Origin: Alphaproteobacteria bacterium | GTDB lineage: Bacteria; Pseudomonadota; Alphaproteobacteria; UBA11073 | Length of the DNA: 64,000 nucleotides | Direction of reading: 5' to 3' | Assembly (NCBI GenBank): GCA_965246755.1 | Contig: OZ251979.1 | Coordinates: 1,566,642-1,630,641, forward strand | Shown here: positions 1 to 64,000 of the stretch, piece by piece | Position numbering within the stretch: position 1 is the stretch's first letter | How the letters are laid out: every line of letters starts with the position of its first letter | Translations under genes and position numbers: made by a program | Notes under the pieces: generated by a model | The model's input: only the letters and a program-made list of their open reading frames with translations | Told to the model about the DNA's origin: nothing | Databases searched by the model: none

Positions 1-60
1 CTTTTGCGGGCCGGACAGGCCGCGGTAATCTTCGCGTAATTTAACGGGTGCCGTTGCCAT
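1..60 (-). CDS. fliG: Flagellar motor switch protein FliG, N-terminal fragment running off the left edge
   Basis: Reverse-strand ATG at 58-60; translation MATAPVKLREDYRGLSGPQK matches the FliG N-terminus (LSGPQKAAI motif region); lies directly downstream of fliF as expected. Confidence 0.55.
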   Translation of the reverse strand, partial: MATAPVKLREDYRGLSGPQK

Positions 61-70
61 GTCCTATGCC

Positions 71-1774
71 TTACCTGTTCGGATCCTGATACAGCCAGTT
101 ACGTAAAATACCCACGGCCTGTTCAGGATGTTTATCGACAATTTCACTGACCTTTTTAAGTGATGACGCGCGCACGCGGCCCTCCACCTGTTCCAGATTG
201 ATCATGCGGTCGATTTCACTTTCCACGCCAAGCGCGCGGCTGGCATCAACTTCATAACCGCCGCCGGGGCCGGATAGCTGACCCATGCCACCACCACCAC
301 TTTGATCGGTTAGCAGATTACCAGATGACGGTGGTGCAAAACCGCCGCTGCCCCCACCGCCACCGCCGCCGGCTGGCGCCGCCATAACTTTGGTGGTTAG
401 CGGGCGTACTACCAGTAGGATAAACAGGATGGCGACCAGACCCAAAATGACCGTCTCTAGCATTTTACCGAGGTCGTCTTTATTAAGGCCGAGTGGGAGT
501 GCCTTTTCCGGTGCAGCCTCTTCATCACGCGCGAATTGCATATTTTCCAGCTTCACGCTGTCACCGCGTTTTTCATCAAAGCCAATCGCGCTTTTAACCA
601 GATCTTCCAGCTTTTTAATTTCTTCCGGGCTGCGCGGCGCATAGGCCGTTTTGCCATCCTTATCCGGCGCGCTGTAGGTGCCGTCGATCAAGACCGCGAC
701 AGACATCTTTTTAACCTGGCCGATTTCCTTGACCGAGCTGATGACCGTTTTGCCAACTTCATAATTGGTGGTTTCCTCGGTACGGTCGCCGCTAGTGGCA
801 TTACCGCCGGCGCCGCTGGCGCTGGATTTACTTTCCGGCAAGTTATTGGCCACGCTGACCGCGCCGCCACTACCACCCTCACTTGACGTGTTTTTATCAC
901 TGACGGTTTGTGTGGAACGTGCCACCTGGCCTTCCGGATCATATTTTTCCTGGCTGGTGGTGACGCGGTCAAAATCTAGGTCGGCCGTCACGGTCGCCCG
1001 CACTTTACCGAAACCCACTGTGCGGCCCAACAAATCCTCAATGTCACGTACGACACGCGCCTCATAATTATGGCGATTTTCATCCGCCGTCATGCCGCCA
1101 ATCAAGCTTTGGTCACCACCGTCATCACCGCCGCGCGCGAGCAGGTTGCCATTATTATCAATGATGGAAATTGCGTTAGGTTTTAAGCCGGGTACTGCGG
1201 CGGCCACTAGATGTTGCACGGCGGCAATCTGTTCGCGCCCCATCGCATTGGAATTTTTAAGCGTTAAAAAAACGCTAGCGGTCGAAGGTTCGGTTTCTTT
1301 GGCGAATAGTTCATGATACGGTAATACCAGGTGCACGCGTGCGGCTTTAACACCTTGCAGTGATGAAATGGTCCGTGCCAGCTCGCCTTCCAGCGCGCGC
1401 ACCTGATTAATATTCTGGACAAAGCTGGTGGTGCCAAAACCGTTTTGCTTATCAAAAATTTCGTAACCGACCCCACCGCCGGATGGCAAACCATCTCCCG
1501 CCAGCGTCATGCGTAACTTGCCAACCTGATCGGCAGGCACCTTAATCTGCGAGCCATCTGCCGACACGGTAAATGGCACCTGCAAAGCATCCAGCTTGGC
1601 GGTGATTGCGCCGGCATCCGATGTAGGCAGATCATTATATAACAGGGCCATCTGGCCGGTTGACATGCGCGAGGTTAAAAAGAAAAAGAAGACCAGCATG
1701 CCAACCATGACAGCACCCATCAAACCCAGCCGCGCCGGACCCAGATTACGCAGAGTTTGCATCAAGCCGCCCAT
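71..1774 (-). CDS. fliF: Flagellar M-ring protein FliF
   Basis: 567-aa ORF; N-terminal TM segment, YNDL motif, central periplasmic domains, Gly-rich C-terminal region, second TM; typical FliF length. Confidence 0.9.
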   Translation of the reverse strand: MGGLMQTLRNLGPARLGLMGAVMVGMLVFFFFLTSRMSTGQMALLYNDLPTSDAGAITAKLDALQVPFTVSADGSQIKVPADQVGKLRMTLAGDGLPSGGGVGYEIFDKQNGFGTTSFVQNINQVRALEGELARTISSLQGVKAARVHLVLPYHELFAKETEPSTASVFLTLKNSNAMGREQIAAVQHLVAAAVPGLKPNAISIIDNNGNLLARGGDDGGDQSLIGGMTADENRHNYEARVVRDIEDLLGRTVGFGKVRATVTADLDFDRVTTSQEKYDPEGQVARSTQTVSDKNTSSEGGSGGAVSVANNLPESKSSASGAGGNATSGDRTEETTNYEVGKTVISSVKEIGQVKKMSVAVLIDGTYSAPDKDGKTAYAPRSPEEIKKLEDLVKSAIGFDEKRGDSVKLENMQFARDEEAAPEKALPLGLNKDDLGKMLETVILGLVAILFILLVVRPLTTKVMAAPAGGGGGGGSGGFAPPSSGNLLTDQSGGGGMGQLSGPGGGYEVDASRALGVESEIDRMINLEQVEGRVRASSLKKVSEIVDKHPEQAVGILRNWLYQDPNR

Positions 1775-2101
1775 GATTTCGTCCCCACCTGATATTACGT
1801 CTTACAAATTACGCCTCATTGATTAACAAAGCGTGAACCCAGGCAAATTTTGCCTACCCCATTTTTATGATCGGTGATTCTGAAAGCCTGTACAATCAAT
1901 GATTTATACGCCGTTTGTTTCGTTAAAATTTATCACAAATACCATCATTCATATATTATTAACTATTTGAAATCGTTATGTATTTTTATAGTACGGGCTG
2001 TTTTTACTTGATTTTATTGTAGTTTTTTGCTAGTATGCATAATAGGGGTTAAAAATACCCTTGGGAATTAACAAAAGGCCACAGCAAGAAAAGAGGCCAC
2101 A

Positions 2102-2539
2102 ATGGGAAATTTTGACATCACGGCAGTAGGATCTGCCACGACTCCATTTGCGGCCAACAAGGTCAGCACGCGTTTTGAACAGGCGGCCCAACCTCTCGAA
2201 ACGCCAAAACAGAATATAAACGCTCTTTCGCCGGGCCAAGCGGTTTATTTCTCGCCCGCTTTTAAATACGATGCTGAAGCGCAAGTGGTTATTTATGTGC
2301 AGCGCAACATTGAAACCGGCAATGTCATCAATCAATATCCATCCAAAAAAGTTGTCGAGCAATACCGGCAAACTGCGCAGGAAGGCAAAAAAACGGCCGC
2401 CCCGTTAAATTCAACAGTGATTGTACCAGCTGCGCCAAAAACGACTACGACAGCTAAAACGCTTCCTGTAGCACCTGTCCCAACAAGCACTGCAACCGCG
2501 CCGCAAGATGTCGTCGCGCCAGTACAAAGTGATGTTTAA
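2102..2539 (+). CDS. FlaG-like flagellar protein
   Basis: 145-aa ORF divergent from fliF; segment AEAQVVIYVQRNIETGNVINQYPSKKVVEQY fits the FlaG family pattern (D..G..VV.V.D..TGEVIRQIP.EEVL); Pro/Thr/Ala-rich C-terminal tail. Confidence 0.45.
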   Translation: MGNFDITAVGSATTPFAANKVSTRFEQAAQPLETPKQNINALSPGQAVYFSPAFKYDAEAQVVIYVQRNIETGNVINQYPSKKVVEQYRQTAQEGKKTAAPLNSTVIVPAAPKTTTTAKTLPVAPVPTSTATAPQDVVAPVQSDV

Positions 2540-2583
2540 CATCACATAAATTTTCTTTGAAATCTTGGCAGGCTGACTTCCGC

Positions 2584-4686
2584 TTAGGCGCTGGTATTAA
2601 CGCGGTTGCCGACCAGTGAAATCAAATCACTGCTGGAGCCGCTGCCATCCAAGATACTGGAATAAATAGAGGTTTTGGTATTGGTGCCATCCGCATCAGA
2701 GGCGGCCAGAAAACGTTTGATAAACTGGTCGACAAACTTGGGGTCTTTGAGCTTTTTAATGTCAAGATGACGCGAGAAAACCGCTTCTTGGGTTTCAATC
2801 GGCTGTTTGGCCATGCTGGTCGGCAATTGGAATACCTTGGCCACTACATCATGCAGGGCCTTGTCACCCATCAGATTATACATGTTGGTGATCGCGCCAG
2901 CATGTTTTTTAAAATAAACCGCGTAACGCAAAGCATTATTTTCATCACCCAAAGCGACTTCATACTGACTGGATCGATAATTTTTCTTTAACGTATCCAA
3001 AAAGGACATGGTGGTGGTGTTTTTAGCGTCCGCCGCCAAAGTGCTGGAGGGGCGATAAGTGGTCGTGCCAGCCTGGCCACTGTCGGTAAAATAACCAGTT
3101 TTATCGATAGCTTCCAGCAAAGCCGCCGGCTTCTCAAAGCTGGCGTTGGCAAGCTGATAAAGATTAATCTTTTTGGTTCCACTGCCATCCGCTTTGTTAT
3201 ATGTGGCACTGACAATACCGTTTTTATCGATATCGACGCTGGTGCGCTGGCCCAGTGCAATACTATCCATGGCAATCGGCTTAATCGCGTAATTGCCGCC
3301 GGCACGGCTGGTCATACCTGAAAAATCAATGCTGAGCGTTGACGGCCCGTAGCCGCGCTGCCAGTCAACCGCGACGCTGGCACTTTGCACGCTGTCGCCT
3401 GTTTTAATTTCAATCTTATTGGTATCCGTATTATAAGTGCCGGCGATTTTGACAGTGCCATCATTATTAAACTGAACATCAAGCGTACCGCCCAGCGTAT
3501 TCAAATCATCATTGTAGACCTTGACCTGCCAACGATTGGTACCAGCATCAACCTTGTTATATTCCAATCTCACGTTGCGTTTTAAACCGGTTTGATCATA
3601 AACGCCGGTCGTTTGCGAGAAATCAGCATGGTGCGCGAGCGATTTTAAATCAAATGCCTCTGTTGTGGTGCCGCCGGACCAGGTAAGGCTGGACGACAGG
3701 CTGGTTTTGCTGTCGCCATATATGGTGCTTAACTCACCATCGCTGCCAAACCCCAACGCATGAGTTCCAGATGTCAGCACGTTATTGCTACTGTCGGTGA
3801 CTGTAAAGCTCCACTGGTTGGTACTGCTGTCCGCACGGTTCAGCTTGACTTGAATAACCTGAGTGGCGCCGCTGGGATCCTTGACCGTTTGCGCCACACT
3901 GTAGGAATTGATGTTGGCAACTGGCTGGTCGCTATTTAAAATTGTTTGCGGTATCAGCGTTTGCGTGGGGGTAAATTTATTGTCAAACCAATTGACTTGG
4001 ACCGGTTTTATTTCCGCAGTTTGATATCCTTTTACCGCATTTGCTGCCGGCTGCAGCTGGCCGCGATTGTCCAGTTTCATGCCCATGGCATAAAATTTAT
4101 CCGCTGCCTGCAATTTACCATCCGCACCGACGGTTACCGACGCATTATTGCTGAACAAAGTTTTGATGGCGTCGCCGGTTGCTGTCTGTGACTGTACTTC
4201 AAAATAACGGTTGCCAATGGATTGCAACTTGAATTCATCCTTGCTGGTCGCGGTCTGCAGATTGGTCAGCCCGACATTAAAGATGTTCAAGTCTTTGGCC
4301 ATTTTGGCAAAGCGGCTGTCAGCCAGCTTGTTAACAAGTGAAGCCTTTAGGTTAGGGTCCTCCTTAAAAACTTTAGCTAAAATACCGGTTTTATTGGCTT
4401 CGGATTGCAAACCATAAGCGGTTAGCACATAGCCCACCAGCCGGCGGTCTTTTAAAAAATCATCGACAGATTTAATGGTTTTGATGGTTTTGTCGAAATA
4501 ATCCTGCTCACGTTTGATTTGCGGCGCGGCGGCAACTGTGGCCAGTTCTTTGGTATCGCCATTTTTTTGCAAAATGCCATAGGCGGCCTGCGCGGATAAA
4601 TCGCCTAAACCAGCCAAACCCGGTATGATGATCGAATTGATCGATGTCATCGCAATACAGTGACCTTTCTCGTCTGGCCGATGCAA
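2584..4686 (-). CDS. Flagellar-cluster protein with two DUF1217 domains (N- and C-terminal) flanking a ~400-aa FlgE-like (hook D1/D2-like) core; alternative start at 4650 (MTSINSII)
   Basis: N-terminal DYFDKTIKTIKSVDDFLKDRRLVGYVLTAYGL and C-terminal MGDKALHDVVAKVFQLP...DPKFVDQFIKRFL resemble DUF1217; internal SVDIDKNGIVSATYNKADGSGTKKINLYQLANASF is clearly homologous to the adjacent FlgE (GVEIDKDGIVSATFSNGTFAKLYKIPLATF). Confidence 0.7.
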   Translation of the reverse strand: MHRPDEKGHCIAMTSINSIIIPGLAGLGDLSAQAAYGILQKNGDTKELATVAAAPQIKREQDYFDKTIKTIKSVDDFLKDRRLVGYVLTAYGLQSEANKTGILAKVFKEDPNLKASLVNKLADSRFAKMAKDLNIFNVGLTNLQTATSKDEFKLQSIGNRYFEVQSQTATGDAIKTLFSNNASVTVGADGKLQAADKFYAMGMKLDNRGQLQPAANAVKGYQTAEIKPVQVNWFDNKFTPTQTLIPQTILNSDQPVANINSYSVAQTVKDPSGATQVIQVKLNRADSSTNQWSFTVTDSSNNVLTSGTHALGFGSDGELSTIYGDSKTSLSSSLTWSGGTTTEAFDLKSLAHHADFSQTTGVYDQTGLKRNVRLEYNKVDAGTNRWQVKVYNDDLNTLGGTLDVQFNNDGTVKIAGTYNTDTNKIEIKTGDSVQSASVAVDWQRGYGPSTLSIDFSGMTSRAGGNYAIKPIAMDSIALGQRTSVDIDKNGIVSATYNKADGSGTKKINLYQLANASFEKPAALLEAIDKTGYFTDSGQAGTTTYRPSSTLAADAKNTTTMSFLDTLKKNYRSSQYEVALGDENNALRYAVYFKKHAGAITNMYNLMGDKALHDVVAKVFQLPTSMAKQPIETQEAVFSRHLDIKKLKDPKFVDQFIKRFLAASDADGTNTKTSIYSSILDGSGSSSDLISLVGNRVNTSA

Positions 4687-4761
4687 AACTTTACATCGTC
4701 ACCTGCCTTCTGGCAGATGTTAATACTCTTAATATTATGCCTGAAAAAGCTTGCGGAAGTC

Positions 4762-5154
4762 TTACGATGCGACCGCGGCGGGTTCGGCAACGCGGCTTTT
4801 CGGTTTCAATCCTTCAATAATATGCTTGTTAACATCAATCAAACCATCCAAGGCGATGGTCTCGCTGTTAAGAATCCGAAATGTTTCCCGGTCTACCCAA
4901 TGCGACAAATCAATCAACTGCGTTTTAAGGACTAGCGGCAGGCCATTGTCAGGATTGGATAAATCCAGACGAAACACCGCCCATACCTCCCGGTTCCAGC
5001 AAACCGTATCAACTCGCTTGGCAACATCAGTTGGCGCGGCTTCCGCATCCATCAGCGCTGCCGTAACCTGGCCTAACAAGCGATATTCAACATCACGGCC
5101 GGAACCGGGACTAGCTTCCAGATTTTGGGTTTTGGTGTAAGCGTTATAAGACAT
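4762..5154 (-). CDS. flaF: Flagellar biosynthesis regulator FlaF
   Basis: 130-aa ORF MSYNAYTKTQNLEASPGSGRDVEYRLLGQVTAALMDA..., typical FlaF N-terminus, size and position next to flgE. Confidence 0.7.
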   Translation of the reverse strand: MSYNAYTKTQNLEASPGSGRDVEYRLLGQVTAALMDAEAAPTDVAKRVDTVCWNREVWAVFRLDLSNPDNGLPLVLKTQLIDLSHWVDRETFRILNSETIALDGLIDVNKHIIEGLKPKSRVAEPAAVAS

Positions 5155-5244
5155 GAGAGTTCTTCCCTGTGTATGTGTCAGCTTTTGATTTTAACGTCAA
5201 AATTTTAACAAATTATGAACGTTTATAAAAGCGGCTTTACTGCT

Positions 5245-5271
5245 GAAAAAAAGCCCCGCGTTCTGCGGGGC
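5245..5271 (-). terminator. Rho-independent terminator downstream of flgE
   Basis: GC hairpin gccccgcgttctgcggggc followed on the minus strand by a T-run (A7 on the plus strand at 5245-5252). Confidence 0.6.
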
Positions 5272-5307
5272 TGAGTTTGGTGGGTGGGAAAGAAACCGTC
5301 TGGTTAA

Positions 5308-6585
5308 TTAACGGATTTGCAACAGCGCATCGAGCATTTGGTCGGCGGTGGTAATTACCTTGGTACCAGCTGAATAAGCGCGCTGTGTTACAATCATGTT
5401 CGCAAATTCATCGGCCAGATCGACGTTGGAAGTTTCCAGCGAGGTTGGCGCGATCTGCCCTGCCCCGGCTTGGCCGGCTTCGCGCAGATTATAGTCGCCA
5501 CTGGCAGAGGTGACGCTATAGGCGTTACCGGATTGCTCTTCTAGGCCGTTTGGCGCGGTAAAGGTTGCCAACGGTATCTTGTATAATTTGGCAAAGGTAC
5601 CGTTACTAAAGGTTGCCGACACTATACCGTCTTTGTCGATTTCAACCCCGGTTCTAAGCCCTAAGGCCGCACCATCCTGAGTGATGCTGGTAACATTATA
5701 AGACGCTTGATATTGGGTGACTGCCGACAGGTCCAAGTCGATCGCTTGCGTGCTTGAGCCATTACCCCAGTTAATACCGGTAATGTTAATGTCGGTTGTA
5801 GTGGCGCTACCCGCGATCGCGTTCAATTTACCATTACCATCGAATGACAATACTTTCGGCGTGCCTAAACTGGCACCAGCGGCATTGGTCACATTCAACA
5901 GCCACTGGTTCGGCCCAGTCGTGCCCGCATTATTGACATTGGTGTGGGAAAACTTCAGCGTTATAGTCTGCGCGGCGCCGAGCGAGTCAAAGACCGTAAT
6001 CTGGCGTGAAAAGCTGGCTGGAGTCGCAGTAGCTGGCGTTGCCACTGTTTGCAAGACATCATCCGATTTTAAGTTTAGCGCAACGTTAGCATTGTTGGTG
6101 GCCTTGGTCTGACCGCCCAGGAATGAGACGTTGACCGGCTCAAGGCTGCTTAAGTTGGCGTTGGCGGACGGAATATTGCCGGCATTGTCCAGCGGCCAGC
6201 CATACAGCACCATGCCCGCCGTGTTGCGCAACAAGCCATTATTATCTTCCTGAAATGAACCGGCGCGTGTGTACAAAAACGGCTCATCATCAGTCGCATT
6301 CTGGCGCACCACGATAAAGCCTTCGCCGGAAATTGCGAGGTCGGTTGCCGACGCGGTTTGTTGCAAGACGCCTTGGGCATCAACTGATGATTTAGTATTC
6401 GCCAAGACACCACCTGGTGAATAAGCGCCGCCGCTGGCTGAGGTGACCAGTGAACTGAAATCAGTGTTGACCTTTTTATAACCAATCGTCCCGACATTCG
6501 CGATGTTATTGGAAATGGTTGACATTTTTTGACTTTGCGCGCTAAGCGCGGAAACCCCAGTAAATAATGCGCCGAATAATGACAT
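5308..6585 (-). CDS. flgE: Flagellar hook protein FlgE
   Basis: MSLFGALFTGVSALSAQSQKMSTISNNIANVGTIGYK N-terminal rod/hook motif; C-terminal NMIVTQRAYSAGTKVITTADQMLDALLQIR. Confidence 0.9.
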   Translation of the reverse strand: MSLFGALFTGVSALSAQSQKMSTISNNIANVGTIGYKKVNTDFSSLVTSASGGAYSPGGVLANTKSSVDAQGVLQQTASATDLAISGEGFIVVRQNATDDEPFLYTRAGSFQEDNNGLLRNTAGMVLYGWPLDNAGNIPSANANLSSLEPVNVSFLGGQTKATNNANVALNLKSDDVLQTVATPATATPASFSRQITVFDSLGAAQTITLKFSHTNVNNAGTTGPNQWLLNVTNAAGASLGTPKVLSFDGNGKLNAIAGSATTTDINITGINWGNGSSTQAIDLDLSAVTQYQASYNVTSITQDGAALGLRTGVEIDKDGIVSATFSNGTFAKLYKIPLATFTAPNGLEEQSGNAYSVTSASGDYNLREAGQAGAGQIAPTSLETSNVDLADEFANMIVTQRAYSAGTKVITTADQMLDALLQIR

Positions 6586-6630
6586 GGTATGCTCTCCCGT
6601 AGTGTTTTGTGTTGGTGGTTCGATTGCGTG

Positions 6631-7302
6631 TTAAACGTTGCTGCCTGGTAAACTGGCTGAAAGGATTTTGGTCAAATCGGTTGGGATTTTGCCTAACATT
6701 AACTGCAAAGTGCCATCAGCGGCGTTCTGCACGCCGGTTACGCGATTGGTGACATAGGTCGTGGCAGCAACGGAACTGCCGTCTGCTGCCAATGATCCGA
6801 CCGATAGATGATATTGTCCCGCTTTAACAGCATTACCGTCATTATCGGTGCCGTCCCACACCGCAGTGTGACTGCCGATGGCGGTATCGCCATTGAGCGT
6901 TTTAACCAGGTTACCTTTATCATCGATGATGCCGATTTGCGTTTTGTTGGCGGTGCCAGCCAAGCTGTAGTCAATGTTGTAATTACCGCTGGCTGCATAG
7001 TTGAAATCATTGCCCGCCGTTTTAACATCGAGCCCGATATAGCTGAGCGCCGCCTGGGTCTGGATATTGCCTTGCAGGTTGACAAGGTTGGTCAGCTTGT
7101 CATTCATTTTGATCTGCTGTTCAACCTGGCTGTATTGCACCAGCTGCTGGGTAAACTGATTGGTATCGGTCGGCGCCAAAGGATCCTGGTTTTTCAATTG
7201 CGTGGTGAGCAATTTTAAAAACGTGTCGAAGTTGCCCGATAAAGATGTGGCATCTTTTTTAGTGGCGGTTGCTGACAGTGCAGCGTTGATTGCGTCAACC
7301 AT
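6631..7302 (-). CDS. flgD: Flagellar hook assembly/capping protein FlgD
   Basis: FDTFLKLLTTQLKNQDPLAPTDTNQFTQQLVQYSQVEQ motif; C-terminal FlgD Ig-like region with HTAVWDGTDNDGNAVKAGQY. Confidence 0.85.
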   Translation of the reverse strand: MVDAINAALSATATKKDATSLSGNFDTFLKLLTTQLKNQDPLAPTDTNQFTQQLVQYSQVEQQIKMNDKLTNLVNLQGNIQTQAALSYIGLDVKTAGNDFNYAASGNYNIDYSLAGTANKTQIGIIDDKGNLVKTLNGDTAIGSHTAVWDGTDNDGNAVKAGQYHLSVGSLAADGSSVAATTYVTNRVTGVQNAADGTLQLMLGKIPTDLTKILSASLPGSNV

Positions 7303-7313
7303 TGGTCGTCCCC

Positions 7314-8756
7314 TTATATTTTGACATCAACCCGGCCGTCATTGGTGGTGCCGTGTGGCAGCATCGCAAAGGTGCGGGTGACAGTATCTGTGTTTGATGT
7401 TGCAAGCATTGTGCCAAATGCATCATTGTGCGCGGCGGATTTGTGATTGTTTTGCTGTGGTGATTGTCCGCCGTCACGCAAACTGAAACTTAACGTATCG
7501 GCATTGGTATCAAGACCGGCGCTTTGCAACGCGGTTGTTAACGCATCTCCATCTTTTTGCATCAGCTCTAACGTGTCGGCTTTATCAGCGGCGATGTGCG
7601 CCTTGATACGGCCGCCATCAAAACGCAGACGCACTTCAATGCGGCCAAGCTCTTGCGGTTGCAATTGAATAAGCATGGTCTGATTATGACCGCTGAGCGC
7701 CAGTTTTTGCATTTGCACGCTGACCATAACGCTGGCAGGATGAACCGGGGTGGCGGTCCGGGCTTGCTGGGCCAGATAGGCATCCAGTTTTTCTGTGGTG
7801 ATATTAGTATTGTTGGTTGGCAGTGTTTGGGAAATCAACTGCATTGGCATAGTGTCCAAATTTTTATTATCGCTGGTTAGCAGCGGATTAAATTTGTCAT
7901 CACTAACCGCCGCCACCGCAATAGCTGGCTGTTCAACAACCGCGTTAGAAACTTCGGTCAGGTTAAGTATTTTTTCAGGTGCTGGAATGTCGCCGGCGGC
8001 CTCTATAGCATGCGGCGCCCGCAGATGTCCGGCCACGCGTGTCATGTACATAATCCCCGGATCTTTAACCGGTGTTAAGCTGACATTGGCATCGTTATCA
8101 GCCTGGGGCAGGCGTGCGGTGGTCGCCGCCACAGGATTTTCTGAAACGTCCGCAGTGTTTGTGCCATCATCATGTGCAACCGGCGCGGCTTGATCGGCGG
8201 ATTTCGCCAGCAACTGCTTGACCTTATCGTTCAAAGTCACGAGCAGGCTGGGGTCGTTGGTTGCGGTCATCTTACCCAACAGGTCTTTGAAACCTTGCGT
8301 TTGTGCGGCATCAGTGGCGGCAAATTTTTCGAGATCTTTTAAAACCGCCGGATCGAACTTGGCTGTTAGATCAGCTGATAATGTGTTGCCTTTGCTTAAC
8401 GCAGCCAAGGCGGCGCTCACATCGCCGGCTAACAGCTGGCCTGACATCAATTGTTGCAGATTTGGAAACTGCTGCAACAACGCTGCCAGCTTAGCCGTTT
8501 CGGCGTCGGATAGTTTTAAATCCTGATTGTCTTTGTGAGGTGTCGCCAGATTTTGAACTTTTTTCAGCAAGGCACTGCCTTTATCATTAAGCGCAGCCAA
8601 TTGACTGTCACCGGACAAAGCCGCCATTAGTTGCTGCAGAAAATCTTGCGGCGTATCTTGTTTATCAGCGATCACGGCACTGTTTTTAGCAGGGGCTGGC
8701 GCAGCCTGATTAACAAAAGTGGTGATTTGTGGTAATGCAGCCATGATGGATCCCAA
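7314..8756 (-). CDS. fliK: Flagellar hook-length control protein FliK
   Basis: Low-complexity N-terminal region; C-terminal Flg_hook-type domain (QPQELGRIEVRLRFDGGRIKAHIAADKADTLELMQKDGDALTTALQSAGL); position after flgD. Confidence 0.7.
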   Translation of the reverse strand: MGSIMAALPQITTFVNQAAPAPAKNSAVIADKQDTPQDFLQQLMAALSGDSQLAALNDKGSALLKKVQNLATPHKDNQDLKLSDAETAKLAALLQQFPNLQQLMSGQLLAGDVSAALAALSKGNTLSADLTAKFDPAVLKDLEKFAATDAAQTQGFKDLLGKMTATNDPSLLVTLNDKVKQLLAKSADQAAPVAHDDGTNTADVSENPVAATTARLPQADNDANVSLTPVKDPGIMYMTRVAGHLRAPHAIEAAGDIPAPEKILNLTEVSNAVVEQPAIAVAAVSDDKFNPLLTSDNKNLDTMPMQLISQTLPTNNTNITTEKLDAYLAQQARTATPVHPASVMVSVQMQKLALSGHNQTMLIQLQPQELGRIEVRLRFDGGRIKAHIAADKADTLELMQKDGDALTTALQSAGLDTNADTLSFSLRDGGQSPQQNNHKSAAHNDAFGTMLATSNTDTVTRTFAMLPHGTTNDGRVDVKI

Positions 8757-9039
8757 TAAATTCCATCAATCCCATGCAAGCGGTATGCCAAATAAACAGA
8801 TACACCATCGCTAGTAAAACCTATCTTAAATTTTGCTAAAATGTTAATTATTTATGAAAGTAATTGTTTCGTTTGAAAAAGGCGCAAATTTTATGTATAA
8901 CATAATTGTTACATGAACTGAGATTAAGATGAAATTTACAAGGCTATGCCTTGTAAACAATAGGTTATGGGATATATCTCATGTCTATATTTAATTTTGT
9001 GACTGTGGCGTAACATCTGGCAAAGGTAAAGTAAAAATT

Positions 9040-10230
9040 ATGGCAACGGCAGCATCAAAAAAGAAAATTGTATCTAAACAATTAGTTAAATCAAAAAAAC
9101 TTACAAAATCAGTTAAATCACCTGTGAAAGCAAAAATGCCAGTTAAAAAAACGGTCGCCAAAAACATCACAACAAAAACAAAAGCCGTCACTAAACCTGT
9201 CGTTACAAAAACCGTTAAAGCTACTCAGTCTAAAGTCAAAGCTAAAAGTATGCCGGTCAAAGGTAAGGTAGCTAGCAAGGCGAAGCCGGTGGCGAAAAAG
9301 GTTGTAAAGCCAGTGGCTAAAAAAGCCGTGTCCAAGCCTATGGCCAAAACTCTTGCAAAAAAAACCATCATTCAAAAGCCGGTTGCCAAAGCCGCTAAAA
9401 TTGTAGCAAAACCGGCCATCACCGCAAAAACCGTGACTAAAGTCAGTAAGGCGGCCGCCGTGCAGCCTGCTAATAATAATCAGCTGCCTGCAATTGCCGT
9501 CGCCGCGCCGAAAAAGGTTAAAGCGCCAGCGCGCAACAAGAAACAAAAGGCGCTGGATAAAAAACTGGCGCGGACTTTGGTTAAAATCGCTAATGCCGGC
9601 CGCACCGGTCTGGCCAGCACGGGCGTGCAATCCGCGGCGGATGCCGCGTTGCGCGCCACGATGGCGATGGCCGCCAATACCAATAATGCACAAACCGCCG
9701 CGCCAGTGGTGGCGGTGGCTCCGGCCCAGCCAGCCAAATTGGAATTCTCCACCGGTGAAATGGTGGTCTATCCCGCCCACGGCGTTGGCCGGGTGGAAGG
9801 CGTTGAAACGCACACGATTGCCGGTACGGATGTCAAACTGTTCAAAATTACCTTTGAACATGACAAGATGACGTTAAAAGTGCCGGTGCAACGCGCCACC
9901 GGCTCCGGTCTGCGCCGCCTGTCGTCCAAGGATGTCATGAAAAATGCCATGGAAACACTGCGTGGCCGCCCGCGCATTCGCCGCGTCATGTGGTCACGCC
10001 GTGCGCAGGAATATGAGCAAAAGATTAACAGCGGCGATCCGGTCGCCATTGCCGAGGTCTTGCGCGACCTGCGCCGCAACGCGGAGTCGGGCGAGCAGTC
10101 TTATAGCGAACGTCAAATCTTTCAGAACGCGTTAGATCGTTTGGCGCGTGAAGTGGCTGCGGTTGAAAAAATTGAACATGAGAAAGCCGTTAAAAAATTG
10201 GAAGATGTGTTGACAAAAACGGCGGCCTAA
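9040..10230 (+). CDS. cdnL: CarD/CdnL-family transcription factor with ~230-aa N-terminal histone-H1-like Lys/Ala/Val/Thr-rich domain
   Basis: C-terminal 165 aa: FSTGEMVVYPAHGVGRVEGVETHTIAGTDVKLFKITFEHDKMTLKVPV...SERQIFQNALDRLAREVA = CarD_CdnL_TRCF domain; N-terminal KKxVAKP/KAVTKP repeats. Confidence 0.8.
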   Translation: MATAASKKKIVSKQLVKSKKLTKSVKSPVKAKMPVKKTVAKNITTKTKAVTKPVVTKTVKATQSKVKAKSMPVKGKVASKAKPVAKKVVKPVAKKAVSKPMAKTLAKKTIIQKPVAKAAKIVAKPAITAKTVTKVSKAAAVQPANNNQLPAIAVAAPKKVKAPARNKKQKALDKKLARTLVKIANAGRTGLASTGVQSAADAALRATMAMAANTNNAQTAAPVVAVAPAQPAKLEFSTGEMVVYPAHGVGRVEGVETHTIAGTDVKLFKITFEHDKMTLKVPVQRATGSGLRRLSSKDVMKNAMETLRGRPRIRRVMWSRRAQEYEQKINSGDPVAIAEVLRDLRRNAESGEQSYSERQIFQNALDRLAREVAAVEKIEHEKAVKKLEDVLTKTAA

Positions 10231-10249
10231 TTTCTCTGATGTCCAAACT

Positions 10250-10276
10250 AAAAGCGGGCTGCGGCCCGCTTTTTAG
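10250..10276 (+). terminator. Rho-independent terminator after cdnL
   Basis: agcgggctgcggcccgct hairpin followed by T5. Confidence 0.65.
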
Positions 10277-10320
10277 TGTTGCCAATACTTTATTATCTGA
10301 TTAATCTCTAAGAAGGTTTT

Positions 10321-10638
10321 TTGGAGATAGTTATGCGGAGAAAAGCACTTTTAGGAATTCAAGATCAGGGTAGATTATTAAATGCCCTCTGTTATGCATT
10401 CCATACTGGTTATCAAACCCCCAGCCTAATCAAACAAGATATAAGAGACGGAATTCGTGAAGGATCATATCCAAAATGGATGGTTAGAATTCCGCATCAT
10501 AATGTCGCATGCAGGCTCGCTCACTTAAGACAAAGTGGCGTGCTTAAATCTTATGTGCCTTTACCAGAAAAACTTGGGCCTCGACCGAATTTGCAACATG
10601 TAGATTCTGTGGGCTGTCCGTTAGCACCGGCACCATAA
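10321..10638 (+). CDS. Hypothetical protein, AT-rich ORF
   Basis: 105-aa ORF in a low-GC segment; no recognisable family. Confidence 0.25.
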   Translation: MEIVMRRKALLGIQDQGRLLNALCYAFHTGYQTPSLIKQDIRDGIREGSYPKWMVRIPHHNVACRLAHLRQSGVLKSYVPLPEKLGPRPNLQHVDSVGCPLAPAP

Positions 10639-10656
10639 AAATAAAAATTCATTTAG

Positions 10657-10739
10657 AAATGAATTGCTTTGCCATAGGCTGACAGCACGCTTTCGTGCAG
10701 CATTTCGGATAGGGTTGGATGCGGGAAGATGGTGTGCAT
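10657..10739. repeat. Direct repeat copy 1: orphan duplicate of the last 28 codons of lpdA, with the adjacent hairpin terminator aaattcatttagaaatgaatt
   Basis: 81/84 nt identical to 11428-11511; encodes MHTIFPHPTLSEMLHESVLSAYGKAIHF, identical to the LpdA C-terminus; all 3 differences are synonymous. Confidence 0.85.
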
Positions 10740-11086
10740 TATATTTTTTCCTGTTGGCGTGCTTTAGCCAATTGCTGTTGCTGCAGCATAAATTCACGCA
10801 ATACAGCATTCATACGCGATTGGTAACCGCGGCCAAATGATTTAAACCAAGTTACTACATCATTATCAAAACGGATGGTTAGTTGGTTTTTGCGTTCTTG
10901 AAAGCTTTGCATCTTTGTAGCCAGATCTTCTAGGCCATGCACAGCAACGCTATTTTCCCAGTCAATTTCATAAGGCAAAACATCATCCTCATCAGCCAAG
11001 ATTTCAGCTTCGGTCACGGCAACACGCGACCAATCGGTCTTACCCTTTAATTTTTTTAAATCTTCGATAGTGTGAGATTTCAGCAT
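10739..11086 (-). CDS. brnA: BrnA-type antitoxin (DUF4415 N-terminal region plus ribbon-helix-helix C-terminus)
   Basis: KGKTDWSRVAVTEAEILADEDDVLP and TIRFDNDVVTWFKSFGRGYQSRMNAVLREFM match BrnA; overlaps the upstream toxin gene. Confidence 0.7.
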   Translation of the reverse strand: MLKSHTIEDLKKLKGKTDWSRVAVTEAEILADEDDVLPYEIDWENSVAVHGLEDLATKMQSFQERKNQLTIRFDNDVVTWFKSFGRGYQSRMNAVLREFMLQQQQLAKARQQEKI

Positions 11087-11315
11087 CCCTTGCTCTCCTC
11101 ATCGAAATAATGCGAATGACGGACACGCGCATCGTGATAATAACTGAAATGAACCGATTGTCTAAAAGACCGGTAGCAACAAAACGTAACTCTTCATTTC
11201 TATGGGTAGGCAGTAAAATCGGTTTATTTTCAAAAAATCTTGCAACATCTTCAAAATCCAATCCATGCTTGGCTAAATTTGACAGCTGCTTCTCTTCATC
11301 CCATTCAAATTGCAT
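11040..11315 (-). CDS. brnT: BrnT-type toxin (DUF497, RelE-fold ribonuclease)
   Basis: MQFEWDEEKQLSNLAKHGLDFEDVARFF is the hallmark BrnT N-terminus; ~90 aa. Confidence 0.8.
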   Translation of the reverse strand: MQFEWDEEKQLSNLAKHGLDFEDVARFFENKPILLPTHRNEELRFVATGLLDNRFISVIITMRVSVIRIISMRRARDAEISHYRRFKKIKG

Positions 11316-11425
11316 GCTATGCCTTGTTCAATTGAAGTTTTCTTCAAGCAATTGATTTAAGCACAATTCAAGCATCGGTCATTACCGTAAAATTATTATA
11401 ACTACAAATGTAACTACAAGTCAAG

Positions 11426-12826
11426 CTAAAAATGAATTGCTTTGCCATAGGCTGACAGCACGCTTTCATGCAACATTTCGGATAGGGTTGGATGCGGGAA
11501 AATGGTGTGCATCAAGTCCGCCTCGGTTGTTTCCATGGTTTTGGCAATGTTATAACCCTGGATTAGTTCAGTGACTTCAGTGCCGATCATATGCGCACCG
11601 AGCAATTCACCGGTTTTGGCATCAAAGATGGTTTTGATTAAACCTTCGGGTTCACCAAGCGCAATCGCCTTGCCATTACCGATAAACGGAAACTTGCCAA
11701 CCTTGAGCGTATAACCTTTTTCGCGTGCTTTGGCTTCGGTATAGCCAACCGAGGCAACCTGCGGCGTGCAATAGGTACAGCCGGGAATGTTGGTCACATT
11801 CAAGGGATGCACGCCTGGTATGCCAAAGATTTTTTCAACACATATGACGCCTTCATGGCTGGCTTTGTGCGCGAGCCACGGCGGCCCCGCGACATCGCCA
11901 ATCGCATAAACACCCTTTTCCGCCGTTTCGCACCACTGATTGATAACAATCTGGCCGCGCTCAACTTTAATCTTGGTATTTTCCAGGCCGATGTTTTCGA
12001 CGTTGCCAATGATGCCAACTGCAGAAATCACGCGATCAACCGTCAGCGTGTCAATTTTGCCGCCCGCCTCGATAGTAGCGGTCACATTATCCTGGCTTTT
12101 ATCGAGCTTTACAACTTTGGCGCCGGTTTTGATGGTCATACCCTGTTTTTCAAACGCCTTGCGCGCAAAGGCGGAGACCTCGTCATCCTCCACCGGCAGC
12201 ACACGGTCCATGATTTCAACCACCGTGACCTGCGCGCCCAGCGCATTATAAAAGCTGGCGAATTCAATGCCGATCGCGCCGCTGCCGATCACCAGTAATG
12301 ACTTCGGCATCTGCTGCGGCACCATCGCCTCGCGTGAGGTCCAAACCAGTTTGCCGTCTGGCTCCAGTCCCGGCAATATGCGGGGACGCGCGCCGATCGC
12401 CAGCACGATATGCGGTGCGGCGAGGGTCGCGGCATCTTTATTATCTTTACTGACTTTTAATTGGCCCTTGCCGAGCAAAGTCCCCTGCCCGTCAAAAACG
12501 GTAATCTTGTTTTTCTTCATCAAATGCTTGATGCCGCCGACCAACTGTGCCGATACATCGCGCGAACGTTTGACGATTTTGGACAGATCAAATGCCTGAT
12601 CCTTCGCCGAGACGCCATACTCATCAAGATGATGCAAGAGGTGGTAAATTTCAGCCGAGCGCAACAGTGCCTTGGTTGGAATACAGCCCCAGTTAAGGCA
12701 GATGCCGCCTAGATGTTCACGCTCTACCAGTGCGACTTTTTTGCCCAGCTGCGCCGCGCGGATCGCCGCCACATAACCGCCTGGCCCACCGCCGACAATA
12801 ATAATGTCAAAGTTTTCAGACGTCAT
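11426..12826 (-). CDS. lpdA: Dihydrolipoyl dehydrogenase (E3)
   Basis: IIVGGGPGGYVAAIRAAQLG FAD motif, redox-active GGICLNWGCIPTK disulfide, C-terminal dimerisation domain with HAHPTLSE-type motif. Confidence 0.9.
   Translation of the reverse strand: MTSENFDIIIVGGGPGGYVAAIRAAQLGKKVALVEREHLGGICLNWGCIPTKALLRSAEIYHLLHHLDEYGVSAKDQAFDLSKIVKRSRDVSAQLVGGIKHLMKKNKITVFDGQGTLLGKGQLKVSKDNKDAATLAAPHIVLAIGARPRILPGLEPDGKLVWTSREAMVPQQMPKSLLVIGSGAIGIEFASFYNALGAQVTVVEIMDRVLPVEDDEVSAFARKAFEKQGMTIKTGAKVVKLDKSQDNVTATIEAGGKIDTLTVDRVISAVGIIGNVENIGLENTKIKVERGQIVINQWCETAEKGVYAIGDVAGPPWLAHKASHEGVICVEKIFGIPGVHPLNVTNIPGCTYCTPQVASVGYTEAKAREKGYTLKVGKFPFIGNGKAIALGEPEGLIKTIFDAKTGELLGAHMIGTEVTELIQGYNIAKTMETTEADLMHTIFPHPTLSEMLHESVLSAYGKAIHF
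11428..11511. repeat. Direct repeat copy 2 (functional 3' end of lpdA)
   Basis: See copy 1; this copy is in frame with the intact lpdA. Confidence 0.85.
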
Positions 12827-13071
12827 ATGCTAATACTTTCACTGTAATTTTTTGTCCCAAACAATTGCGCGACCCATCCGCCGATTTTTGGAAACAAGGC
12901 ATATACATGATTTTTGACTATATTATCAACGTGTTGTGCCGTGCGACATGTAATTATAAGTCCTGACTTGCCTTGTACCCGCTCAATCTCAAAATCCTGC
13001 ACCAATTCAGGCAAATCAAAGCGGTCTAAAATTTTGTAAGCGCGCAATTGCGCAGCAGTTGGACGTGGCAT
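12823..13071 (-). CDS. Small hypothetical protein between pdhC and lpdA
   Basis: 82-aa ORF with 4-nt overlaps to both neighbours (translationally coupled); no recognisable family. Confidence 0.4.
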   Translation of the reverse strand: MPRPTAAQLRAYKILDRFDLPELVQDFEIERVQGKSGLIITCRTAQHVDNIVKNHVYALFPKIGGWVAQLFGTKNYSESISI

Positions 13072-14345
13072 TACAGCAATAATCCAATTGGGTTTTCAAT
13101 AAAATCTTTAAATGCCGCGATAAACTCCGCGCCGACTGCGCCATCAACCACACGGTGATCGACGGATAATGTAACCGTCATCACAGTCGCGATTTCCAAC
13201 TTGTCATTTTTAACGATGGCACGTTTTTCACCTGCGCCAACCGCCAGAATGCAGCCCTGCGGCGGATTGATGATCGCCGCAAATTGTTTGATGCCGAACA
13301 TACCGAGGTTAGAGATGGTAAAGGTGCCGCCCTGGAATTCCTCCGGCTTTAGTTTGTTCTCACGCGCGCGCAGGCCGAGGTCTTTCATTTCTTTCGAAAT
13401 GTCCGTTAGCGATTTGCCTTCCGCTTTTTTGATGATGGGTGTCACCAGGCCGTTCGGCGTCGCGACCGCGACCGAAACATCGGCATGTTTAAACTTTAAT
13501 ATCGCGTCTTCCGTCCAGGCGGCGTTAGCGGCAGGAATTTTGATCAGTGCCGCGGCAACTGCTTTGATTACCATGTCATTGACAGAAATCTTGGCAATAG
13601 TCTGCGCAGCATTATATTGCGCGCGAATATCCAGCAATTTATCAATTTCGCAATCCACCGTCAGGTAGAAATGCGGCACATTTTGTTTGGACTCGGTCAG
13701 ACGCTTAGCGATAATTTTTCGGATCTGACTGTTTGGTTCCGCCACATAGTCCATGCCCAGCATATCGGCCAATTGTCTGGCGTTAGGGCCCGACATAGTT
13801 GGCGCATTCACTTTAGCTGACGCTACGGCGCGGTCAGCTTGTCCCTTTGGAGCAGACTCGACATCCGCCACAACGATGCGGCCATGCGGGCCGGTGCCTT
13901 TAATAGTGGCGAGGGTAACACCTTTTTCAGCCGCTATACGTTTGGCGAGTGGCGACGCGAAGACACGGGCACCAGATGAAAGTTGGAGATTAGAAATTGG
14001 AGACTGGACAGGCGCAGATTGAACGGCCGGTGACGGTGCGTTGTTGGTGGCAATTGGTGTTTCGGTTTTTTTATCCGACGTCCCGCTTCTGACTTCCATC
14101 TCACCCTCTTCCAGCAAGATGGCGATGGGCGTATTGACGGCAACACCCTCACTCCCTTCGGCAATCAGGATTTTACCGATCCTGCCCTCATCCACGGCTT
14201 CAACTTCCATGGTTGCCTTGTCAGTTTCAATTTCAGCGATGACCTGGCCGCTTTTAACAGTGTCGCCTTCTTTCACTGTCCATTTGGACAATTTGCCCTC
14301 GGTCATGGTGGGCGACAGCGCTGGCATTAAAATTTCAATACTCAT
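13071..14345 (-). CDS. pdhC: Pyruvate dehydrogenase E2 dihydrolipoamide acetyltransferase
   Basis: N-terminal lipoyl domain ([17 protein letters not shown]), E3-binding domain, catalytic domain with DHRVVDGA. Confidence 0.9.
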
Positions 14346-15184
14346 GCGAATACTTCTTTAGATGGATGTTGCGTTGATAGATAAAGACGTGGCCGTAAAA
14401 ACCAATACAAGATTGAAAATAATATTGAATTAATAAGGCAAATTAAAAAACACAATTTACCTACTTTCTGAGCGTATATAGTTAGATGTTGTAAGGTGTC
14501 AAAATTGGTAGGCAATATGAAGAAAAAATTATAAGAAATAGATGATGCAATTAGTGATGATGCACATGACGTAATTAAGAAAGACAATAAATTTGGTTTG
14601 CAAATTCTGTGGATCAAATTCCAAACAATAAAAACAACGAAAGGTACGGTTATAAAATTAGCTAATAATCCAAACGATGGCTCTACGGATCCTCCCAAAA
14701 ATTTTTCTTCAAAATTAATACATAAAAAAAGTAAAATCACATTGAATAAGCCATATACTACCAATCCAAATTCAACCAAAAAACAATAAGCTAAAATTCC
14801 AAGTTTTTTCTGTTTGAAAAAAAGCTTTCCAAACACAATTGTTGCAGGAATCAAAAACAGAAAATCAAAGGCGTAACCAATCGGCGTGCTTTGCTGACCA
14901 CCGACCGCACCAACCGCAATTATTGGCATAAAAAATAGTACGAGGATGGCCCAACCGATTAAACGGTTTTGTTTCTCTATAAAGTTGTTCCCACGTTTTA
15001 AAATTTTCCAAATTATGTTCATGATTAATGGAAATATCAAAAGCGGGATTAAAATAAAATACCCAAAAAAAAGTCCTGAATATACAAATAATGTTGATCC
15101 GCCACCCATTAATGCGACAAACAAAGAATACAGAGACACATAGATAGCTTCATTTTTCTGCAAAAGATTAAATTTAATAAGCAT
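14342..15184 (-). CDS. Hypothetical polytopic membrane protein (AT-rich) inserted between pdhB and pdhC
   Basis: 280-aa ORF, ~8 predicted hydrophobic helices, Phe/Leu/Ile-rich; GC far below flanks; overlaps pdhB stop (TAATG) and pdhC start (ATGA). Confidence 0.55.
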
Positions 15185-16563
15185 TATTTGTTACAGACTT
15201 GCTTCACAGCCGCGACAATATCTTCCACCTGCGGCAATGCCAGATGCTCAAGATTGGCGGCATAGGGCAATGGCACATCTTTCGCGCAGACGCGCGCGAC
15301 CGGCGCATCCAGATAATCAAAGGCATGTTCCATCATCAGCGCCGCCATTTCGGAGCCGATACCGTAAGAAGGCCAGCTTTCCTCAACAGACACCAGGCGG
15401 TTGGTTTTCTTGACACTTTTAACAATCGTGCCGACATCGAGCGGGCGGATGGTGCGCAGGTTAATGACCTCCGCATCTATCCCCTGCTCCGCCAATTGTT
15501 CAGCGGCCTGCAACGCCTTACCGACCATAATTGAATAGGCCGTGATAGTGACATCTTTACCTGCGCGTTCAACCTTAGCCTTGCCAATCGGCAGCACATA
15601 GTCTTCATCCGTCGGCACATCAAACGATTGGCCATACATCATTTCGTTTTCGAGAAAGACCACCGGGTTGGGGTTACGGATGGCCGTCTTCATTAGTCCC
15701 TTGCAGTCCGCGGCCGACCATGGCGCGACGACCAACAGGCCCGGGATATGCCCGTACCAGCTGGCGTAGCATTGTGAATGCTGCGCGCCGACGCGCGACG
15801 CCGCGCCATTGGGGCCGCGGAAAACAATCGGGCAGCCCATCTGGCCGCCCGACATATATAATGTCTTGGCGGCAGAATTGATAATATGGTCAATCGCCTG
15901 CATGGCAAAATTCCAGGTCATGAATTCCACAATCGGTTTTAAACCGCCGAAGGCCGCGCCAACACCAAGACCTGCAAAACCATGTTCCGTGATCGGCGTA
16001 TCAATAACGCGGGTTGGGCCGAATTCATCCAGCAAGCCTTGGGATACCTTGTAAGCGCCGTTGTATTCGGCAACTTCCTCACCCATCAAAAAGACGGTTT
16101 TATCGGCGCGCATTTCTTCAGCCATTGCATCGCGCAAGGCTTCACGGACGGTTTGGTTTTTGACGTCTTTAAAAAAACGCGTCTCATCAAAATCGTCATC
16201 AGCGAACGTCATGTGCTGCTCGGGGTAATCGGTTTTGAGGGCAGTAGCAGCGGCAGCACTAGGTTCACCCAAATCTTTAATTTGCGGTACAGCTTGCGCA
16301 GGTGCAGCAGAGACTGTTTCACCTGCGGCGCCCAACACGGCGATTGGCGCATTGACCGCCACGGCTTCCGTGCCTTCCGGCACCAGGATTTTTAGCAACG
16401 TGCCTTCATCAACTGCCTCGACCTCCATGGTCGCTTTGTCGGTTTCAATTTCGCACAGGACCTGGCCACTTTTAACGGCGTCGCCTTCCGCCTTCAGCCA
16501 GCGAGCGATTTTGCCCTCGGTCATCGTCGGCGACAGCGCCGGCATTAAAACATCAATGGTCAT
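15184..16563 (-). CDS. pdhB: Pyruvate dehydrogenase E1 beta subunit with N-terminal lipoyl domain
   Basis: N-terminal lipoyl domain [22 protein letters not shown]...[17 protein letters not shown], then transketolase-like E1-beta. Confidence 0.9.
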
Positions 16564-16575
16564 TTCAAAATATCC

Positions 16576-17547
16576 TTAAGCAGCCTTTAACACGTCAGTC
16601 CATAAATCTTCCAGCGGCGGTTCCGGCGATTGTTTGGCAAATTCGACCGCCTCCAGGCAGATGGTTTTAATGCGGTCTTCAATTTCTTTAAATCCTGCTT
16701 CATCCAGCATTTTTTTGTCGGTTAGATATTTGCGCAGGCGTTCAATCGGGTCGCGCTGTTCGCGGGTCTCTTCCAGCTCTTCTTTGGTGCGATATTTGGC
16801 GGGGTCTGACATTGAATGCCCGCGATAACGATAAGTTTGAATTTCCAGCAAGACGGGCCCTTTCCCGCTGCGGATATAATCCATGGCATCGTTGGCAGCT
16901 TTGCGCACTGCCAGCACATCCATACCATCGACCTGTTCGCCCGGGATGCCATAGGCCTCGCCGCGTTTATAAAGTTCGCCCGCAGCATGGCGCGCCTGCG
17001 AGGTGCCCATGCCATACTTATTATTTTCAATGACAAACAGCGCCGGCAATTTCCACAGCGCCGCCATATTAAATGTCTCATACACTTGGCCCTGGTTAGA
17101 GGCGCCATCCCCCATATAGGCGACATTGACGCCGCCATCATTATTATATTTGTGCGCGAAGGCCAGACCGGCGCCAATCGGGATTTGCGCGCCGACAATA
17201 CCGTGCCCGCCGTAAAAGTTTTTTTCGCGGCTGAACATATGCATGGAGCCGCCCTTGCCGCGTGAATAACCGCCGCTGCGCCCGGTAAGTTCTGCCATAA
17301 CACCCTTGGCATCCATGCCACAGGCCAGCATATGGCCGTGGTCGCGGTAGGCGGTAATCACACTGTCTTGGGATTGCTGAACGGAATTGATACCGACGAC
17401 GACGGCTTCTTGGCCAATATACAAATGGCAAAAACCGCCGATAAGGCCCATGCCATAAAGCTGCCCAGCGCGTTCTTCAAACCGCCGGATCAGCAGCATG
17501 TCTTCAAACAGTTTTAACAGCAGTTGTTTATTTTTATGATCGGCCAC
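16576..17547 (-). CDS. pdhA: Pyruvate dehydrogenase E1 alpha subunit
   Basis: RRFEERAGQLYGMGLIGGFCHLYIGQEAV...; TPP-binding GDG..NQG motif. Confidence 0.9.
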   Translation of the reverse strand: MADHKNKQLLLKLFEDMLLIRRFEERAGQLYGMGLIGGFCHLYIGQEAVVVGINSVQQSQDSVITAYRDHGHMLACGMDAKGVMAELTGRSGGYSRGKGGSMHMFSREKNFYGGHGIVGAQIPIGAGLAFAHKYNNDGGVNVAYMGDGASNQGQVYETFNMAALWKLPALFVIENNKYGMGTSQARHAAGELYKRGEAYGIPGEQVDGMDVLAVRKAANDAMDYIRSGKGPVLLEIQTYRYRGHSMSDPAKYRTKEELEETREQRDPIERLRKYLTDKKMLDEAGFKEIEDRIKTICLEAVEFAKQSPEPPLEDLWTDVLKAA

Positions 17548-17668
17548 GCAGGAGTCCTGTACGGATGTTTTGACAAGGCCTCTTGTTAATCAAATTTGAC
17601 TGCCGATGCAAGCATTTGGCAGCAATTCAAGATTTATGCGATTGCAAAAAGTATTTTGCAGTGCAGCA

Positions 17669-19645
17669 TTAAATGACGTTTTTATTGAGTGCGGCTTTTT
17701 GCCGCAATTCGCGATCCAGTTTACGTTTCAATTCATCCTGGTTAAATGGTTTAGAGATATAATCTGTCATCCCGGCACTCAGGCATTTTTCGCGATCGCC
17801 TGCCAGCGCATAAGCCGTCATGCCAATGATCGATATTGGCGGCAAATTATGCATTTTTTCATGCTGGCGGATTTGCGCGGTGGCTTCCAATCCATTCATG
17901 TTCGGCATTTGCACATCCATGAGGATGGCATCGTAAATGTGTGCGGTTGCCTTTTCAATCGCCTCATGGCCGTTGTTGGCAACCTCATAACGATAACCAA
18001 AATGTTCTAAAATCGTGGTTGCCACCAGAATATTCGGTGCATAATCTTCCACTAATAAAATTAACGGTGCGTTAGCAGGTTGTTCCAATTTATCAAATTG
18101 AATTATCGAAGCGGTCGGATAGTGAACCGCGGCAGCGGGTTTTTTTTCTTTGGCAATTGTAAGCGGCAATATCACGGTAAAGGTTGAACCCTGGCCCATC
18201 GTGCTGTCCAACGTCACACTGCCATGCATATTTTCTACCAATGATTTGGTAATCGCCAGACCGAGGCCGGTGCCGCCGTAATGACGGTTAATGCTGGTAT
18301 CTGCCTGAATAAATTTTTGAAATATCGCCTCGCGCTTTTCTTCGGCAATGCCAATGCCAGTGTCTGACACTGCTATCACAATATTTTCAGAGTTTTTTTG
18401 CGCGCCAGGCTCAGTGTGAATTTTGATATTTACGATACCTTGCGTGGTAAATTTAATGGCATTACTGCATAAATTCATAATTATCTGGCGCAGCCGCGTG
18501 GTGTCACCAATAAAATTTTTATGACGGATGCTTTCAATATCAGTCATGAGCGACAGATTTTTTTCTACAGCCCGCACGCTCAATATATTGATAATTTCCT
18601 TCATTAAATCATAAAAATTAAACTGTATCTGTTCTAGTTCAAAGCTGCGCGACTCAATTTTAGAAATATCTAGCAGGTCGTTAATCAGAGCCAGTAAGGT
18701 ATCCGCGCTCAGCTGCAGCGTTTTGATAAACTCTTTTTGCTGGGGCGTCAGCGGCACACTGACCGCCAAAATATTCGCAAGACCGATCACCACATTCATT
18801 GGCGTGCGGATTTCATGGCTCATATTCGCCAAAAATTCCGACTTCGCTAGATTGGCTTCTTCGGCTTTTTCCTTGGCCTCACGCAGCGTATTTTCCAATA
18901 ACCGCTGGTCGGTGATATCGGTCGCGGTACCGAACCAGCGCAATATTTTACCTTTATCATCCTGCATCGGCATTGCGCCGGCTAAAAACCAGCGATAGTC
19001 GCCGTCTTTACCGCGCAGCGGGAATGTCGCCTCCCACTTTTCGCCTTTGGTCACCATCGCATCCCGATACTGCATAAAATCTTTATAATAATCAGGGTGA
19101 TGGATTTTAACGCGTTCTTTGTCGGACATCGTTTTAAACGTGTAACCGGTATAGTCATAAAACCGCTGATTGTACCAGGTTGTCTGGCCCGCCGCATCGG
19201 TCATCCAGGCCAACTGCGGAATCGCATTGGCCATTTGGCGAAATCTTTCCTCGCTGCGTTCAACTTCGTCTTCGGCGCGTTTACGCGATGTTACATCCGA
19301 CAATGAAAATACCACGCCCAAAAATTCATGGCCGTTTAAAATCGGCTGGGCGGCGATCCGGAACCAATTGCCATGGTGATCAAACGATTCACGGTATTGG
19401 GGTTGGCAGGTTTCCTTGACTAATTGCAGTGCAATTGGCGTATGCTGATAATTGAGACTGGCCAGGTAATCGCGGAGATTTTCTGACTTTAAGCGGTCCG
19501 CATCCAGCGGCATGATATGCCCCAACGCGCGATTATGTCGCACCATCATCAAATCTTTATCTAGCAAACATATGCCATCGGGCAACGAGTCAAAAATTAT
19601 TGACCACTCATTATCAAAAATTGGTTGCGGTTGGGTCGTGGACAT
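17669..19645 (-). CDS. Hybrid sensor histidine kinase/response regulator with PAS domains
   Basis: HisKA H-box MSHEIRTPMN, HATPase_c, C-terminal receiver (LLVEDYAPN...DAILMDVQMPNMNG). Confidence 0.85.
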   Translation of the reverse strand: MSTTQPQPIFDNEWSIIFDSLPDGICLLDKDLMMVRHNRALGHIMPLDADRLKSENLRDYLASLNYQHTPIALQLVKETCQPQYRESFDHHGNWFRIAAQPILNGHEFLGVVFSLSDVTSRKRAEDEVERSEERFRQMANAIPQLAWMTDAAGQTTWYNQRFYDYTGYTFKTMSDKERVKIHHPDYYKDFMQYRDAMVTKGEKWEATFPLRGKDGDYRWFLAGAMPMQDDKGKILRWFGTATDITDQRLLENTLREAKEKAEEANLAKSEFLANMSHEIRTPMNVVIGLANILAVSVPLTPQQKEFIKTLQLSADTLLALINDLLDISKIESRSFELEQIQFNFYDLMKEIINILSVRAVEKNLSLMTDIESIRHKNFIGDTTRLRQIIMNLCSNAIKFTTQGIVNIKIHTEPGAQKNSENIVIAVSDTGIGIAEEKREAIFQKFIQADTSINRHYGGTGLGLAITKSLVENMHGSVTLDSTMGQGSTFTVILPLTIAKEKKPAAAVHYPTASIIQFDKLEQPANAPLILLVEDYAPNILVATTILEHFGYRYEVANNGHEAIEKATAHIYDAILMDVQMPNMNGLEATAQIRQHEKMHNLPPISIIGMTAYALAGDREKCLSAGMTDYISKPFNQDELKRKLDRELRQKAALNKNVI

Positions 19646-19816
19646 TCAAAACAGGCCTTAAAAACACAAGGTGACAGCAACTGATAGCTCATAAATAACC
19701 GATTTTACTGGGAAATGGTAGGTTTTTTTCAAGGATAGTAACATAACCTTATGTTTTACCAAGCGAAGCCACTAAAATGTATTACAAATTGATATAGCGC
19801 TGTTTAAGCAAAAAAG

Positions 19817-20533
19817 ATGGCACTGGATTTGCGCGATTTTGTTTTAGATATCCATCAGCGGTTATGCAGTCTGTATGGCTGTCCGGTTGCCTATTTTGGC
19901 AATCGCGATCCTTTAAGCCAGCTGGTATCGTCTTTGCTGTCGCAGCGCACCACCAATAAAAATAAAAGTATCGCCTTTAAGGCGCTGGTCGCGGCTTTAC
20001 CGACCTGGGAAGCTGTGCGGGACGCGCCGGTTGAAGAGATTAAACAATTTATTCATGTCGTTACGTACGCAGAACAGAAAGCGCCACGGATCAAAGCGAT
20101 GCTACAGGAAATTACCACCCGCGTTGGTAGCCTGTCGCTGGATTTTTTAGAAAATATGGACCTTGCCGCCGCGCGCAACTGGCTGCAAAGCCTGCATGGC
20201 GTGGGTCCCAAAACCGCCAATGCCGTCCTGTCGTTCAGCCGCCTGCGCATGCGCGCGATGCCGGTGGATGCGCATCATTACCGCGTTGCCGTGCGGCTGG
20301 CGCTGGTGCCGCCCACCGTGGGCGAAGGTAAGGCGCATGATGTACTGGTCGCGTTGTTACCCGACGATTGGAGCGCGCAAGACCTCTATGATCATCATGA
20401 AATCATGATGTTTCACGGCCAGCGCGTGTGTTTTTTCAAAAAGCCGAATTGTCCGGCCTGCGTGCTGCTCGACATCTGCCCAACCGGTCAGGCGCGCCTG
20501 ACCGGATCTGACGCCGCGCCAATTGATGCCTAA
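19817..20533 (+). CDS. Endonuclease III family (HhH-GPD) DNA glycosylase with 4Fe-4S cluster
   Basis: HhH LHGVGPKTANAVL; C-terminal C-X6-C-X2-C-X5-C (CFFKKPNCPACVLLDIC). Confidence 0.7.
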   Translation: MALDLRDFVLDIHQRLCSLYGCPVAYFGNRDPLSQLVSSLLSQRTTNKNKSIAFKALVAALPTWEAVRDAPVEEIKQFIHVVTYAEQKAPRIKAMLQEITTRVGSLSLDFLENMDLAAARNWLQSLHGVGPKTANAVLSFSRLRMRAMPVDAHHYRVAVRLALVPPTVGEGKAHDVLVALLPDDWSAQDLYDHHEIMMFHGQRVCFFKKPNCPACVLLDICPTGQARLTGSDAAPIDA

Positions 20534-21351
20534 CGGCTTTTGACCACCATACAGGGCTGCTGGCGCGTTTTTAATTTGTCGCACACAGCGGCGGCGGCGG
20601 CGCGTGTCATTGGGCCCGCCTGCACACGAAAGAAGGTGCCCTTGTCACCGACATCCGCCTTTACATATTGCGGGTTCAGCGTGCCCAACACATCGCCATT
20701 CTTGCTTTGCATCTTTTTCCATTCGGCGCTGGCCTTGTCCTGTTCCTTAACGGCAGCCAATTGAATATTGAAGGCGGCATCGCCACCGGCCGTCGCCATC
20801 TCTGTTACAGGCGCAACCGGTTTTTGATCGGCCGCCGTGGTCGTTGGTGCCGGGGTTGGCGTGACCGGAGCCGGCTTGGCAACCGGAGTTTCGGCTGCAG
20901 TTACCGGTGGCTTGGCATCAGCTGCAGGCGTTGTTTCCGCCGGGGTCGCTGTCTCGGCAGTTTGTGGCGGTGCCGCCGCTGGTGCATCTTCCGTTATCTC
21001 AACCGGTTTTTCCGGGGTCGGCAATAATTGCTCGACATCTTCGGCCTTCGCATTCTTATCCATGCGGTTGTAAACCAGCGTATCCTGATGCGGAATATCC
21101 ATGCCGCCGGGATCGGTTGGTTTGGTTTTGGACATGCTGCTGTCCGCCTCTACTACCGGCAGGCCGCCTTCGGTTTTTGTCACCGCAACCTTGCTATAAC
21201 CATACCAGGCCAAGGCCGCAAAGACGAGCAGCGCGACGCATGTCGTGCCGATCAGCAGCGGTTTTAACGGCGTGCGCGCACGTTGGGCGCGGCGGTTATC
21301 ATCCGGATAGTAGTTTTTGAAATTATCATTTTCATCATAATTATTGGTCAT
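20530..21351 (-). CDS. SPOR-domain protein with single TM and Pro/Ala/Thr-rich linker
   Basis: C-terminal SPOR domain FNIQLAAVKEQDKASAEWKKMQSK...FFRVQAGPM; start chosen at MTNNYD (21351), preceded by GGAGAG SD. Confidence 0.7.
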   Translation of the reverse strand: MTNNYDENDNFKNYYPDDNRRAQRARTPLKPLLIGTTCVALLVFAALAWYGYSKVAVTKTEGGLPVVEADSSMSKTKPTDPGGMDIPHQDTLVYNRMDKNAKAEDVEQLLPTPEKPVEITEDAPAAAPPQTAETATPAETTPAADAKPPVTAAETPVAKPAPVTPTPAPTTTAADQKPVAPVTEMATAGGDAAFNIQLAAVKEQDKASAEWKKMQSKNGDVLGTLNPQYVKADVGDKGTFFRVQAGPMTRAAAAAVCDKLKTRQQPCMVVKSR

Positions 21352-21364
21352 TGAAATCTCTCCG

Positions 21365-23095
21365 TTACATCTGTTCAACTGGCGCAACGCCAATAATATT
21401 CAATCCAGCCGCGATGACAAGCGCCGTTGCACGCAGCAAAGCCAGCCGCGCCGCGGTTAAGCCCGGATTTTCGGGTTGCAGAAAACGCAGCGTGGCATCA
21501 TCCCTGACCCCAGTCCACAGCTGGTGAAAGGCGGCCGCCGCCTCCATCAGATAAAACGAAAAGCGGTGTGGTTCGTGCAGATCCGCCGCTGTCTCGACCA
21601 GGCGCGGCCAGCCGGCCAGCAGCTTGATCAATGACAGTTCTTCCGGCGCGACCAGCACTGACAGGTCTGCCGCCGTCAGATCGGTATCGGCAATTTTCAA
21701 TTGCGGCAACTGTTCCGCCGCATGCCGCAACACCGAACAGATCCGTGCATGCGCATATTGAATATAAAAAACCGGATTATCTTTGGACTGTTCGGTCACC
21801 TTGGCAAAATCAAAATCGAGCGTTTGGTCTTGGCGGCGCGTTAGCATGATCAGCCGCACGACATCCTTGCCGACCCGCTCCACAACGTCTGATAGGAACA
21901 CCAGGTTACCGGCGCGTTTGGATAGTTTAACCAGCTGACCGTTTTCGAGCAGTCGCACCAGTTGCACGGTTTTGATATCCAGCGCCGCCTGTTGGCCGCT
22001 GACCGCACGTGTCGCCGCGATGATGCGTTTGACATAACCCGCATGATCGGCACCGAACACATTGGCCATTAGCTTAAAGCCGCGCTGGAATTTATCGAAA
22101 TGACAGGCGACGTCGGAGGCAAAATAGGTCCAGCTGCCATCGCTTTTCTTAAGCGGCCGATCGACATCATCGCCAAAATCGGTGGCGCGGAATAAGTACT
22201 GGTCGCGCGGCTCCCAATCCTCAGGCTTTTCACCTTTGGGCGCCTCCAGCTGGCCGAAATAAATATGCCCGTCCGCCTGCAGCTTATCAAACGCAGCCTG
22301 CACGGCGCCGCTTTCCACCAAGTGGCGTTCCGATAACACCACGTCCTGCACAATTCCCAGCAATTCCAGATCTGCCTTGATGATCTTCATCATCTCATCA
22401 ATGGCGAATGCGCGTACCAGCGGCAGCCATTCGTCTTCGGCGGCATTCAGCCAAGTGTCGCCTTCGCGCGCCGCGAGCGCCTGGCCCACCGGTATCAGAT
22501 ATTCACCCGGGTAACAGCCGTCAGGAATGGTGACGGTTTCGCCCAATGCCTCGCGGTAACGCAAATAGACCGAGCGCGCCAAGACATTCACTTGATTGCC
22601 GTAATCATTCAAATAATATTCGCGGCATACTTTATATCCAACGAATTCTAATAAATTGCATAAAGCATCGCCAAACACCGCGCCGCGCGCGTGTGATGCT
22701 AAAAGCGGTCCGGTTGGATTGGCGGACACATATTCCACATTAAACGGCTGCCCTTGGCCCACATCCGCTGCGCCGTAGCGCGCACCGCTTTGCAAAATCG
22801 TTTTTACCTGGCCTTGCCAAAAACTGGGTGACAGCTGCAGATTGATAAAACCGGGTCCAGCTACCGTTACGTCAGTCACTTGCGGATGCGATTTTAAACG
22901 CGCTGCCAATTGTTCCGCCAACGCGCGCGGATTTTGCCCAGCGGGTTTCGCCATAACCATAGCGGCATTGGTCGCCATATCACCATGCGCGGCATCTTTC
23001 GGTGCCTCAACCGTGATTTTATCCAGCGGCAGGTTCGGCAGCAGTACAGCCATTTCCTGCTGCACAAATAATTTCACATCCTGGAAAATATTCAT
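21365..23095 (-). CDS. argS: Arginine--tRNA ligase
   Basis: 576 aa; GPGFINL, HIGH-like region, C-terminal DALR anticodon-binding domain ending ...VAPVEQM. Confidence 0.9.
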   Translation of the reverse strand: MNIFQDVKLFVQQEMAVLLPNLPLDKITVEAPKDAAHGDMATNAAMVMAKPAGQNPRALAEQLAARLKSHPQVTDVTVAGPGFINLQLSPSFWQGQVKTILQSGARYGAADVGQGQPFNVEYVSANPTGPLLASHARGAVFGDALCNLLEFVGYKVCREYYLNDYGNQVNVLARSVYLRYREALGETVTIPDGCYPGEYLIPVGQALAAREGDTWLNAAEDEWLPLVRAFAIDEMMKIIKADLELLGIVQDVVLSERHLVESGAVQAAFDKLQADGHIYFGQLEAPKGEKPEDWEPRDQYLFRATDFGDDVDRPLKKSDGSWTYFASDVACHFDKFQRGFKLMANVFGADHAGYVKRIIAATRAVSGQQAALDIKTVQLVRLLENGQLVKLSKRAGNLVFLSDVVERVGKDVVRLIMLTRRQDQTLDFDFAKVTEQSKDNPVFYIQYAHARICSVLRHAAEQLPQLKIADTDLTAADLSVLVAPEELSLIKLLAGWPRLVETAADLHEPHRFSFYLMEAAAAFHQLWTGVRDDATLRFLQPENPGLTAARLALLRATALVIAAGLNIIGVAPVEQM

Positions 23096-24300
23096 TACTT
23101 ACACTCAACATTCATATCAAATAACCGGTCCCATTCCAGCATCGCGTAGTTGTCTGTCATGCCGGCAATGTAATCACAAATTATGCGCGCCTGCAGATGT
23201 GATGATGATTGGTCGCGGATCATATTATACCAGTCGGTTGGCAGCGTTTCAGGCTCTGCCAGAAAACGGTTGAACAGATCGGTTACAACCTTGCGCGCCT
23301 TGCTGGTCATGCGGTTAACCGTGTAATGGCGGTAAACCCGTTCCATCAGAAACGCGCGCAGCTGCTTGATATTTTGCTGCATACCCGATGAAAAGGCGAT
23401 GACCGCGGTTTTAGCGTGCCGCACATCGCTTGCCGATTGCGGGTTTAACCGTGACAGGCGGTCCTGACTTTCCAGCACCAGGTCTTTGACCATCACATCA
23501 ATCATGCGGCGCACTGCTTCGAATATCAGCCGTGTTTTAGCCAGCTTGGGATATTGCACCATCAGCTTTTCAATAATTTCGCCAATGATCGGCAGATCAC
23601 GAATATCATCAAAGTTAAAAAGTCCTGCACGTAGCCCATCATCAATATCATGATTGTTGTAGGCAATATCATCGGACAGCGCCGCGACCTGCGCCTCTGC
23701 CGATGCAAAGGTGCCAAGCTCCAAATTCATATAGCTTTGAAAACCATTGATGGTATGCGGCAATTGTTTGCCTTCCGCCAATGGCAGCAGCGGGCCGTTA
23801 TGCTTGACGACACCTTCTAGCGTTTCCCATGACAAGTTCAAACCATCGAAGTCCGCATAGCGGCGCTCGAGCTGCGTTAAAATCCGTAGCGCCTGATCAT
23901 TATGATTAAACCCGCCATAAGGCGCCATACATTCCTGCAGCGCATCTTCACCGGCATGACCGAACGGCGGATGCCCCAAATCATGCGCCAGCGCCACCGC
24001 CTCCGCCATATCTTCATCAAGCCCCAGCGTTCGCGCGATGCTGCGCGCGATTTGCGCGACCTCCAATGAATGCGTCAGGCGCGTGCGGTAATAATCGCCC
24101 ATATGCACAACGAAGACCTGGGTTTTTTGTTTCAACTTACGAAAGGCCGCCGAATGCACAATCCGGTCGCGGTCGCGCTGATACGGCGTTTTCATGCTGC
24201 TTTCGGCTTCCGAGTGCCGCCGTCCACGGCTGTCCAGCGGATTGACAGCATAGATCGCCCGCGGCGGCGGTTGGTATGGCGGAATTGCAGCATTATTCAT
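23095..24300 (-). CDS. dgt: dGTPase-like HD-domain triphosphohydrolase
   Basis: YQRDRDRIVHSAAFRKLKQKTQVF...RLTHSLEVAQIARSIA...AHDLGHPPFGH. Confidence 0.85.
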   Translation of the reverse strand: MNNAAIPPYQPPPRAIYAVNPLDSRGRRHSEAESSMKTPYQRDRDRIVHSAAFRKLKQKTQVFVVHMGDYYRTRLTHSLEVAQIARSIARTLGLDEDMAEAVALAHDLGHPPFGHAGEDALQECMAPYGGFNHNDQALRILTQLERRYADFDGLNLSWETLEGVVKHNGPLLPLAEGKQLPHTINGFQSYMNLELGTFASAEAQVAALSDDIAYNNHDIDDGLRAGLFNFDDIRDLPIIGEIIEKLMVQYPKLAKTRLIFEAVRRMIDVMVKDLVLESQDRLSRLNPQSASDVRHAKTAVIAFSSGMQQNIKQLRAFLMERVYRHYTVNRMTSKARKVVTDLFNRFLAEPETLPTDWYNMIRDQSSSHLQARIICDYIAGMTDNYAMLEWDRLFDMNVECK

Positions 24301-24359
24301 GGTTAGAATATTTACAAATATAACATGGCAAAGTCACGCTTTATAATTATATATAAAGT

Positions 24360-24689
24360 ATGACAATTACCCTTACCCCATCTGCAGTATCGCGCATTTA
24401 TGAAATCCGCGAACGGCAAGACAATCCGGCACTGAACCTGCGGTTGCGCGTGGATGGCGGCGGCTGCGCGGGGTTTCAATATATTTGGACGTTTGATGAC
24501 CAGACCCATGGCGATGATCACAAAATCAGTGATGGTGATGCCAACCTGTTAATTGATGACGTATCGTTGGAATTCGTGAGCGGCGCCAAGATTGATTTTG
24601 TGCGCGATCTGCTGGGTGATTATTTCGCGGTAGACAACCCCAATGCGGACAGCGGTTGCGGCTGCGGCACCAGTTTTTCCGTGAAATAG
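24360..24689 (+). CDS. erpA: Iron-sulfur cluster insertion protein, HesB/IscA/ErpA family
   Basis: 109 aa; LRLRVDGGGCAGFQY and C-terminal CGCGTSFSV. Confidence 0.8.
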   Translation: MTITLTPSAVSRIYEIRERQDNPALNLRLRVDGGGCAGFQYIWTFDDQTHGDDHKISDGDANLLIDDVSLEFVSGAKIDFVRDLLGDYFAVDNPNADSGCGCGTSFSVK

Positions 24690-24694
24690 TTCTT

Positions 24695-25465
24695 ATGAAA
24701 ATTGCCACCTGGAATATTAACTCCGTCCGCCTGCGCGCGGCGATGGCGGTAGAATGGCTATCCACCAATAACATCGATGTCATTTGTTTCCAGGAACTCA
24801 AATGCCAGAACGACCAGTTTCCCAAAGATGTGTTTGAACAAGCTGGCTATTTGCATCAGGCCGTTGTCGGGCAAAAGGCGTGGAATGGTGTCGCGGTGCT
24901 GTCCAAACAGCCACTGGAGATTATCAGCACCACCTTACCCGGTGACAATACCGACAGCCATGCCCGTTACCTGGAAGTTGCTATCAATGATGTTCGCATC
25001 ATTAACATCTATGCGCCGAATGGTAACCCGGTCGGCACTGAAAAATTTCCCTATAAGCTGACGTGGTTGGCGCGGCTTTATGCTCATGCCGCGCAGTTGC
25101 GCAAAGACAATTTGCCGTTTTTAATTTGCGGCGATTTCAACATTATCCCTGAAGCCATCGATTGTTATGATCCCAAAGTCTGGCAGGATGACGCGCTGTT
25201 CCGACCGGAGACGCGCAAATTGTGGCGCAGCCTGTGTAATCTGGGGCTGACCGATGCGGTGCGGGTATTTTATCCCACCCAAAAATTATACAGCTTTTGG
25301 GATTACACCGGCGGCGCACGCCAGCGAAATTTAGGCATTCGCATTGATCATTTTTTAACGTCGCCACAACTGACCGACCGTATTATCAACACCGTTATCG
25401 ACGACAGCCCGCGCGACCTTGAAAAACCGTCAGATCACGTGCCAGTGATTTTAGAGTTAACTTAG
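24695..25465 (+). CDS. xthA: Exodeoxyribonuclease III
   Basis: MKIATWNINSVRLR...CFQELK; start set at the ATG at 24695 rather than the overlapping upstream ORF start. Confidence 0.85.
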   Translation: MKIATWNINSVRLRAAMAVEWLSTNNIDVICFQELKCQNDQFPKDVFEQAGYLHQAVVGQKAWNGVAVLSKQPLEIISTTLPGDNTDSHARYLEVAINDVRIINIYAPNGNPVGTEKFPYKLTWLARLYAHAAQLRKDNLPFLICGDFNIIPEAIDCYDPKVWQDDALFRPETRKLWRSLCNLGLTDAVRVFYPTQKLYSFWDYTGGARQRNLGIRIDHFLTSPQLTDRIINTVIDDSPRDLEKPSDHVPVILELT

Positions 25466-25484
25466 TTGCTCTTGGAAGAATTTA

Positions 25485-25637
25485 GCCTCCCCCTTGTGGG
25501 GAGGCACAAAAATTAAAGGCGGCGCGCAGCAAAGCCATGTAATTTTTGGGTGGGGGACTTAATTTAAATCTACCAACCCCCACCCAAATTTTCATCGCTA
25601 CGCTGGAAAATTTGTGCCTCCCCACAAGGGAGGAGGC
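25485..25637. repeat. MITE-like compound palindromic element, copy A
   Basis: Outer hairpins gcctcccccttgtggggaggc and gcctccccacaagggaggaggc are inverted relative to each other; inner inverted repeat ttgggtggggg...cccccacccaa. Confidence 0.75.
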
Positions 25638-25658
25638 TGCACAGCGCTCAACATCAAT

Positions 25659-26804
25659 CTATCGCGTTGGACTATTCAAATCCCCGCCCACCGAAAATTC
25701 AGACAAATTAACAAAAGTTGATTTATCCTGGATAACTGCTTGCGGGATGATTTGCGGGCTATGCGTTTTGGCGATGTCCGGCATTTTTTTAACCGCGGTG
25801 CCAATCGCCATAAATTCAATGATGCCGTTGCCCAGATCATAAACATAGGTCTGCACGCCGAGGATATCATCGGCGCCGGCTTTATCCGCCTCCTGCTTTA
25901 ACTTATCAAAGGCGTTTTCGCGCGCGTCGTAAATAAGTGAGGTGAGTTCAGAAATCTCGCCGCGCACAAAGGATTTTATCATGCTGGTAAAACCGCCGAT
26001 AAAACCCAGCGAATAAACCGAAACACCCATGCACAGCCGCAGCGGCATATAGCCCATCGCGATTACATTCCACATCTCTTCATTGGTGAGATCACTAGTG
26101 ATGGGACTCTTGGTATGCAACGCAGGCAAATTCTCATGATAGGATGCCGTGCCGATCATCAACATTTCTACGACGCCGCCCTGAAACGGCAGGATCGAGG
26201 TTTTGATGCCGACCACGGCATTGGCGCCCACACCGCGCGCATCTTCGACAATGCGTTGCAACGCCAGATGCCGCGTATTATTGAACACCTGGCTGAATTC
26301 GGTAATTTCGCCGCGCCCGAGGCTACGCAACATGCCGAACAAGCCGCCGCCGAGACCGAGCGCATAGGCCACATTGCCGAAAGCAAAGCTGATCGGCTGG
26401 AACCCGCAATCTAGCTGACAGTATAACTCTTGGCCATCAGCTGAGGTTGAAAATTTATAATTTTCAGCGCTTTCGACACCTTTGGTATGCAACGCCGAAC
26501 CGATGCTCAAGAATTCGATATTCGGGCCATGCTGGACAATAGTGGAAGACACCCCAGTAATACCGCGGCTCCCGTGTTTCTTGGCCTCATTCTGTAACCG
26601 CTGGAATGACTCCAGCCGTCCTTCATGAATAACATTGGTGACCTGGGTTACCTCGCCGCCGATAAAGGTTTTGATGCCGGAGCCTAGGCTGCCCAAAAAG
26701 CCCAGTGAAAAAACGCTGTTACCGACCACGATATTGCCGGGCGCATAGCCCTTTTGGTCTAAACAATATAATTCATTGCCGGACAGCCCGGTGACAATCG
26801 CCAT
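25659..26804 (-). CDS. Triplicated YbjQ/UPF0145 (DUF74) domain protein
   Basis: Three tandem ~120-aa units, each with a G(G/R)GE(V/I)T/S..S...(ar)...A...L...A...GA(N/D).(V/I)(V/L)G(V/I) pattern typical of YbjQ. Confidence 0.7.
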   Translation of the reverse strand: MAIVTGLSGNELYCLDQKGYAPGNIVVGNSVFSLGFLGSLGSGIKTFIGGEVTQVTNVIHEGRLESFQRLQNEAKKHGSRGITGVSSTIVQHGPNIEFLSIGSALHTKGVESAENYKFSTSADGQELYCQLDCGFQPISFAFGNVAYALGLGGGLFGMLRSLGRGEITEFSQVFNNTRHLALQRIVEDARGVGANAVVGIKTSILPFQGGVVEMLMIGTASYHENLPALHTKSPITSDLTNEEMWNVIAMGYMPLRLCMGVSVYSLGFIGGFTSMIKSFVRGEISELTSLIYDARENAFDKLKQEADKAGADDILGVQTYVYDLGNGIIEFMAIGTAVKKMPDIAKTHSPQIIPQAVIQDKSTFVNLSEFSVGGDLNSPTR

Positions 26805-26836
26805 TAAAGTAAAACTCCAAACTATCCGTTATGTAT

Positions 26837-26973
26837 TCCTCTCCCTAGCAGGGAGAGGATAGAAACTCTTCGCGCACGCGTAGCATAAGCGGTTAGAATT
26901 TCTTGGTGAAGGGTGATTATAACAACCCCTCACCCGCCCCTAAAGGGGCACCCTCTCCCTCAAAGGGAGAGGG
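26837..26973. repeat. MITE-like compound palindromic element, copy B
   Basis: cctctccctagcagggagagg ... tgaaggg/cccctca ... cccgcccctaaaggggcaccctctccctcaaagggagaggg; right half ~85% identical to copy D. Confidence 0.75.
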
Positions 26974-27028
26974 AAAGTTGACCACCAATTGTATATTTTT
27001 CCCAGCAGAATCGCAATAAAACGATTTT

Positions 27029-27718
27029 ATGCCCGTTTACACATTATTCATCCTTGCTTGCATCATTTTACCCTATCTGATTGGTTCTATACCATTTGGA
27101 CTGATCCTGACCCGCGCCGCAGGCCTGGGCGATGTGCGTAAGATCGGCTCCGGCAATATTGGCGCAACCAACGTGCTGCGCACTGGGCGTAAGGACTTAG
27201 CGATTGCGACATTATTATGCGACGCGGCGAAGGGTGCGCTGGTCATTATCGCTTATCGCTATTTTATCGAACACAAGGTTATGCCGCAGATGGATTATTA
27301 TATGGGCATCACCTTTGGTGGCACACCTGCGCAAAAAGAACTTGTACAATGGTTGCCCTATGTGCCGCTGCTGGCGGGCGGCATGGTCATCATCGGCCAT
27401 ATGTTTTCCATTTGGCTGCGCTTTAAAGGCGGCAAGGGCGTTGCCACCTCGCTCGGCGTCATCACGGCGGTCAGCTGGCCGGTGGGAGTGGCAGCTTTTG
27501 GTACCTGGTTGCTGGTTGCTTTTGTCAGCCGTTATTCATCCCTGTCAGCAATGGCCGCCGCCGCCGCCGCGCCAATCTATGCCTGGTATTTTACCGACCA
27601 CGTAACCGCCCTTGCCTTTCTGGGTATTGCACTGCTCGTAATCACGAGGCATTACAAAAATATCAGAAATTTGCTGCAAGGCGCTGAAGCAAAAATTAAA
27701 TTAAAAAATTCCGTTTAG
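27029..27718 (+). CDS. plsY: Glycerol-3-phosphate acyltransferase PlsY
   Basis: GSIPFGL...GSGNIGATNVLR...KGGKGVAT motifs. Confidence 0.85.
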   Translation: MPVYTLFILACIILPYLIGSIPFGLILTRAAGLGDVRKIGSGNIGATNVLRTGRKDLAIATLLCDAAKGALVIIAYRYFIEHKVMPQMDYYMGITFGGTPAQKELVQWLPYVPLLAGGMVIIGHMFSIWLRFKGGKGVATSLGVITAVSWPVGVAAFGTWLLVAFVSRYSSLSAMAAAAAAPIYAWYFTDHVTALAFLGIALLVITRHYKNIRNLLQGAEAKIKLKNSV

Positions 27719-27996
27719 GGTTCGGATTTTGAACTCGTATTAAATTTTCTGATCATATTAACGTTGGTTTTTTTAGGTTTCATAATTATATCGTTTCCAG
27801 ACAAAACCTTAGTAAAAGAAGCTCTGTTTAATGGTGCGGTTATATTGTCATAGCTTGAATTATTGGATTTATGTAAAGAGTATACAGCAGCAGCAATAGG
27901 AGGAATACCAATAACAACTCCAATAAAAAATCCAGATACGATATGTGGAGCTATTTTTTTATTAGACATGTAGTTTTTCATAACATAAAATAGCAT
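27715..27996 (-). CDS. Hypothetical small single-TM protein (AT-rich)
   Basis: 93-aa ORF in a low-GC patch between plsY and dprA; one hydrophobic helix. Confidence 0.3.
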   Translation of the reverse strand: MLFYVMKNYMSNKKIAPHIVSGFFIGVVIGIPPIAAAVYSLHKSNNSSYDNITAPLNRASFTKVLSGNDIIMKPKKTNVNMIRKFNTSSKSEP

Positions 27997-28083
27997 ATTG
28001 TTTTACTTTCAACAAACAAATTAAAAATAATCCTTCCCATTCCCCCCAAAAGCCTGTTATAGCCCGCCGCGTTCGGACCAGCC

Positions 28084-29250
28084 TTGGGGGGCCTCATGCC
28101 GGTTACACCAGACACATATATAATAAGTGAGGCCGAGCGGCTGGCCTGGTTGCGCCTGTCGCGCAGTGAAAATGTCGGCCCCATCACCTTTAACCGCCTG
28201 CTGCGGCAATTCGGCTCTGCCGTCCGGGCGCTGGACGCCATCCCTGACCTGGCCCGCCGCGGCGGGCGCCTGCAAAAACTGAAGATCCAAAGTGAGGCGG
28301 ATGGCCGCGCGGAAATCCAGGCCCTTACCAAACTGGGGGCCCGGCACCTGTTATCCTGTGATGCCGCTTACCCCGCCATCCTGCGCCATTTGGAAGATGC
28401 GCCGCCGGTTTTGACGGTGAAGGGCAATCCGGCGCTGCTCGAAAAACCGATGGTCAGCATCGTGGGCGCGCGGAATGCCTCGCTGCCCGGCCGGCGCATG
28501 GCGGAAATTCTAGCCGCAGAATTGGGCCAAGCCGGCTATACTATCGTCTCCGGTCTCGCGCGCGGGATTGATACCGCCGCGCATGGCGCTAGCCTTACCG
28601 ACGGTACAGTGGCCGTGGTCGCGGGCGGTATTGATATTGTTTATCCGGCGGAAAACCAAACCCTGTATGACAAGATTTGCGCGCAAGGTATTGTAATTGC
28701 GGAAAATCCGCCAGGGGTGCCGCCCACCAACCGTGACTTTCCCCGCCGCAACCGCATCATCTCCGGCCTCGCCCTCGGCACCGTCATTGTCGAGGCTGCG
28801 CTGAAATCCGGCTCGCTCATCACCGCGCGTTATGCGCTGGAGCAAGGGCGCGAAGTGTTTGCCATCCCCGGCTCGCCCCTTGATCCGCGCGCCGGCGGTA
28901 CCAATAAATTAATCAAGGATGGCGCAACCCTGGTGGAAAGCGCCGCCGACATTATAAATGTGTTGCGAAATATGCAGGAACCAACCGCCCTTGCCGAGCC
29001 GTGGCAAACCTACCGCAATGCGCCGCTGCAATATGATGATAATGCCGTGGCGGTCGCACGGCGGCGCACGCTGACCGATTTGCTATCCTTCACCCCCGTA
29101 ACGCTGGATGAAATCCTGCGCACGGGCGAGGTCAATCCGGCGGCGCTCCACACTGCCCTGCTCGAACTTGAACTCGCCGGGCGCGCCCAGCGCCTGTCCG
29201 GCAACCGCGTTATTTTGGCGACTGATGATACAGAAATGAAGGCAATGTAA
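28084..29250 (+). CDS. dprA: DNA processing protein DprA (Smf)
   Basis: Rossmann-like DprA core IVSGLARGIDTAAHGASL..., C-terminal winged-helix region. Confidence 0.85.
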   Translation: MGGLMPVTPDTYIISEAERLAWLRLSRSENVGPITFNRLLRQFGSAVRALDAIPDLARRGGRLQKLKIQSEADGRAEIQALTKLGARHLLSCDAAYPAILRHLEDAPPVLTVKGNPALLEKPMVSIVGARNASLPGRRMAEILAAELGQAGYTIVSGLARGIDTAAHGASLTDGTVAVVAGGIDIVYPAENQTLYDKICAQGIVIAENPPGVPPTNRDFPRRNRIISGLALGTVIVEAALKSGSLITARYALEQGREVFAIPGSPLDPRAGGTNKLIKDGATLVESAADIINVLRNMQEPTALAEPWQTYRNAPLQYDDNAVAVARRRTLTDLLSFTPVTLDEILRTGEVNPAALHTALLELELAGRAQRLSGNRVILATDDTEMKAM

Positions 29251-31904
29251 TGGCACAAGATAACCTCGTCATCGTCGAAAGTCCGGCCAAAGCTAAAACC
29301 ATCGAAAAATATCTGGGGCCGGATTATAAAGTCCTCGCCAGTTTCGGGCATATCCGCGATCTGCTGCCCAAAGATGGCGCGGTGCGCCCCGATGAAGACT
29401 TCGCGATGGATTGGGTGCTGGGCGACCGTGCTCATAAAAATGTCAAAGAGATTGAACGCGCCGTTAAAACCTCTAAAACATTATATCTTGCGACCGACCC
29501 GGACCGCGAGGGCGAGGCCATTTCCTGGCATGTCAAAGAATATCTGGATGAAAAGAATTTATTAAAAGGCCGCACTATTCATCGCGTCACTTTTAACGAA
29601 ATTACCAAAAGCGCGATTCAGACTGCGTTTAAGCAGCCGCGGGAAATCAATGCCGAGCTGGTTGAAGCTTATCTGGCGCGCCGCGCGCTGGATTTTTTAG
29701 TCGGCTTTAACCTGTCGCCGATTTTGTGGCGCAAATTGCCGGGCGCACGGTCGGCGGGGCGGGTGCAGTCGGTCGCGCTGCGCCTCATCTGCGAACGTGA
29801 ATTTGAAATTGAACAGTTTAAGCCCCAAGAATATTGGTCAGTTGAAGCGCTGTTTCAAACGAATAGCGGCGCCACTTTTACCGCGCGGCTAACGCATTTT
29901 GACGGCCAAAAACTGGACAAATTTGCCATCAATAACGAAACGCGCGCGCAAGAGATTCTAGCCGCATTGCAAAAACAAAATTTTACCGTCAGCGATGTGA
30001 CGAAGAAAGAAGTCAAACGTCATCCGGCCGCGCCATTTATTACCTCAAGCTTGCAGATGGAAGCGTCACGCAAACTCGGTTTCGGCGCTAGCCAAACCAT
30101 GCGCACCGCGCAAAAACTTTATGAAGGCGTGACGCTGGGCGGCGAAACGGTCGGACTTATCACCTATATGCGGACTGATGGCGTGCAATTGTCCCAAGAT
30201 GCAATCTACTCCTGCCGCACGACGATTGATAAATTGTACGGCCAGGATTATTTGCCGGAACAACCACGCATCTATTCATCAAAAGCCAAAAACGCGCAGG
30301 AAGCGCATGAGGCAATTCGCCCCACCGATCTCGCGCGTACGCCTGATTACGTCGCCAAATATGTCGATCATGATCAGGCGCGGTTGTATGAATTGATCTG
30401 GAAACGCACGTTGGCCGCGCAGATGGCTAGCGCGGTTCTGGACCAGGCTACCGTCGATATTACCGGCACGAACAAGGCGGCGTTCCGCGCCACCGGTTCG
30501 GTGGTGAAATTCGACGGGTTTTTTAAACTCTATTTTGAAGATACTGACGATATGCCGTCTGACAGTGAGGATAATCGCCGCTTGCCGCCGCTGACTGTCA
30601 AAGACGCGTTGCAGACGAACAGCATTAAACCCGAACAGCATTTCACGCAGCCGCCGCCACGTTTCAGCGAGGCGTCGCTGGTCAAGGCCTTGGAAGAGCT
30701 TGGCATCGGCCGCCCTTCTACCTATGCCTCGATCATCCAGGTGTTGCAGGACCGCAATTATGTGCGGCTCGATAAAAAGCGTTTTGTGCCCGAAGATCGC
30801 GGGCGGATTGTCACAACCTTCCTTACCAATTTTTTCCGCCGTTATGTGGAATATGATTTTACCGCCGCGCTTGAAGGCCAGCTGGATGAAATTTCCGCCG
30901 GCGCGTTGGATTGGAAAGACATGCTGCGCAAATTCTGGGTCGAATTTATCGGCGCGGTCGATGAAACCAAACCACTTACCATCACGCAGGTGATTGATGT
31001 GCTGGATGCGGAGCTGGATAAGTTTTTATTTCCGCCGCGCGCAGATGGCAGTGATCCGCGCAAATGTCCGCGTGATAGTGGTCGCCTTGGTTTAAAGCTC
31101 GGTAAATTCGGCGCCTTTGTCGGCTGCTCGAATTATCCGGAGTGCAAAGAAACGCGGCCATTGGGTCTCGCCGAAAGCGCCGCCGCTGCCAACGGCGGCG
31201 GTGTGTTTGAACCGCGTGAAATCGGCATTGATCCTGACAGTGGTGAAGTTATCACCATCAAGCTTGGCCCCTATGGCCCTTATCTCGAACGGCCTAATGG
31301 TGACAACAAGCCCAAACGCGCGTCGTTGACGCCCGGCACCAACCTGGATGCCATTACGCTGGAAGATGCCGTCAAATTATTATTGCTGCCGCGCGAGGTG
31401 GGGATTTTCCCCGAAACCGGCGATCCGATTTACGCCAACGTCGGCCGGTTCGGGCCCTATATTCAAACCGGTAAATTGCTGGCGTCATTGCCCAAGGGTG
31501 AAACGGCGCAGGATATCGGCCCCAACCGCGCGGTGGATATTTTGATGGAGAAAATTGCGCGCAGCCTGCCGGTTAAAGAATTGGATAATCATCCAGACGA
31601 TGATGCGCCAATCGGCATTTATCGTAGCCGGTTTGGTTTTGTCATTCGTCATAATGATATCGAGGCGCGCCTTGCCAAAGGCACCGACCCACAAGACATC
31701 GACAGTGCCACCGCCATTTTGTTATTAAAGCAGATGGGCAAACCGGCGTTCAAATTTGGCAAGAAAAAGGGCAAAGGTAAAACCACCGCGCCAAAGAAAA
31801 CAGCTGTTAAAAAAACCGCCGTGAAAAAGACAGCTGCCAAAAAAACTGCCGCTAAAAAATCTGCGGTAAAAAAGACCGCCGCTAAGCAAGTTACGGCAAA
31901 ATAA
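29250..31904 (+). CDS. topA: DNA topoisomerase I with C-terminal Lys-rich (VKKTA)n tail
   Basis: TOPRIM N-terminus (LVIVESPAKAKTIEKYLG), catalytic Tyr region, C-terminal Zn-ribbon-like repeats, terminal KKTAVKKTAVKKTAAKKTAAKKSAVKKTAAK. Confidence 0.9.
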   Translation: MAQDNLVIVESPAKAKTIEKYLGPDYKVLASFGHIRDLLPKDGAVRPDEDFAMDWVLGDRAHKNVKEIERAVKTSKTLYLATDPDREGEAISWHVKEYLDEKNLLKGRTIHRVTFNEITKSAIQTAFKQPREINAELVEAYLARRALDFLVGFNLSPILWRKLPGARSAGRVQSVALRLICEREFEIEQFKPQEYWSVEALFQTNSGATFTARLTHFDGQKLDKFAINNETRAQEILAALQKQNFTVSDVTKKEVKRHPAAPFITSSLQMEASRKLGFGASQTMRTAQKLYEGVTLGGETVGLITYMRTDGVQLSQDAIYSCRTTIDKLYGQDYLPEQPRIYSSKAKNAQEAHEAIRPTDLARTPDYVAKYVDHDQARLYELIWKRTLAAQMASAVLDQATVDITGTNKAAFRATGSVVKFDGFFKLYFEDTDDMPSDSEDNRRLPPLTVKDALQTNSIKPEQHFTQPPPRFSEASLVKALEELGIGRPSTYASIIQVLQDRNYVRLDKKRFVPEDRGRIVTTFLTNFFRRYVEYDFTAALEGQLDEISAGALDWKDMLRKFWVEFIGAVDETKPLTITQVIDVLDAELDKFLFPPRADGSDPRKCPRDSGRLGLKLGKFGAFVGCSNYPECKETRPLGLAESAAAANGGGVFEPREIGIDPDSGEVITIKLGPYGPYLERPNGDNKPKRASLTPGTNLDAITLEDAVKLLLLPREVGIFPETGDPIYANVGRFGPYIQTGKLLASLPKGETAQDIGPNRAVDILMEKIARSLPVKELDNHPDDDAPIGIYRSRFGFVIRHNDIEARLAKGTDPQDIDSATAILLLKQMGKPAFKFGKKKGKGKTTAPKKTAVKKTAVKKTAAKKTAAKKSAVKKTAAKQVTAK
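31791..31885 (+). repeat. 15-bp tandem repeat (~6 units) encoding the (V/A)KKTA pentapeptide tail of TopA
   Basis: Units gttaaaaaaaccgcc / gtgaaaaagacagct / gccaaaaaaactgcc / gctaaaaaatctgcg / gtaaaaaagaccgcc. Confidence 0.8.
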
Positions 31905-31940
31905 GATGACAAACTTTGCCGAATGGGTTAAACTTTATTT

Positions 31941-32213
31941 ATGAAAATGGAGCTTAACCTGCCTGACAATTTACCGCCACCGCTGGTTAATCATATCGGC
32001 CAATTGCTTGACCGTATTCAAGATGATCCGTCGTTTGCCGAAGATATTTGGTTACACGATGATGCACCGGATAATTTTGTTATGACGCCGGAAATTCGCA
32101 CCAAAATTGAAGAGGGTTTGGCTGATATTGCTGTAGGACGTATTTTGACCTCTGAACAAGTTGATAAAAATTTGGCCGAATATCGGGCACAATGGCTAGC
32201 TCAGAACAATTAA
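31941..32213 (+). CDS. Putative antitoxin paired with the downstream ParE-like toxin
   Basis: 90-aa acidic protein; overlaps the toxin gene by 22 nt; C-terminal TPEIRTKIEEGLADIAVGRILTSEQV resembles addiction-module antidote proteins. Confidence 0.5.
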   Translation: MKMELNLPDNLPPPLVNHIGQLLDRIQDDPSFAEDIWLHDDAPDNFVMTPEIRTKIEEGLADIAVGRILTSEQVDKNLAEYRAQWLAQNN

Positions 32214-32524
32214 AGGTTATATATTCTGAAAGTGCCCAAAAAGATTTAAAGGAAATCTGGCGTTGGAATGCTAAAACTTATTGTTTAAATCATGCTGATA
32301 AATATATCGAACAGTTAAAGACAAAAATCTGTATTTTAGAATCGGACCCCCATCGTGGCACTGCAATAATTGAATATCAGGATTTACGGGGCCTGCTGAT
32401 TAAAAAACGTAACAGTAAACATGGGCATATGGCCTTTTATAAAATCAATCAAAGCACAATTTATATAGCGCGCATTCTACATACTGCAATGAATTGGCAA
32501 ATTCATCTAGATGGCAATGCATGA
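32192..32524 (+). CDS. parE: ParE/RelE-family type II toxin
   Basis: 110 aa; SAQKDLKEIWRW..., C-terminal HGHMAFYKINQSTIYIARILHTAMN matches the ParE H.I.YR....I.I.RILH..MD signature. Confidence 0.75.
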   Translation: MASSEQLKVIYSESAQKDLKEIWRWNAKTYCLNHADKYIEQLKTKICILESDPHRGTAIIEYQDLRGLLIKKRNSKHGHMAFYKINQSTIYIARILHTAMNWQIHLDGNA

Positions 32525-34473
32525 AACACACTAAACACCGCAAAGCTAAATCAAGCCCACCCAAAAGCGTCCAACACAAAAACGTGGCGCGAAAATTTGC
32601 CGCCGGTAAAATCAAACCGCAGGCGGCAGCAACGCGTCCCGCGATTGAGTCTGGTTTTGTCATGGGCATCGCCAAACGCCAGGGCAAAACATTTTTAATC
32701 GAAAGTGTTAGCAAGCGCGACCATAACAGCTATCAGCTCGCCGATGGTAAAAAACACGGCATCAACGATGGTGACCTGGTCAAAGTCAAACTTGACCCAC
32801 GCAGTAAGGAACACAAACTAAAACGCGTCGAATTTGTCGAGAATTTTGGTGATATCAACAATGCCGGTACCTTTAGCCTGATTGCCATCCATTCCCTTAG
32901 CATCCCGCATGAATTTCCGGAAGAGGCTTTGGCACAAGCCGCGCAAGGTGCGGTGCCGTCGCTGGGCGCGCGTGAAGATCTCCGCAACATATCGCTCGTC
33001 ACCATCGACGGTGCAGATGCGCGCGACTTCGACGATGCGGTCTTTGCCGAGCCCGACGGCAATGGCTGGCATCTGATTGTCGCGATTGCCGATGTGTCTT
33101 ATTATGTGCGGTCGGGCAATGCGCTGGACCAGGAGGCGTTTAACCGTGGCAATTCCGTCTATTTCCCCGACCGCGTCGTGCCGATGTTGCCGGAAGCGCT
33201 GTCCAATGACCTATGTTCACTGCGACCCAACGAACCGCGTGCGGCGATGGCCGTGCATCTATGGATTAATGCCAATGGAAATTTACAAAAACATAAATTC
33301 ACGCGTGCCCTGATCCGTTCGCATGCCCGGCTGACCTATGAACAGGTGCAGGAGGCACGCGACAGCAATGCCGACAAAACCACCACGGCGCTGATGGATA
33401 AAGTTATCAATCCATTATACAGCGCTTATCAGGCTTTGCTGAAGGCACGGCTTAAACGCGGTACGCTTGACCTCGATGTGCCGGAACGCAAAGTACAGCT
33501 GGGTGATGATGGCAAGGTTATTGCCATTGTGCCGCGCACGCGGCTCGACAGTCACCGGCTAATCGAAGAGTTTATGGTGTTGGCGAATGTCGCGGCGGCG
33601 ATGGAGCTTATCAAACATAAATCACCCTGTATCTTCCGCATCCATGACCATCCCGACGTCACCAAGCTGGATATTGCGCGCCAGGTGTTGAGCAGTATGG
33701 GATTGGAATTGGCGAAGGGCAATAAACTCGCGCCGAAAGATTTTACCAAACTGCTGGACGAAACGCGCGGGCGTGAGGATGCGCATGTCGTGCATCAACT
33801 GATTTTACGCAGCCAAAGCCAGGCGATCTACAGCCCCAACAACATCGGTCACTTTGGCCTCGCGCTGGAACGCTATGCGCATTTCACGTCGCCCATCCGC
33901 CGCTATGCGGATTTGATTGTACATCGCAGCCTGATCCGCGCGCTGGATTTGGGTGATGGTGGTCTTACGGATTATGAAGCCAAACAGGTCGATAAAATCG
34001 CCGAACATATTTCGGTCACCGAACGCCGCGCGGTCGAGGCCGAACGCCAGACCATGGATCGCTATACAGCTTCTTTTTTGGAAAATGAAGTCGGCGCGGT
34101 TTTCAACGCGCGTATTTCATCGGTCACACGCTTCGGTTTGTTTGTCACGCTAGACGACACCGGCGCAGATGGCATCATCCCCATGCGCAATTTGGGCGGT
34201 GATTATTTTACGCATGACGAGCCGCGCCAACAACTGGTCGGCCAACGCACCAAATATGTTTACAAGCTGGGGCAGCGTCTGACGGTAAGATTGCTGGAAG
34301 CCAATGTCTTGACCGGCGGCCTGGCGTTTGAGCCGGTCCAGCAAGTTTTGGAGCAGCCTGCCCCAAAAACAGCTGCAAAATCTTCTGCCGCCAAGCCGAC
34401 TGCCACCAGCCGCAGTTTTAAACAGCGTCCGGGCAGTGCCGCCCCGCAAAAACCTCGTCAACGTCGCCGCTAA
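32521..34473 (+). CDS. rnr: Ribonuclease R; start set at the ATG overlapping the parE stop (ATGA)
   Basis: RNB catalytic domain (FFPDRVVPMLPEALSNDLCSLRP, HFGLALERYAHFTSPIRRYADL), C-terminal S1 domain and basic tail. Confidence 0.85.
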   Translation: MKHTKHRKAKSSPPKSVQHKNVARKFAAGKIKPQAAATRPAIESGFVMGIAKRQGKTFLIESVSKRDHNSYQLADGKKHGINDGDLVKVKLDPRSKEHKLKRVEFVENFGDINNAGTFSLIAIHSLSIPHEFPEEALAQAAQGAVPSLGAREDLRNISLVTIDGADARDFDDAVFAEPDGNGWHLIVAIADVSYYVRSGNALDQEAFNRGNSVYFPDRVVPMLPEALSNDLCSLRPNEPRAAMAVHLWINANGNLQKHKFTRALIRSHARLTYEQVQEARDSNADKTTTALMDKVINPLYSAYQALLKARLKRGTLDLDVPERKVQLGDDGKVIAIVPRTRLDSHRLIEEFMVLANVAAAMELIKHKSPCIFRIHDHPDVTKLDIARQVLSSMGLELAKGNKLAPKDFTKLLDETRGREDAHVVHQLILRSQSQAIYSPNNIGHFGLALERYAHFTSPIRRYADLIVHRSLIRALDLGDGGLTDYEAKQVDKIAEHISVTERRAVEAERQTMDRYTASFLENEVGAVFNARISSVTRFGLFVTLDDTGADGIIPMRNLGGDYFTHDEPRQQLVGQRTKYVYKLGQRLTVRLLEANVLTGGLAFEPVQQVLEQPAPKTAAKSSAAKPTATSRSFKQRPGSAAPQKPRQRRR

Positions 34474-34534
34474 CGGCTTGAAAAATTCTGAATAGTCTGC
34501 GACAACAAGGCAGATTTTACTGGAGACGCTCCTG

Positions 34535-35434
34535 ATGTACCGCAAACTTAGCTTTTTGGCGCTGGCTACTGCCGCCCTGTCACTATCCGCCTGTGCCTAT
34601 ATGGACAGCAGCTTTGCGGTGGATCAGTTGAATAAAGCACAGCCGACCGGCTCGGAGTTTGCCAAACAGCTGACCGAGCAATATAAGGCACGCGCCAACG
34701 ACAGCCAGGACAGTACCCAAAATTACGAACAGGCCTATAATAACGCGTTGCGCGGTCTGCAAACCGCCGAAGGCCAAGAAGTGCCGCCCTACGCGCCTGA
34801 TCAATTTGACGTCGCGCCTGAAAAAACGGTCGAACTGACTGCGGCTCGCACCAAGTTAATAAACACCCTTAAAACTGCCAAGGCCAATGCGCCCAAGGAA
34901 GCCGCGCTGGCCCAGGCAAAATATGATTGCTGGGTGGAAGATGCCGCGAAAGATTGGGCGCCTGAGCAATATCAGGCTTGCCAGGCAGAATTCAAACAGG
35001 CGATGGATCAGCTGCAGGGTTTGAATGCCGAGCCGGTTAATATGACCGCGGGCGCTATGCCGCCGCAGGCCCAGCAAGCGTTGAATGCCGTGCCCGCCAC
35101 TGCCAATCAGTTCTTTGTGTTTTTTACCTTTAAGGGTAAGGATTTGCCGTATAGCGCAAAGGAAACGCTGGACATGGCGGCCCAGCAAATTATGGCCAGT
35201 CACCCGCGCATCGTTTATGTGATCGGCCATTCGGATGCCGCCGGATCCAAAAAATCCAAGCTGAAAATTTCACAACAGCGTGCCGCGGCGATTGCCGCCA
35301 GCCTGGTCACACGCGGTGTGCCAGCCAATATTATTGCCGCGCGCGGCGTGGGCGACACTATGCCATTGGTTAAGGTGCATAGCAAAGGCGGCAAGGAAGC
35401 CGCCAACCGCCGGGTTGAAATTCGCCTGCAGTAA
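34535..35434 (+). CDS. OmpA-family lipoprotein
   Basis: Lipobox LSLSAC; C-terminal OmpA-like domain (...IGHSDAAGSKKSKLKISQQRAAAIAASL..., RRVEIRL). Confidence 0.75.
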   Translation: MYRKLSFLALATAALSLSACAYMDSSFAVDQLNKAQPTGSEFAKQLTEQYKARANDSQDSTQNYEQAYNNALRGLQTAEGQEVPPYAPDQFDVAPEKTVELTAARTKLINTLKTAKANAPKEAALAQAKYDCWVEDAAKDWAPEQYQACQAEFKQAMDQLQGLNAEPVNMTAGAMPPQAQQALNAVPATANQFFVFFTFKGKDLPYSAKETLDMAAQQIMASHPRIVYVIGHSDAAGSKKSKLKISQQRAAAIAASLVTRGVPANIIAARGVGDTMPLVKVHSKGGKEAANRRVEIRLQ

Positions 35435-35443
35435 TCCCATCTA

Positions 35444-35854
35444 ATGGGAATGCAAGGAATTCTTTATCACGCGAAAACCGACGATATTGGTATCAAGGTG
35501 TTGCCAATTTTTCTGGATCATGAATCCGATCCCGACGCGGAAAAATATGTCTGGGCTTATCACATCCGCATCGAAAACGATGGGCGGGATACTGTGCAAT
35601 TGTTGAACCGGCATTGGAAAATCACCGATGCCTTCGGCCATACGCAGGAAGTCAAAGGCCCTGGAGTGATTGGCGTGCAACCGATTATCGGCCCTGGTAA
35701 ATCACACGAGTATGTCTCGGGGGTGCCGTTGCACACGCCTTCCGGCATCATGACCGGCAGCTATCAGATGGAAAATGACAAGGGCGAAGCCTTTGATGTT
35801 GAAATACCGGCCTTTTCATTGGATAGCCCGTATCAGGTTGTACAGTTGAATTAG
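35444..35854 (+). CDS. apaG: ApaG (DUF525) protein
   Basis: YVWAYHIRIENDGRDTVQLLNRHWKITDAFGHTQEVKGPGVIGVQPII.PG matches ApaG. Confidence 0.8.
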   Translation: MGMQGILYHAKTDDIGIKVLPIFLDHESDPDAEKYVWAYHIRIENDGRDTVQLLNRHWKITDAFGHTQEVKGPGVIGVQPIIGPGKSHEYVSGVPLHTPSGIMTGSYQMENDKGEAFDVEIPAFSLDSPYQVVQLN

Positions 35855-35875
35855 TGCAGATTTAGCTGTGAACGC

Positions 35876-36045
35876 CCGCCTCTCCCTGCAGGGAGAGGCC
35901 GAAATACTTAGCGTTAGCGCGCAGCGCCAAGCTTAGTATTTTGGGTGAGGGGGACATTACTAAGCGCAAAACTTTATAATTGACCAAAATCCAAATTCCC
36001 CCTCATCCGGCCTATCGGCCACCTTCTCACTGCAGGGAGAAGGGC
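35876..36045. repeat. MITE-like compound palindromic element, copy C
   Basis: cctctccctgcagggagagg; tgaggggga...tccccctca inverted repeat; cttctcactgcagggagaag. Confidence 0.75.
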
Positions 36046-36118
36046 GACAATTTCATAGATATGAGTTGTTTAACTAAATAACCTAGCCATCTTACCTTAT
36101 CGCGACTAAACTTTCCGC

Positions 36119-36919
36119 ATGATCACGCCGTTGCGTCTTTTCAATCATTCCCTTACCGACACTGAACAATTATTGCGCGCCATCGAAAACTTGGCGCGCG
36201 ACGTCGGCGATTTTTTGCGCGCGCATGAAATATCGCACACCCAGGTTAAGGCGGACGGCTCGCCGGTATCCTCCGCCGATCATGGCGCGGAGGCGATTAT
36301 TGTCGCCGCGCTTCTGCAACTGACGCCGAATATTCCGATCATCGCGGAAGAACAATTCAGCCAGGGGAATGTGCCGAGCATCGCAGGCGGTATCTTTTGG
36401 CTGGTCGATGCTTTGGATGGCACCAAGGAATATTTAAAAGCCTCGCCGGATTACACGGTCAACATCGCGCTGGTTGAGGATGGCATCCCGGCCCTCGGCG
36501 TCATTCATGCGCCGCATTTTAAAGTGACGTACAGCGGTTGCGGCGCAACCAGCGCGATGCGCATCGACGAAACCGGCGCACGCGAAACGATTGCCGCCGC
36601 GGACTCCGACATGGATTATGGCCTGCGCGTCGTGTCGTCAAAATCATTCGGCAGTGAATTACATCTCGCCAAATATATGGCGGGCCGTCAGGTGCGCGAA
36701 CATCGCCACCGCGGCAGCTCGATTAAATTTTGCGAAGTCGCGGAAGGCCGCGTCGATCTGTTTCCGCGTTTCGGCCCTAGCCGCGAATGGGACACCGCCG
36801 CGGGGCAAGCCATTGTCGAGGCCGCCGGCGGCGCCGTCACCACCCCCACCGGCGACCGCCTGACCTATGGCAAGCCGGATTTCATGAATGCCAACTTTAT
36901 CGCCAAGGGCCGACGATAG
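36119..36919 (+). CDS. cysQ: Inositol monophosphatase/CysQ-family 3'(2'),5'-bisphosphate nucleotidase
   Basis: WLVDALDGTKEY and later Asp-rich metal-binding motifs. Confidence 0.75.
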   Translation: MITPLRLFNHSLTDTEQLLRAIENLARDVGDFLRAHEISHTQVKADGSPVSSADHGAEAIIVAALLQLTPNIPIIAEEQFSQGNVPSIAGGIFWLVDALDGTKEYLKASPDYTVNIALVEDGIPALGVIHAPHFKVTYSGCGATSAMRIDETGARETIAAADSDMDYGLRVVSSKSFGSELHLAKYMAGRQVREHRHRGSSIKFCEVAEGRVDLFPRFGPSREWDTAAGQAIVEAAGGAVTTPTGDRLTYGKPDFMNANFIAKGRR

Positions 36920-36924
36920 TCTTT

Positions 36925-37437
36925 TTATGATTCTGGTGCAGGCGTAGATGAGGGTATTGGTGATGATGTTTGAGTAACAGCATCACTTCCCTGCAAAATG
37001 TTAACAGCATTAAAGTCAGTTGCAGTACGCCTAAATGGGTTAGGAGTACTTTTTACGCGGGCCGCCTTTAACTCGGTAAATTTTTCGTACCTATATTCTT
37101 CCCAAGATAAACCGTCATCGTTAATTGCGGCAACTAATTTGTTAACATCTTTTAAATTACTAACGCGAGACAGTGTATCTGTTAAGTAATTAACTTTTGG
37201 CTCAATTAGTAAATCTGGAATTATTTTCACGCGGTGTGCTAGCTCTTGAACTGCATCCACAAGACCATCTTCATTGATCTGTTTATCTAGGCCCATGTCG
37301 AGTTCACGAACAATATTCAATATGGTGCTAATAAGACCAAGAGTTGGCGATTTTGTTCTAAATGCACGACTTGCCCATGACCCGCTTTGAAATTCTCCGT
37401 AAGCTTTTAAGTTTTCATTTTCAAAATCAAAAGACAT
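36925..37437 (-). CDS. Hypothetical protein (AT-rich)
   Basis: 170-aa ORF in a low-GC patch between cysQ and prfB; no family recognised. Confidence 0.4.
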   Translation of the reverse strand: MSFDFENENLKAYGEFQSGSWASRAFRTKSPTLGLISTILNIVRELDMGLDKQINEDGLVDAVQELAHRVKIIPDLLIEPKVNYLTDTLSRVSNLKDVNKLVAAINDDGLSWEEYRYEKFTELKAARVKSTPNPFRRTATDFNAVNILQGSDAVTQTSSPIPSSTPAPES

Positions 37438-37503
37438 TGTTTCTCCTTAATAATTAATATTGAAGCCACTCTGTCAGATTGCGCACAAATTTGTCAATAA
37501 ATT

Positions 37504-38620
37504 TTAAACCCTATCTTCCTTCTTATCCACCCGGGCCGCCAATGCTGCGGCCATGAATTTGTCGAGGTCGCCGTCGAGGACGCCCTGGCTGTCCGTCGTT
37601 TCAACCTCGGTGCGCAAGTCTTTCACCATCTGGTAGGGATGCAGCACATAGGAACGGATCTGGCGGCCCCAACCGATCTCGGTTTTTTCGGCTTGATATT
37701 CAGCGAGGTTATCCTCGCGCTTTTTGAGCTCCAATTCATATAGGCGCGCGCGAAGCATTTGCATGACCATGACGCGGTTTTGGATTTGCGAGCGCTGCTG
37801 TTGCGACGCGACCACAATGCCGGTCGGGATGTGCGTCACGCGCACCGCGCTGTCCGTTTTATTAACATGCTGGCCGCCCGCACCCTGCGCGCGATAGGTG
37901 TCAACGCGCAAATCTTTATCGAGGATTTCAACGTCAATCGTATCGTCAATCTCTGGCGAGACCAGCACTGCCGCAAAGCTGGTATGCCGCCGCGCGTTAC
38001 TGTCAAAGGGCGAAATACGCACCAACCGGTGCACCCCGGCCTCGGTCTTTAACCAGCCATAGGCATTATGCCCCACGAACTGCACGGTGGCGGATTTTAT
38101 ACCGGCGCCATCGCCATCAATTTTGTCTATCAATTCAACTTTATAATTATGTGCTTCACCCCAGCGCAGATACATGCGCAGCAGCATGTCAGCCCAGTCT
38201 TGGGCCTCCGTGCCGCCACTGCCAGAATTAATTTCGAGATAGGCGTTGTTGGCGTCCGCCTCCCCCGACAATAGCGTTTCCAGTTCACGGCGCGCTGATG
38301 TTTGCTGCAGGCTAATGATCACCTGTTCGGCTTCGCGCACGATACCGGCGTCGCCCTCGGCTTCGCCCAGCTCAATCATCTCCGCCGCATCGCGTAAGTC
38401 GGTTTCCATTTGACTAATATTATTGAGCACAGTTTCCAGTTTAGCTTTGTCACGCATCACGCTTTGCGCGCGTTTGGCGTCCAACCATAAATCCGGATTT
38501 TCACTTTGCGAGGTTAAATCACGCAGACGATAGCATGCGGCATCCCAGTCAAAGATGCCTCCTCAGCAATGATATGCATTGCTCTACTTTATGTTTTGCA
38601 CTTATTATTTCTGCACGCAT
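37504..38620 (-). CDS. prfB: Peptide chain release factor 2, with programmed +1 ribosomal frameshift
   Basis: Frame 0 reads [23 protein letters not shown] then stop at CTT TGA C; the +1 frame continues [29 protein letters not shown]... through the SPF motif and GGQHVN. Confidence 0.85.
38548..38554 (-). promoter_or_regulatory. prfB +1 frameshift site CTT TGA C with an upstream internal SD-like AGGAGG
   Basis: Minus-strand sequence gctgAGGAGGcatCTTTGACtgg; classic autoregulatory RF2 recoding signal. Confidence 0.85.
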
Positions 38621-38681
38621 AGGTTGAAACGATCTGTTAAGCTTTTCGCGGTAAGTTTTTTTAAGTACTGGAGATGTATCA

Positions 38682-40634
38682 ATGACGCTTCGAAATTTCA
38701 AGCCAACGCTGCCGAATATCATCGTGCCGGTCATTGCATTGCTGTTGCTGACCTTTGTTGGCGTTGGCCTGATCATGACACACGCCGTCAATATCCTGGA
38801 TGATCAGTATAACAAGGCGCGCATTAAATCGGTGGAAGCGGTTTTAAAAATGCAGACTGAAAAGGTTGCCGAAAGTTTGGCCAGCTATGCCTATTGGGAC
38901 GACAGCGTCGAACATTTCATTTTAAAATATGATCCGAAGTGGGCCAAAGATGTCATCGGCGATATCGTGCCCGAACAACAAAGCATTGAATATATTTTAG
39001 TTTATAATCCGCAAGGCAAAATCATCTACACCTATCCGGATAAGATTACCGATCAAATCCTGCTGGACAATGCCAAATACGCGGTCGATAATTTGCACGA
39101 AACGATGCATTACAATCCGCAGCGCGTTTTTACCGCGGTCAACCTGTCGCAGGACCGCAAAGTTGAAGTGCTGGCGGCTACTTTTATCCGGGGCCATGAA
39201 AAAAATTATCCTGATTTTGCCGAACAGGGTATTATGGTTTTCGTTAACAAAGTCCAAGACGATGAAGAAGTCGCCACGCTCGAAGAACAAATGTGGGTAT
39301 CCGACCTGCGGGTGGAAAATTACGCGCCGTCCAATACCCCATCCATCCGGTTGCGTAATCCCAATCAGGATACAATCGGTTATCTGACCTGGACGCACGT
39401 GCCGCTATCACGCGAGCTGTTACGCGTCACCGCCATCCCCGTGACGATTGGCTTTATACTTATTATGCTGGCCGGTTACATCATTTTGACGCGCAGCCGC
39501 CGCGCCATTACCGGTCTGGTAGAAAGCGAAGCCAATATTCGTTACATGGCGGCGGGCATTGATGCCGCCAACGCGCCGATTGCAATTATCAGCACGGTCG
39601 ATCAGACCTATCCGTTCATTTATATCAATCCGGCATTTCGCGCGCTGACCGGTTATCATTTTGATGAAATCCACCGAGCAAGTCTGGACATTCTAAACGG
39701 CTTTGCAACCGCGCCGGAGGTGCCGCAAATCTGGCGTGAGGCGATACGCAATTTGCAGAGCGCCAAATATGAAAGCCTTTATTACCGTAAGGATAAAAGC
39801 AGCTTTTGGGGTGAAATTAATCTGTCACCCATTTTCGACCAGCGCAATTCCATGATCGGTTATGTGTTGCAGATGCGCGATATTTCGATTGAGCGCCGCG
39901 AGCATGATGTCAAAATCCATCGCGACAAAATGCTGTCGCTGGGACAAATGGTAGGTGGCGTCGCGCATGAAATTAATAACCTGATGCAACCGGCCCTGAC
40001 TTTCTCGCAAATCACTATGAATAAATTACCTGAAGGCGACCTGGAAAACCGCGATCATCTGAATAATGTAGTCGATTGCTGCCGCCGCGTGATTGCGATT
40101 ATCAAAAATATGATGACTTTTTCGCGCCAGGGCGAAACCACGTTGACTGCACAGCCGTTGGGCCCATTGGTGCTGCGTGATCTAGCGGTCGTGCGCGAAC
40201 TGATGCCGCAAACTTTGACGATTATTGATGACAACCTGTCACTGTATCAAATCCCTGTAAAAGTGAATGAGTGCCAGGTGGCGCAACTGCTGTCCAATAT
40301 ACTGCTTAATTCCGTATGGGCGACCGACCGTACCGGCACTGTCAAAATATCACTGGAAACCAAAGCCGTCGCCGGCAACCAGGCCGACAGCATGCTGCTA
40401 TCACCTGGCAATTACGCAGTGCTAACCATCGCCGATGATGGCGTGGGTATGGATGACGCAACAATGGCACGTATCTTTGAGCCATTCTTTTCAGCGCGGC
40501 CTATCGGCCAAGGAGTCGGGCTGGGCTTGTCAATTGTATACAGCATCGTCAAAACCTGGCATGGCGCGATTAAAGTGACATCAGCACCCGGTCAAGGCGC
40601 GCGCTTTGACATTTATATTCCAGTTGAGACCTAA
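38682..40634 (+). CDS. Sensor histidine kinase (two TM segments, periplasmic domain, PAS, HisKA, HATPase)
   Basis: H-box GGVAHEINNLMQP; G-boxes in the C-terminal HATPase_c. Confidence 0.85.
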   Translation: MTLRNFKPTLPNIIVPVIALLLLTFVGVGLIMTHAVNILDDQYNKARIKSVEAVLKMQTEKVAESLASYAYWDDSVEHFILKYDPKWAKDVIGDIVPEQQSIEYILVYNPQGKIIYTYPDKITDQILLDNAKYAVDNLHETMHYNPQRVFTAVNLSQDRKVEVLAATFIRGHEKNYPDFAEQGIMVFVNKVQDDEEVATLEEQMWVSDLRVENYAPSNTPSIRLRNPNQDTIGYLTWTHVPLSRELLRVTAIPVTIGFILIMLAGYIILTRSRRAITGLVESEANIRYMAAGIDAANAPIAIISTVDQTYPFIYINPAFRALTGYHFDEIHRASLDILNGFATAPEVPQIWREAIRNLQSAKYESLYYRKDKSSFWGEINLSPIFDQRNSMIGYVLQMRDISIERREHDVKIHRDKMLSLGQMVGGVAHEINNLMQPALTFSQITMNKLPEGDLENRDHLNNVVDCCRRVIAIIKNMMTFSRQGETTLTAQPLGPLVLRDLAVVRELMPQTLTIIDDNLSLYQIPVKVNECQVAQLLSNILLNSVWATDRTGTVKISLETKAVAGNQADSMLLSPGNYAVLTIADDGVGMDDATMARIFEPFFSARPIGQGVGLGLSIVYSIVKTWHGAIKVTSAPGQGARFDIYIPVET

Positions 40635-41212
40635 CGTACTACGCCGCCTAGTTTATTTTTAACCGAATTTGTCATCAGGCGGTTCAATTCATCCAACATG
40701 GCAAGATTCATGTTATGCCAGCCTTCATCACGCGCACTGAGCGCAATCGACTCTTTGGTCTGCATTGTGCGAATGACTTTCACCGCCGCAAAGGGCGTAT
40801 TCTCATATTTAGGCGAGGTAATTTCGATCCGTACCTGTACCAGCATGTCATACTGCTTATCCACAGTATCGTTAAACATATTGGCAAAGGCGTTATCATT
40901 GCCGGACTTGATGTCTTTTTGTACAACACTAGCGTTTTCAATAATAATTTTAGCAACGCCAATACTGCCTACTGCTTGGAAACGGCGCCCCGCCCAATCC
41001 CGCACCACGACATACGGCGGCACGACAAATTGCTGTTCAACATGGGGTGCCTGCATAGGCGGAATGTAAGAATTCACAATTTGAATTTCGCGGACGTCTA
41101 GCCGCGTCACACCATATTTTTCATAATTGGGCGGCTGCAGTTCCGGCAGCGCGCCGACGCTGGCACAAGCGGCTAGTAGAAATGCCATACCGGCGATAAT
41201 AATGAGGCGCAT
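40631..41212 (-). CDS. Hypothetical lipoprotein downstream of the OMF gene
   Basis: Lipobox LLAACAS; start set at MRLIII (AGGAG SD upstream); family uncertain (possibly YmbA/PqiC-like auxiliary lipoprotein, weak). Confidence 0.5.
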   Translation of the reverse strand: MRLIIIAGMAFLLAACASVGALPELQPPNYEKYGVTRLDVREIQIVNSYIPPMQAPHVEQQFVVPPYVVVRDWAGRRFQAVGSIGVAKIIIENASVVQKDIKSGNDNAFANMFNDTVDKQYDMLVQVRIEITSPKYENTPFAAVKVIRTMQTKESIALSARDEGWHNMNLAMLDELNRLMTNSVKNKLGGVVR

Positions 41213-41225
41213 CGGTAACTCCTGA

Positions 41226-42794
41226 TTAATGAATGACGGTGACAATATCACCATTCTTATTTTCTTGAATTACTTCGGGACTTGCCGCCACGGCCACACC
41301 TGCTGTCGGCAGAATAACTGATTTGGGCGGTGGTGCATCAGCGACTGTACCGATTGTTTGCGGCGCGGCGGCCTGAGCTTCCGGCAGCACGCCCTGCCAA
41401 CCGCCGCCCACCGCCTTATATAATGTAACCAACGTATTGGCGACATCGGCCTGGGCCTGGATCACATCCAGCTGCCCTGTGGCATAAGTCCGCGTGGCGT
41501 CCGACACTTCCAGATAACTTGATAATCCGCTTTTATATTTGGCCTGCACCAGGGTTAAACTTTGCTGACGTGCGCTGGCGGCCTTGACCAAGGTTTCATA
41601 ACGGTTGATCGAGGCCAGATGATCGGATAACGCGGTTTCCACGTCCGCCAGCGCACCGATCACGGTGTGCTGATAGGTTAAAAATGCGGCTTCGGCATTG
41701 GCATCTGATACATCGATATCGGCGCGGATGCGGCCAAAGTCCACCAGCGGCGCCACCAGCCCGCCACCAAACGACCAACTTTGCGCGGCGGTATTGAACA
41801 AATTGCCGGTACGGAACGATTGCCAGCCAAACGCCAGCGGCAGCGAGATTTTGGGATAATATTGTGCGGCGGCAACTTGCTGTACCTGTGTTGCTGATGC
41901 CAAGGCATGTGCCGCAGCGCGGATATCCGGCCGCGCTGCCACCACAGACGCTGGCGCGGTTAGTGTAAAGCCGGATGGCACCTGCGGAATATCAGCTTTA
42001 TTGATGGTCAGTTGCGCCAAGGTACCCGGCAAGCCGCCCAATAATACTTCTAAACGATGCGTAGTGGCAATTTGCGCTGCCTCCAACGCCGGGCGGGTCG
42101 CACGCGATGTATCCAGATCAGCTTGGGTGCGCGCAACATCCAGACCGCTGGACAGGCCGGCAGTTTGCCGTGCGGTGGTTAAATTAACCGTGCTTTGCAA
42201 AGCGCCAATGACATCATCGGTCGTTGCAATCGACGCCTGCAAACGGCGCAGTTCAATGTAATTGCGCGCAACCTCTCCCAATACGGATACCAGTACACTA
42301 CGCTGTGCCTCTTCCTGAAACTTGATTTGCTCTTCAGCGGCTTTTAACGCCGGATCCACCTGGAAAATATTGAATTCCCAACTGGCATCCAGGTTAACCG
42401 TATAAAGATTGCGCGCCTGGCCGATAGCATTGCCGAACCCGCCGGAGTTGCCATAAAAATATTCAGAGGTTTTGGCGCGCTGATAAACCGTATTGAGATT
42501 GACCTGTGGCAAAAATCCGGCCTGGGTTGACAGTAAATCCGCCCGCGCAGTGCGCACGCGGATGGCCGCGAGTTTAATATCCTGATTATTCTTGATGGCC
42601 TTAGCGACCAGATCGTTCAATACCGGATCATTCAGCTTTTGCCACCACGCCGCCTGCAGCACACTATCGCCGGCCTGCGGCGCCTGGGTTTGCCAGGCTT
42701 GTGGTACCGGCTGATCCGCAGTGGTGAAGACCGGCTGGTCAACACAAGCCGTTAACAAAGATGTCGCCAGCAAAAGCCCGCAGATACGTTTCAT
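41226..42794 (-). CDS. Efflux outer-membrane factor lipoprotein, NodT/OprM family
   Basis: Lipobox LLTAC; two OEP repeats with coiled-coil segments; start set at MKRICGLL. Confidence 0.8.
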   Translation of the reverse strand: MKRICGLLLATSLLTACVDQPVFTTADQPVPQAWQTQAPQAGDSVLQAAWWQKLNDPVLNDLVAKAIKNNQDIKLAAIRVRTARADLLSTQAGFLPQVNLNTVYQRAKTSEYFYGNSGGFGNAIGQARNLYTVNLDASWEFNIFQVDPALKAAEEQIKFQEEAQRSVLVSVLGEVARNYIELRRLQASIATTDDVIGALQSTVNLTTARQTAGLSSGLDVARTQADLDTSRATRPALEAAQIATTHRLEVLLGGLPGTLAQLTINKADIPQVPSGFTLTAPASVVAARPDIRAAAHALASATQVQQVAAAQYYPKISLPLAFGWQSFRTGNLFNTAAQSWSFGGGLVAPLVDFGRIRADIDVSDANAEAAFLTYQHTVIGALADVETALSDHLASINRYETLVKAASARQQSLTLVQAKYKSGLSSYLEVSDATRTYATGQLDVIQAQADVANTLVTLYKAVGGGWQGVLPEAQAAAPQTIGTVADAPPPKSVILPTAGVAVAASPEVIQENKNGDIVTVIH

Positions 42795-42888
42795 GGTAAA
42801 CCTTGAGGCGTAGGAAAGTGCCCCGCCGTGCCTCAACTATATAAGCATGTTAACGATAAAGGTAAATAATACGAAAAACAACTTTTCG

Positions 42889-43981
42889 TCATTCGTTCGG
42901 CAGTGTGACATCGTCATTTAAATTCGGCAGCAGCAGCGCGCCGCGGTTTTGTTTATCATGAATTTCAGCAACGGTTTGTTGCAAATTCCAAATTCGTTCC
43001 GCCGTGGCCGGATGGCTGCTGCCGTCGCGTAATGTCTCCGGCGCGTCATAGGCCATCTTTTGCATGGCAGTGATAGCGCCTTCCGGGTCAAACCCGGCAC
43101 GCGCAGCCAGATAAGCGCCCACATAATCCGCTTCACGTTCATAGGCCTGTTCAAACACTGCATCATTTATGTTTGCCCCAACATTGCCGCCCGCGGTATG
43201 AACGCCGCCCAAAGCTCCGCCAAGATTAACCATGCTGCTGATAATTTTACTTAGTAGCGTGCTGATAACACCGCGTTGGGGATGTTCAAACAAATTATGT
43301 GCCAGCTCATGGCCAACCACACCAGCTAGCTCATCATCGCCTTGCATCATATTCATCATCGATGGACTAACCCGTATGAGCCAGCCATTCGCATCGGCAT
43401 TCAACGCTTTATTGCGCTCATCAATTTTGAAGCCATAAGCGCATTTGAAAACCGGCACGATAGTTACCTTAACCTGCTTGCTTGTTTCAACATGCGTGAC
43501 CGTCAAGCTAACTGGATGATTTTGCCGCGCATCATGTTGCAAACGACGCATAACCTGCATTGCGCCGCGGTGGCCTTGGTCGACCGGTACTTCATCAATA
43601 GCATAAACCTTATCATTGTATTGGATCTGTTCGGTTTGGCCAGGTGCAGTTTCAGCGTTTGGTACTGTAATAACCGGCTGGGCATGCCCGCGGTTTTACC
43701 CGCAACAGAAACGACCGCATGACATAACGGCCGCACATATCACGATTGGCTACCAATAAACGGTTGGCAATCACCGCCAATCGGTCGGCGCGCGCATAAC
43801 GTTCGTCAGTCATTTGGTTGTCATCAAAATCCAATGGTGGCGTATCCAACGTTTCAATTTCGAAGGCATCAGCAGTCTGTTCCGTCATCTCGGTGGTTGC
43901 TTCAGGATATTTTGTGCGCGTGCCACAGGCCGACAGCAACAGTGAGATCAGACAGAGACAAGTAAAGTTTTTTGCGCGCAT
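42889..43981 (-). pseudogene. M48-family metallopeptidase lipoprotein interrupted by a +1-nt frameshift in a T4 run (43694-43697); candidate pseudogene or sequencing error
   Basis: N-terminal piece (43981..43652, lipobox LLSAC) and C-terminal piece (HELAHN Zn motif) are in different frames; removing one T from the T4 run restores a single ~364-aa ORF. Confidence 0.5.
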
Positions 43982-44109
43982 TATTATGTTTCGTTTACAT
44001 AATTTTTATATGCCATGCGTGCTGTTTTTGCACATGTATAATGCAACTGTGCAATCTGTTAAAAAAATGCTAGATTCGTTGCCTAAAACTTGAACAGGAG
44101 AATTTCAAG

Positions 44110-44775
44110 ATGGCAACTCAGAACAAAAATAATCTTTTATCCGAAATCACTGACGGTCTTGGCGATGCAATGGACGCATTCCAAAAACGTTGGGCGGACG
44201 GCGCCGGTACGGGACGCGGCAAATCTGCCAGCAAATCGTCAAGCCGCAGCACCTCCAGCCGGACTGGCGCGCGCAAAACCACTGCAAAAAAATCCAGCAC
44301 CGGCACGCGCAGCACAACTGCAAAAAAACCGACCGCTAAAAAATCAACGGCCAAAAAAACCACTGCCAAAAAATTAACTGCTGGCCGTAAAGCGACTACC
44401 ACCGCGCGCAAGGCAACCACTGCTGCCAAACGCAGCACAACTGCCACCCGCAAAACCGGCAGCGGCACGGCGCGTAAATCTGGTACTGCCGCACGCAGCA
44501 CCGCAAAAAAATCCACGGTGCGCAAGTCAACTGCCGGTAAGGCTACCAGCCGCACTGCCGGCAGCAAAGCCGCTGCCCGCAAGTCAACTGGCAGCAAAAC
44601 AACTGCACGTAAATCAACTACAAGTCGCAGCAGCACGACAGGACGTAAAGCCACCACTGCGGCACGCAAAGCAGTTTCAACTGCGAAACGTGCTATTGGT
44701 CGTGCAACGACTGGCCGTAAAACCGCTGGTCGCCCGTCAACGGCAAGCCGCACCGGTAGCAGCCGCAGCAGATAA
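44110..44775 (+). CDS. Histone-H1-like, highly basic low-complexity protein (A/T/K/R/S repeats)
   Basis: 221 aa; after a ~40-aa N-terminal region the rest is (A/T)(K/R)K(S/T)T-type repeats; followed by a strong terminator. Confidence 0.6.
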   Translation: MATQNKNNLLSEITDGLGDAMDAFQKRWADGAGTGRGKSASKSSSRSTSSRTGARKTTAKKSSTGTRSTTAKKPTAKKSTAKKTTAKKLTAGRKATTTARKATTAAKRSTTATRKTGSGTARKSGTAARSTAKKSTVRKSTAGKATSRTAGSKAAARKSTGSKTTARKSTTSRSSTTGRKATTAARKAVSTAKRAIGRATTGRKTAGRPSTASRTGSSRSR

Positions 44776-44795
44776 TTTCATCTGTGATATTTTTA

Positions 44796-44825
44796 AAAAG
44801 CGGGCTGTGGCCCGCTTTTTTTTAT
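44796..44825 (+). terminator. Rho-independent terminator
   Basis: aaaaagcgggctgtggcccgc hairpin plus T9. Confidence 0.7.
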
Positions 44826-44878
44826 TCATAATATGCTATAAATTATGTGACTGTAATACACTAACGATTGAGATAGTA

Positions 44879-45382
44879 ATGTTAAAATGCACCAGCCTGT
44901 TAGTTATATTATTAATGATACTCGGCCAGCCGCTACATGCGGAGACGCGTGATATTGGCGCAATAAGCACCGCCTTTAAGTTAATCGGCCCCAATCATAA
45001 AATTATTATTACTGCCTTTGATGATCCTAAGGTGCATGGTGTCACCTGTTATGTGGCGCGGCCGCGCACCGGCGGCATCAAAGGCGGGCTGGGTCTGGCG
45101 GAAGATCCTTCTATCGCCAGCGTGTCATGCGCGCAAACCGGGCCGATTACATTTTTAGGCAAGATCGCCAGCGATGACAGTGGTGAAAAGGTGTTTGATG
45201 AAAGCCGCTCGCTAATTTTCAAATCCCTGCAAATCGACCGCCTGTATGACAAAGGCAACGGCAGTTTAATTTATGTCGCGCGTACGACGCGCATCATCGA
45301 AGGCTCGCCCACTACATCAATCTCTGTTGTGGCGCCAGCCAGCTGGAATAACGTGCAGCCGCAATCGGCACCGCTGAAATAA
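44879..45382 (+). CDS. creA: CreA-family periplasmic protein
   Basis: Signal peptide, then TAFKLIGPNHKIIITAFDDPKVHGVTCYVARPRTGGIKGGLGLAEDPS...IFKSLQIDRLYD typical CreA. Confidence 0.75.
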   Translation: MLKCTSLLVILLMILGQPLHAETRDIGAISTAFKLIGPNHKIIITAFDDPKVHGVTCYVARPRTGGIKGGLGLAEDPSIASVSCAQTGPITFLGKIASDDSGEKVFDESRSLIFKSLQIDRLYDKGNGSLIYVARTTRIIEGSPTTSISVVAPASWNNVQPQSAPLK

Positions 45383-45408
45383 TATTTAAAACTAATCTGC
45401 CATTAAAA

Positions 45409-45484
45409 TGGTGCCTGGGATTGGAATCGAACCAACGACACAGGGATTTTCAATCCCTTGCTCTACCGACTGAGCTACCCAGGC
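45409..45484 (-). tRNA. tRNA-Phe (GAA)
   Basis: 76 nt incl. CCA; acceptor GCCTGGG/CCCAGGC, anticodon loop TTGAAAA, T-loop GGTTCGATTCC. Confidence 0.9.
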
Positions 45485-45490
45485 ACATCG

Positions 45491-46075
45491 TCAAACGATG
45501 TAAGGTTTATAACCCAAGCCTTGCAGCAATTGCAAGGTTTCACGCAGCGGCAAACCGATAATATTTGAAATGGTGCCGTTGATTTGCGTGACGAAGGCTT
45601 CGGCGCGGCCCTGAATGGCATAGGTCCCGGCCACGCCCTGCCATTCGCCGCTATTCAGATACCAATCCAAATCAGCCTTGGTTAATTGTTTAAACTGCAT
45701 GGCGCTAATCCCCACCCGCTGCGCAATTTTGCCGCCGGGCGCGATAATGCACAGGCCGGTTAAAACGCGATGGCTGCGGCCGGACAATAATTTTAAAAAA
45801 CGTGCGGCTTCATCTCTATTCTTAGGCTTGCCCAAGATCCGCCGTCCGACTGCAACCGTGGTATCGGCGGCAATCACAAAGGCTTGCTCATGTTGTGCAT
45901 GGATGGCTTTTGCCTTGGCTAGCGCTATACGCGCGACATAGGCCGGCGGTAATTCATCCTTCAACGGTGTTTCATCAATATCGGCAGGAATGACCTGGTC
46001 CGGTACAATGCCAATCTGTGCAAGCAATTCCAAACGGCGCGGGGATGCGGAGGCAAGTATAAGCTGCTGCGGCAC
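45491..46075 (-). CDS. maf: Maf-like nucleoside triphosphate pyrophosphatase
   Basis: LILASASPRRLELLAQIGI... Confidence 0.8.
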   Translation of the reverse strand: MPQQLILASASPRRLELLAQIGIVPDQVIPADIDETPLKDELPPAYVARIALAKAKAIHAQHEQAFVIAADTTVAVGRRILGKPKNRDEAARFLKLLSGRSHRVLTGLCIIAPGGKIAQRVGISAMQFKQLTKADLDWYLNSGEWQGVAGTYAIQGRAEAFVTQINGTISNIIGLPLRETLQLLQGLGYKPYIV

Positions 46076-46076
46076 C

Positions 46077-46295
46077 TTATTTATGACGATAAATAACCCG
46101 GCCTTTGGTCAGGTCGTATGGCGTCATCTCAACCCGTACTTTGTCCCCCGCTAAAATACGAATGCGGTTTTTACGCATTTTTCCGGAGGTGTGCGCCAAA
46201 ATGGCATGGCCGTTCTCAAGCTCAACCCGAAACATCGCGTTGGGGAGCAGTTCCTTGACCACCCCGTCAAATTCAATCAAATCTTCTTTAGACAT
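46077..46295 (-). CDS. infA: Translation initiation factor IF-1
   Basis: 72 aa; [28 protein letters not shown]... Confidence 0.9.
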
Positions 46296-46400
46296 AGCGC
46301 GGTTTTACGCGGCATAGCCTAGGATGACAAGCTAAATTAAGCCTTTAAAGGCTTTCTATAATTATGAAAGTAATAAAAAGTTTGCGCATGTAATTATTTA

Positions 46401-46799
46401 ATGATTAACTTAATAGATAAATCTAGGGAGATACAAATGAACCGGAGAGACCAGCTATTAAATGTTATTGGCATAATAGAAGATTATTTGAATTCTTTTG
46501 AATTTTGGGTGACCCGTGACGAAGACCTTACTTTGTTACTTAAGGCTGATAAGTGTTTTGAAAGCTTTCCCCGTCAAGAACAGGCTATTTTTAAAAAATT
46601 TGGTATTAATGTAACAGTAGAAGGAACTTTGTTGCGGTTGGATACGACGCAAGAAAATTTGAAAAGTAATCTTAGTAAGATGGTTTCTTATCGAGGAGGT
46701 TTTAATTGGGGACGCGTAAAAACTTTGCCAGAACCGCGACGAAATGATGCGCGTGTGTTTAGAAATGCTAGCCAATGGGGTGGCTGGGTTGGCCCTTAA
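46401..46799 (+). CDS. Hypothetical protein (AT-rich)
   Basis: 132-aa ORF in a low-GC patch; no family recognised. Confidence 0.3.
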   Translation: MINLIDKSREIQMNRRDQLLNVIGIIEDYLNSFEFWVTRDEDLTLLLKADKCFESFPRQEQAIFKKFGINVTVEGTLLRLDTTQENLKSNLSKMVSYRGGFNWGRVKTLPEPRRNDARVFRNASQWGGWVGP

Positions 46800-47276
46800 T
46801 CACCGCCGCTGCACCAGCAAGAACAACAGCGTATACAGCAACCGTGCCGTGCCAAGATCCATGGTCAGCTGCGGGGCGAGCTGTTGCATCACCATCTCCG
46901 CGCCTTCATTATGCATCGCGCGGCGGCCCATATCGATCGCCTCAATGCGCGCGCCAGGCGCCTGATGGCGCAGTGCCGAACCGTGCGCGCCAATAATCAT
47001 ATCATAATCCTGCATGATGCGTTTGAGCGGCGACATATAAATGGGAACGTCCAGCGGTTGTTCCAACAGCGGACCGCTCACATGCAGATGCAGCGCATGA
47101 TCAGTCAGGTCGAAAATAAAATTATAGGGTGGCGGGCCACCTTGCGAAAAGACCGCCGCACCTTCGCGGATTTCACCGCACACTGTTTCACAATCCTGGC
47201 GTAAGACATCGGGCAGGCGATCCAACGTGTTAGGCATGATGGTAACGGCGGTAAGACAGGTGCTGTTGAGGAACAT
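46800..47276 (-). CDS. UPF0262-family protein (possible alternative start at 47237)
   Basis: C-terminal ...RIEAIDMGRRAMHNEGAEMV... matches the conserved UPF0262 core; murA neighbourhood typical of alphaproteobacteria. Confidence 0.6.
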   Translation of the reverse strand: MFLNSTCLTAVTIMPNTLDRLPDVLRQDCETVCGEIREGAAVFSQGGPPPYNFIFDLTDHALHLHVSGPLLEQPLDVPIYMSPLKRIMQDYDMIIGAHGSALRHQAPGARIEAIDMGRRAMHNEGAEMVMQQLAPQLTMDLGTARLLYTLLFLLVQRR

Positions 47277-47316
47277 TAAAGTTTATAACAAAATATGTAT
47301 TACGCGCGAAGGACTT

Positions 47317-47441
47317 CCTTCTCCCTTTTAGGGAGAAGGTGGTGTGCAGCGCCGGATGAGGGGTATGATTAAGTTTAGAGAGATGAAATTACCCCCCTTA
47401 CCCGCCGCTAAAGGGGTACCCTGTCCCTAAAAGGGAGAGGG
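47317..47441. repeat. MITE-like compound palindromic element, copy D
   Basis: ccttctcccttttagggagaagg ... gatgagggg/cccccctta ... cccgccgctaaaggggtaccctgtccctaaaagggagaggg. Confidence 0.75.
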
Positions 47442-47463
47442 AAAATTTACAGTATATAGTGAA

Positions 47464-48738
47464 TCAACTTATCGTCTCGACATCATGCTCACGTACAATA
47501 GATGCGCCGCAGGCCGCGAGTTTCTCCTCAAATTTTTCATATCCGCGGTCGAGGTGGTAAATACGGCTGACTGTTGTGGTACCATTCGCAACCAGACCAG
47601 CCAGAATTAATGATACTGACGCACGTAGGTCGGTCGCCATCACCGGCGCGCCTTTCAAACCGGCGACACCGCGCACAAGTGCCGATGAATGATGAATGGT
47701 AATATCGGCACCCATGCGTGCCAGTTCCGGCACATGCATAAAACGGTTTTCAAAAATTGTTTCGGTGATCATGGACGCACCCTGCGCCACTGTCATCAGG
47801 GTCATGAACTGCGCCTGCAGATCGGTTGGAAAACCCGGATAAGGTTCAGTCATCGCATCCGCGCCGATCAAGCCATTGCGGCGTTTAGAAATCAGTCCTG
47901 TCGCCGTCTCGGTAAATTCCATGCCCGCGCGTTCAAAGGCGGCAATCGCCGCACCCAAATCCGCTGCGCGCGCCCCGATTAACTCCAGCTCACCGTGTGT
48001 AATGCCCGCGGCCGCAATATATGTCCCCGTTTCAATACGGTCCGGCACCACGCTGTGTATCGCCCCATGCAAACGCTCTACGCCGGTTATAATAATGGTA
48101 TCAGTGCCCAACCCTTCCAATTGCGCGCCCATCGCATTTAAACACACGCCGAGGTCGATAATCTCCGGCTCACGCGCGGCATTGCCGATGATGGTGGTGC
48201 CTTTGGCCAGTGCCGCTGCCATCATCAAATTTTCCGTACCCGTTACGGAAATTTTGGGGAAATTAAACCGTGCGCCCTTTAATCCCTGCGGCGCCTTCGC
48301 ATCAATGTAACCGTCACACAATTCTATTTGCGCGCCCAGCGCCTTCAGTGCCTCGATATGCAAATCAACCGGCCGCGCGCCGATTGCACAACCGCCGGGC
48401 AGCGAAACTTTCGCCTCCCCAGCCCGCGCCAACAGCGGGCCTAGCACTACAATCGACGCGCGCATTTTGCGCACCATCTCATAAGGCGCGGTATAAGATG
48501 TCAAATCTTTGGCGGTAATCACCAGATCACCCGCCGCATCACGCGCAACTGTTGCACCCAGACCTTGCAGTAATTCACCCATGGTGGCGATGTCCGCCAG
48601 CTGTGGCGCATTTTGCAGTATGAATTTATCTTCGGTCAATAATCCCACCGCCATTAGGGGCAAAGCGGCATTCTTGGCGCCGCTTATTTTAACCTGGCCT
48701 TTTAACCGCGCGCCGCCAGTAATGCGAATGCTGTCCAT
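47464..48738 (-). CDS. murA: UDP-N-acetylglucosamine 1-carboxyvinyltransferase
   Basis: [27 protein letters not shown]...; 424 aa. Confidence 0.9.
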
Positions 48739-49304
48739 CAGGACGCTTTCTCCAACCGCGGTAACGTCACACCCAGCTGGTTCATATATTTGCCCTGGCG
48801 TTGCGCATAATTGACTTCACAGGCGCTGTCGCCCTGCAAAAATAGGAACTGGCAGATGCCTTCATGCGCATAAACCTTAGCCGGCAGCGGCGTGGTATTG
48901 GAAATCTCCAGCGTGACCTGGCCTTCCCAGCCTGGCTCTAAGGGTGTTACATTCACGATCAAGCCGCAGCGTGCATAGGTGCTTTTCCCCAGGCAAATCA
49001 CCAGCACATCGGGCGGAATGCGAAAATACTCAACCGTATGCGACAGCACAAATGAATTGGGCGGAATGATACAGACATCGGTTTTGCGGCTGACAAAGCT
49101 AGTATCCGAAAAACTTTTGGGGTCAACCAAGGCGTTATCGACATTGGTAAAAATCTTGAATTCATCGGACAAGCGCGCGTCATAACCATACGATGACAGG
49201 CCATAGGAAATCAGCCCGCCGCCGCTGGTGCGTTCTGAAAACGGTTCAATCATCGCTGTCTCAGCAGCCTGGCCGCGAATCCAGTGATCTGGCATTAATC
49301 CCAT
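48738..49304 (-). CDS. dcd: dCTP deaminase
   Basis: [11 protein letters not shown] and catalytic ICQ motifs; start set at MGLMPDHWI. Confidence 0.85.
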
Positions 49305-49344
49305 AACAATCCCTTTAATGAATATCCGGCCCAATTACAGAGAC

Positions 49345-49420
<76 letters not shown>

Positions 49421-49454
49421 TGCGTCTTTAACGAGGCTCCTTCATAAATAGCTG

Positions 49455-49640
49455 ATGGAAGAAATACAAGCGTCCGCGGTGCCTTTACCAAAAAAAGTCG
49501 TAAGCCGCACTGACAAACTGGCAGACTCTTTAAAAGCTAATTTACGCCGGCGCAAGGAACAGGCCGCCCAACGTCTGGCGACTTCATCGATAGTGCCAAA
49601 ACCTGAAAACAATAGCCAAGACCAGGTCAAAATCGAGTAG
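49455..49640 (+). CDS. Small basic hypothetical protein (possibly DUF4169-like)
   Basis: 61 aa with KANLRRRKEQAAQR stretch; weak. Confidence 0.25.
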   Translation: MEEIQASAVPLPKKVVSRTDKLADSLKANLRRRKEQAAQRLATSSIVPKPENNSQDQVKIE

Positions 49641-49712
49641 CGGCCTATTAACACTTTCTTAAGCTCCTTGCCTTTCTTTCGTAATATTTATGCGTTAGAA
49701 TTTTGACTGACG

Positions 49713-52247
49713 ATGGCAGAACGCACCGCTCAGCAACCCCGGATCCAGCCCGAACGGTATACCAACCGCTGGCGCAGCACGGTTATTCTGGTCCCGATGG
49801 TGGGGGTCGTGCTATCGCTGCTGGTCAGTTTTTACCTGCTGTTCAATCTGCTGGAAAGCAATAAGTCCCAGCTTTACAACCAGATCAATGCCATTACTAA
49901 ATCTTATCAGGATCGCCTAAACGGCATTAACAGTATCACCTCATCACTGCGCGCCTATGTGTCGCAATCGGATGATGTGCGGCAAAGCGGATTTAATCAG
50001 ATTTATAAATCGATGAATCCGCAGGAACAAACCGTGCTGGGCGCCTTTTGGCTGTTGCGCGATGGCAATGATTTTCATGTCTTTCGCTATTCCGACATTG
50101 GCGCCAATCTCAACAAAATCGAAGAGTCTTTTAATCAAAACAGCTCGCTGCGCGCGGTGCAGGCTGAAACCGCCGATGATAAAATCGGCATCATCCTTAA
50201 TCTGCCGGGCAGCATGTTCGGCATTACCGAAAAACAGGTGTCACTGGTGCTGCTGCGCGCCAATAACAGCGCCAACATGGAAGGCTATGTAGTGCTGCTG
50301 GTCCAGCAAATGTTTCCGGTGGCGCTAAACAGCAACACGCCTGGTATTCTGGATATGACGGTCAATTTAAAAACCCGCGTCGGCATGACCACACTTTATC
50401 ATGAAAAAAATGATGGCGGCCCGACCTGGCTGCCGCAGACGTACCCCACCCGTACGCTCAACTTCCGTAATCAAGCCTGGCAGCTAAAATTTACGGCGAT
50501 TGAAACCGGTGTCACGCCCGGCATGTTCGCAATGCCGATTTTCATTTTGCTAGCCGGTTTTGGCTTTACCTTCGCACTGACCAGCAGTGTTGTCGTTACC
50601 CAGCGCCGCGCCGCCAAAATCGCCAACCTTGCCTCATCAATTGATAAAACCAACAAAGAACTAAAAAGCCGGATTGAAGAACGAGATAAAATCGCCGAAA
50701 CGCTGCGCAATAACGACCGGGAATTTCGCGCCGTTATTAACGGTGTCAACGACGTTATTTTTGAAACCAATTCGCTTGGTACCTTGGCCTTTGTTAACGC
50801 GTCATGGACCGCGCTGACCGGGTTTGACATTCGCGAAACACTGACCAAATCCCTGTTTGATTTCGTGCAGGATGCCGACCGCCAAACGCTGCAAAATCAT
50901 TTTAACAATGTCCTGTCGGGCGAGGAAAGCAACCGCCGGCATGAGGTGCGCCTGCTGCGCAAAACCGGCGGTTTCCGTTTAGTCGAAATTTCACTACGGT
51001 CGCTGCGCCGCGCCGGTTATGCCACTGTGCGCGTGGTTGGCATGATGACCGATGTTTCGGAACGCCGCCGCCAGGAAGCACAATTGCGCGAAGCTGAACA
51101 GAAATACCGCGCCATGGTTGAAAATTCCGTCGCGGGTTTTTTCCAGGCGACACCCGATGGCCGCTATATCAGCGTCAACCCCGCTTTCTCGCATATCATG
51201 GGCTATGACAGTCCGGCTGAACTGGTCAATATGATCAAGGATATTCGTGATGATGTTTATCTCGACGGCAGCAATTGGGATACCTTCGTCAATCAATTGG
51301 CCGAAGAAGGCGCGATTACCGAACATGAGGCGCGCGTGCGGCGCAAGGATGCCGCGATTATCTGGGTTGCCATCAATGCCCGCGCGGTGCGCGATGAAGA
51401 AGGCCAGGTGCTGTATTACGATGGCACGCTGGAACATGTGACGCGCCGTAAAGAAGCCGAGATCGATCTGCGTTCCGCCATGGAACAGGCGGATATGGCC
51501 AACCGCGCCAAATCGGAATTTCTCGCCAACATGTCGCATGAGCTGCGCACCCCGCTGAATGCCATTATCGGCTTTTCAGAAATTATCCGTGACGAAATGT
51601 TCGGTCCGGTCGAACGCCGTGATTATGTCGAATATGCGCGTGATATTCATGGCTCCGGCACACACTTGTTGGAACTGATCAATGACATTCTTGATGTGTC
51701 GAAAATTGAAGCCGGTAAAAAGGAACTGAATGAAAATCTGTTTGATCTTGGCCGTGTCAGTAAATCCTGTCTCGATCTCGTCAAAACCCGTGCAGAAAAC
51801 GGCAAACTGACGCTTATCAACGACGTGCCAACCAACCTGCCGCCCATCTATGGCGAGGAACTTGCCATCAAACAGGTGATTGTAAATCTGTTGTCCAATG
51901 CTGTAAAATTCACGCCCGAAGGCGGCAAGGTCGTTTTGTCCGCATACTTGGAAAGCGATGGCCGCTTGCGCATTTGGGTTAGCGATAGTGGGATTGGCAT
52001 TCGCCAGGAAGATATCGCCAAGGTGCTAATACCGTTCGGCCAGGTGGATAGTTCGTTTGCCCGCCGTTACGCTGGTACTGGCCTGGGTCTGACATTGGTT
52101 ATTTCCCTCGTCGAATTGCATGGCGGTGAATTCAAACTGGAAAGCGTGTTTGGCAAAGGCACCGATGCGTCATTCTGGTTGCCTGCTGAACGCATCATCA
52201 CCAGTAATTATGATACGTTATTAAAGAAAGAGTTGGCGGCGCCTTAA
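49713..52247 (+). CDS. PAS-domain sensor histidine kinase (two TM segments, periplasmic region, 2x PAS, HisKA, HATPase)
   Basis: RAKSEFLANMSHELRTPLNAIIGFSE H-box; C-terminal G1/G2 boxes. Confidence 0.85.
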   Translation: MAERTAQQPRIQPERYTNRWRSTVILVPMVGVVLSLLVSFYLLFNLLESNKSQLYNQINAITKSYQDRLNGINSITSSLRAYVSQSDDVRQSGFNQIYKSMNPQEQTVLGAFWLLRDGNDFHVFRYSDIGANLNKIEESFNQNSSLRAVQAETADDKIGIILNLPGSMFGITEKQVSLVLLRANNSANMEGYVVLLVQQMFPVALNSNTPGILDMTVNLKTRVGMTTLYHEKNDGGPTWLPQTYPTRTLNFRNQAWQLKFTAIETGVTPGMFAMPIFILLAGFGFTFALTSSVVVTQRRAAKIANLASSIDKTNKELKSRIEERDKIAETLRNNDREFRAVINGVNDVIFETNSLGTLAFVNASWTALTGFDIRETLTKSLFDFVQDADRQTLQNHFNNVLSGEESNRRHEVRLLRKTGGFRLVEISLRSLRRAGYATVRVVGMMTDVSERRRQEAQLREAEQKYRAMVENSVAGFFQATPDGRYISVNPAFSHIMGYDSPAELVNMIKDIRDDVYLDGSNWDTFVNQLAEEGAITEHEARVRRKDAAIIWVAINARAVRDEEGQVLYYDGTLEHVTRRKEAEIDLRSAMEQADMANRAKSEFLANMSHELRTPLNAIIGFSEIIRDEMFGPVERRDYVEYARDIHGSGTHLLELINDILDVSKIEAGKKELNENLFDLGRVSKSCLDLVKTRAENGKLTLINDVPTNLPPIYGEELAIKQVIVNLLSNAVKFTPEGGKVVLSAYLESDGRLRIWVSDSGIGIRQEDIAKVLIPFGQVDSSFARRYAGTGLGLTLVISLVELHGGEFKLESVFGKGTDASFWLPAERIITSNYDTLLKKELAAP

Positions 52248-52909
52248 GCTTCATCGATTCCCGCCATCGCCTCGGCATTCATGATTTCCTTGATAATCGC
52301 ATAGCTGAACCCGGCGCGCGCCATGCTGGCCAAATCCTTTTGTTCGGCATTGTCTTTCGCACGCAAACGATACGGACCCAGCTTTTTGCGCCGCGCATAG
52401 GTTTGCGCTGCCTGTAATTCATCGGTATCTTCTACGAGATCATTTTTTTCAATCACGTCATTGACGATATCGGATGCCACCCCCTTTTGCTGCAGCTTTT
52501 GCTGGATTTTGCGCGTGCTGGCACCGCTATAGCGCAACCCGCGCACTTTAGTTTCGGCAAACGCCGTGTCATTCAACAACCCGCTGCCCTCATACCGCAC
52601 GATCAGCTCTTCAATCATCTGGTAACCCGGCGCGGGATCGGTCTCATGTGCGCGCGCTGATCGCATGACCTTGCGCCGCAGCACTGTACGTAATTGCGCG
52701 GCGGAACTGGCATAACGCTGCAGATAATAAAGCGCGGCATTGGCCAAATAGGTCGGCGTGATCAGTTTTGGCTTGCGGCGCGCGCGCTTTTTTGGCAAGC
52801 TATCACCATTATGCGCCTGTTCAACATTACTGCCGCGCCGCGACGACCGTTTAAACGCTGATTTTCCAGCGCGTTTTTTGTCGTCCCTTTTTTCTTGTTC
52901 AACTAGCAC
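52244..52909 (-). CDS. recX: Recombination regulator RecX with basic N-terminal extension
   Basis: YLANAALYYLQRYASSAAQLRTVLRRK..., three-helix repeat architecture. Confidence 0.7.
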   Translation of the reverse strand: MLVEQEKRDDKKRAGKSAFKRSSRRGSNVEQAHNGDSLPKKRARRKPKLITPTYLANAALYYLQRYASSAAQLRTVLRRKVMRSARAHETDPAPGYQMIEELIVRYEGSGLLNDTAFAETKVRGLRYSGASTRKIQQKLQQKGVASDIVNDVIEKNDLVEDTDELQAAQTYARRKKLGPYRLRAKDNAEQKDLASMARAGFSYAIIKEIMNAEAMAGIDEA

Positions 52910-52921
52910 GAGTTTTTATCC

Positions 52922-54115
52922 ATGAACCACACAATATTACCTTTATATAATATGTTTATGCCTGCTTTTATCAAGGGCGAAGGCGTTTATTTGTATGATA
53001 CGGACGGCAAACGCTATGTCGATTTTGCCTGCGGTTATGGCGTCAATGCCCTGGGTCACTGTCATCCGCATGTGGTTAAGGCGCTGACCGACCAGGCGCA
53101 AAAGGTCTGGCATATCTCCAACATGTTTCACCATCCGCTACGCGAACAGCTGGCCGACCGTTTCACCGCCGCCTGTTTTGCGGACAAAGTCTTTTTTACC
53201 AACTCAGGCGTGGAGGCCTGGGAGCTCGGCCTCAAAATGACGCGCAAGTATTTCGCGGCCAAGGGCCAGCCGCAAAAATACCGTTTAATCTGCATGGATG
53301 GCGCCTTTCACGGCCGCACGATGGGCGCCATTTCTGCCGCGCCGCGCGATTACATGGTGGATGGCTTTCAGCCGCTGCTGGACGGTTTTGACATTGTACC
53401 GTTTAACGACATCGCGGCGCTCAAGTCTGCTATTACGCCTAACACCGCCGCCATTCATCTGGAACCCATCCAGGGCGAAGGCGGCATTCGCCCGCATGCC
53501 AAAGACTACATGCAGGCGGTTAAGGAGCTCGCCGCACAGCACGACTTGTTGATTTTTTACGATGAAGTGCAATGCGGCATGGGCCGTACCGGCCATCTGT
53601 TTGCGGGTGAGGGTTATTATGGCGTCGCGCCGGATATTTTATGCACAGCCAAGGGCATCGGCACCGGCTTCCCGCTTGGCGCGCTGTTAGCGAATGACAA
53701 AGCTGCTAGCGCCATGACTGCGGGCAGCCATGGCTCAACTTATGCCGGTAATCCCTTGGCGATGGCGGTCGGTAATGCGGTGCTGGATATCATGCTGGCA
53801 GATGATTTTATGCCGCAGGTGCGCAAGCTGGGCGATCACCTGTCCTATGGCCTGCAAAAATTGATGCTGGAATTTCCGGAGGTTTACATTGAACATCGCG
53901 GCCTGGGCCTGATTCAGGGCTTGCAATGCGCGCCCGCTATTAACAACCGCGCATTGATTGAAACCATGCATGCTGCGGGCGTCATCTCCATACCCTCGGG
54001 TGAAAACACGGTACGTATCCTGCCGCCGCTGATCATTAGCGAAACTGAAATCGATGAAGGCATTGCCGCCATGAAGATAGCAACGCAAAAGTTTATGAAA
54101 GGAAAAACATCATGA
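52922..54115 (+). CDS. argD: Acetylornithine aminotransferase (class III PLP aminotransferase)
   Basis: YVDFACGYGVNALGHCHPHVVKAL..., DEVQCGMGRTG, PLP-Lys region TAKGIG. Confidence 0.85.
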   Translation: MNHTILPLYNMFMPAFIKGEGVYLYDTDGKRYVDFACGYGVNALGHCHPHVVKALTDQAQKVWHISNMFHHPLREQLADRFTAACFADKVFFTNSGVEAWELGLKMTRKYFAAKGQPQKYRLICMDGAFHGRTMGAISAAPRDYMVDGFQPLLDGFDIVPFNDIAALKSAITPNTAAIHLEPIQGEGGIRPHAKDYMQAVKELAAQHDLLIFYDEVQCGMGRTGHLFAGEGYYGVAPDILCTAKGIGTGFPLGALLANDKAASAMTAGSHGSTYAGNPLAMAVGNAVLDIMLADDFMPQVRKLGDHLSYGLQKLMLEFPEVYIEHRGLGLIQGLQCAPAINNRALIETMHAAGVISIPSGENTVRILPPLIISETEIDEGIAAMKIATQKFMKGKTS

Positions 54116-54450
54116 CAAAAGCTGTTACTGACTATAATAATTTTGGCGCCCTCGATATGCATGTTGGCAAAATAATCAAAGTTGAAGATGCCGACACAAA
54201 AAAACCTACCTATCGGATGACGGTCGATTTTGGTGCCGATATTGGCATAAAAGTTAGCTGTGGTGCTTATCGTAACTATGCGAAGGATGAACTAATTGGA
54301 AAACAAATTATTGGCGTAATGAATTTGGGCAGCCGCAAAATGGGTCCAGAAATTTCAGAGTTTCTACTGTCGGGTGTGCCAAATGAAGCAGGTGAAACGA
54401 TTTATTTAATGCCTCAATCAAACGTGCCGTTGGGCGTAGAAATATTTTAG
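54112..54450 (+). CDS. CsaA/Trbp111-type tRNA-binding protein (EMAP-fold)
   Basis: FGALDMHVGKIIKVE...TVDFGADIGIKVSCGAYRNYAKDELIGKQIIGVMNLGSRKMGP matches the tRNA_bind domain. Confidence 0.7.
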   Translation: MTKAVTDYNNFGALDMHVGKIIKVEDADTKKPTYRMTVDFGADIGIKVSCGAYRNYAKDELIGKQIIGVMNLGSRKMGPEISEFLLSGVPNEAGETIYLMPQSNVPLGVEIF

Positions 54451-54451
54451 T

Positions 54452-55480
54452 GTGAAACTTTTCGTTTTTTATGTTGGCGGTGATGCGCCGGGGTCAAATA
54501 TTGAACTGCATGACCTGCGCATGGTGGCTGGAAAATCTATGACAGATTGTTTTCCAACCTTACGCAAAGACTGGTGGGGCATTCCGGAAAGCTTGCATCT
54601 CGATTGCTGGGGCGAATTGAAACATGCTGATGGCTATGACATTGCACTCAAGTCCGAGCCTTACACCGGCCCTGAAAAATTGTGGTTTATCAATTTGGGC
54701 GGCTATCAACCCGGTGAGTTTACCGAGCTGCATAAAAACGTCTTCGTTGTCGCGCCGCGTGAGGTTAAGGCACGTGCCAAGGCGCTCGCGCAAATTCTTG
54801 ATTGGCGCGGCCATCATAAGGATGCACAATTTGAGGTTGAAAAAATCATCAACCTCGACACCGTCGCCGCCGCGCAAGGCCTGCATATTCACCTAACGCC
54901 CAACAGCAACGGTGAAGAATTTAAATTCAGCTATGGCTATAAACCGATTGGCAAAGCTGAACAGGCGGTTGAATTCACCAGCAATACTTCCGTACGGCAA
55001 CTCGCGCCCGATGAATGGCCGTTATTCAAAGAGTGGCGTCTGAAAGCGTTGAAAAGCGATGCTGGGATGTTTAGTGCTACCTATGAAGATAAGCTGCAAC
55101 AGCAAGATGACGAATGGCAAAAGTTTACTAATAGTCCAGATACAGCGATCTTTATCGTGTATGATCATAATGAAGCAATTGGGCTAACTGCAATTAGCAT
55201 TGATCACAAAGATTTAACCCGCACCCAGGCCGTATTATGGGGATCTTGGCTTAAACCGGAATATCGTAGTCGCGGTATTTCCAAGCAATTATATGCAGCG
55301 CGTCTGACGTGGGCAAGGCAACAGCCATCAATTAAAAAAATCATTGCCGGTCATCGTGCGTCAAATATTGCTTCCCGCCAAGCCATTCTTAAACATGGAT
55401 TTACTTATACTTCAACCGAAACAAAATTGTGCCCTGACGGAGAAACTGATGATGTGCACGACTATGAACTTATTCTTTAA
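54452..55480 (+). CDS. DUF1543-like N-terminal domain fused to a C-terminal GNAT acetyltransferase
   Basis: N-terminus MKLFVFYVGGDAPGSNIELHDLRMVAG...LHLDCW resembles DUF1543 (from memory); C-terminal FIVYDHNEAIGLTAISI...EYRSRGISKQLYAARLTWARQQ is a GNAT acetyl-CoA-binding fold. Confidence 0.55.
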   Translation: MKLFVFYVGGDAPGSNIELHDLRMVAGKSMTDCFPTLRKDWWGIPESLHLDCWGELKHADGYDIALKSEPYTGPEKLWFINLGGYQPGEFTELHKNVFVVAPREVKARAKALAQILDWRGHHKDAQFEVEKIINLDTVAAAQGLHIHLTPNSNGEEFKFSYGYKPIGKAEQAVEFTSNTSVRQLAPDEWPLFKEWRLKALKSDAGMFSATYEDKLQQQDDEWQKFTNSPDTAIFIVYDHNEAIGLTAISIDHKDLTRTQAVLWGSWLKPEYRSRGISKQLYAARLTWARQQPSIKKIIAGHRASNIASRQAILKHGFTYTSTETKLCPDGETDDVHDYELIL

Positions 55481-55495
55481 ATTCTGGATTTTAAC

Positions 55496-56410
55496 ATGAC
55501 GCCAAAACACTTCCTCGATCTCAACAACATTCCTACCGATGTCATCAAACACCTGTTGGTACTGGCGCATTCACTGAAACGCGACCGTAAGATGCATAGC
55601 GAAACGCTGAAGGGTAAAACGCTGGCGATGCTGTTTGAAAAACCGTCGCTGCGAACGCGCGTGTCATTTGATGTCGGCATGCATCAGCTGGGCGGGCATT
55701 CAATCATGCTGACGGGGCAGGAAATCCAGCTGAAAAGCGATACGTCCATACCGGATGCCGCACGGGCGCTGTCGCGCTATGCGAACCTGATGATGTTCAG
55801 GACGCATGCGCATGACTACCTCACCACGCTTGCCGAACATTCGACCATTCCTGTCATCAATGGCCTGACCAATGACACCCATCCCTGTCAGGTCATGGCG
55901 GATATGTTGACGATTGAAGAACATCGTGGTCCCTTGAATGGCAAAATCATTGCCTTTGTCGGTGATGGTCAGGATAATGTTTGCACGTCATGGATTCATG
56001 CCGCGCAGCATTTTAAAGTCACGCTGCGTATCGCGGCGCCCACCGGTCATCAACCACTATCGGCAATTATCGATGCTGCAACCGCCGCTGGTGCCATGAT
56101 TGAAGTTATGGAAGACCCCGCCGCCGTGGCACATAATGCCGATGTTATTATGACAGACACCTGGGTCTCCATGGGTCAGGAAGATGAAACCATGGCACGG
56201 CGCGAAATGTTTGCGCCTTATCAGGTCAATAGCCAGCTTATGCAACGCGCCAAAGCTGACGCGATTTTCCTGCATTGCCTCCCCGCCTATCGCGGCCAGG
56301 AAGTCACCCGCGATGTTATCGACGGTGCCCAGTCGGTCGTCTGGGATGAAGCAGAAAATCGCCTGCATACGCAAAAGGCCATTATGCTGTGGTGCGTTGG
56401 TGCGGTTTAG
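55496..56410 (+). CDS. argF: Ornithine carbamoyltransferase
   Basis: FEKPSLRTRVSF (STRTR motif), HCLP motif. Confidence 0.9.
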   Translation: MTPKHFLDLNNIPTDVIKHLLVLAHSLKRDRKMHSETLKGKTLAMLFEKPSLRTRVSFDVGMHQLGGHSIMLTGQEIQLKSDTSIPDAARALSRYANLMMFRTHAHDYLTTLAEHSTIPVINGLTNDTHPCQVMADMLTIEEHRGPLNGKIIAFVGDGQDNVCTSWIHAAQHFKVTLRIAAPTGHQPLSAIIDAATAAGAMIEVMEDPAAVAHNADVIMTDTWVSMGQEDETMARREMFAPYQVNSQLMQRAKADAIFLHCLPAYRGQEVTRDVIDGAQSVVWDEAENRLHTQKAIMLWCVGAV

Positions 56411-56454
56411 CGCCGCAAAATATAAATGGGTGCGGCTTAACGCTGCCTATTAGA

Positions 56455-56907
56455 TTATTTTTTTGGCCGGTCAAATGTTGCGACAATATTCATAAATTGT
56501 TTTGACTTAACCTCATCATCACGCAATTGCGCATAAATGCGCAACAATTTAATCGCATTGGCATCCGTCATCAAATCACTGCCAAAACTGGCCTGTTTAG
56601 TTTCATCGGCAAAACCGGATTGCAGCTCACCACTATAGTCTTCAAAAAAATGACTGACCGGCACATTCAGCGCCTTGGCAATCTTATAGAGGCGGCTGGC
56701 GCCAATGCGGTTATCCGCGCGCTCATACTTTTGCACCTGCTGAAACGTCAGGCCCAGTTCATTGGCCAGTTTTTCCTGACTGATCTGTTTTAATTTGCGC
56801 AACGTGCGCAGACGCGACCCGACATGGCGATCAACCGGGTCTGGGCCAGTCACATCGTCATCATACGAAATTTTAGCGGTGGCTTTTTTTGTGGTTTTGG
56901 CTTTCAT
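56455..56907 (-). CDS. XRE-family HTH transcriptional regulator
   Basis: LRTLRKLKQISQEKLANELGLTFQQVQKYERADNRIGASRLYKIAKALNV = Cro/C1-type HTH. Confidence 0.65.
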   Translation of the reverse strand: MKAKTTKKATAKISYDDDVTGPDPVDRHVGSRLRTLRKLKQISQEKLANELGLTFQQVQKYERADNRIGASRLYKIAKALNVPVSHFFEDYSGELQSGFADETKQASFGSDLMTDANAIKLLRIYAQLRDDEVKSKQFMNIVATFDRPKK

Positions 56908-56942
56908 AATTTAGAGTATCCATGACTACTTATGCGTGTGAC

Positions 56943-56962
56943 GATAGCGCATACTATCGTAC
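56943..56962. promoter_or_regulatory. Operator-like palindrome ACGATAG-N6-CTATCGT upstream of the XRE regulator gene
   Basis: Perfect 7-bp inverted repeat about 36 bp upstream of the regulator start codon, in the divergent regulator/mlaD intergenic region. Confidence 0.4.
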
Positions 56963-57078
56963 GACGTCAAGCTCTATGTAGGCGGATGCATAACAATTAT
57001 CCATACGGATGCACCTTGCCGGATGCCAATACTGTCAGTAAAATAGCGCACCAATATCAATTTAGCATCAGGAAAACC

Positions 57079-57612
57079 ATGCGCCGCAATGTCATTGAAA
57101 CCGTATTAGGCGCCGTTGTCCTCGTTGGCGCCATTCTTTTCCTGGCCTTCGCCTATAAAACGGCCGATGTGAAAAAGACTGAAGGTTATGCGCTGTTGGC
57201 GCCTTTTAATAAGATTGACGGCATTAATTTGGGTGCTGACGTTTCCTTAAACGGCATCAAGGTTGGCAATGTCAGCGCGATGAAACTGGATGAACACTAC
57301 CGTGCTGTTTTGACATTGAGTATCGATAACAACATAAAGTTACCCCAGGATACCGCAGCGGTCATAACCAGTAGCGGTTTGCTGGGCGAAAAATTCATTT
57401 CACTACAACCCGGCGCTGATGAACAAATGATGGCGGCCAATGATACATTTACTTATACAGAGTCGCCGCCCGGGCTGGAACAACTGCTCGGCCAGGTTAT
57501 TTTTAGCATGAATAAAAGTGCCCAAGCCGCCCCTGCGGCGGCAGAGTCTGCTGCCACACCAACCGCACCGGTTCCGGCAACACCCGCACCTGCCGCCGCC
57601 GTACCGCATTAA
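57079..57612 (+). CDS. mlaD: MlaD-like MCE-domain protein
   Basis: MRRNVIETVLGAVVLVGAILFLAF TM anchor, then MCE domain; Ala/Pro-rich tail. Confidence 0.7.
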   Translation: MRRNVIETVLGAVVLVGAILFLAFAYKTADVKKTEGYALLAPFNKIDGINLGADVSLNGIKVGNVSAMKLDEHYRAVLTLSIDNNIKLPQDTAAVITSSGLLGEKFISLQPGADEQMMAANDTFTYTESPPGLEQLLGQVIFSMNKSAQAAPAAAESAATPTAPVPATPAPAAAVPH

Positions 57613-57619
57613 CAGTTGA

Positions 57620-58270
57620 ATGCGCACACCTCGATTTATGCTGGCAGGTCTTGTTAGCGCCACACTAACTCTATGCTGCATCGTATCACCGACCCTGGCG
57701 CAAGATGATACTGCACCAGATGATGCGCCAGTTACCAACCTGTTACAGCAATTTCAAAAAGACAGCACCGCACCGGACGCTGGGCCAACAATTCCAGCCG
57801 GCCCACCCGCTGCGCCATTAGTGGGGAAAGATAATACGCCAGCTGACATCACAAATATTGTGCCCGCACCCATATCACCAGATACTGCGGCACCAGTGGG
57901 AATCGCACCAGTTTTGGGACCGGACGGTCTTCCTCTCATTACGCCGCAACCCGCAACCTATGAAGATCAGCCGACAGCGCGGCTGCGCGCGCTGGACAAG
58001 GTTACCGGCCGCACGTCAACCTTTAACATTCCGGTGGGCCAGGAATTTATATTTGGCAAACTGACCATTGCCGTCCGCACCTGCAAAAAACGTCCGCCGA
58101 TTGAACCGCCGGAGTCGGCGGTGTTTTTACAAATTGTCGAGAAACAACAGGCCAAGTCCAAAGACTTCACGCCTATTTTCAGCGGCTGGATGTTCGCGTC
58201 ATCGCCATCGCTGTCTGCGCTCGAACATCCGGTTTATGACGTGTGGCTGGTCGAGTGTGTGGGGAAATAA
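57620..58270 (+). CDS. DUF2155-like secreted protein
   Basis: Signal peptide; Pro-rich region; C-terminal RLRALDKVTGRTSTFNIPVGQEFIFGKLTIAVRTCKKRPP matches the DUF2155 core (from memory). Confidence 0.5.
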   Translation: MRTPRFMLAGLVSATLTLCCIVSPTLAQDDTAPDDAPVTNLLQQFQKDSTAPDAGPTIPAGPPAAPLVGKDNTPADITNIVPAPISPDTAAPVGIAPVLGPDGLPLITPQPATYEDQPTARLRALDKVTGRTSTFNIPVGQEFIFGKLTIAVRTCKKRPPIEPPESAVFLQIVEKQQAKSKDFTPIFSGWMFASSPSLSALEHPVYDVWLVECVGK

Positions 58271-58750
58271 TTAAGCAGCAAGGCTGAGAGTCAAATCAGC
58301 ATTACGTTTTTGATACCGTAGTCGCTGTAAAGTATTTTGACTTTTGCCAGCCACCCCAAATGCTTCTAAAAGCTGCAAACGTACAGCAGGCAAACCCGCG
58401 CTTTCACTAGCTTCAGAAATAACGCCAACAATTTCATCCTTAGACATATCTTGTTTTGCGAACACACTGGCAAACATATGTTTATCAAAATCATCACAAT
58501 CCTCATAATAATGTTTGCACAATTCACCAAAAAACAGGGTGAGCGCTTTCATATCATCCGTGCAAAAAGCAGGAGTGATTACCACACGCTGTAAACTTTG
58601 CAGATATATGGATCCGTCAATGTTAAGATCGCCTATTAATCTACGCGCGTGTTTAATATCGCGCTCTTCCAGATTCTGCAGCCATCGCTCGGCCAGCATA
58701 CTATTTAATTTATCAGATGGTACAAAATCCCTAATTTTACTGGTGGTCAC
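58271..58750 (-). CDS. Hypothetical protein (AT-rich)
   Basis: 159-aa ORF in a low-GC patch; no family recognised. Confidence 0.4.
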   Translation of the reverse strand: MTTSKIRDFVPSDKLNSMLAERWLQNLEERDIKHARRLIGDLNIDGSIYLQSLQRVVITPAFCTDDMKALTLFFGELCKHYYEDCDDFDKHMFASVFAKQDMSKDEIVGVISEASESAGLPAVRLQLLEAFGVAGKSQNTLQRLRYQKRNADLTLSLAA

Positions 58751-58812
58751 AATCTGTCCCCTTGTTGATATTTTGTTAAAGATAATTATTCTTTTTGAAA
58801 AAGTACAGAAAT

Positions 58813-59394
58813 TTATACAAAGCCAATTTTTTGCTGCAATGCAATATTTAACTTTTTTACGTAGTCTTTTCGCAACACTTCTATTACACCAAATGATCGC
58901 AGATGCTCAGTTTGAAATTGCACATCCAACAGCAAAAATCCTTGGCTTTTAAGCCTCTCGACTAGCGCCACCAGCGCGACTTTGGAGGCATCGGTCACCG
59001 TTGAGAACATGCTTTCGCCGAAAAAGGCGCCACCGAGGCTGACGCCATAGAGGCCACCAACTAGCTGTCCGTCCTGCCAGCTTTCCACGGAATGGGCATG
59101 GCCAAGTGCATGCAACTGATTGTAAACCGCGAAAATTTCAGCATTAATCCAACTGTCAGACCGCAGGTCGGCACAGGCGCGCATCACGTTCGCAAAGTTT
59201 TTATCTATATGTATATCAAACTTGCCGCTGCGATAGGTACGCAATAACCGTTTGGAAAAATGCACGGCATCCAGCGGCAAAATCGCGCGCGGGTCAGGTG
59301 AATACCAATCGAGCTCCGTTGCCGTCGTACTGTCTGCCATCGGGAAATAGCCATTGGCATAGGCGTTGAGAAGAATTTCCGGCGTTAGGTGCAC
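58813..59394 (-). CDS. aat: Leucyl/phenylalanyl-tRNA--protein transferase
   Basis: LLNAYANGYFPM...SWQDGQLVGGLYGVSLGGAFFGESMF. Confidence 0.85.
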   Translation of the reverse strand: MHLTPEILLNAYANGYFPMADSTTATELDWYSPDPRAILPLDAVHFSKRLLRTYRSGKFDIHIDKNFANVMRACADLRSDSWINAEIFAVYNQLHALGHAHSVESWQDGQLVGGLYGVSLGGAFFGESMFSTVTDASKVALVALVERLKSQGFLLLDVQFQTEHLRSFGVIEVLRKDYVKKLNIALQQKIGFV

Positions 59395-59438
59395 AAATTA
59401 TTATAGAAACAAACCCTTTATTTAGCTACCTTGATACC

Positions 59439-59816
59439 ATGCGCATGCTTGAAATCCATCTAGAAGTTGCCGATCCCGTGGCTTCGCTGGGTATCTATGC
59501 GCAATTGATACCTCACAGCAAAATCCGACGCTGGGATGATGATACGGCTATTGCCTTGGTCATGGAAGACGGCGCGGCATTTGGCTTATGGCAAACCGGC
59601 AAGCATGGTATCCACAATAGCCGCGGCGGCAAGCATGTACATTTTGCTTTCCAAATTAGATCTGACGAATATGAATTGTATAAAACCAAAATTATTCAGG
59701 TAGGCTTTGAACCGTTGGAGTATATCTGGCCCGATAATAGCAAAAGCATTTATTTTTTTGATATTGACGGGCATCAAGGCGAATTCATGACGGTCGATTG
59801 GCTAGGTCACTTTTAG
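59439..59816 (+). CDS. VOC-family (glyoxalase/bleomycin-resistance-like) protein
   Basis: 125 aa; beta-alpha-beta-beta-beta pattern with HVHFAFQI and YFFDIDGH. Confidence 0.55.
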   Translation: MRMLEIHLEVADPVASLGIYAQLIPHSKIRRWDDDTAIALVMEDGAAFGLWQTGKHGIHNSRGGKHVHFAFQIRSDEYELYKTKIIQVGFEPLEYIWPDNSKSIYFFDIDGHQGEFMTVDWLGHF

Positions 59817-60392
59817 ATGCAAAGCATAGTCACACTGACCAGCAGCATTACCATTAGTGCAATTCGTACCGATGACGAAATTGAAATGATGCGCGTCATC
59901 AACGCGGAAATTTGGCGCGGCTATTTTCCAACGATTTTGCCCGCCGAACAAACCGAATATATGCTCAAAAAATTTTACAGCGCCGCCACTATTCGTGCCA
60001 AAATCGACCAGGGCGAGCAGTGGTTCTTAATCAAAATTGGTGACGAACTGACCGGACATTTTTTATACAGCCTATATCCAGATGATAAAAGCGTAAAATA
60101 TGAAAAAGCATTTTTCAAAGCAGATTTTCGCGGCCGCGGTATTTTTCCGATCACGTTGAACTATGTTGAAGGATTGGCGCGCATGCAAGGCTTAGACAAA
60201 ATTACCATGTGCACGGATATTCACAATCAGCGCGTCATTGACGTGGCGCATAAGTTTGGCTTTAAAACTGTCGCGCAGCGCGATATCGACATTGGTGCCG
60301 GCTATCACATGCGGGACTATTTTTTTGAAAAAGAATTGACTGGACCCGAACCGGTTTCAGTGCTTGCCGTCAATCGTGATATTGCGCCCTAA
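59817..60392 (+). CDS. GNAT-family N-acetyltransferase
   Basis: ADFRGRGIFPITLNYVEGLARMQGLDKITMCT... acetyl-CoA-binding motif. Confidence 0.7.
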   Translation: MQSIVTLTSSITISAIRTDDEIEMMRVINAEIWRGYFPTILPAEQTEYMLKKFYSAATIRAKIDQGEQWFLIKIGDELTGHFLYSLYPDDKSVKYEKAFFKADFRGRGIFPITLNYVEGLARMQGLDKITMCTDIHNQRVIDVAHKFGFKTVAQRDIDIGAGYHMRDYFFEKELTGPEPVSVLAVNRDIAP

Positions 60393-61736
60393 TTATAACC
60401 CCTCGTCGATCTTTTTCTCCAGCCAGTGAATATTATATTCGCCGTTGATGAATTCGGCGTCACGGATGATGCGCAGATGCAGCGGCAGCGTCGTTTTAAT
60501 GCCGTCAATCACGCATTCTTCCAGTGCACGCTTCAAACGCAGTAAACAGTCATTGCGGTTCGCACCATGCACAATCAGTTTCGCCACCATGCTGTCGTAA
60601 TAGGGCGGCACGGAATAACCCGCATAAACCGCGCTGTCGAACCGCACGCCGAGGCCGCCCGGCGCATGAAAATCAGTGATTTTGCCGGGTGACGGCGCAA
60701 AGGTGTCGGGGTCTTCCGCGTTCAGGCGACATTCAATCGCATGGCCGCTAAACTTAATATCTTCCTGTTTAAATGGCAGCGGCGCGCCGGAGGCGACGCG
60801 GATCTGCTCGCGCACCAGATCGGTACCCGTGATCATCTCGGTCACCGGATGTTCCACCTGCAGCCGCGTGTTCATTTCCATGAAATAAAATTTGCCGTCC
60901 TGATACAAAAATTCGATGGTACCAAGGCCGCGATAACCCATCAGTTTCGCGGTGCGCGTTGCGACCTTGCCGATGTGTTCGCGTTCTTCGGCATTGAGCG
61001 CGGGGGACGGCCCCTCCTCCACTACCTTCTGGTGTTTGCGCTGCACCGAACAATCGCGCTCGCCGAAATGCACAACATTGCCATGCATATCGCCCAACAA
61101 TTGCATTTCAATATGCCGCGGATGTCCCAGGAACTGTTCCATATAGAGGCCGCCGTTGCCAAAGGCCGCAGTTGCCTCACCGCTGGCAAGATTAAAGGCT
61201 TCTTCCAACCCCGCGCGGTCGCGGGCGATCTTCATACCCTTGCCGCCGCCGCCGGCCACTGCCTTTAGCAATACGGGATAGCCAATCTGGTCCGCGATGC
61301 GATGCGCTTCGGCAACATCGGTTAAAACGCCTTCGGAACCGCGGATGACCGGCATGCCGAGGCCCGCCACGGTTTTCTTGGCGGTCGCTTTATCACCCAT
61401 GATGCGGATATGTTCGGGCGTGGGACCGATGAAGACAAACCCATGCTCCTCTACCATCTCGGCGAATTGCGCATTTTCGGACAGAAAGCCGATACCGGGA
61501 TGAATGGCATCCGCGCCGGTGATTTCCGCCGCAGAAATGATCGCCGCCATATTAAGGTAAGAGTCTTTAGATGGCGGCGGGCCGATGCACACGCTTTCAT
61601 CCGCCAGGCGCACATACATGGCATCAGAATCCGCTGTAGAATGTACCGCCACGGTTTTGATCCCCAATTCGCGGCAGGCGCGGTGGATGCGCAGCGCCGT
61701 CTCGCCGCGATTGGCAATGAGAACTTTTTCAAACAT
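60393..61736 (-). CDS. accC: Acetyl-CoA carboxylase biotin carboxylase subunit
   Basis: [17 protein letters not shown]..., ATP-grasp, 447 aa. Confidence 0.9.
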
Positions 61737-62186
61737 TTATTCCAACACCAACAGCGCTTCGCCGAACTCGACCGGCTGGGCGTTATCAACAAAAATTTGT
61801 TTAACAGTGCCGGATTTGGCGGCCTTGATCGGATTCATAACTTTCATAGCTTCGATAATTAATAGTGTGTCGCCCTGCTTTACGGTGGCGCCAGGCGTGA
61901 TAAACGGCGGCGAGTCTGGCGACGCCTGCATATAAACCGTACCGACCATGGGGGATTTAAGAGTTCCTTCGGCTGCCGCGGCGGGCGCACTGCCACCGGC
62001 TGGCGCGGCCCCGGCCATCATTTGCGGTATGGCACCCATCAGCGGCGCGCCCATCACCACATTATTTTGTTTGGCAACGCGGATGTTTTTTTCGCCTTCG
62101 GAGACTTCAATTTCGGTGAGACCCGTTTCATCCATCAATTTCGCCAGCGCGCGGATGGCATCTTCATCAACAATTATTTGGCTCAT
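61737..62186 (-). CDS. accB: Biotin carboxyl carrier protein
   Basis: C-terminal biotinyl domain EAMKVMN... Confidence 0.9.
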   Translation of the reverse strand: MSQIIVDEDAIRALAKLMDETGLTEIEVSEGEKNIRVAKQNNVVMGAPLMGAIPQMMAGAAPAGGSAPAAAAEGTLKSPMVGTVYMQASPDSPPFITPGATVKQGDTLLIIEAMKVMNPIKAAKSGTVKQIFVDNAQPVEFGEALLVLE

Positions 62187-62223
62187 TTTTTTCTATTGTT
62201 ACCTGTTTTGAGATTCGAGAAGT

Positions 62224-62655
62224 TTAAACTAATTTCGCCAACGCTTCGAGCGCTAAGACATACCCTGGCGCGCCGAGACCCATGACACAGCCGGTCGCCG
62301 CGCGCGAGACAAAAGAATTATGCCGGAAATCGTCGCGTTTGGCGAGGTTGGATAAATGCACCTCGATGATCGGCATCGTGCAGGCCTGGAGCGCATCCAT
62401 AATCGCAATCGAGGTATGCGAATAGGCGCCGGGATTGATGATGATACCGGCGGCTTGGTCCCGCGCGGTTTGGATAAAATTGACCAGCTCGCCTTCAACG
62501 TTGCTTTGATAAAATTCAACCGCGAGATTTTTAACGGCGGCCACCGCGCGGCAATCGCGTTCAATATCCGCAAGCGTCGCCGTGCCATACAGCTCCGGCT
62601 CGCGCGTGCCGAGCAAATTCAAATTCGGGCCATTGATGATGGCAATGGTTTTCAT
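62224..62655 (-). CDS. aroQ: 3-dehydroquinate dehydratase, type II
   Basis: [18 protein letters not shown]. Confidence 0.9.
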
Positions 62656-62727
62656 GGGCCGGAAACTAGCGAAATTTTATTAAGTTTCCAAGTTTATTAT
62701 GTAATCTTGATAGTAGAACCTAAAATA

Positions 62728-63525
62728 TTATGATTGGAAAAAATTAGGAAATCGTGTTTGAGCTATTTTCGCCGCCGCTTGAGGCGTCACAGCAATTTCG
62801 CAAGGCACAAGATGCGCAGCCACATTATCGAAAGTTGCAGTGCGTCTGTTTAGTTTAGCTGCAGCATATTGATCGCCATGGCTGAAATGCCAATATTCAT
62901 TATCCAAACCGACAATATCTTCCGCGGCAAAAGCGCGTTTCAAGACGCCGCGTAACTTTTGAATAGTTTCGTTTAATCCTTCAACGTCCATAGGTGCAAA
63001 GGCTCTATTACCGTCATAACAATGAGAAACATTTTCACGAACAAGTTCATCTTCAGCTTGCGTTAAATCTATTAAATATCGTTGTCCCATATAATTCAAT
63101 CGCAAACGAACATCAATGGCTCCGCCGCTTAAATGTGCGGGACGCTTTGCCTCACCAACCGGAGCGACATATTCGTCTACGATTTGCCTTAATTCTGTTT
63201 CAGACTTTTCCGGATAAGCCAACTGCGCTTCATTCATAAAATGTTTGTGATACGCTGCTTGCTGTACTGGCGACCTAAAGGCATCAAATATGTAAAGTTC
63301 TAAGTGCGACGAAAGATCACGCAGAGTCGGGATTTTGTCACATTCGGTATGAACATGAATAGAAACACGCTCCAACTTTTTAGCAAAGCTTTTGCGAACA
63401 TAAGGAATTAAATATTCATCATCAGCAAGCGCAACGTAGGGCGCAAACTCATGAATATGAACAAGCGGTTCATTATTTTCTTCAATTTCAATTTTTGCTG
63501 CATCAGCGTCTGTAATAAAAGCCAT
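62728..63525 (-). CDS. ddpX: D-Ala-D-Ala dipeptidase, VanX/DdpX family (peptidase M15D), low-GC gene
   Basis: LYIFDAFRSP, HLSGGAIDVRL, EYWHFSHGDQ motifs. Confidence 0.65.
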   Translation of the reverse strand: MAFITDADAAKIEIEENNEPLVHIHEFAPYVALADDEYLIPYVRKSFAKKLERVSIHVHTECDKIPTLRDLSSHLELYIFDAFRSPVQQAAYHKHFMNEAQLAYPEKSETELRQIVDEYVAPVGEAKRPAHLSGGAIDVRLRLNYMGQRYLIDLTQAEDELVRENVSHCYDGNRAFAPMDVEGLNETIQKLRGVLKRAFAAEDIVGLDNEYWHFSHGDQYAAAKLNRRTATFDNVAAHLVPCEIAVTPQAAAKIAQTRFPNFFQS

Positions 63526-63573
63526 AAATAAGCCCTAATTTATCATTAAATATAACAGTTTATTATGACAATT

Positions 63574-64000
63574 TTATTTCAGGTTAGAACGAACAGCAGT
63601 TTCGCCATCTGCAAAAGTTAGTTGCAAATTTTTGTATTGTTTGGCTTGGCTGGCAGATTTTATCAATTGGCCTGTTTCATCAGTCACCAATGCAAAACCG
63701 CGAGACAGGATTTTTTTGTGTGAATAGCTTTCCAGTAGGCTGTCGAGACGTGCGAGGTTTTGTTGCGTTTTATCACGGCGGCGGTCAAAGGCGGGCAGCA
63801 GACGATTATCGGCATGTTGCAAACGCAGGCGCGCGTTATTTAGCACAGTCTCCGACGGCGCAAGACGATTGGCAAGACCGCAGAACTTCTGGTTCAGTTC
63901 GGCCTGCCAGCGCACCGGCACCACGGTCAGGCGGGTGACCAGTTCGTCAAACCGTACACGCGTGAAATCCAGCCGTTGCACCGGCGGTTGCAGGCGCAGG
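63574..64000 (-). CDS. xseA: Exodeoxyribonuclease VII large subunit, C-terminal part (start beyond window end)
   Basis: C-terminal ...KKILSRGFALVTDETGQLIKSASQAKQYKNLQLTFADGETAV typical XseA end. Confidence 0.65.
   Translation of the reverse strand, partial: LRLQPPVQRLDFTRVRFDELVTRLTVVPVRWQAELNQKFCGLANRLAPSETVLNNARLRLQHADNRLLPAFDRRRDKTQQNLARLDSLLESYSHKKILSRGFALVTDETGQLIKSASQAKQYKNLQLTFADGETAVRSNLK

Follow-up and report, generated by a model that had tools for sequence, protein, structure and literature searches.

The gene at 9040–10230 on the plus strand of the window (the whole 64,000-nucleotide stretch of DNA that was analyzed) opens with an ATG and runs for 396 codons plus a stop, as defined by the open reading frame listing and Pfam, and is this organism's CdnL ortholog. 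CdnL/CarD proteins are near-universal housekeeping transcription factors in alphaproteobacteria, actinobacteria, and other groups. In the present protein, a complete CdnL module is preceded by 232 residues that form three parts, not one domain: a polycationic tail predicted to be intrinsically disordered, a conserved island with two predicted helices, and an uncharged linker. On balance, we favor a reading in which the tail of this CdnL ortholog is translated and would act as a non-specific tether to DNA or another polyanion, with the island probably serving as an interaction element.

The canonical module (residues 233–396; 9736–10227, plus strand) was delineated using Pfam, alignment to PDB structures, and Foldseek. 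It comprises a Tudor-like CarD_TRCF_RID domain (PF02559; residues 236–293, 48.3 bits against a Pfam cut-off of 23) and a helical CarD_C domain (PF21095; residues 303–387, 79.4 bits against 23.1), and residues 234–394 match solved CarD/CdnL chains of 160–170 residues end to end (8hvr_H, E = 5.6e-20; other aligned chains include M. xanthus CdnL, 2lwj_A, and M. tuberculosis [Mtb] CarD, 4kbm_B/6edt). The motif VMWSRRAQ aligns to the W-S-R-R/Mtb Trp85 region of the solved CarDs, and Trp318 (codon 9991–9993) is therefore the wedge tryptophan, the role of which in CarD has been described (PMC12976309). At two further positions, Mtb Arg25 is replaced by His258 and Mtb Arg47 by Lys280. In an AlphaFold2 (AF2) model built on 12 sequences, the module has a pLDDT of 77–93 in most blocks; Foldseek matches to the model are only to CarD/CdnL, Mfd, and UvrD Tudor folds, with the RID superposing on 9e88_M and 2lqk at an rmsd of 1.3–1.6 Å. 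The agreement between Pfam, the PDB alignments, and AF2/Foldseek means that the original prediction, which assigned the C-terminal region to the CdnL/CarD_TRCF family and proposed PF02559 as the check, was correct on this point.

The module has the same complete RID and CarD_C domains and the same WSRR wedge as the standalone CdnL/CarD proteins of Caulobacter, Rhodobacter, Mycobacterium, Thermus, and Myxococcus (CdnL), is 67–74% identical to the Azospirillum type, and also shares the C-terminal AA, the chain ending with ...TKTAA directly after CarD_C. Most alphaproteobacterial CdnLs end in AA, a C-terminal AA/VA degron has been described for them, and the CdnL level in Caulobacter is set by proteolysis (PMC5324124). 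In Caulobacter, CdnL is a basic protein whose basic residues mediate weak, non-specific DNA binding, and its gene is preceded by a long 5′ region (PMC5324124). Both of the hallmarks given for alphaproteobacterial CdnLs, a long 5′ intergenic region and the C-terminal AA, are present here (PMC5324124). With 396 residues, 232 of them ahead of the module, the protein departs from the ∼150–200 residues of a standalone CdnL/CarD; the mismatch with the family is confined to this narrow “standalone” definition, the module itself being complete.

Upstream of cdnL and divergent from it lie fliK (Flg_hook), flgD, flgE, a gene for a DUF1217/FlgE_D2 flagellar hook-domain protein, and fliF, and downstream on the minus strand are the genes for lipoamide dehydrogenase (lpdA) and a 2-oxoacid dehydrogenase E2. 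An ortholog (P0005, at locus L081) is likewise flanked by a divergent fliK-flgD-flgE upstream and by lpdA and E2 downstream, and this synteny supports orthology. The DNA downstream of cdnL has a GC content of 0.37–0.44, and in this low-GC stretch lie a toxin-antitoxin pair (BrnT/BrnA) and an orphan ORF, both absent from L081. The nearest homologs of CdnL, and of the TopA encoded in the same window, are alphaproteobacterial (Azospirillum, Stellaceae, Inquilinus, and Acetobacteraceae); the identity of this TopA to any homolog is at most 67%, and to named relatives 57–62%.

The intergenic region upstream of cdnL is 283 bp long and AT-rich (GC 0.27–0.34), and has conserved blocks in common with L081. 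It contains a candidate σ70-type promoter (TTGAAA-17-nt spacer-TATAAC; 8873–8901, plus strand), whose TTTGAAAAAGG block and spacing recur at L081. A consensus promoter scan did not list this candidate because its −10 hexamer is without the final T; −10 elements without −7T are described as common in alphaproteobacteria, where CarD makes up for the absent base (PMC7703639; PMC12976309). Folding identified a 10-bp perfect hairpin/palindrome in the probable 5′ leader (TTTACAAGGC-TAT-GCCTTGTAAA; 8935–8957, plus strand; ΔG −11.8 kcal/mol, z −3.5, with 0/200 shuffles equally stable), which has no counterpart at L081, and an Rfam search of 8000–11500 matched no leader RNA family. Just 3′ of the stop codon, an intrinsic terminator, composed of the GC-rich hairpin AAAAGCGGGC-TGCG-GCCCGCTTTTT and a T-run (10247–10280, plus strand; ΔG −20.4 kcal/mol, z −3.4, again with none of 200 shuffles equally stable), was revealed by folding, having been overlooked by the consensus terminator scan. 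Gene context, folding, and GC content thus bear out three further proposals, that the gene is divergent from the fliK operon, has its own terminator, and is followed by AT-rich DNA.

The tail (residues 1–160; 9040–9519, plus strand), delimited by composition and the AF2 model, contains 44 basic residues and no Asp or Glu (net charge +44, pI 11.6), is composed largely of Lys (28%), Ala (18%), Val (16%), Thr (9%), and Pro (7%), and has a pLDDT below 50 over its whole length. The original prediction had described a Lys/Ala-rich region of ∼230 residues with KKxVAKP/KAVTKP-type repeats; the region is indeed basic and Lys/Ala-rich, but its low-complexity part covers only ∼160 residues, the rest being island and linker, and its repeats, such as the three copies of KPVAK, are no more than degenerate, with no DNA-level tandem repeat detected in the tail by Tandem Repeats Finder. 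Among orthologs the tail sequence diverges, yet Lys plus Arg stays at 20–30% and Asp plus Glu at 2% or less. The fraction of Lys codons that are AAA is 0.77 in both tail and module and 0.72 in six other genes of the genome, and the GC3 of the tail is unusually low (0.39, compared with 0.51–0.60 in other genes).

The island (56 residues, 161–216; 9520–9687, plus strand; KKQKALDKKLARTLVKIANAGRTGLASTGVQSAADAALRATMAMAANTNN) was defined by alignment and the AF2 model. Ten aligned family members share the consensus KKxKxLDKKxARTLVKIANAxxTxxAxxGVxSAAxAAxxATxA, with 19 invariant columns and a mean column identity of 73%. The AF2 model places helices at residues 170–186 (pLDDT about 70) and 196–211, with 10-residue block means of 46–70. 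A search with the island profile against 1.84 billion (1.84e9) cluster representatives returned a single match, which is itself a family member (P0011); judged from this search, the island does not extend beyond a single small lineage. The linker (16 residues, 217–232; 9688–9735, plus strand), defined by composition, is an uncharged Ala/Pro/Val/Gln segment with a pLDDT below 50, and its length differs between orthologs.

Pfam and NCBIfam searches with the N-terminal 233 residues gave nothing meaningful, and hmmscan of residues 1–233 at E ≤ 10 found no H1 (Linker_histone), Hc1, or HC2 match, the sole match being a spurious one to Peptidase_S46. The proposed “histone H1-like domain” is therefore a likeness of composition only. 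Compared with the H1 C-terminal domain, the tail is similar in kind and disordered, but less Lys-dense, and it is rich in Val. Lys/Ala-rich “H1-like” sequences also occur as the tails of actinobacterial HupB and TopA, as the N-terminal extension of Deinococcus HU, and in AlgP and chlamydial Hc1/Hc2. What the present tail has in common with these is a low-complexity K/A/(P/T/V) polycation without acidic residues on a DNA-acting protein; it differs in its lower Lys (28%) and high Val (16%) content, in having neither regular repeats nor an HC2/H1 match, and in being fused to an RNAP-binding factor and not to a nucleoid protein. Within the same window, TopA carries a 50-residue K/A/T tail, similar in the compositional comparison that had been suggested at the outset, and a standalone T/A/S/K/R-rich protein gives an HC2 match below threshold; basic tails thus appear to be a recurrent trait of this genome.

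Like myxobacterial CarD, the protein consists of an RNAP-binding module fused to a basic disordered region. The basic domain of CarD is reported to bind DNA and CarD itself to be restricted to Cystobacterineae (PMC2919716), and the DNA-binding domain is termed HMGA-like or H1-like in the title of reference 15 in PMC4182748. In contrast to CarD, including the H1-like form from Anaeromyxobacter, the basic region is N-terminal and not C-terminal, as was correctly noted in the original prediction, and it has neither AT-hooks nor an acidic stretch. As an alphaproteobacterial CdnL ortholog, the module also differs from the CarDNt of myxobacterial CarD. The chain stops after CarD_C, leaving no place for a C-terminal HMGA-type (AT-hook) or H1-like domain, and the nearest homologs are alphaproteobacterial, not from Cystobacterineae. 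The likeness to myxobacterial CarD looks like convergence, not membership.

Comparison of CdnL lengths among relatives, as had been proposed, showed that many are tailed and that the closest modules are canonical. With the full-length protein as query, the 120 best matches were all 224–404 residues long, and an N-terminal extension of 65–233 residues was found in the 117 in which the RID motif could be located; the extensions of these 117 homolog clusters are nearly all basic (Lys plus Arg 20–40%), with very few acidic residues. The full-length search is biased toward Lys-rich words, and the count of at least 117 homolog clusters is a lower bound. With the module alone as query, almost every one of the 120 best matches, from Azospirillum and relatives and with the 67–74% identity given above, was of canonical length (165–197 residues, mostly 166–167), and the closest CdnL modules among the listed matches (including L001–L003) have no tail. 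In a less biased sample of 80 species-level genomes, picked on module patterns, an extension of at least 75 residues was present in about 13 of the 79 genomes that the figure covers (about 1 in 6); among them are Roseomonas (109 to about 305 residues), Tepidicaulis marinus, and metagenome-assembled genomes, while Rhodobacterales and others in the sample have no extension. Contrary to the original prediction, the topology is therefore not rare: extensions of 65–305 residues are present in 117 or more homolog clusters, and about 13 of 79 species genomes have one.

In a neighbor-joining tree of 243 modules, the tailed proteins fall, with few exceptions, into several coherent clades, a pattern that suggests vertical inheritance within clades together with repeated gain or loss. 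In at least four clades the tails contain conserved islands, which differ from clade to clade: VKVT[MV][KQ]GKT is present in 40 of the 120 homologs, RPxYRPIQVINK in 10, and LSVEEAVARVMGVVGKKE in 2. N-termini of the M-A/T-K-x-x-K type are found in most of the 120. Table 1 of a 2010 survey lists alphaproteobacterial homologs of 143–456 residues (PMC2919716), so the long forms had already been seen, though they stand in that table without discussion. Beyond this length range, our literature search found no paper on an N-terminal basic extension. The tailed CdnL type is widespread in databases and, as far as the literature search showed, uncharacterized; its most novel elements are the lineage-specific two-helix island and the differing islands of other clades.

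By analogy with characterized CdnL/CarD proteins, the module would dock on the RNAP β subunit through its Tudor-like RID, and the helical C-domain and Trp wedge would stabilize the open promoter complex (RPo). The most likely role of the tail is non-specific DNA/polyanion tethering of this RPo-stabilizing factor: it would bind DNA or another polyanion electrostatically, without sequence specificity, would thereby hold CdnL on the nucleoid and raise its local concentration, and would in addition touch promoter-flanking DNA. It may in this respect work like the HMGA/H1-like C-terminal domain of CarD, with an independent origin and at the other end of the chain. We infer DNA binding by the tail, and likewise any effect on transcription. 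The two-helix island would provide a lineage-specific interaction surface. The charge bias, kept in the orthologs and in the 117 homologs despite sequence divergence, is counted here as a probable sign of selection on the tail. As precedents for a tether we count the basic domain of CarD, the DNA binding of Caulobacter CdnL, and the TopA tail in the same window; counted against it are the lack of a known DNA-binding domain (residues 1–233 being without a Pfam match), the low GC3 of the tail (0.39), and the weak Shine-Dalgarno sequence in this genome. The closest CdnL modules are without a tail, which is therefore dispensable for the core function.

Composition cannot tell polyanions apart, and polycationic tails are equally able to bind RNA or polyphosphate, a further point against a DNA tether; AlgP, for example, is an H1-like protein that acts on polyphosphate granules (PMC9239181). 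A tail predicted to be disordered throughout might thus target another polyanion or compartment, such as nascent rRNA, polyphosphate granules, or RNAP condensates, or might tune turnover together with the AA degron, given that proteolysis governs the CdnL level in Caulobacter (PMC5324124). We regard such roles as rather unlikely: CdnL works at promoters on DNA-bound RNAP, so that DNA is the nearest polyanion, and the analogous basic domain of CarD is reported to bind DNA (PMC2919716).

It appears distinctly improbable that the extension is a largely neutral low-complexity appendage, tolerated by the cell and growing or shrinking by slippage and drift. Its very variable length (65–305 residues), its patchy distribution across clades with gains and losses, the closest modules being without it, the poor alignment of the tail, and its atypical GC3 would all fit such an origin. 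However, acidic residues are kept out and Lys plus Arg held at 20–40% over 117 homologs, the DNA repeats that slippage would leave are not seen, and both the conserved islands seen in tailed proteins from at least four clades and the M-A/T-K-x-x-K N-termini of most of the 120 homologs argue against neutral expansion.

The tether reading includes translation of the long frame, and the evidence for ATG 9040 as the start codon is strong. A weak Shine-Dalgarno-like AAAGG lies at 9022–9026 (plus strand; −18 to −14, i.e. 13 nt 5′ of the ATG), and an in-frame stop at 8992, 16 codons 5′ of the ATG. The chance of 232 open codons occurring ahead of the module is about (61/64)^232, or roughly 1e-5, and the other frames over 9040–9735 contain 3 to 27 stops each; four of the five alternative frames have 5–27, and the remaining one is a shadow ORF. 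Eleven orthologs (P0001–P0011) are 55–62% identical over the whole length, each has an M-A/T-x-K N-terminus (11/11), and in every one an open frame of 170–207 codons precedes the module; at L081, a GGAG is located 6 nt 5′ of the ATG, with an in-frame stop 9 codons upstream. The exact 396-residue product is present in public annotation (P0364), and none of seven shorter variants of the product was found in the public collection by exact-sequence look-up. Because the island (residues 161–216) is conserved at the protein level, translation begins upstream of it, and there is almost no doubt that the upstream frame is translated.

The original prediction had named a true start near the CdnL module as the finding that would overturn it, but no ATG with a Shine-Dalgarno sequence is found near residue 234. 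Although long 5′ leaders are typical for alphaproteobacterial cdnL (PMC5324124) and the Shine-Dalgarno sequence at 9022–9026 is weak, a downstream start that leaves the upstream frame as an untranslated leader is extremely improbable, since TTG 9739 and ATG 9760, which alone among start codons lie close to the module, are both without a Shine-Dalgarno sequence, ATG 9760 would cut off the first RID strand, and such a start is also opposed by the protein-level conservation of the island, the N-termini and retained open frames of all 11 orthologs, the GGAG for the long start at L081, and the 396-residue annotation. A conserved internal start giving a short isoform was considered and rejected, as Met208 and Met210 vary in orthologs and are without a Shine-Dalgarno sequence. 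An antisense ORF at 9118–9861 was also set aside, since it shadows the low-complexity coding sequence on the other strand.

More tentatively, and with some doubt, the tailed CdnLs might together constitute an unrecognized, widespread alphaproteobacterial counterpart of CarD: global factors bound to RNAP and anchored to DNA by a polycationic N-terminal domain of independent evolutionary origin, in which the islands recruit lineage-specific partners, in the manner of CarD-CarG; the partner-recruiting elements, proposed just as tentatively, would be the two-helix motif here and VKVTMKGKT, RPxYRPIQVINK, and LSVEEAVARV elsewhere. If this were so, it would change the view of how CdnL is targeted to promoters in the carriers, which include the cultured Roseomonas spp. 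and Tepidicaulis marinus.

The advance is incremental, within a known family, and does not define a new system. To our knowledge, CdnL is treated in the field as a small protein that stands alone and gains access to DNA solely via RNA polymerase. If a sizeable share of alphaproteobacterial CdnLs bear a polycationic N-terminal tail that contains conserved motifs, their recruitment, nucleoid residence, and regulation may differ from those of the Caulobacter and Rhodobacter models, and the CarD-type design of an RNAP binder plus a basic DNA anchor would have arisen at least twice.

The segment of cdnL that encodes the disordered, polycationic tail (9040–9519) is set apart by its GC content at third codon positions. 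Its GC3 of 0.39 is markedly below that of the module (0.62) and of other genes (0.51–0.60), with A/T endings favored in Ala, Thr, and Pro codons, and the ortholog has the same dip (0.47 versus 0.65). An antisense ORF overlapping cdnL (9118–9861, minus strand, 247 residues) was rejected as a gene, being a shadow of the low-complexity, GC-rich coding strand.

Other clades of tailed CdnL proteins (homologs P0012–P0120) carry their own short conserved islands within the basic extension: VKVT[MV][KQ]GKT..KV is present in 40 of the 120 homologs, RPxYRPIQVINKxLxPxQP in 10/120, and LSVEEAVARVMGVVGKKE in 2/120. One CdnL homolog (P0125, 227 residues, from a 1.7-kb ENA contig) has part of its C-terminal domain duplicated internally, with KLRGxxRAKRTMWSRRAQEY... 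present twice; this duplication is probably an assembly artefact.

Within the window, the CdnL tail is akin in composition to the C-terminal tail of DNA topoisomerase I (topA, 29250–31904, plus strand; tail coded at 31752–31901), in which units of the KKTA(V/A) type make up the last 50 residues, with 40% K, 22% A, and 16% T and a net charge of +20. A protein identical to this TopA is found in the public collection (P0244). A standalone 221-residue protein (44110–44775, plus strand) has a short, acidic N terminus, the remainder being rich in T, A, S, K, and R (net charge +55 over 187 residues), and matches the Pfam HC2 “histone H1-like nucleoprotein” family at 27.8 bits, below the cut-off of 40.

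In the probable cdnL leader lies a perfect 10-bp inverted repeat, TTTACAAGGC TAT GCCTTGTAAA (8935–8957; dG −11.8, z −3.5), which could act as an operator or form an RNA hairpin; it is not conserved in the syntenic ortholog locus (L081). Downstream of cdnL, a low-GC stretch (10321–11315) contains a 105-residue orphan ORF with no Pfam match (10321–10638) and, on the minus strand, a BrnT/BrnA type II toxin-antitoxin pair (11040–11315 and 10739–11086). The absence of all of these at the equivalent position of L081 suggests that the stretch is an insertion.

In the public protein collection (P0364/P0365), the 396-residue CdnL of the window is placed in a cluster represented by a 39-residue “hypothetical protein,” and is therefore not retrievable by homology searches. 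Other proteins may be mis-clustered in the same way on account of low-complexity tails.

Follow-up and report, generated by a model that had tools for sequence, protein, structure and literature searches.

Toxin-antitoxin modules, brnTA included, are found on Acinetobacter plasmids flanked by XerC/XerD (pdif) sites. The 28-bp Xer sites of these pdif modules are inversely oriented, and the modules are moved by recombinases encoded elsewhere. The locus described here, which lies in a 64-kb stretch of DNA (the window), resembles them in being a minimal unit, with toxin-antitoxin genes only, placed between recombination-prone repeats, but its repeats are 87-nt direct copies of the end of a chromosomal gene, lpdA. 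The cassette does not fit a transposon, an IS, a MITE or a pdif module: no inverted repeats bracket positions 10740-11425, no transposase was found among the 36 window ORFs scanned, and the flank is this 87-nt direct repeat.

The BrnT/BrnA module of Brucella abortus (PDB 3u97) shares with that of the window both protein domains, toxin-first overlapping genes and direct repeats in the promoter. The BrnT of the window is nevertheless distant in sequence from the Brucella protein (E=2.6e-6), and its activity is predicted.

A documented precedent for the arrangement as a whole is prophage e14, which integrates at icd and leaves the C-terminal pseudogene icdC (PMC13626634, citing Hill et al. 1989). 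Both e14 and phage 21 insert into icd, an essential metabolic gene of E. coli, at its 3' end; a near-identical gene end beside the element keeps the gene whole, an orphan C-terminal fragment is left at the far end, and the two copies differ by few changes, mostly silent or conservative (PMC13626634). All these features have a counterpart in the window. In contrast, e14 is an element of ~15 kb with its own integrase and SOS-induced excision, whereas the insert in the window has 686 bp, carries toxin-antitoxin genes only and is located at lpdA. From the signature of e14/phage 21-type elements, direct repeats of a gene end, one of them completing the gene, are present in the window, and no integrase was found between the repeats or in the 36 window ORFs scanned. 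This type of event is already known; lpdA has not been reported before as its site.

Cis-mobilizable elements (CIMEs) are decayed ICEs or IMEs that have kept attL and attR and have lost their integration and transfer genes (PMC5704250). Like them, the insert in the window lies between repeats where a conserved gene ends, and is devoid of integration and transfer genes. Nevertheless, CIMEs were defined in streptococci, their cognate integrases are known and their mobilisation in cis has been demonstrated, while the insert in the window has the smallest content possible, one operon, and its repeats are putative att sites.

Anatomy of the lpdA-brnTA locus

The gene lpdA is the final one of a pdhA-pdhB-pdhC-orf82-lpdA operon. 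Its product holds the Pfam domains Pyr_redox_2 (E=2e-70) and Pyr_redox_dim (E=3.2e-36), and is 66-77% identical to the alphaproteobacterial LpdA proteins of 80 loci recovered in a scan of a genome collection, none of which exceeds 77%. The features of the locus are listed in Table 1.

Table 1. Features of the lpdA-brnTA locus, with positions numbered along the window.
Feature	Position	Strand	Description
lpdA (dihydrolipoamide dehydrogenase, E3)	11426..12826	minus	ORF; intact, 466 aa
Repeat copy A (final 28 lpdA codons and TAG stop)	11426..11512	minus	Completes functional lpdA; no hairpin after it
Cassette promoter/putative operator	11395..11425	minus	11/12 consensus match, best site in 10150-11650
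Insert between copies	10740-11425		686 bp; GC 0.389; content brnT and brnA only
brnT, toxin gene	11040..11315	minus	91 aa; PF04365 E=3.5e-22, profile positions 1-77 of 77
brnA, antitoxin gene	10739..11086	minus	115 aa; PF14384 E=1.6e-16
Repeat copy B (orphan lpdA 3' end, 28 codons and TAA stop)	10653..10739	minus	No frameshift or amino-acid change
AU-rich hairpin (AAUUCAUU-UCUA-AAUGAAUU, then UUUUUAUUUUUAU)	10633..10666	minus	Fold; 8-bp stem and U-run

The original prediction described an lpdA-derived direct repeat whose copies both encode the same peptide and a stop codon, one of them finishing an intact lpdA and the other being an orphan. Alignment of the copies bears this out: each holds the 28 codons of MHTIFPHPTLSEMLHESVLSAYGKAIHF followed by a stop, copy A finishing lpdA and copy B being the orphan. 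However, the extent first assigned to the repeat was 2-4 nt short at the stop-codon end. The homology is limited by the stop codon on one side and by the ATG of Met439 on the other. The 64-kb window holds no other long repeat of unique sequence, and no third copy of this one was found.

It had also been proposed that only an AT-rich brnT-brnA pair lies between the copies, which holds for both content and composition. No pseudogene debris was found in the insert, and the cassette occupies precisely the room from one repeat to the other, to the point that the TAA stop of brnA and the ATG of the lpdA orphan share bases (TAATG). The composition of the cassette is foreign-looking, with a GC content well below that of lpdA (0.52) and a GC3 of 0.35-0.37 versus 0.60 in lpdA.

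As judged from domains and gene order, the pair is a BrnT/BrnA type II toxin-antitoxin operon, an identity proposed from the start and corroborated by the HMM searches included in Table 1. The best match of BrnT among solved structures is PDB 7vd7 (E=8e-9), followed by the Brucella protein mentioned above, while no match was obtained for BrnA. The toxin gene comes first and overlaps brnA by 47 nt; this order is also found at three loci encoding BrnT homologues (L084, L086 and L087), with overlaps of 38-41 nt. The closest non-self homologues of BrnT are at most 52% identical, its viral relatives are only 37% identical, and BrnA matched only itself in the protein collection. Neither Rfam nor PADLOC returned anything for the cassette.

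The near-consensus promoter of the cassette consists of a -35 element TTGACT (11424-11419) and a -10 element TATAAT (11400-11395) separated by an 18-nt spacer. The -35 element begins 2 nt past the lpdA stop codon, with a single base (C) between them. A 9-nt direct repeat (TTGTAGTTA), read at 11419-11411 and again at 11407-11399, may serve as an operator for BrnA.

At the other end, the orphan had been said to be attached to a hairpin terminator. A hairpin with an 8-bp stem and a U-run does adjoin it, its 5' arm being the end of the lpdA coding sequence and its palindrome being unique in the window, but it is weak: the terminator scan did not detect it, and shuffled sequence folds just as well (z = -0.29). 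It is a candidate for a weak intrinsic terminator that may now serve both lpdA and brnTA.

Differences between the two gene ends

The two copies are identical at 82 of 87 nt, and at 80 of the 84 coding bases. The earlier count of three differences (81/84) was therefore one too low, whereas the claim that all of them are synonymous stands: the four coding differences (positions 12, 40, 45 and 84) are all synonymous, and each shows C in the orphan versus T in the lpdA copy. The fifth difference lies in the stop codon, TAA in the orphan versus TAG in lpdA. With respect to codon composition, the GC3 of the orphan (0.61) equals that of the rest of lpdA (0.605 for codons 1-438), while that of the copy attached to lpdA is 0.50.

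It had been suggested that the incoming DNA supplied a replacement gene end. The five silent differences, their one-way C/T direction and the native GC3 of the orphan hint in this direction, so that the copy finishing lpdA may have come from imported DNA; gene conversion between the copies could yield the same pattern. Codon choice and stop-codon usage were also considered as markers of the native copy and were uninformative (stop codons of the core ORFs: TAA 36, TAG 11, TGA 7).

A parallel lpdA locus in sponge-associated Rhodospirillaceae

A second duplication of the lpdA end has been found in two independently assembled MAGs of sponge-associated Rhodospirillaceae (L059 and L091), whose LpdA is ~69% identical to that of the window. 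This duplication, of 412 nt, reaches ~18 nt beyond the lpdA stop in L059, where the copies are nearly identical. It brackets a toxin-antitoxin-like pair formed by an HTH/Peptidase_M78 (RmrA-like) protein and a DUF4411 protein, in an insert with a GC content of 52% within genomes of 67-70% GC. The insert also keeps ~50 nt from the 5' end of hsdR, a type I restriction gene, in which the sixth codon is a stop, and a 247-nt segment that is 83% identical to part of an island in a sister species (L062). In this species, in which 8 kb of contig CBDCQR010000016.1 were read, a defence island occupies the same lpdA junction. Because of the hsdR remnant and the segment shared with the island of the sister species, the L059 insert is a decayed island, which makes it CIME-like by actual decay from a larger element. 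No integrase was found in it. A GIY-YIG nuclease remnant considered for this insert was unsupported by Pfam, and no weight was given to an apparent clustering of the differences between the L059 copies near their edges, as short-read assembly may collapse repeat interiors.

These islands resemble the window in the duplication of the lpdA 3' end, in the lower-GC two-gene cassette oriented as lpdA and in the absence of an integrase. They differ from it in the identity of the pair, in the length of the repeat and in the type I restriction-modification remnants. The length of the duplication (87 versus 412 nt) and both its boundaries differ between the window and L059, which argues against a single conserved att core.

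Mobility genes and mimics of the lpdA end were searched for more widely. In line with the original prediction, the insert and the 36 ORFs of the window scanned with Pfam yielded no integrase, transposase or phage gene. The 131 ORFs pooled from downstream of lpdA, at the loci with enough sequence, contained no integrase family with at least two members, and the usual gene after lpdA was lipA; lpdA is consequently not a common island site. No mimic of the lpdA end was found on viral contigs or GenBank phages, and the "phage" matches were mislabelled bacterial contigs. A 24-mer taken from the repeat, when used to scan metagenomes, matched only an unrelated lpdA followed by lipA. Self-comparison of ~1.1 Mb of loci revealed no other high-identity gene-end duplication of a similar kind, and ten other AT-rich inserts of the window have no flanking direct repeats of at least 12 nt.

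Origin of the cassette

The reading that we tentatively prefer, with a confidence somewhat short of even, is that brnTA arrived horizontally by a Campbell-type integration at the 3' end of lpdA, as part of a larger lpdA-targeting island that has since decayed. According to this proposal, reciprocal recombination would have taken place between the lpdA end of the chromosome and a second such end brought by the incoming DNA. The end now completing lpdA would most likely be the one borne by the element, a direction of replacement that we infer, and the native end with its hairpin would have been pushed to the far side, as suits the terminator-like hairpin attached to the orphan. The recombinase and the other cargo would have been deleted later. 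Integration of an island followed by its decay is a credible reading because the L059 duplication brackets the remnant of a larger island. On the other hand, the exact fit of the cassette counts against decay, as deletions would have had to trim the insert to both boundaries while sparing an orphan that is not under selection.

Several circumstances may have favoured the retention of such a remnant. Deletions reaching into lpdA would be lethal, and if the 87-nt repeats recombined and the cassette were lost, a stable toxin would be freed, which would be expected to stabilise the insert. Since lpdA is intact, the insertion would also be without cost. In its present state lpdA would have no terminator of its own, and transcription is therefore expected to run on into brnTA, which has its own promoter as well.

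An alternative that we consider unlikely is homologous integration with no recombinase at all, in which a small circle with brnTA and a 3' fragment of lpdA (excised as such, formed from a transduced or transformed fragment, or left over from a plasmid) entered by one RecA-mediated crossover. Such a crossover would duplicate whatever length of homology the circle held, and the repeats would allow RecA-mediated excision as a circle. The different segments duplicated in the two cases, from Met439 to the stop in the window and to ~18 nt past the stop in L059, fit arbitrary pieces of homology; neither locus has an integrase; and silent differences are those expected of two working gene ends from related genomes. 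The DUF4411 cassette, moreover, also adjoins other genes, lying directly after recA in L100/L101 and after polA in L092-L099. However, these recA and polA cases show no duplication, nor do flanking repeats surround the BrnT homologues in chromosomal, Methylomonas or plasmid contexts. In addition, RecA works poorly on 87 nt at 94% identity, the BrnA and BrnT matches described above include no free or plasmid-borne cassette that carries a piece of lpdA, and the L059 insert is a decayed larger island instead of a minimal circle.

A low probability is likewise assigned to an origin in situ, by tandem duplication of the lpdA end (through unequal sister-strand joining or fill-in of a widely staggered break) with foreign DNA caught at the junction in an illegitimate insertion. 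The survivors would be those events that kept a complete lpdA, and both copies would be native and would have started out without differences. In formal terms the structure is a tandem duplication whose junction holds an insert, no recombinase is present, the lengths of the duplications vary between the window and L059, and the L059 copies are almost identical, all of which agrees with this origin. Nevertheless, under a neutrally drifting orphan the probability that the five differences are silent (four of four synonymous in the coding bases) is about 0.017-0.069, and that of the four coding differences all having arisen in the functional copy is about 0.001-0.004. The orphan shows neither an indel nor an amino-acid change despite about 5% divergence, and the 3' boundary coincides with the stop codon, as expected for separately evolved gene ends, whereas a random breakpoint would land there only by chance. 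Gene conversion could weaken the arguments against an origin in situ.

A broader proposal, which we regard as rather doubtful, is that the conserved lpdA 3' end would be a recurrent landing site in Alphaproteobacteria for small toxin-antitoxin or defence cassettes behaving as "gene-end hitchhikers", mobile units powered by the recombination of the host. These would carry portable gene-end homology and no recombinase of their own, enter through one crossover with duplication of the gene end, be able to leave as a circle through the repeats, and be held in place by the toxin. Finally, an assembly artefact joining two strain variants downstream of lpdA is highly improbable: although the source is an apparently single contig, and the identical repeat interiors of the short-read MAGs L059/L091 could partly reflect repeat collapse, the copies of the window disagree at five sites, each of their four junctions is unique, a read pair is longer than the repeat, and the L059 structure appears in two independent assemblies.

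The locus illustrates very compactly how an addictive toxin-antitoxin operon may be left as the sole survivor of an integrated element, and how an essential gene is kept whole by means of a duplicated end. In genome annotations, the 28-codon orphan is likely to appear as a pseudogene or not at all, and a toxin operon now follows directly on that of lpdA. The independent duplication of the lpdA end in Rhodospirillaceae hints that lpdA may be an unrecognised integration site. If the reading with no recombinase were true, toxin-antitoxin and defence genes would gain a route into chromosomes that depends on host recombination alone.

The repeated end of lpdA and the cassette between its copies

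The final gene of the operon pdhA-pdhB-pdhC-orf82-lpdA has its last 28 codons and stop represented twice, once in copy A, which completes lpdA, and once in copy B, which stands as an orphan. The original prediction was right in outline about this structure. Pairwise alignment confirmed the proposed duplication, although its coordinates had been set 2-4 nt short, and found five differences in 87 nt instead of the three first counted. Four of them are synonymous in the lpdA frame (ATT/ATC, TTG/CTG, CAT/CAC, and TTT/TTC), with T in copy A and C in copy B at every site, while the fifth makes the stop TAG in A and TAA in B. Both copies encode the peptide MHTIFPHPTLSEMLHESVLSAYGKAIHF, and their homology is bounded by the stop codon at one end and by the ATG of Met439 at the other. 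Neither a third copy nor any other long repeat of unique sequence was found in the 64-kb window.

The 686 bp between the copies (10740-11425) have a GC content of 0.389, compared with 0.524 for lpdA and 0.503 for the whole window. Profile searches bore out the proposed identities of the toxin BrnT and the antitoxin BrnA, and BrnT has further matches among BrnT-type toxins of solved structure (7vd7 at 8e-9, and 3u97 from Brucella at 2.6e-6). The toxin gene comes first and the frames overlap, as in homologous loci, and the brnA TAA overlaps the ATG of the orphan fragment (TAATG). The promoter scan gave the site past the lpdA stop as its top promoter-like match in the region, and reading of the sequence reveals within it a 9-nt direct repeat, TTGTAGTTA, one copy of which overlaps the -10 element. 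BrnA has no relative other than itself at E<=1e-10 in the protein collection, and BrnT relatives there are at most 52% identical.

Features of the window and related cassettes in comparison loci
Feature	Position	Strand	Remarks
orf105	10321-10638		Convergent with lpdA, just past the orphan; GC 0.394, cassette-like
Copy B	10653-10739	minus	Second occurrence of the last 28 lpdA codons and stop; orphan
brnA	10739-11086	minus	PF14384, E=1.6e-16
brnT	11040-11315	minus	PF04365, E=3.5e-22
Promoter-like site	one base (C) past lpdA stop		TTGACT - 18 nt - TATAAT; 11/12 consensus positions
Copy A	11426-11512	minus	Last 28 codons and stop; completes lpdA
lpdA	11426-12826	minus	466 aa; Pyr_redox_2 and Pyr_redox_dim domains
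82-aa ORF	12823-13071		Between pdhC and lpdA; GC3 0.37; no Pfam match
280-aa ORF	14342-15184		Between pdhB and pdhC; GC 0.32; no Pfam match
parD-like ORF and ParE	31941-32524		90 and 110 aa; second toxin-antitoxin pair; PF05016, E=1.4e-13 (ParE)
Further small ORFs between core genes	27715-27996, 36925-37437, 46401-46799, 58271-58750, 62728-63525		GC3 0.24-0.34
Peptidase_M78/DUF4411 pairs	L092-L099, 4868-6471; L100, 1604-3207; L101, 1701-3304		

After copy B there is an AU-rich 8-bp hairpin followed by a U-run, of which copy A holds the 5' arm only. This element had been proposed to be a hairpin terminator; the hairpin and the U-run are indeed present and terminator-shaped, but the structure is weak, falls below the G+C criterion of the terminator scan, and has a fold no more stable than that of shuffled sequence. 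The palindrome arms AATTCAT/ATGAATT form a close pair at just two sites in the 64 kb (10645-10665 and 32489-32511), each at the 3' boundary of one of the two toxin-antitoxin cassettes, and the 13-mer AAATTCATTTAGA recurs once in the window with one mismatch; by chance, a window would be expected to hold 0.01-0.02 such palindromes and to give 0.14 additional hits of the 13-mer. Coincidence may account for the pairing, given that one of the arms belongs to the native coding sequence of lpdA.

The lpdA 3' end in other genomes

The closest LpdA among 80 lpdA loci is 77% identical (L002), and a metagenome scan returned a sole match, to an unrelated lpdA. L002 and L032 have the convergent arrangement of lpdA and carD seen in the window, with other genes intervening. 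The CarD of the window (9040-9700) shows an N-terminal extension of ~220 aa rich in Lys, Ala, Pro, and Val, and a similar one occurs in L002.

One of the 80 loci, L059, a sponge-associated Rhodospirillaceae MAG, also has its lpdA end twice, and the ~1.1 Mb of fetched loci yielded no further case of a gene end duplicated in this way at high identity. The repeat of L059 (412 nt, 9030-9440 versus 11516-11926, 98.3% identical) extends ~18 nt beyond the lpdA stop, and brackets 2.1 kb of 52% GC DNA in a genome of 67-70% GC. This insert carries genes for an HTH_3/Peptidase_M78 protein, which PADLOC finds RmrA-like, and for a DUF4411 protein. L091, an independent assembly whose LpdA is 99.6% identical, has the same arrangement. 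A G/A polymorphism distinguishes L059 from L091, with both copies alike within each genome, which fits gene conversion, although collapse of the repeat in short-read assembly could give the same pattern. In the sister species L062 (LpdA 95% identical), a type I restriction hsdR gene directly follows lpdA, within an island (9396-17395) encoding HsdR, HsdM, an HD-domain protein, and HsdS; no integrase was found in its readable part. In L059, ~50 nt matching the hsdR start, with a stop at codon 6, lie 3' of copy A, a truncated hsdR remnant that L091 has too, and the L059 insert (9411-11515) keeps 247 nt that are 83% identical to a stretch from within the L062 island. These remnants mark the L059 insert as a decayed island, and the DNA downstream of lpdA in sponge-associated Rhodospirillaceae MAGs is a variable defence island.

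Related Peptidase_M78/DUF4411 pairs lie directly downstream of polA (L092-L099) and recA (L100/L101) in the same orientation, with no duplication in any of these loci; the pair of L100 adjoins a transposase and a type I restriction-modification/SMC-like defence cluster. Among 131 downstream ORFs, taken together from those lpdA loci whose sequence extends far enough past the gene, lipA was the commonest neighbour (34 ORFs), and no integrase family was found among the families with at least two members. lpdA is thus not a general island site; all the same, it has been hit, with duplication, in two distant lineages.

Possible small insertions elsewhere in the window

The window is core chromosome of 50% GC (flagellar genes, carD, pdh, topA, and rnr, among others), in which about 11 small low-GC3 ORFs or ORF pairs are wedged between core genes. 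No direct repeats of at least 12 nt flank any of the 10 other inserts tested. The parD-like/ParE pair, one of these insertions by position between topA and rnr (GC3 0.29-0.37), has no flanking duplication, and the stop of ParE and the likely start of rnr overlap in ATGA; the C-terminal tail of TopA (31780-31900) is encoded by AKKTA-like 15-nt repeats. The 280-aa ORF widens the spacing of the two lipoyl-domain sequences to 2218 nt, versus ~1100-1400 nt in relatives, and the start and stop of the 82-aa ORF overlap neighbouring genes. The five further small-ORF regions gave no Pfam match except a weak Peptidase_M15 at 62728-63525; they suggest that small insertions are frequent in this 1.9-Mb genome. 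orf105, with no family match and a good ribosome-binding site ahead of the ATG at 10333, may be a separate acquisition in the same lpdA-carD gap.

Origin of the duplication

We favour a reading in which reciprocal recombination between the chromosomal lpdA and a copy of its end on incoming DNA would have integrated an element, of which everything but the toxin-antitoxin operon would later have been lost. The geometry is that of prophage e14 in the 3' end of icd in Escherichia coli (PMC13626634), and the outcome of decay can be likened to a remnant of a CIME, a cis-mobilizable element without integration and transfer genes (PMC5704250). That such decay occurs at the lpdA site is shown by L059. 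Against this reading, however, no recombinase was found: in agreement with the missing integrase of the original prediction, the 36 window ORFs scanned contain no integrase, transposase, or phage families. Moreover, the boundaries differ between the window and L059, the window insert is free of debris, and the orphan, though unselected, is perfectly preserved. Alternatively, a single crossover of a small circle through homologous recombination may have inserted the cassette.

A second rival is a tandem duplication that may have formed in place during illegitimate insertion. Random substitutions in the 84-nt stretch are synonymous in 22% of cases (34.5% for transitions only); for an in-situ duplication, the probability that all four differences are synonymous is 0.017-0.069 under neutral drift of the orphan, and that all four changes fall in the functional copy is 0.001-0.004. 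In GC3 the orphan (0.607) is equal to codons 1-438 of lpdA (0.605), and copy A (0.50) is shifted toward the 0.35-0.37 of the cassette. Although drawn from small samples, these signals favour an origin of both copies as working gene ends, with copy A brought in by the AT-rich DNA. A similar pattern could result from gene conversion between copies A and B; neither codon preference nor the choice of stop codon tells which copy is native. An assembly artefact is unlikely given the five differences and the unique junctions.

Recombination between the repeats would remove the cassette precisely and restore lpdA, a loss that the BrnT toxin should penalise, judging by how toxin-antitoxin systems behave in general. 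The structure would belong to an already known kind, in which an integrated element leaves a duplicated gene end behind and its toxin-antitoxin genes survive; the target gene, lpdA, has not been reported before, and there is one independent parallel.

Follow-up and report, generated by a model that had tools for sequence, protein, structure and literature searches.

Why does an alphaproteobacterial pyruvate dehydrogenase operon carry an AT-rich gene for an apparent membrane protein between pdhB and pdhC, how did this gene get there, and what might it do? The operon lies within a 64-kb window, by which we mean the whole stretch of DNA analysed (64,000 nucleotides). Its gene order is pdhA-pdhB-pdhC-lpdA, with two further open reading frames, orfX and orf82, interposed. 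From the first gene to the last, the features are as follows.

16576..17547, minus strand: pdhA, pyruvate dehydrogenase E1 alpha, the first gene of the operon (Pfam E1_dh, E = 2.6e-104)
15184..16563, minus strand: pdhB, E1 beta (Pfam Biotin_lipoyl, Transket_pyr and Transketolase_C)
15182..15186, minus strand: TAATG junction of pdhB and orfX, one base being common to the pdhB TAA and the orfX ATG (read from the sequence)
14342..15184, minus strand: orfX, an orphan of 280 aa with an ATG start, between pdhB and pdhC
14342..14345, minus strand: ATGA junction of orfX and pdhC, the orfX stop TGA being overlapped by the pdhC ATG (read from the sequence)
13071..14345, minus strand: pdhC, E2 dihydrolipoamide acetyltransferase (Pfam lipoyl, E3_binding and 2-oxoacid_dh, the last with E = 4.4e-86)
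12823..13071, minus strand: orf82, another orphan ORF (82 aa), between pdhC and lpdA
11426..12826, minus strand: lpdA, E3 dihydrolipoamide dehydrogenase, the last gene of the operon (Pfam Pyr_redox_2 and Pyr_redox_dim)

The N-terminal lipoyl domain on PdhB is typical of Alphaproteobacteria, and pdhA begins with GTG, the pairing energy of its Shine-Dalgarno (SD) sequence being about -4.0 kcal/mol. At the upstream junction of orfX, the pdhB stop codon TAA occupies 15186-15184 and the orfX ATG 15184-15182 (...tgt aac aaa TAATG ctt...); at the downstream junction, the orfX stop TGA lies at 14344-14342 and the pdhC ATG at 14345-14343 (...ttc gcATGAgt att gaa...). A first-pass annotation of this DNA had placed a 280-aa ORF here, overlapping the pdhB stop (TAATG) and the pdhC start (ATGA), and both the ORF list and direct reading of the sequence showed this placement to be exact.

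The same annotation had called the composition of orfX foreign. It is so in more than one respect: GC content is low at all three codon positions, and the choice among synonymous codons deviates as well. The overall GC content of orfX is 0.316 (0.36, 0.31 and 0.28 at codon positions 1, 2 and 3), compared with 0.51-0.55 for the four pdh genes (pdhA, pdhB, pdhC and lpdA), whose GC3 is 0.55-0.60. When the 64 kb are scanned in 800-nt segments, the minimum of 0.309 falls at 14401-15200, and the next lowest value is 0.39. Glycine is encoded by GGA in 42% of cases in orfX versus 3% in the pdh genes, and valine by GTA in 44% versus 5%; conversely, CTG accounts for 4% of leucine codons in orfX versus 41% in the pdh genes. 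The rare codons ATA, GGA, GTA and TTA are plentiful in orfX.

Judged by its open frame, its eight hydrophobic segments and the distribution of its Lys and Arg residues, orfX looks like a genuine coding sequence. The frame stays open for 280 codons; in 2000 dinucleotide-preserving shuffles, the longest open frame averaged 80 codons and reached 162 at most. Across the gene, its own frame contains a single stop, the terminal one, and the other five frames contain between 7 and 31. Base composition is also uneven among the codon positions (chi-square p = 0.002), with T making up 48% of position 2. Leu, Phe and Ile together account for 40.7% of the residues of the encoded protein, which has a GRAVY of +1.01 and about 8 transmembrane-like windows. 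Kyte-Doolittle analysis delineates eight segments with 19-residue means of 1.65-2.52, and these coincide with the eight helices of the AF2 model.

Helices of orfX (approximate residues): 16-34, 37-55, 76-94, 105-123, 133-154, 173-191, 199-217 and 244-262

The earlier description of orfX as a polytopic membrane protein is thus borne out by prediction proper, which did find hydrophobic helices, eight in all, in a protein that also obeys the positive-inside rule: 15 Lys/Arg residues fall within the 69 "inside" loop residues, 3 within the 56 "outside" ones and 1 within the transmembrane segments. Hydrophobic segments and positive-inside Lys/Arg are the two hallmarks of a generic polytopic alpha-helical inner-membrane protein, and orfX displays both. 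From the charge pattern, an N-in/C-in topology is predicted. Moreover, a pattern this clean suggests that the protein has been shaped by selection for membrane insertion, in which case a functional protein would be no worse a fit than a simple translational bridge. The single-sequence AF2 model is of low confidence (pLDDT 51, pTM 0.29), and a Foldseek search with it against PDB returned nothing at E <= 0.001, the model being too poor for matches to carry meaning.

Does orfX have relatives? A word-indexed search of 5.8 billion proteins and a full phmmer (HMMER) scan of 1.84 billion representatives each recovered only orfX itself. The first-pass annotation had recognised no family, and this holds for Pfam, NCBIfam, PHROGs, PADLOC and PDB sequences alike, the last searched at E <= 10. 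The only weak Pfam matches at E <= 1 were NapE and DUF6814, with E about 0.03, far under the cut-offs and confined to a single transmembrane stretch. Phage and plasmid sequences gave no match with tblastn or blastn, and neither did JGI metagenome contigs or viral contigs when scanned by pattern and tblastn. Within the 64 kb we found neither a paralog nor a DNA repeat of orfX, nor any kinship with the other low-GC ORFs. Several specific identities were also considered and rejected. orfX is not a pyruvate dehydrogenase subunit, as it matches no E1_dh, Transket_pyr/Transketolase_C, lipoyl/E3_binding/2-oxoacid_dh or Pyr_redox model; nor did it match any known transporter or membrane enzyme family represented in the five collections above. 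It shows no similarity to an EamA-like fragment in a related locus (L085), and it does not match DUF5076 (PF16826), a family found at the same junction in other lineages. Nor did our literature search turn up any description of a gene for a membrane protein at the pdhB/pdhC position.

We then asked whether orfX is ancestral to the operon or was inserted into it, as the first-pass annotation had proposed. The closest operons that share this gene order (loci L083-L086) have pdhB and pdhC contiguous, overlapping directly by ATGA (4 nt), the motif that here joins orfX to pdhC, with nothing between them; pdhC and lpdA overlap by 4 nt or 1 nt. Among 76 alphaproteobacterial loci, the pdhB-pdhC gap is <=40 nt in 60. 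No relative's pdh operon was found to carry the same ORF at normal GC, and no relative of orfX is encoded in any of the 86 loci retrieved. All three observations favour insertion. The proteins encoded in the window are 80% (PdhA), 76% (PdhB) and 76% (LpdA) identical to those of L083 and L084, and PdhB is 77% identical to that of L085 and L086; the closest PdhC relative is 69% identical. A BrnT remnant directly after lpdA is common to the window and L083. Because these comparators are distant, and because the pdh genes of the other nearest genome are scattered and thus uninformative on the junction, the ancestral junction is reconstructed rather than observed. Similarly, comparators that are only 65-80% identical at the protein level do not allow the insertion to be dated.

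Both neighbours of the insert are undamaged. The C-terminus of PdhB (...VKQVCNK before the stop) is full length in comparison with relatives and aligns with ...GVCNR at the end of the L083 protein, and the N-terminus of PdhC is intact. As a separate observation, repeat comparison showed that the 18-nt stretch preceding pdhC matches the spacer between pdhA and pdhB at 11 of 18 positions. This likeness might reflect an older spacer of TAA, 12 nt and ATG, as an alternative to an ancestral ATGA overlap, the match being too weak to choose between them.

Genes acquired horizontally can be recognised by composition and codon usage unlike those of the host, by absence from the orthologous site in relatives, by the lack of homologs in large databases, and by mobility signatures or an identifiable donor. 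orfX displays the first three of these features; no mobility signature or donor was identified. A mobile element was considered and rejected: neither direct nor inverted repeats flank the gene, and the long direct repeats that were found all stem from the paralogous lipoyl domains. There is no integrase near orfX, the tRNAs of the 64 kb lie only at 45.4 and 49.3 kb and none is near the gene, and the orfX region contains no Rfam family. We infer a horizontal origin for orfX and, since neither a donor nor mobility signatures were detected, the case is built entirely on composition and absence from relatives.

How might such an insert be accommodated in the translation of an essential operon? AUGA and UAAUG stop-start overlaps are characteristic of translationally coupled genes, as in the E. 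coli trp operon, and classic genes of this type encode functionally related subunits. Coupled pairs combine an overlapping stop and start with the lack of an independent SD sequence, and this combination is seen at both the TAATG and the ATGA junction. Estimated energies of SD pairing are -0.2 kcal/mol at orfX and -1.3 kcal/mol at pdhC, compared with -5.9 kcal/mol at pdhB. By this estimate, orfX is without a Shine-Dalgarno sequence. For pdhC of 62 relatives, the median is -8.5 and the weakest value -2.9 kcal/mol, so that the pdhC SD of the window is the weakest of 63. A weak SD is common to many genes of the host genome, which makes the weak pdhC signal suggestive rather than decisive. No terminator-like (sigma-70-type) site was found on the coding strand inside orfX, and the single promoter-like hexamer pair there corresponds to the background frequency. 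With no SD sequence for orfX, and one for pdhC that is weaker than that of any of the 62 relatives, translational coupling is probably relayed across the insert by orfX. The earlier suggestion that orfX is integrated into operon translation is therefore well founded, the coupling itself being deduced from sequence. orfX resembles other translationally coupled overlapping genes in the overlap motifs at its two junctions, in lacking its own SD and in being followed by a gene with a weak one; unlike in the classic cases, the middle gene would be a foreign orphan.

Taken together, these results lead us to hold, with moderate confidence, that orfX is a real, lineage-restricted gene encoding an inner-membrane protein with roughly eight helices, residing on imported AT-rich DNA, with its open frame serving as a translational bridge and its protein as a passenger. 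According to this model, an AT-rich block of about 842 nt would have landed precisely at the pdhB/pdhC stop-start junction. orfX would be transcribed by read-through from the operon promoter, and ribosomes ending at the pdhB UAA would re-initiate on the AUG that shares a base with it (UAAUG) and so translate orfX. Termination at the UGA that overlaps the pdhC AUG (AUGA) would then pass ribosomes on to pdhC. The open frame spanning the insert would act as at least a translational bridge, because ribosomes would be handed on at the overlaps while the pdhC SD is nearly absent; in this way E2 and E3 synthesis would stay coupled to that of E1. As for the protein, it is most likely an accessory membrane passenger, unrelated to pyruvate dehydrogenase (PDH) catalysis.

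Alternatively, orfX could have been recruited for joint synthesis with the complex, as a transporter of pyruvate or of a cofactor (thiamine, lipoate) or as a membrane tether. Its embedding and apparent co-translation in the operon would agree with such a role, and its size and helix count would suit a small transporter. Small hydrophobic ORFs also occur at the pdhB/pdhC junction of two other alphaproteobacteria, L065 (a 109-aa open frame, GRAVY 0.85) and L076 (99 aa, GRAVY 1.02). However, orfX resembles no transporter model or any other protein, has no internal repeat or duplication (z = 1.2), is missing from the nearest, otherwise complete operons and has foreign codon usage. Nor does its location help: an ORF occupies the pdhB-pdhC gap in 14 of the 76 loci, and the occupants in other lineages are mutually unrelated and mostly soluble, so position implies no shared function. 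We consider a PDH-related role unlikely. As judged from these 14 loci with unrelated ORFs, the pdhB/pdhC junction is a permissive site. Some Alphaproteobacteria have DUF5076 (PF16826) and other small ORFs at the same position of the same operon; the junction ORF of L064, for instance, matches DUF5076 with E = 5e-29. DUF5076 proteins are soluble, about 100 aa long, of host-like GC and conserved across L022, L063, L064 and L066, whereas orfX encodes a membrane protein and is AT-rich and unique.

Another possibility is that orfX was born de novo, from T-rich non-coding DNA that came to be translated within the operon and was then selected into a membrane protein. A precedent has been published for yeast, where "TM-first" membrane proteins arise from thymine-rich sequence as short ORFs in resident intergenic DNA (PMC7005711). 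As in those cases, transmembrane segments dominate the orfX protein, there is no homolog among the 5.8 billion proteins or the 1.84 billion representatives, and the coding strand is rich in T (41.5%), a composition conducive to hydrophobic codons. A review (PMC12315717), moreover, treats the origin of orphan genes in bacteria as an open question. Unlike the yeast proteins, orfX is long and well organised: its 280-codon frame, at 32% GC, far exceeds anything in the shuffles, and eight regular helices, a 15-to-3 positive-inside bias and codon-position periodicity exceed what would be expected of a young random ORF. A de novo gene should also have homologous non-genic sequence at the syntenic site, but the nearest syntenic relatives have the 4-nt overlap there and no intergenic DNA. 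The raw material would therefore not be local and would have been imported in any case, which sets orfX apart from the yeast examples. Birth de novo strikes us as quite improbable.

Could orfX instead be an artefact or a non-functional remnant, that is, a chimera in the assembly of a metagenome-derived contig, or a tolerated insert whose product is either not synthesised or rapidly degraded? It was found on a single contig only, the AF2 models of orfX and orf82 are both of low confidence, and rare codons abound. Nonetheless, a chimera would hardly produce an ATG fused to the pdhB stop, an in-frame ATGA end and two intact neighbours, and the statistically exceptional open frame and strong topology signal speak against this explanation too. 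An untranslated spacer of 842 nt before a pdhC nearly devoid of an SD would, in addition, be expected to lower E2 and E3 synthesis. We regard this explanation as very unlikely. Finally, it is extremely doubtful that orfX is an ancestral component of the operon that diverged past recognition and drifted to low GC: loosely constrained membrane proteins can evolve fast and the lineage is sparsely sampled (best PdhC relative 69% identical), but L083-L086 have no gene there, a gap of <=40 nt in 60 of 76 other loci is too short for one, and divergence under the same mutational regime would leave a GC3 of 0.28 amid values of 0.55-0.60 unexplained.

The preferred reading, an imported gene with a bridging frame and a passenger protein, brings orfX close to bacterial ORFans, which an E. 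coli study (PMC3514957) and the review mentioned above (PMC12315717) describe as lineage-restricted and AT-rich and as usually ascribed to horizontal transfer. Like them, orfX has no detectable homolog, is AT-richer than its host, uses atypical codons and occupies a site that is empty in relatives. By the standard of ORFans, which are typically short, orfX is long, with its 280 aa and eight helices. Unlike ORFans, it lies outside any island and without adjoining mobility genes, inside a core metabolic operon, with stop/start overlaps with both neighbours. If the preferred reading is true, the locus would be a compact natural case of an orphan gene fixed inside a core metabolic operon. The insertion would have been precise, leaving the neighbours intact, bringing no expression signals of its own and preceding an essential pdhC that has almost no ribosome-binding site. 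Loss or breakage of orfX would then probably lower E2 and E3 synthesis, which would guard the new gene against loss regardless of what its protein does. Such a case would bear on where bacterial orphan genes originate and why they persist, a matter raised in the same review (PMC12315717). Coming from one genome, orfX is a well-documented example rather than a discovery.

The second orphan ORF of the operon invites a comparison. orf82 has the junction design of orfX, TAATG marking its start and ATGA its end, a GC content of 0.42 and a poorly folded AF2 model (pLDDT 52), and it is missing from L083-L086. Speculatively, a coupled essential operon may admit only foreign inserts with a frame that stays open from the stop upstream to the start downstream, and so collect bridging orphans such as orfX and orf82; co-translational membrane insertion of orfX would also tether the pdh mRNA and nascent E1, E2 and E3 to the inner membrane, so that in this lineage pyruvate dehydrogenase would be membrane-associated or linked to an uptake function. 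We give this extended scenario little credence. Taken by itself, orf82 looks like a second event of the orfX kind.

Between pdhB and pdhC, the pyruvate dehydrogenase (PDH) operon of the window carries an additional open reading frame, orfX. The genes of the operon, in order of transcription, are as follows.

pdhA, (-) strand: E1 alpha, with an E1_dh domain (Pfam)
pdhB, (-) strand: E1 beta, with an N-terminal lipoyl domain and transketolase-like domains (Pfam), the alphaproteobacterial form
14342-15184, (-) strand: orfX, 280 aa, ATG start
pdhC, (-) strand: E2, with lipoyl, E3-binding and acyltransferase domains (Pfam)
12823-13071, (-) strand: orf82, 82 aa, GC 0.42, GC3 0.37, between pdhC and lpdA
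lpdA, (-) strand: E3, with E3 oxidoreductase domains (Pfam)

The ORF listing reproduced exactly the coordinates, length and start of orfX reported in the first-pass annotation, and both of the overlaps described there are present. At the upstream junction (...tgt aac aaa TAATG ctt...), the last A of the pdhB TAA stop is the A of the orfX ATG, while at the downstream junction (...ttc gcATGAgt att gaa...) the pdhC ATG shares bases with the orfX TGA stop. A long orphan membrane gene that sits in a core operon and overlaps both neighbors is an unusual setting.

The composition of orfX is likewise as low in GC relative to its flanks as had been claimed (0.316 compared with 0.51-0.545 in the four pdh genes). 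Its GC content at the three codon positions is 0.36/0.31/0.28, whereas GC3 of the four pdh genes is 0.55-0.60, and an 800-nt window over orfX is the GC minimum of the entire 64 kb (0.309; the runner-up is at 0.39). Synonymous codon choice is sharply unlike that of the pdh genes: GGA makes up 42% of Gly codons in orfX vs 3% in the pdh genes, GTA 44% vs 5% of Val codons and ATA 24% vs 5% of Ile codons, while CTG accounts for 4% vs 41% of Leu codons.

Sequence searches agreed with the initial impression that orfX belongs to no recognized family. Both a word-indexed search of 5.8 billion proteins and an exhaustive scan with phmmer across 1.84 billion cluster representatives returned the self-match alone. 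Pfam yielded only sub-threshold noise, and there was no match in NCBIfam, PHROGs, PADLOC or PDB sequences, in phage and plasmid collections (tblastn and blastn), or in JGI metagenome contigs and viral contigs translated in all six frames. The window contains neither a paralog nor a DNA repeat of orfX, no internal duplication was detected in the protein, and Foldseek with the poor structural model gave nothing usable.

We then asked whether pdhB and pdhC are contiguous elsewhere. Eighty alphaproteobacterial pdh loci were fetched through PdhB from among the matches listed, and 76 of the 80 have a downstream lipoyl-domain gene. None of the 80 contains an orfX-like coding sequence; thus, the same ORF at normal GC, regarded in the first-pass annotation as a sign of an ancestral gene, was not found in these relatives. 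The best comparators, identified by protein searches with PdhC and PdhB, are two operons (L083/L084 and L085/L086) whose contigs have the gene order pdhA-pdhB-pdhC-lpdA. L083/L084 is 80% identical to the window in PdhA, 76% in PdhB, 65% in PdhC and 76% in LpdA; for L085/L086, PdhB, the one protein compared, is 77% identical. In L083, the pdhB stop shares bases with the pdhC start (...gta tgc aac cgATGAca atc gaa att tta atg ccc), the pdhC/lpdA overlap is also ATGA, and L085 has the same compact layout. The PdhB C-terminus (...VCNR* in L083, ...VCNK* in the window) and the PdhC N-terminus (13 residues of each) match between L083 and the window. In the window, lpdA is followed directly by a BrnT/BrnA toxin-antitoxin pair (10739-11315, (-) strand). 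A BrnT remnant occupies the same place in the metagenomic comparator L083 (9181-9252; 79% identical over 24 aa), which supports a common origin of these loci. The sister genome (L081/L082; 1.79-Mb contig ctg355596_9x_l, ERZ26165376) has PdhC and PdhB 69% and 75% identical to those of the window, but its pdh operon is broken up, with pdhB, pdhC and lpdA each alone among unrelated genes, and it is therefore uninformative on this junction.

If the ancestral junction read ...aac aaATGAgt att..., the window would differ from it by an 842-nt block (3n+2), the first bases of which would give pdhB its new TAA stop and orfX its ATG, with the reading frame of the block continuing into the former pdhB stop. 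Alternatively, the older junction might have had a 12-nt spacer separating TAA from ATG; 11 of the 18 nt preceding pdhC agree with the pdhA-pdhB spacer, a match too weak to decide. We hold with moderate confidence that orfX is a horizontally acquired, eight-helix inner-membrane orphan inserted exactly at the pdhB/pdhC stop-start, expressed by read-through and bridged to pdhC by termination-reinitiation. Its product is most likely a passenger without a role in PDH catalysis. Membership in the pdh operon could instead point to a PDH-related transporter or tether, but we consider this unlikely given that orfX has no relative, is missing from related operons and uses foreign codons.

Several features indicate that orfX is a coding sequence. 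Its frame contains only its own stop, while the remaining five frames contain 7-31, and its 280 open codons compare with a mean of 80 and a maximum of 162 for the longest open frame over all six frames in 2000 dinucleotide-preserving shuffles. The three codon positions differ in base composition (chi-square p = 0.002), and T makes up 48% of the second. The protein is indeed very hydrophobic (GRAVY +1.01) and rich in Leu, Phe and Ile (together 40.7%). The proposed polytopic topology also stood up: eight Kyte-Doolittle segments (approximately 16-34, 37-55, 76-94, 105-123, 133-154, 173-191, 199-217 and 244-262) coincide with eight helices placed independently by a single-sequence AlphaFold model, the packing of which is unreliable (pLDDT 51, pTM 0.29). 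Lys and Arg number 15 in 69 residues in one set of alternate loops vs 3 in 56 in the other, obeying the positive-inside rule and predicting an N-in/C-in topology. Taken together, this is good evidence that orfX is a real membrane-protein gene, or was one until recently, and a chance open frame is disfavored.

Birth of membrane proteins de novo from T-rich DNA has been modeled (PMC7005711), but such an origin seems quite improbable for orfX, the length and organization of which argue against a young random frame; a local origin is excluded because the relatives lack any intergenic DNA there. That orfX is an artefact or an unexpressed remnant is very unlikely, and rapid divergence of an ancestral gene is the least probable explanation of all.

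How might orfX and pdhC be expressed? Inside orfX the coding strand has no terminator-like sites and a single promoter-like hexamer pair, the background level for AT-rich DNA, and the region contains no Rfam elements; orfX would be transcribed by read-through. Upstream of orfX and pdhC, the pairing energy with the anti-Shine-Dalgarno (SD) sequence is -0.2 and -1.3 kcal/mol, respectively, compared with -5.9 for pdhB and -4.0 for pdhA. In 62 related loci, the median upstream of pdhC is -8.5 kcal/mol and the weakest -2.9, so that none of the 63 pdhC genes compared has a weaker SD than the window's. Since weak SDs also precede other genes of the window, this is supportive rather than proof. Combined with the TAATG and ATGA overlaps, the weak SDs suggest re-initiation at both junctions as the most economical reading: orfX would be translated after pdhB and pdhC after orfX, and the open frame across the whole insert would keep the production of E2 and E3 tied to that of E1. 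The downstream essential gene pdhC apparently depends on orfX.

An extra gene at this position has precedent. The pdhB-to-pdhC distance is at most 40 nt in 60 of the 76 loci, 41-100 nt in two and >100 nt in 14, and these long gaps bear unrelated ORFs. Occupants of the pdhB-pdhC gap include the following.

L022, L041, L054, L056, L063-L066, L073, L076, L078: loci with extra ORFs
L022, L063, L064, L066: DUF5076 (E = 5e-29 for L064)
L063: 231-aa ORF
L056: 179-aa ORF
L065: small hydrophobic 109-aa open frame, GRAVY 0.85, gap GC below pdhB GC
L076: small hydrophobic 99-aa open frame, GRAVY 1.02, gap GC below pdhB GC
Several loci: soluble ORFs of 85-115 aa without a family

The junction is therefore a permissive site at which lineage-specific ORFs recur among Alphaproteobacteria; the pdhC-lpdA junction is more variable still (gap >150 nt in 19 of 48 loci). 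Among these, orfX, which matches neither the recurrent DUF5076 nor any other protein family searched, stands out by its length, extreme composition, lack of relatives and tight overlaps.

The second extra gene of the operon, orf82, has the same TAATG...ATGA design (start ctg TAATG cca, end gcat ATGA cg). Its insert would be 248 nt, 3n+2 as for orfX, but this follows from the arithmetic of the design and is not independent evidence. The protein is the lone member of its 90%-identity cluster, has no family in Pfam or NCBIfam, no counterpart in L083-L086 and a poor AF2 model (pLDDT 52). Other low-GC genes, scattered through the window, include the BrnT/BrnA module and those below.

27715-27996, (-) strand: 93-aa ORF, GC 0.30, GC3 0.24, one hydrophobic segment, no Pfam match
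31941-32524, (+) strand: ParE-family ORF (E = 1.4e-13), overlapping the end of the 90-aa ORF before it, which has no Pfam match
36925-37437, 46401-46799, 58271-58750: ORFs without a family, like the ParE-family ORF scattered among housekeeping genes

The arrangement of the ParE-like ORF and its small neighbor suggests a toxin-antitoxin pair. The 93-aa ORF is as AT-rich as orfX and is flanked by two normal-GC genes. Given these scattered genes, orfX is the most extreme member of the genome's AT-rich accessory gene pool. Low-GC orphan ORFs (GC 0.39-0.41) also adjoin pdhB, on the opposite strand, in the sister genome.

Among known kinds of gene, orfX comes nearest to the bacterial ORFan, usually short and AT-rich (PMC3514957), with which it agrees on every tested criterion but length. 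How ORFans originate, whether through transfer, through divergence or de novo, is still debated (PMC12315717). No mobility signatures were seen at orfX, and sequence searches found no donor. Known from a single genome, orfX is a well documented and experimentally tractable case.

Other features of the window are listed here.

5308-8756, (-) strand: flagellar hook genes FlgE, FlgD and FliK-like, near the pdh operon
9040-10230, (+) strand: CarD-like transcription factor, CarD_TRCF_RID and CarD_C at residues 236-387
17669-19645: hybrid PAS histidine kinase, immediately upstream of pdhA

The flagellar genes indicate that the source organism is motile; it is an alphaproteobacterium whose genome is small (contig ~1.93 Mb). 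The CarD-like factor has an N-terminal extension of ~230 aa in which Lys, Ala, Val and Pro are abundant and which resembles a histone-H1-like tail. Finally, the lipoyl-domain coding DNA of pdhC (14115-14360) and pdhB (16333-16578) is 75-80% identical over ~225 nt, which could result from gene conversion between the paralogous domains; a weak likeness also continues into the 18 nt before each start.

Follow-up and report, generated by a model that had tools for sequence, protein, structure and literature searches.

Four intergenic elements in an alphaproteobacterial genome are probably BoxC-type inverted pairs with unusually long internal loops

Results

Four inverted doublets in long intergenic gaps

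The window, the 64,000-nucleotide stretch of DNA analysed here, contains four structured elements of 129-175 bp, all in long intergenic gaps, that are probably copies of the BoxC / PIT (potential intrastrand triplex) / "triplex-motif" (TM) class, arranged as inverted-pair doublets around an AT-rich, unconserved spacer. The class itself has been known since the 1990s (Bachellier 1990s; Hoyne and Maher 2000/2002; Holder 2015, PMC4666352); here it takes the form of inverted pairs with unusually long internal loops. We describe their anatomy, their homology to BoxC/TM units, the co-variation within them, their gain and loss and their position at synteny breaks. The initial annotation had placed the repeats in no named family, and the three blocks present in each half-element supply one, BoxC / PIT / TM_ECO.

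All four copies were recovered where they had been reported, with slightly refined limits (A 25485-25637, B 26836-26973, C 35878-36043, D 47315-47443), and their strictly intergenic placement holds in every case. The elements have no coding content and occupy 4 of the 18 intergenic gaps of at least 100 bp, with none elsewhere in the window; comparable inverted repeats were absent from eight of the other gaps of this size. Allowing up to one mismatch, AGGGAGAGG matches the window 17 times against 3.8 +/- 1.9 expected, a number reached by 0 of 100 shuffles, and 12 of these matches fall inside the four elements. For GGGTGAGGGG, five of six matches (1.95 expected) do so. Apart from a chance occurrence in the tRNA-Thr, pyrimidine-first hairpins of the element type are confined, within the window, to the four elements. 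When the elements were folded as single-stranded DNA, none of 200 shuffles matched the stability of any of them.

Anatomy of the half-unit

The TM_ECO unit of E. coli has the order CCCTCNCCC, loop, GGGNGAGGG, loop, GGGNGAGGG (Holder 2015, PMC4666352), and all half-elements in the window have the same three blocks. A C-rich pyrimidine arm and a complementary G-rich purine arm form a Watson-Crick hairpin, a spacer ("loop 2") follows, and a G-rich third block then mirrors the purine arm, so that each G faces a G and each A faces an A or a T. All eight half-elements combine a hairpin with a triad-compatible third block (scores from 7/8 to 9/10; P = 0.006-0.11 each, relative to random 60-nt segments of the window). 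The right half of B and the left half of C carry sequences identical to those of E. coli (CCCTCTCCCT/AGGGAGAGGG and GGGTGAGGG). Loop 2, which is 3 nt long in E. coli, has grown in this lineage: in the window units it either measures 13-15 nt and forms a mini-hairpin, or measures 30-45 nt and forms a nested hairpin.

The architecture first proposed needs some correction: the terminal loops are 2-5 nt rather than 4-5 nt, and copy A belongs to a divergent subtype. The elements had also been read as one long imperfect palindrome. The conserved entity is instead the half-unit, hairpin plus mirror-image third block, and the stretches between terminal hairpin and inner repeat are hairpins themselves.

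Element A (25485-25637; -50.0 kcal/mol as single-stranded DNA, z = -8.76) sits between xth and a gene encoding three YbjQ domains (3xYbjQ), whose 3' ends converge on it, and is the divergent copy, with CCTCCCC/GGGGAGG stems and the inner repeat GGGTGGGGG/CCCCCACCC. Its left half, on the plus strand, consists of a terminal hairpin at 25485-25505 (GCCTCCCC-CTTGT-GGGGAGGC), a 42-nt loop 2 at 25506-25547 with a nested hairpin including GCGCGCAGC, and a third block at 25548-25556 (GGGTGGGGG), which mirrors GGGGAGG with T opposite A (7/8 triads, P = 0.006). On the minus strand, the right half has its third block at 25577-25585 (CCCCCACCC on the plus strand), a 30-nt loop 2 at 25586-25615 and a terminal hairpin at 25616-25637 (GCCTCCCC-ACAA-GGGAGGAGGC).

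Element B (26836-26973; -36.9 kcal/mol, z = -6.66, with five local hairpins in the minimum-energy fold) is situated between divergent gene starts, 31 nt from the 3xYbjQ gene and 55 nt from plsY. The plus-strand left half comprises a terminal hairpin at 26836-26859 (TCCTCTCCCT-AGC-AGGGAGAGGA), a 45-nt loop 2 with a nested hairpin at 26860-26904, and a degenerate third block at 26905-26915 (GGTGAAGGGTG; 8/10 triads, P = 0.11, the weakest of the eight). The minus-strand right half begins with the third block at 26926-26935 (CCCCTCACCC on the plus strand and GGGTGAGGGG on the other; 9/10 triads), followed by the loop 2 mini-hairpin GCCCC-TAAA-GGGGC at 26936-26950, whose sequence recurs in Rhodanobacter and in two MAGs, one from a pond and one cyanobacterial, and by a terminal hairpin with the TM_ECO stems of E. 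coli at 26951-26973 (CCCTCTCCCT-CAA-AGGGAGAGGG).

Element C (35878-36043; -44.6 kcal/mol, z = -6.69), which has an outer stem spanning 35873-36047, separates the same-direction genes apaG and cysQ. Its left half (plus strand) carries a terminal hairpin at 35878-35899 (GCCTCTCCCT-GC-AGGGAGAGGC), a 44-nt loop 2 at 35900-35943 in which a AAATACTTAGC/GCTTAGTATTT stem encloses GCGC-GCA-GCGC, and the third block GGTGAGGGGG at 35944-35953. Its right half (minus strand) is of the L type defined below, with the third block at 35998-36008 (CCCCCTCATCC on the plus strand, GGATGAGGGG on the other), the mini-hairpin GGCC-TATC-GGCC as loop 2 at 36009-36021, and a terminal hairpin with one mismatch at 36022-36043 (CCTTCTCACT-GC-AGGGAGAAGG).

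Element D (47315-47443; -26.5 kcal/mol, z = -4.60) is flanked by two genes of the minus strand, murA and a UPF0262 gene. The left half, on the plus strand, has an L-type terminal hairpin at 47315-47339 (CCTTCTCCCT-TTT-AGGGAGAAGG), a loop 2 at 47340-47354 (TGGTGTGCAGCGCCG) that forms a GCA-triloop mini-hairpin with two G-T pairs, and a third block at 47355-47363 ((G)GATGAGGGG; 9/10 triads, P = 0.009), in which the A corresponds to the extra A of AGGGAGAAGG. The right half, on the minus strand, has the third block CCCCCCTTACCC (plus strand) at 47392-47403, the mini-hairpin GCCGC-TAAA-GGGGT as loop 2 at 47404-47418, and a terminal hairpin at 47419-47443 (CCCTGTCCCT-AAA-AGGGAGAGGG). The likeness between the right halves of B and D, put earlier at about 85%, amounts to 88% identity over 57 nt (26926-26982 versus 47394-47450).

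Co-variation and folding as single-stranded DNA

L-type units are built as CCTTCTCCC / GGGAGAAGG / GGATGAGGG, R-type units as CCCTCTCCC / GGGAGAGGG / GGGTGAGGG, and the units of copy A as CCTCCCC / GGGGAGG / GGTGGGG. Co-variation was evaluated in 56 partner units that lay outside the selection by the search pattern, among the metagenome matches listed. In this sample, a 9/9 compatible third block was found in 48 of 56 units compared with 0.6% of controls, hairpin type and third-block type agreed (L/L 27, R/R 20, mixed 2), and loop 2 ranged from 3 to 41 nt. This co-variation could reflect two subfamilies spreading as blocks rather than many independent compensatory changes. Among the matches listed, 105 of 137 units had a loop 2 with a stem of 4 bp or more, as did 9% of shuffles, and GAA, GCA or GTA triloops were closed by at least 18 different loop 2 stems.

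Loop 2 is usually a GNA-triloop mini-hairpin, and these triloops match the GCGNAGC/CCGAAGG "mini-hairpin DNA", of which RNA versions are much less stable (review PMC13037366). Purine-motif triplexes are likewise not formed by RNA (Holder 2015, PMC4666352). The hairpin/third-block co-variation and the GNA-triloop loop 2 favour folding as single-stranded DNA rather than RNA. In vitro, the E. coli units fold as single strands into an intrastrand purine-motif triplex; they give no triplex signal as double-stranded DNA, and earlier work cited in the same paper saw no in vivo effect (Holder 2015, PMC4666352). By analogy, the layout of the window units is one that would fold in the same way. The published TM_ECO pattern requires a 3-nt loop 2 (Holder 2015, PMC4666352), which loops of 13-45 nt break, and a triplex in the long-loop units is putative.

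Very stable hairpins could also act at the RNA level, by ending, stabilising or processing mRNAs or by occluding ribosome-binding sites. The settings of C and D, between same-direction genes, and of A, between convergent 3' ends, would suit such a role; a sigma-70-like site at 27016-26988 is predicted to read through B, and among predicted viral contigs the coding strand is the one that reads C-rich first in 39 cases and the other one in 18. However, the genes on either side of B diverge, none of the copies is followed by a T-run, and a terminator scan called none of the terminal hairpins. A comparison with Rfam, one of the checks suggested at the outset, returned no family at or near the gathering score. 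The E. coli units had neither promoter nor terminator activity in the work of Hoyne and Maher, as far as it is cited in Holder 2015 (PMC4666352). GNA-triloop mini-hairpins, like purine-motif third strands, characterise DNA and not RNA. We consider an RNA-level function unlikely.

A different DNA structure is conceivable for the R-type units of B-right and C-left, which have four runs of at least three G. Such runs (GGG AGA GGG ... GGG TGA GGG) could form a quadruplex in competition with the hairpin, and Kaplan 2016 (PMC5100583) reports this competition and quadruplex-like CD spectra for the E. coli motifs. The L-type GGGAGAAGG ... GGATGAGGG (D-left, C-right and more than 130 of the metagenome units listed), on the other hand, breaks two of the four G3 runs, yet its triad compatibility stays perfect and its pyrimidine arm shows the corresponding C-to-T change. 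For a quadruplex, a central loop of 13-45 nt is long, and NMR excluded such a structure for the E. coli oligonucleotides (Holder 2015, PMC4666352). We regard a quadruplex switch as highly improbable.

Occurrence elsewhere, gain and loss

E. coli K-12 has 23 TM units, of which 13 are single; there are five inverted pairs of unlike types, and the pair in the hrpB|mrcB spacer has the same block order as the window doublets. Long-loop doublets were found in the argS|HD-gene spacer of a relative, in a Rhodanobacter MAG and on Xanthomonas and Shinella plasmids (the sufB|sufC spacer of Xanthomonas sacchari and one Shinella plasmid), and the doublets from these four sources were all aligned together. 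They also occur in at least 120 metagenome stretches with a GC of 0.40-0.73, and at least 56 of the 137 metagenome units listed are paired.

The elements are gained and lost between relatives and are located at synteny breaks. In two relatives plsY directly follows xth; in the window, a block at 25466-27028 is inserted at this junction, consisting of A, the 3xYbjQ gene (25659-26804, minus strand; 381-aa protein with three YbjQ domains, PF01906) and B, so that two copies do bracket a single gene as first noted. The bracketed gene is host-like in GC and GC3. A doublet separates argS and the HD gene in a relative, and the window copies of these genes overlap by one base. Elements C and D are at junctions where the adjoining gene differs from that in relatives. 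At protein identities of 58-69%, the relatives compared are distant enough for many junctions to differ in any case: in the L125 comparison about four of eight do, and the relative's own doublet is in a conserved junction. Across 5,426 genomes, the E. coli hrpB|mrcB spacer has full, collapsed and empty alleles, and excess variability has been described around E. coli TM loci (Holder 2015, PMC4666352).

The absence of the whole A-gene-B block from two relatives might suggest that A and B are attC-like recombination sites delimiting a captured gene cassette, as attC sites, too, are imperfect palindromes of about this size and function in single-stranded form, and the best homologues of the 3xYbjQ gene (66% identity) are in other phyla. 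Against a cassette, no integrase was found in the window, the elements lack RYYYAAC/GTTRRRY core sites, A and B are of different subtypes, the 3xYbjQ homologues elsewhere have no flanking elements of BoxC type, and C and D sit beside ordinary core genes. That two of four elements should occupy adjacent gaps is not very improbable (estimate about 0.2). We judge the cassette reading extremely improbable.

Presence/absence between relatives, a size of 129-175 bp, terminal inverted repeats and intergenic position would also fit a classical MITE, a deletion derivative of an IS moved in trans by a transposase that recognises its TIRs, with target-site duplication. The description as MITE/REP-like intergenic repeats is apt in that the elements are multi-copy, structured, non-coding and gained or lost; the MITE label is not supported, as there is neither a target-site duplication nor, in the window, a transposase relative. 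The suggested check for duplications revealed no direct repeat flanking any of the four copies, the filled and empty alleles at hrpB|mrcB differ by replaced flanks with no duplication, and 0 of 66 window ORFs match a transposase or integrase family. Every "terminal repeat" is moreover a palindrome in itself, and units also exist singly, as in E. coli. A MITE origin is therefore very unlikely.

An inverted doublet of self-palindromic hairpins is also the layout of a REPIN, in which a RAYT (an IS200/IS605-like Y1 transposase) mobilises two inverted REP hairpins in single-stranded form, and the signs of single-stranded folding would suit an HUH/Y1 enzyme. RAYT-associated REPs have a conserved 5' GT[AG]G tetranucleotide. 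The window hairpins lack it, REPs lack the third mirror block, and no Y1 transposase gene was found in the window; nor were mobility genes found near E. coli TM sites (Holder 2015, PMC4666352). This makes a REPIN system distinctly unlikely.

Discussion

A possible mechanism

For the BoxC/TM-type doublets we tentatively propose a mechanism that, taken as a whole, may well hold but falls somewhat short of being probable, and that would not depend on the orientation of the elements. When the DNA is briefly single-stranded in replication, transcription or transfer, the units would fold into a compact and very stable form, in which the loop 2 mini-hairpin makes a tight turn after the hairpin and the third block folds back onto the purine arm. 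Folded units may impede polymerases and keep off single-strand binding proteins, which could lead to breaks, template switching and illegitimate recombination. As an outcome, DNA would be rearranged locally, foreign DNA would enter beside the elements, doublets would collapse internally and the element would be copied to further intergenic sites, possibly with the help of an enzyme that works on single-stranded DNA. Others have demonstrated the triplex in vitro and an excess of local variability, in both cases for E. coli units only (Holder 2015, PMC4666352); folding in vivo, the way in which the elements spread and their connection with rearrangement in this genome are inferred.

Comparison with known systems

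The window doublets share with BoxC/PIT/TM_ECO the block order, with identical or nearly identical stems (CCCTCTCCCT / AGGGAGAGGG / GGGTGAGGG), a strictly intergenic location, inverted pairs that join two unlike unit types across a short unconserved spacer, a patchy, lineage-specific copy number, and change-prone loci at which doublets may collapse to one hairpin. They differ in the hairpin-forming loop 2 of 13-45 nt, which is exactly 3 nt (TTA or CCG) in E. coli, in an L subtype in which a T-A*A triad replaces C-G*G, and in being doublets in all four cases whereas the E. coli units are mostly single. Their host is an uncultured Rhodospirillales-like alphaproteobacterium, and related units are also present in plasmid and phage contigs, where Holder 2015 (PMC4666352) did not find them.

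REP/BIME and REPIN elements are similarly short extragenic palindromes whose functional unit is an inverted hairpin pair, and both kinds are probably active as single-stranded DNA. The window elements, however, have a third mirror block, no GT[AG]G head and no nearby RAYT gene, and conservation of their sequence extends across phyla, while REPs are species-specific. Correia/NEMIS, ERIC/IRU and similar MITEs resemble them in size, intergenic position, fold-back structure and presence/absence polymorphism, but carry target-site duplications (TA in Correia), terminal repeats like those of an IS and species-restricted sequences, none of which is seen in the window elements.

In a BLAST search, element D matched unannotated intergenic DNA on plasmids of Shinella, Rhizobium, Neorhizobium and Pararhizobium. 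RIME, the Rhizobium-specific intergenic mosaic elements reportedly described by Osteras in 1995, are said to be mosaics of about 100 bp with large palindromes in the Rhizobiaceae; on this description they are a candidate relative of the window elements.

GCGNAGC/CCGAAGG mini-hairpins are also a component of single-strand initiation signals and of phage G4-type origin hairpins (review PMC13037366). The window elements differ from these signals and origins in being chromosomal, dispersed and present in both orientations in each doublet, with no evidence of priming here. The L-type loop 2 is nevertheless very often an exact mini-hairpin of this kind (GCCGAAGGC, GGCGCGAAGCGCC), and in both systems it sits within a larger structure formed in single-stranded DNA.

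Four paired repeats occupy intergenic gaps

The sequences of four repeat copies were found at the positions that the initial annotation had given for them, and strictly intergenic placement, as claimed there, holds for every copy. Based on protein domain searches for the gene families, element A (25485-25637) lies between the convergent 3' ends of xth and a gene encoding three YbjQ domains (the 3xYbjQ gene, 25659-26804, minus strand), and element B (26836-26973) between the divergent starts of the 3xYbjQ gene and plsY. Element C (35878-36043) separates the co-directional genes apaG and cysQ, and element D (47315-47443) separates murA and a UPF0262 gene, also co-directional. A and B bracket a single gene, as had been proposed, and the likeness of the right halves of B and D, put at about 85%, comes out at 88% identity over 57 nt of aligned right arms. 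The elements fill 4 of the 18 intergenic gaps of at least 100 bp, giving four copies in 64 kb; no comparable inverted repeat was found in eight other long gaps.

The four copies stand out from the window background. The motif AGGGAGAGG, with up to one mismatch, occurs 17 times in the window vs 3.8 expected, a count reached in 0 of 100 shuffles, and 12 of the 17 matches fall within the elements. With the same tolerance, GGGTGAGGGG occurs 6 times in the window vs 1.95 expected, and five of these matches are within elements. A pyrimidine-first hairpin scan of the window matched only the four elements and, by chance, a tRNA-Thr. When folded as single-stranded DNA (ViennaRNA with DNA energy parameters, Watson-Crick pairs only), the elements have z-scores of -4.6 to -8.8, and 0 of 200 shuffles fold as well.

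Each element consists of two facing half-units around an unconserved AT-rich spacer of 10-44 nt. Read with the C-rich arm first, a half-unit comprises a pyrimidine arm, a 2-5-nt loop, a complementary purine arm, a second loop (loop 2) and a second G-rich block, here called the third block, that mirrors the purine arm (G faces G, and either A or T faces A). The resulting triads score 7/8 to 9/10 in all eight halves (P = 0.006-0.11 each, against random 60-nt segments of the window). Purine arms carry 0-1 mismatch in seven of the eight hairpins, the degenerate right hairpin of A having two. The pyrimidine arm reads CCCTCTCCC in the right half of B and CCTCTCCCT in the left half of C. Loop 2 spans 13-15 nt and holds a mini-hairpin in B-right, C-right, D-left and D-right (such as GCCCC-TAAA-GGGGC, GGCC-TATC-GGCC and GGTGT-GCA-GCGCC), and it spans 30-45 nt with a nested hairpin in A-left, A-right, B-left and C-left. 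For B, the fold predicted under DNA energy parameters is a row of five local hairpins. The doublets join unlike units: D combines L type with R type, C combines R type with L type, and B has one unit with a long loop and one with a short loop.

The elements probably belong with the BoxC/TM repeats

Viral contigs scanned with the terminal hairpin alone returned 117 stretches, where chance alone would give about one match per 2x10^10 bases by our own arithmetic (18 fixed bases, three gap lengths). The block CCCTCACCC or GGGTGAGGG adjoins 80 of 142 viral-contig hairpins. Full-text searching of the literature for the two 9-mers pointed to Holder et al. 2015 (PMC4666352). No named repeat family had been recognised in the initial annotation, but the elements carry the block order of the repeat known as BoxC, PIT or TM_ECO (Holder 2015). 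BoxC was described in E. coli in the 1990s as CCCTCNCCC-N3-6-GGGNGAGGG-N3-GGGNGAGGG and, according to PMC4666352, was rediscovered by Hoyne and Maher as the "potential intrastrand triplex" (PIT) element. The name TM_ECO comes from Holder et al., who reported 3,610 occurrences in 262 proteobacterial genomes, always intergenic; in E. coli K-12, 23 units include five inverted pairs that always combine two unit types (PMC4666352). The single strand forms a class II purine-motif triplex in vitro, by CD and NMR (PMC4666352). In the one pair read, that of the E. coli hrpB|mrcB spacer, the block order is as in the window elements, but the loops are 3 nt.

From the shared motif and block order, the window elements are therefore BoxC/TM-type doublets with an expanded loop 2. 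We consider it probable that they are non-coding, non-autonomous members of this class, in a long-loop variant. In annotation, they should accordingly be masked as repeats, with no sRNA or ORF calls. BoxC-like repeats in another proteobacterium would not surprise a specialist. The RIME elements of Rhizobium may be identical to these repeats. Searching the literature with L-type sequence strings gave nothing relevant, and nothing later than 2015-2016 was found on BoxC, PIT or TM.

The long-loop doublet is widely distributed

A scan of genome contigs with an arm-specific pattern recovered the right arm of B and D, CCCTCACCC-GCCCCTAAAGGGGC-A-CCCTCTCCC..., in three unrelated MAGs. The Rhodanobacter MAG (GC 0.65) has a complete doublet whose left arm matches D too; the others are a pond MAG and a cyanobacterial MAG. 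BLAST of D hit unannotated intergenic DNA on plasmids of Xanthomonas, Shinella, Rhizobium, Neorhizobium and Pararhizobium. The Xanthomonas sacchari doublet sits between sufB and sufC, and both units of the Shinella doublet are of L type. Among relatives of the source organism, one (locus L125) has a D-type doublet and another an A-type doublet. In metagenomes, the L-type unit GGGAGAAGGTG-N8-14-GGATGAGGG was found in at least 120 stretches on contigs with GC 0.40-0.73, and among the matches listed at least 56 of 137 units have an inverted partner. BoxC/TM repeats are among the few non-coding motifs that are sequence-conserved across phyla, from GC of about 0.3 to 0.7, and the published pattern, with loops of up to 6 nt, overlooks a large long-loop branch of the family.

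Two phage contigs from IMG/VR have TM-like hairpins between most genes (L010, 4.8 kb, 493-3230; L006, 1831-6888). Both are genuine phage, encoding a terminase large subunit, a portal and a head protease. One hairpin of L010 lies in frame within the terminase ORF, where its translation reads ...(ETYSPTQ)x4-ETYSQPLPKGRGGRGEEEKK... No phage association is reported in Holder 2015 (PMC4666352).

Co-variation points to a possible single-stranded DNA fold

The two unit types differ consistently in all three strands. R-type units combine the pyrimidine arm CCCTCTCCC, the purine arm GGGAGAGGG and the third block GGGTGAGGG, and L-type units combine CCTTCTCCC, GGGAGAAGG and GGATGAGGG; in one triad, the three strands switch jointly from C-G*G to T-A*A. 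The L-type pyrimidine arm is one change away from the CCCTCNCCC pattern. Copy A is a divergent form, with CCTCCCC, GGGGAGG and GGTGGGG in the same three places. Co-variation was evaluated in the 56 metagenome partner units, among the matches listed, that the search pattern left unconstrained. A third block compatible at 9/9 positions lies within 50 nt in 48 of the 56, vs 0.6% of controls. Hairpin and third block are both of L type in 27 partner units, both of R type in 20 and mixed in 2, while loop 2 ranges from 3 to 41 nt; the co-variation of hairpin and third block holds at any loop length. The L/R pattern may alternatively represent two subfamilies spreading as blocks.

Kaplan et al. 2016 (PMC5100583) interpret the E. 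coli motifs as a quadruplex/hairpin switch. A quadruplex does not work for L-type units: the L type breaks two of the four G3 runs, which speaks against conservation of a three-tetrad quadruplex.

Loop 2 is itself structured. A stem of at least 4 bp is present in loop 2 of 105 of 137 L-type units among the matches listed, vs 9% of shuffled loops. In the metagenome L-type units listed, its triloops are GAA (56), GCA (18) and GTA (6), closed by at least 18 different stem sequences. Judged by sequence, these GNA hairpins are the GCGNAGC/CCGAAGG "mini-hairpin DNA"; loop 2 is typically a DNA-specific mini-hairpin. Such mini-hairpins are extraordinarily stable as DNA and far less so as RNA, and they are known from single-strand replication-initiation sites (PMC13037366). 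RNA cannot form purine-motif triplexes (introduction of Holder 2015, PMC4666352). Together, the co-variation, the loop-2 mini-hairpin and the incapacity of RNA favour a fold that would be adopted by single-stranded DNA.

A role at the RNA level has some support from orientation. Across the IMG/VR loci with a third block present (L001-L117), the strand with the C-rich arm first is the coding strand of flanking ORFs in 39 cases vs 18, a weak bias of about 2:1 that is pseudo-replicated across related contigs. Against such a role, the motifs are DNA-specific, no terminal hairpin is followed by a T-run, and earlier promoter and terminator tests are reported as negative. A terminator scan found a single internal site (26947-26926), with a total not above that of shuffles; a terminator or promoter function was rejected, the consensus scan being no richer than in shuffles. 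Descent from a known RNA family, raised at the outset, found no backing in Rfam, where only two tRNAs in the window pass the gathering threshold. At E-values up to 10, Rfam likewise gave nothing meaningful: the best matches of A and B, to miRNA-precursor models, score 15-25 bits vs thresholds of 37-117.

The elements mark gained, lost and rearranged junctions

The window comes from a 1.93-Mb contig of an uncultured alphaproteobacterium with Rhodospirillales-like affinity. MurA is 69% identical to its closest match and Xth 59%, and the FlaF, DUF1217 and UPF0262 genes agree with this placement. The order argS, HD gene, xth, plsY, dprA, topA, apaG is kept in two relatives, in both of which plsY directly follows xth with spacers of 8 nt and 82 nt. 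In the window, the xth|plsY junction is filled by A, the 3xYbjQ gene and B (25466-27028). Conversely, the argS|HD-gene spacer of L125 (178 nt) holds a doublet, where the window genes share a one-base overlap. C and cysQ follow apaG in the window, in that order, vs folE in L125. Downstream of murA, the window has D and then the UPF0262 gene, whereas a DUF2948 gene abuts murA in the relative L122. A clean empty site for D in L122 was considered and rejected on these Pfam assignments; because the downstream genes differ, D is a synteny break and not a simple insertion. From the xth|plsY, apaG and murA comparisons, all four elements are at junctions unlike those of relatives. This placement is suggestive, not decisive, given that about half of all junctions differ at this distance. 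In this small alphaproteobacterial genome, the elements are thus markers of junctions that were gained, lost or rearranged.

Do the elements move as transposons? Terminal inverted repeats exist. The flanks of A, B, C and D share no direct repeat, so the suggested check for target-site duplications came out empty at each of them, and the 64-kb window has no IS or transposase, which makes a classical MITE unlikely. Pfam and NCBIfam searches of the 66 window ORFs found no transposase, integrase or Y1 enzyme. The layout of paired hairpins also fits a REPIN-RAYT system. RAYT-associated REPs have a conserved 5' GT[AG]G head, whereas the hairpins here start with TTCC, CCC or GCC, and no Y1 transposase/RAYT lies within the window.

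Read as an integron-like cassette, the arrangement of A, gene and B lacks core sites and an integrase: the R''/R' cores of attC (RYYYAAC ... GTTRRRY) are missing from the element ends, and no integrase is encoded within the window. The 3xYbjQ product (381 aa, three YbjQ/UPF0145 domains) finds its best homologues (66% identity) outside the Alphaproteobacteria, among Firmicutes, Eremiobacterota, Cyanobacteria and Armatimonadota. The GC and GC3 of the gene are host-like. No flanking elements of this kind were found beside 3xYbjQ homologues in other phyla. A composite transposon or cassette was rejected on three grounds: A and B differ in subtype, the homologues are without such flanks, and the base composition of the gene is that of its host.

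Alleles of a BoxC doublet in E. coli

We surveyed the hrpB|mrcB spacer in 5,426 complete E. coli genomes (loci L129, L255-L257). Three alleles were found: one with the full BoxC doublet, one in which the doublet has collapsed to a single hairpin, CCCTCTCCCTGTGGGAGAGGGG, and one lacking the element. The collapse is the "palindrome effect" of Holder 2015 (PMC4666352). In the allele without the element, about 115 nt are replaced by 12 different nt and the flanks are replaced as well; comparison of filled and empty hrpB|mrcB alleles showed no target duplication. About 1,890 of the 5,426 genomes have <80% coverage of the spacer region, a class that contains the no-element allele. A second E. coli doublet region has 7-14 matches per genome, with about 87% identity across about 168 nt; thus, the E. 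coli doublet is a repeat roughly as long as the window elements. TM loci also show excess sequence variability relative to control spacers and random hairpins (Holder 2015, PMC4666352).

Other features of the window and of a related locus

Direct repeats of about 90 nt (10655-10745 and 11430-11518, about 96% identity) stand on either side of a BrnT/BrnA toxin-antitoxin pair (10739-11315, minus strand). The right copy lies within the 3' end of an lpdA-like gene (11426-12826, minus strand), and therefore the cassette seems to have been inserted with a duplicate of that gene end. Between topA and apaG (31941-35434) are a ParE-type toxin module (31941-32524) and two genes, one RNase R-like and one for an OmpA-like lipoprotein, whereas in L125 apaG directly follows topA. 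Repeats with a 15-nt period (31785-31897 and 44314-44381) encode Lys/Ala-rich, AKKTA-like tails, carried by TopA at its C-terminus and by a histone-H1/HC2-like ORF (44110-44775). Two near-identical terminator-like hairpins, AAAAGCGGGCTG(C/T)GGCCCGCTTTTT, are located at 10250-10275 and 44796-44819.

In the 55-nt gap between B and plsY, a candidate sigma-70-like site (TTGCGA-17-TACAAT, 27016-26988, minus strand), a consensus match only, would transcribe via B into the 3xYbjQ gene. The xth|plsY spacer of L125 (6181-6262) contains an unrelated palindrome of about 70 nt, AGAAGCTAGAGGCTAGAAGCTAGA ... TCTAGCTTCTGACCTCTAGCCTCTAGCTTCT. In the D-type doublet of L125 (4022-4182), a perfect 18-nt palindrome, CTGAACGTATACGTTCAG, is nested in the purine arm of the left hairpin, a repeat within a repeat.

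A working model and comparison with TM_ECO

Our working model, which we hold tentatively at somewhat short of even chances, links single-stranded DNA folding to rearrangement and spread. A single-stranded unit would fold into a hairpin, a mini-hairpin turn and a third strand, and folded units could hinder polymerases and single-strand binding proteins. Such hindrance would lead to breaks, template switching and illegitimate recombination, by which the neighbourhood may be rearranged, foreign DNA admitted, doublets collapsed and an element occasionally copied to new spacers. A putative enzyme acting on single-stranded DNA might assist. In a bolder and improbable version, the hairpin, GNA mini-hairpin and mirror third block would constitute a conserved fold recognised by a host or mobile enzyme, for example an HUH-type nuclease or a primase, making the doublets active mobile or priming elements. 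If so, doublets would act as single-stranded DNA and spread across phyla and into phages, even in frame inside genes, and they would nucleate gene insertion, as for A, the 3xYbjQ gene and B. The window evidence sharpens the hypothesis of action as single-stranded DNA without settling it.

Compared with TM_ECO/BoxC/PIT, the window elements share the 9-nt C-rich arm CCCTCNCCC and the complementary G-rich arm GGGNGAGGG after a first loop (3-6 nt in TM_ECO, 2-5 nt here). They likewise have the mirrored second G-rich block, GGGNGAGGG in TM_ECO, compatible with purine-motif triads, and their doublets parallel the E. coli inverted pairs of unlike units (A+B pairs). In contrast, loop 2 is exactly 3 nt in TM_ECO and 13-45 nt in the window; because of this difference, the elements are a variant and not strict TM_ECO. 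The class is already known, and the useful additions may be its long-loop branch, triad co-variation that does not depend on loop length, and the finding that loop 2 holds a DNA mini-hairpin.
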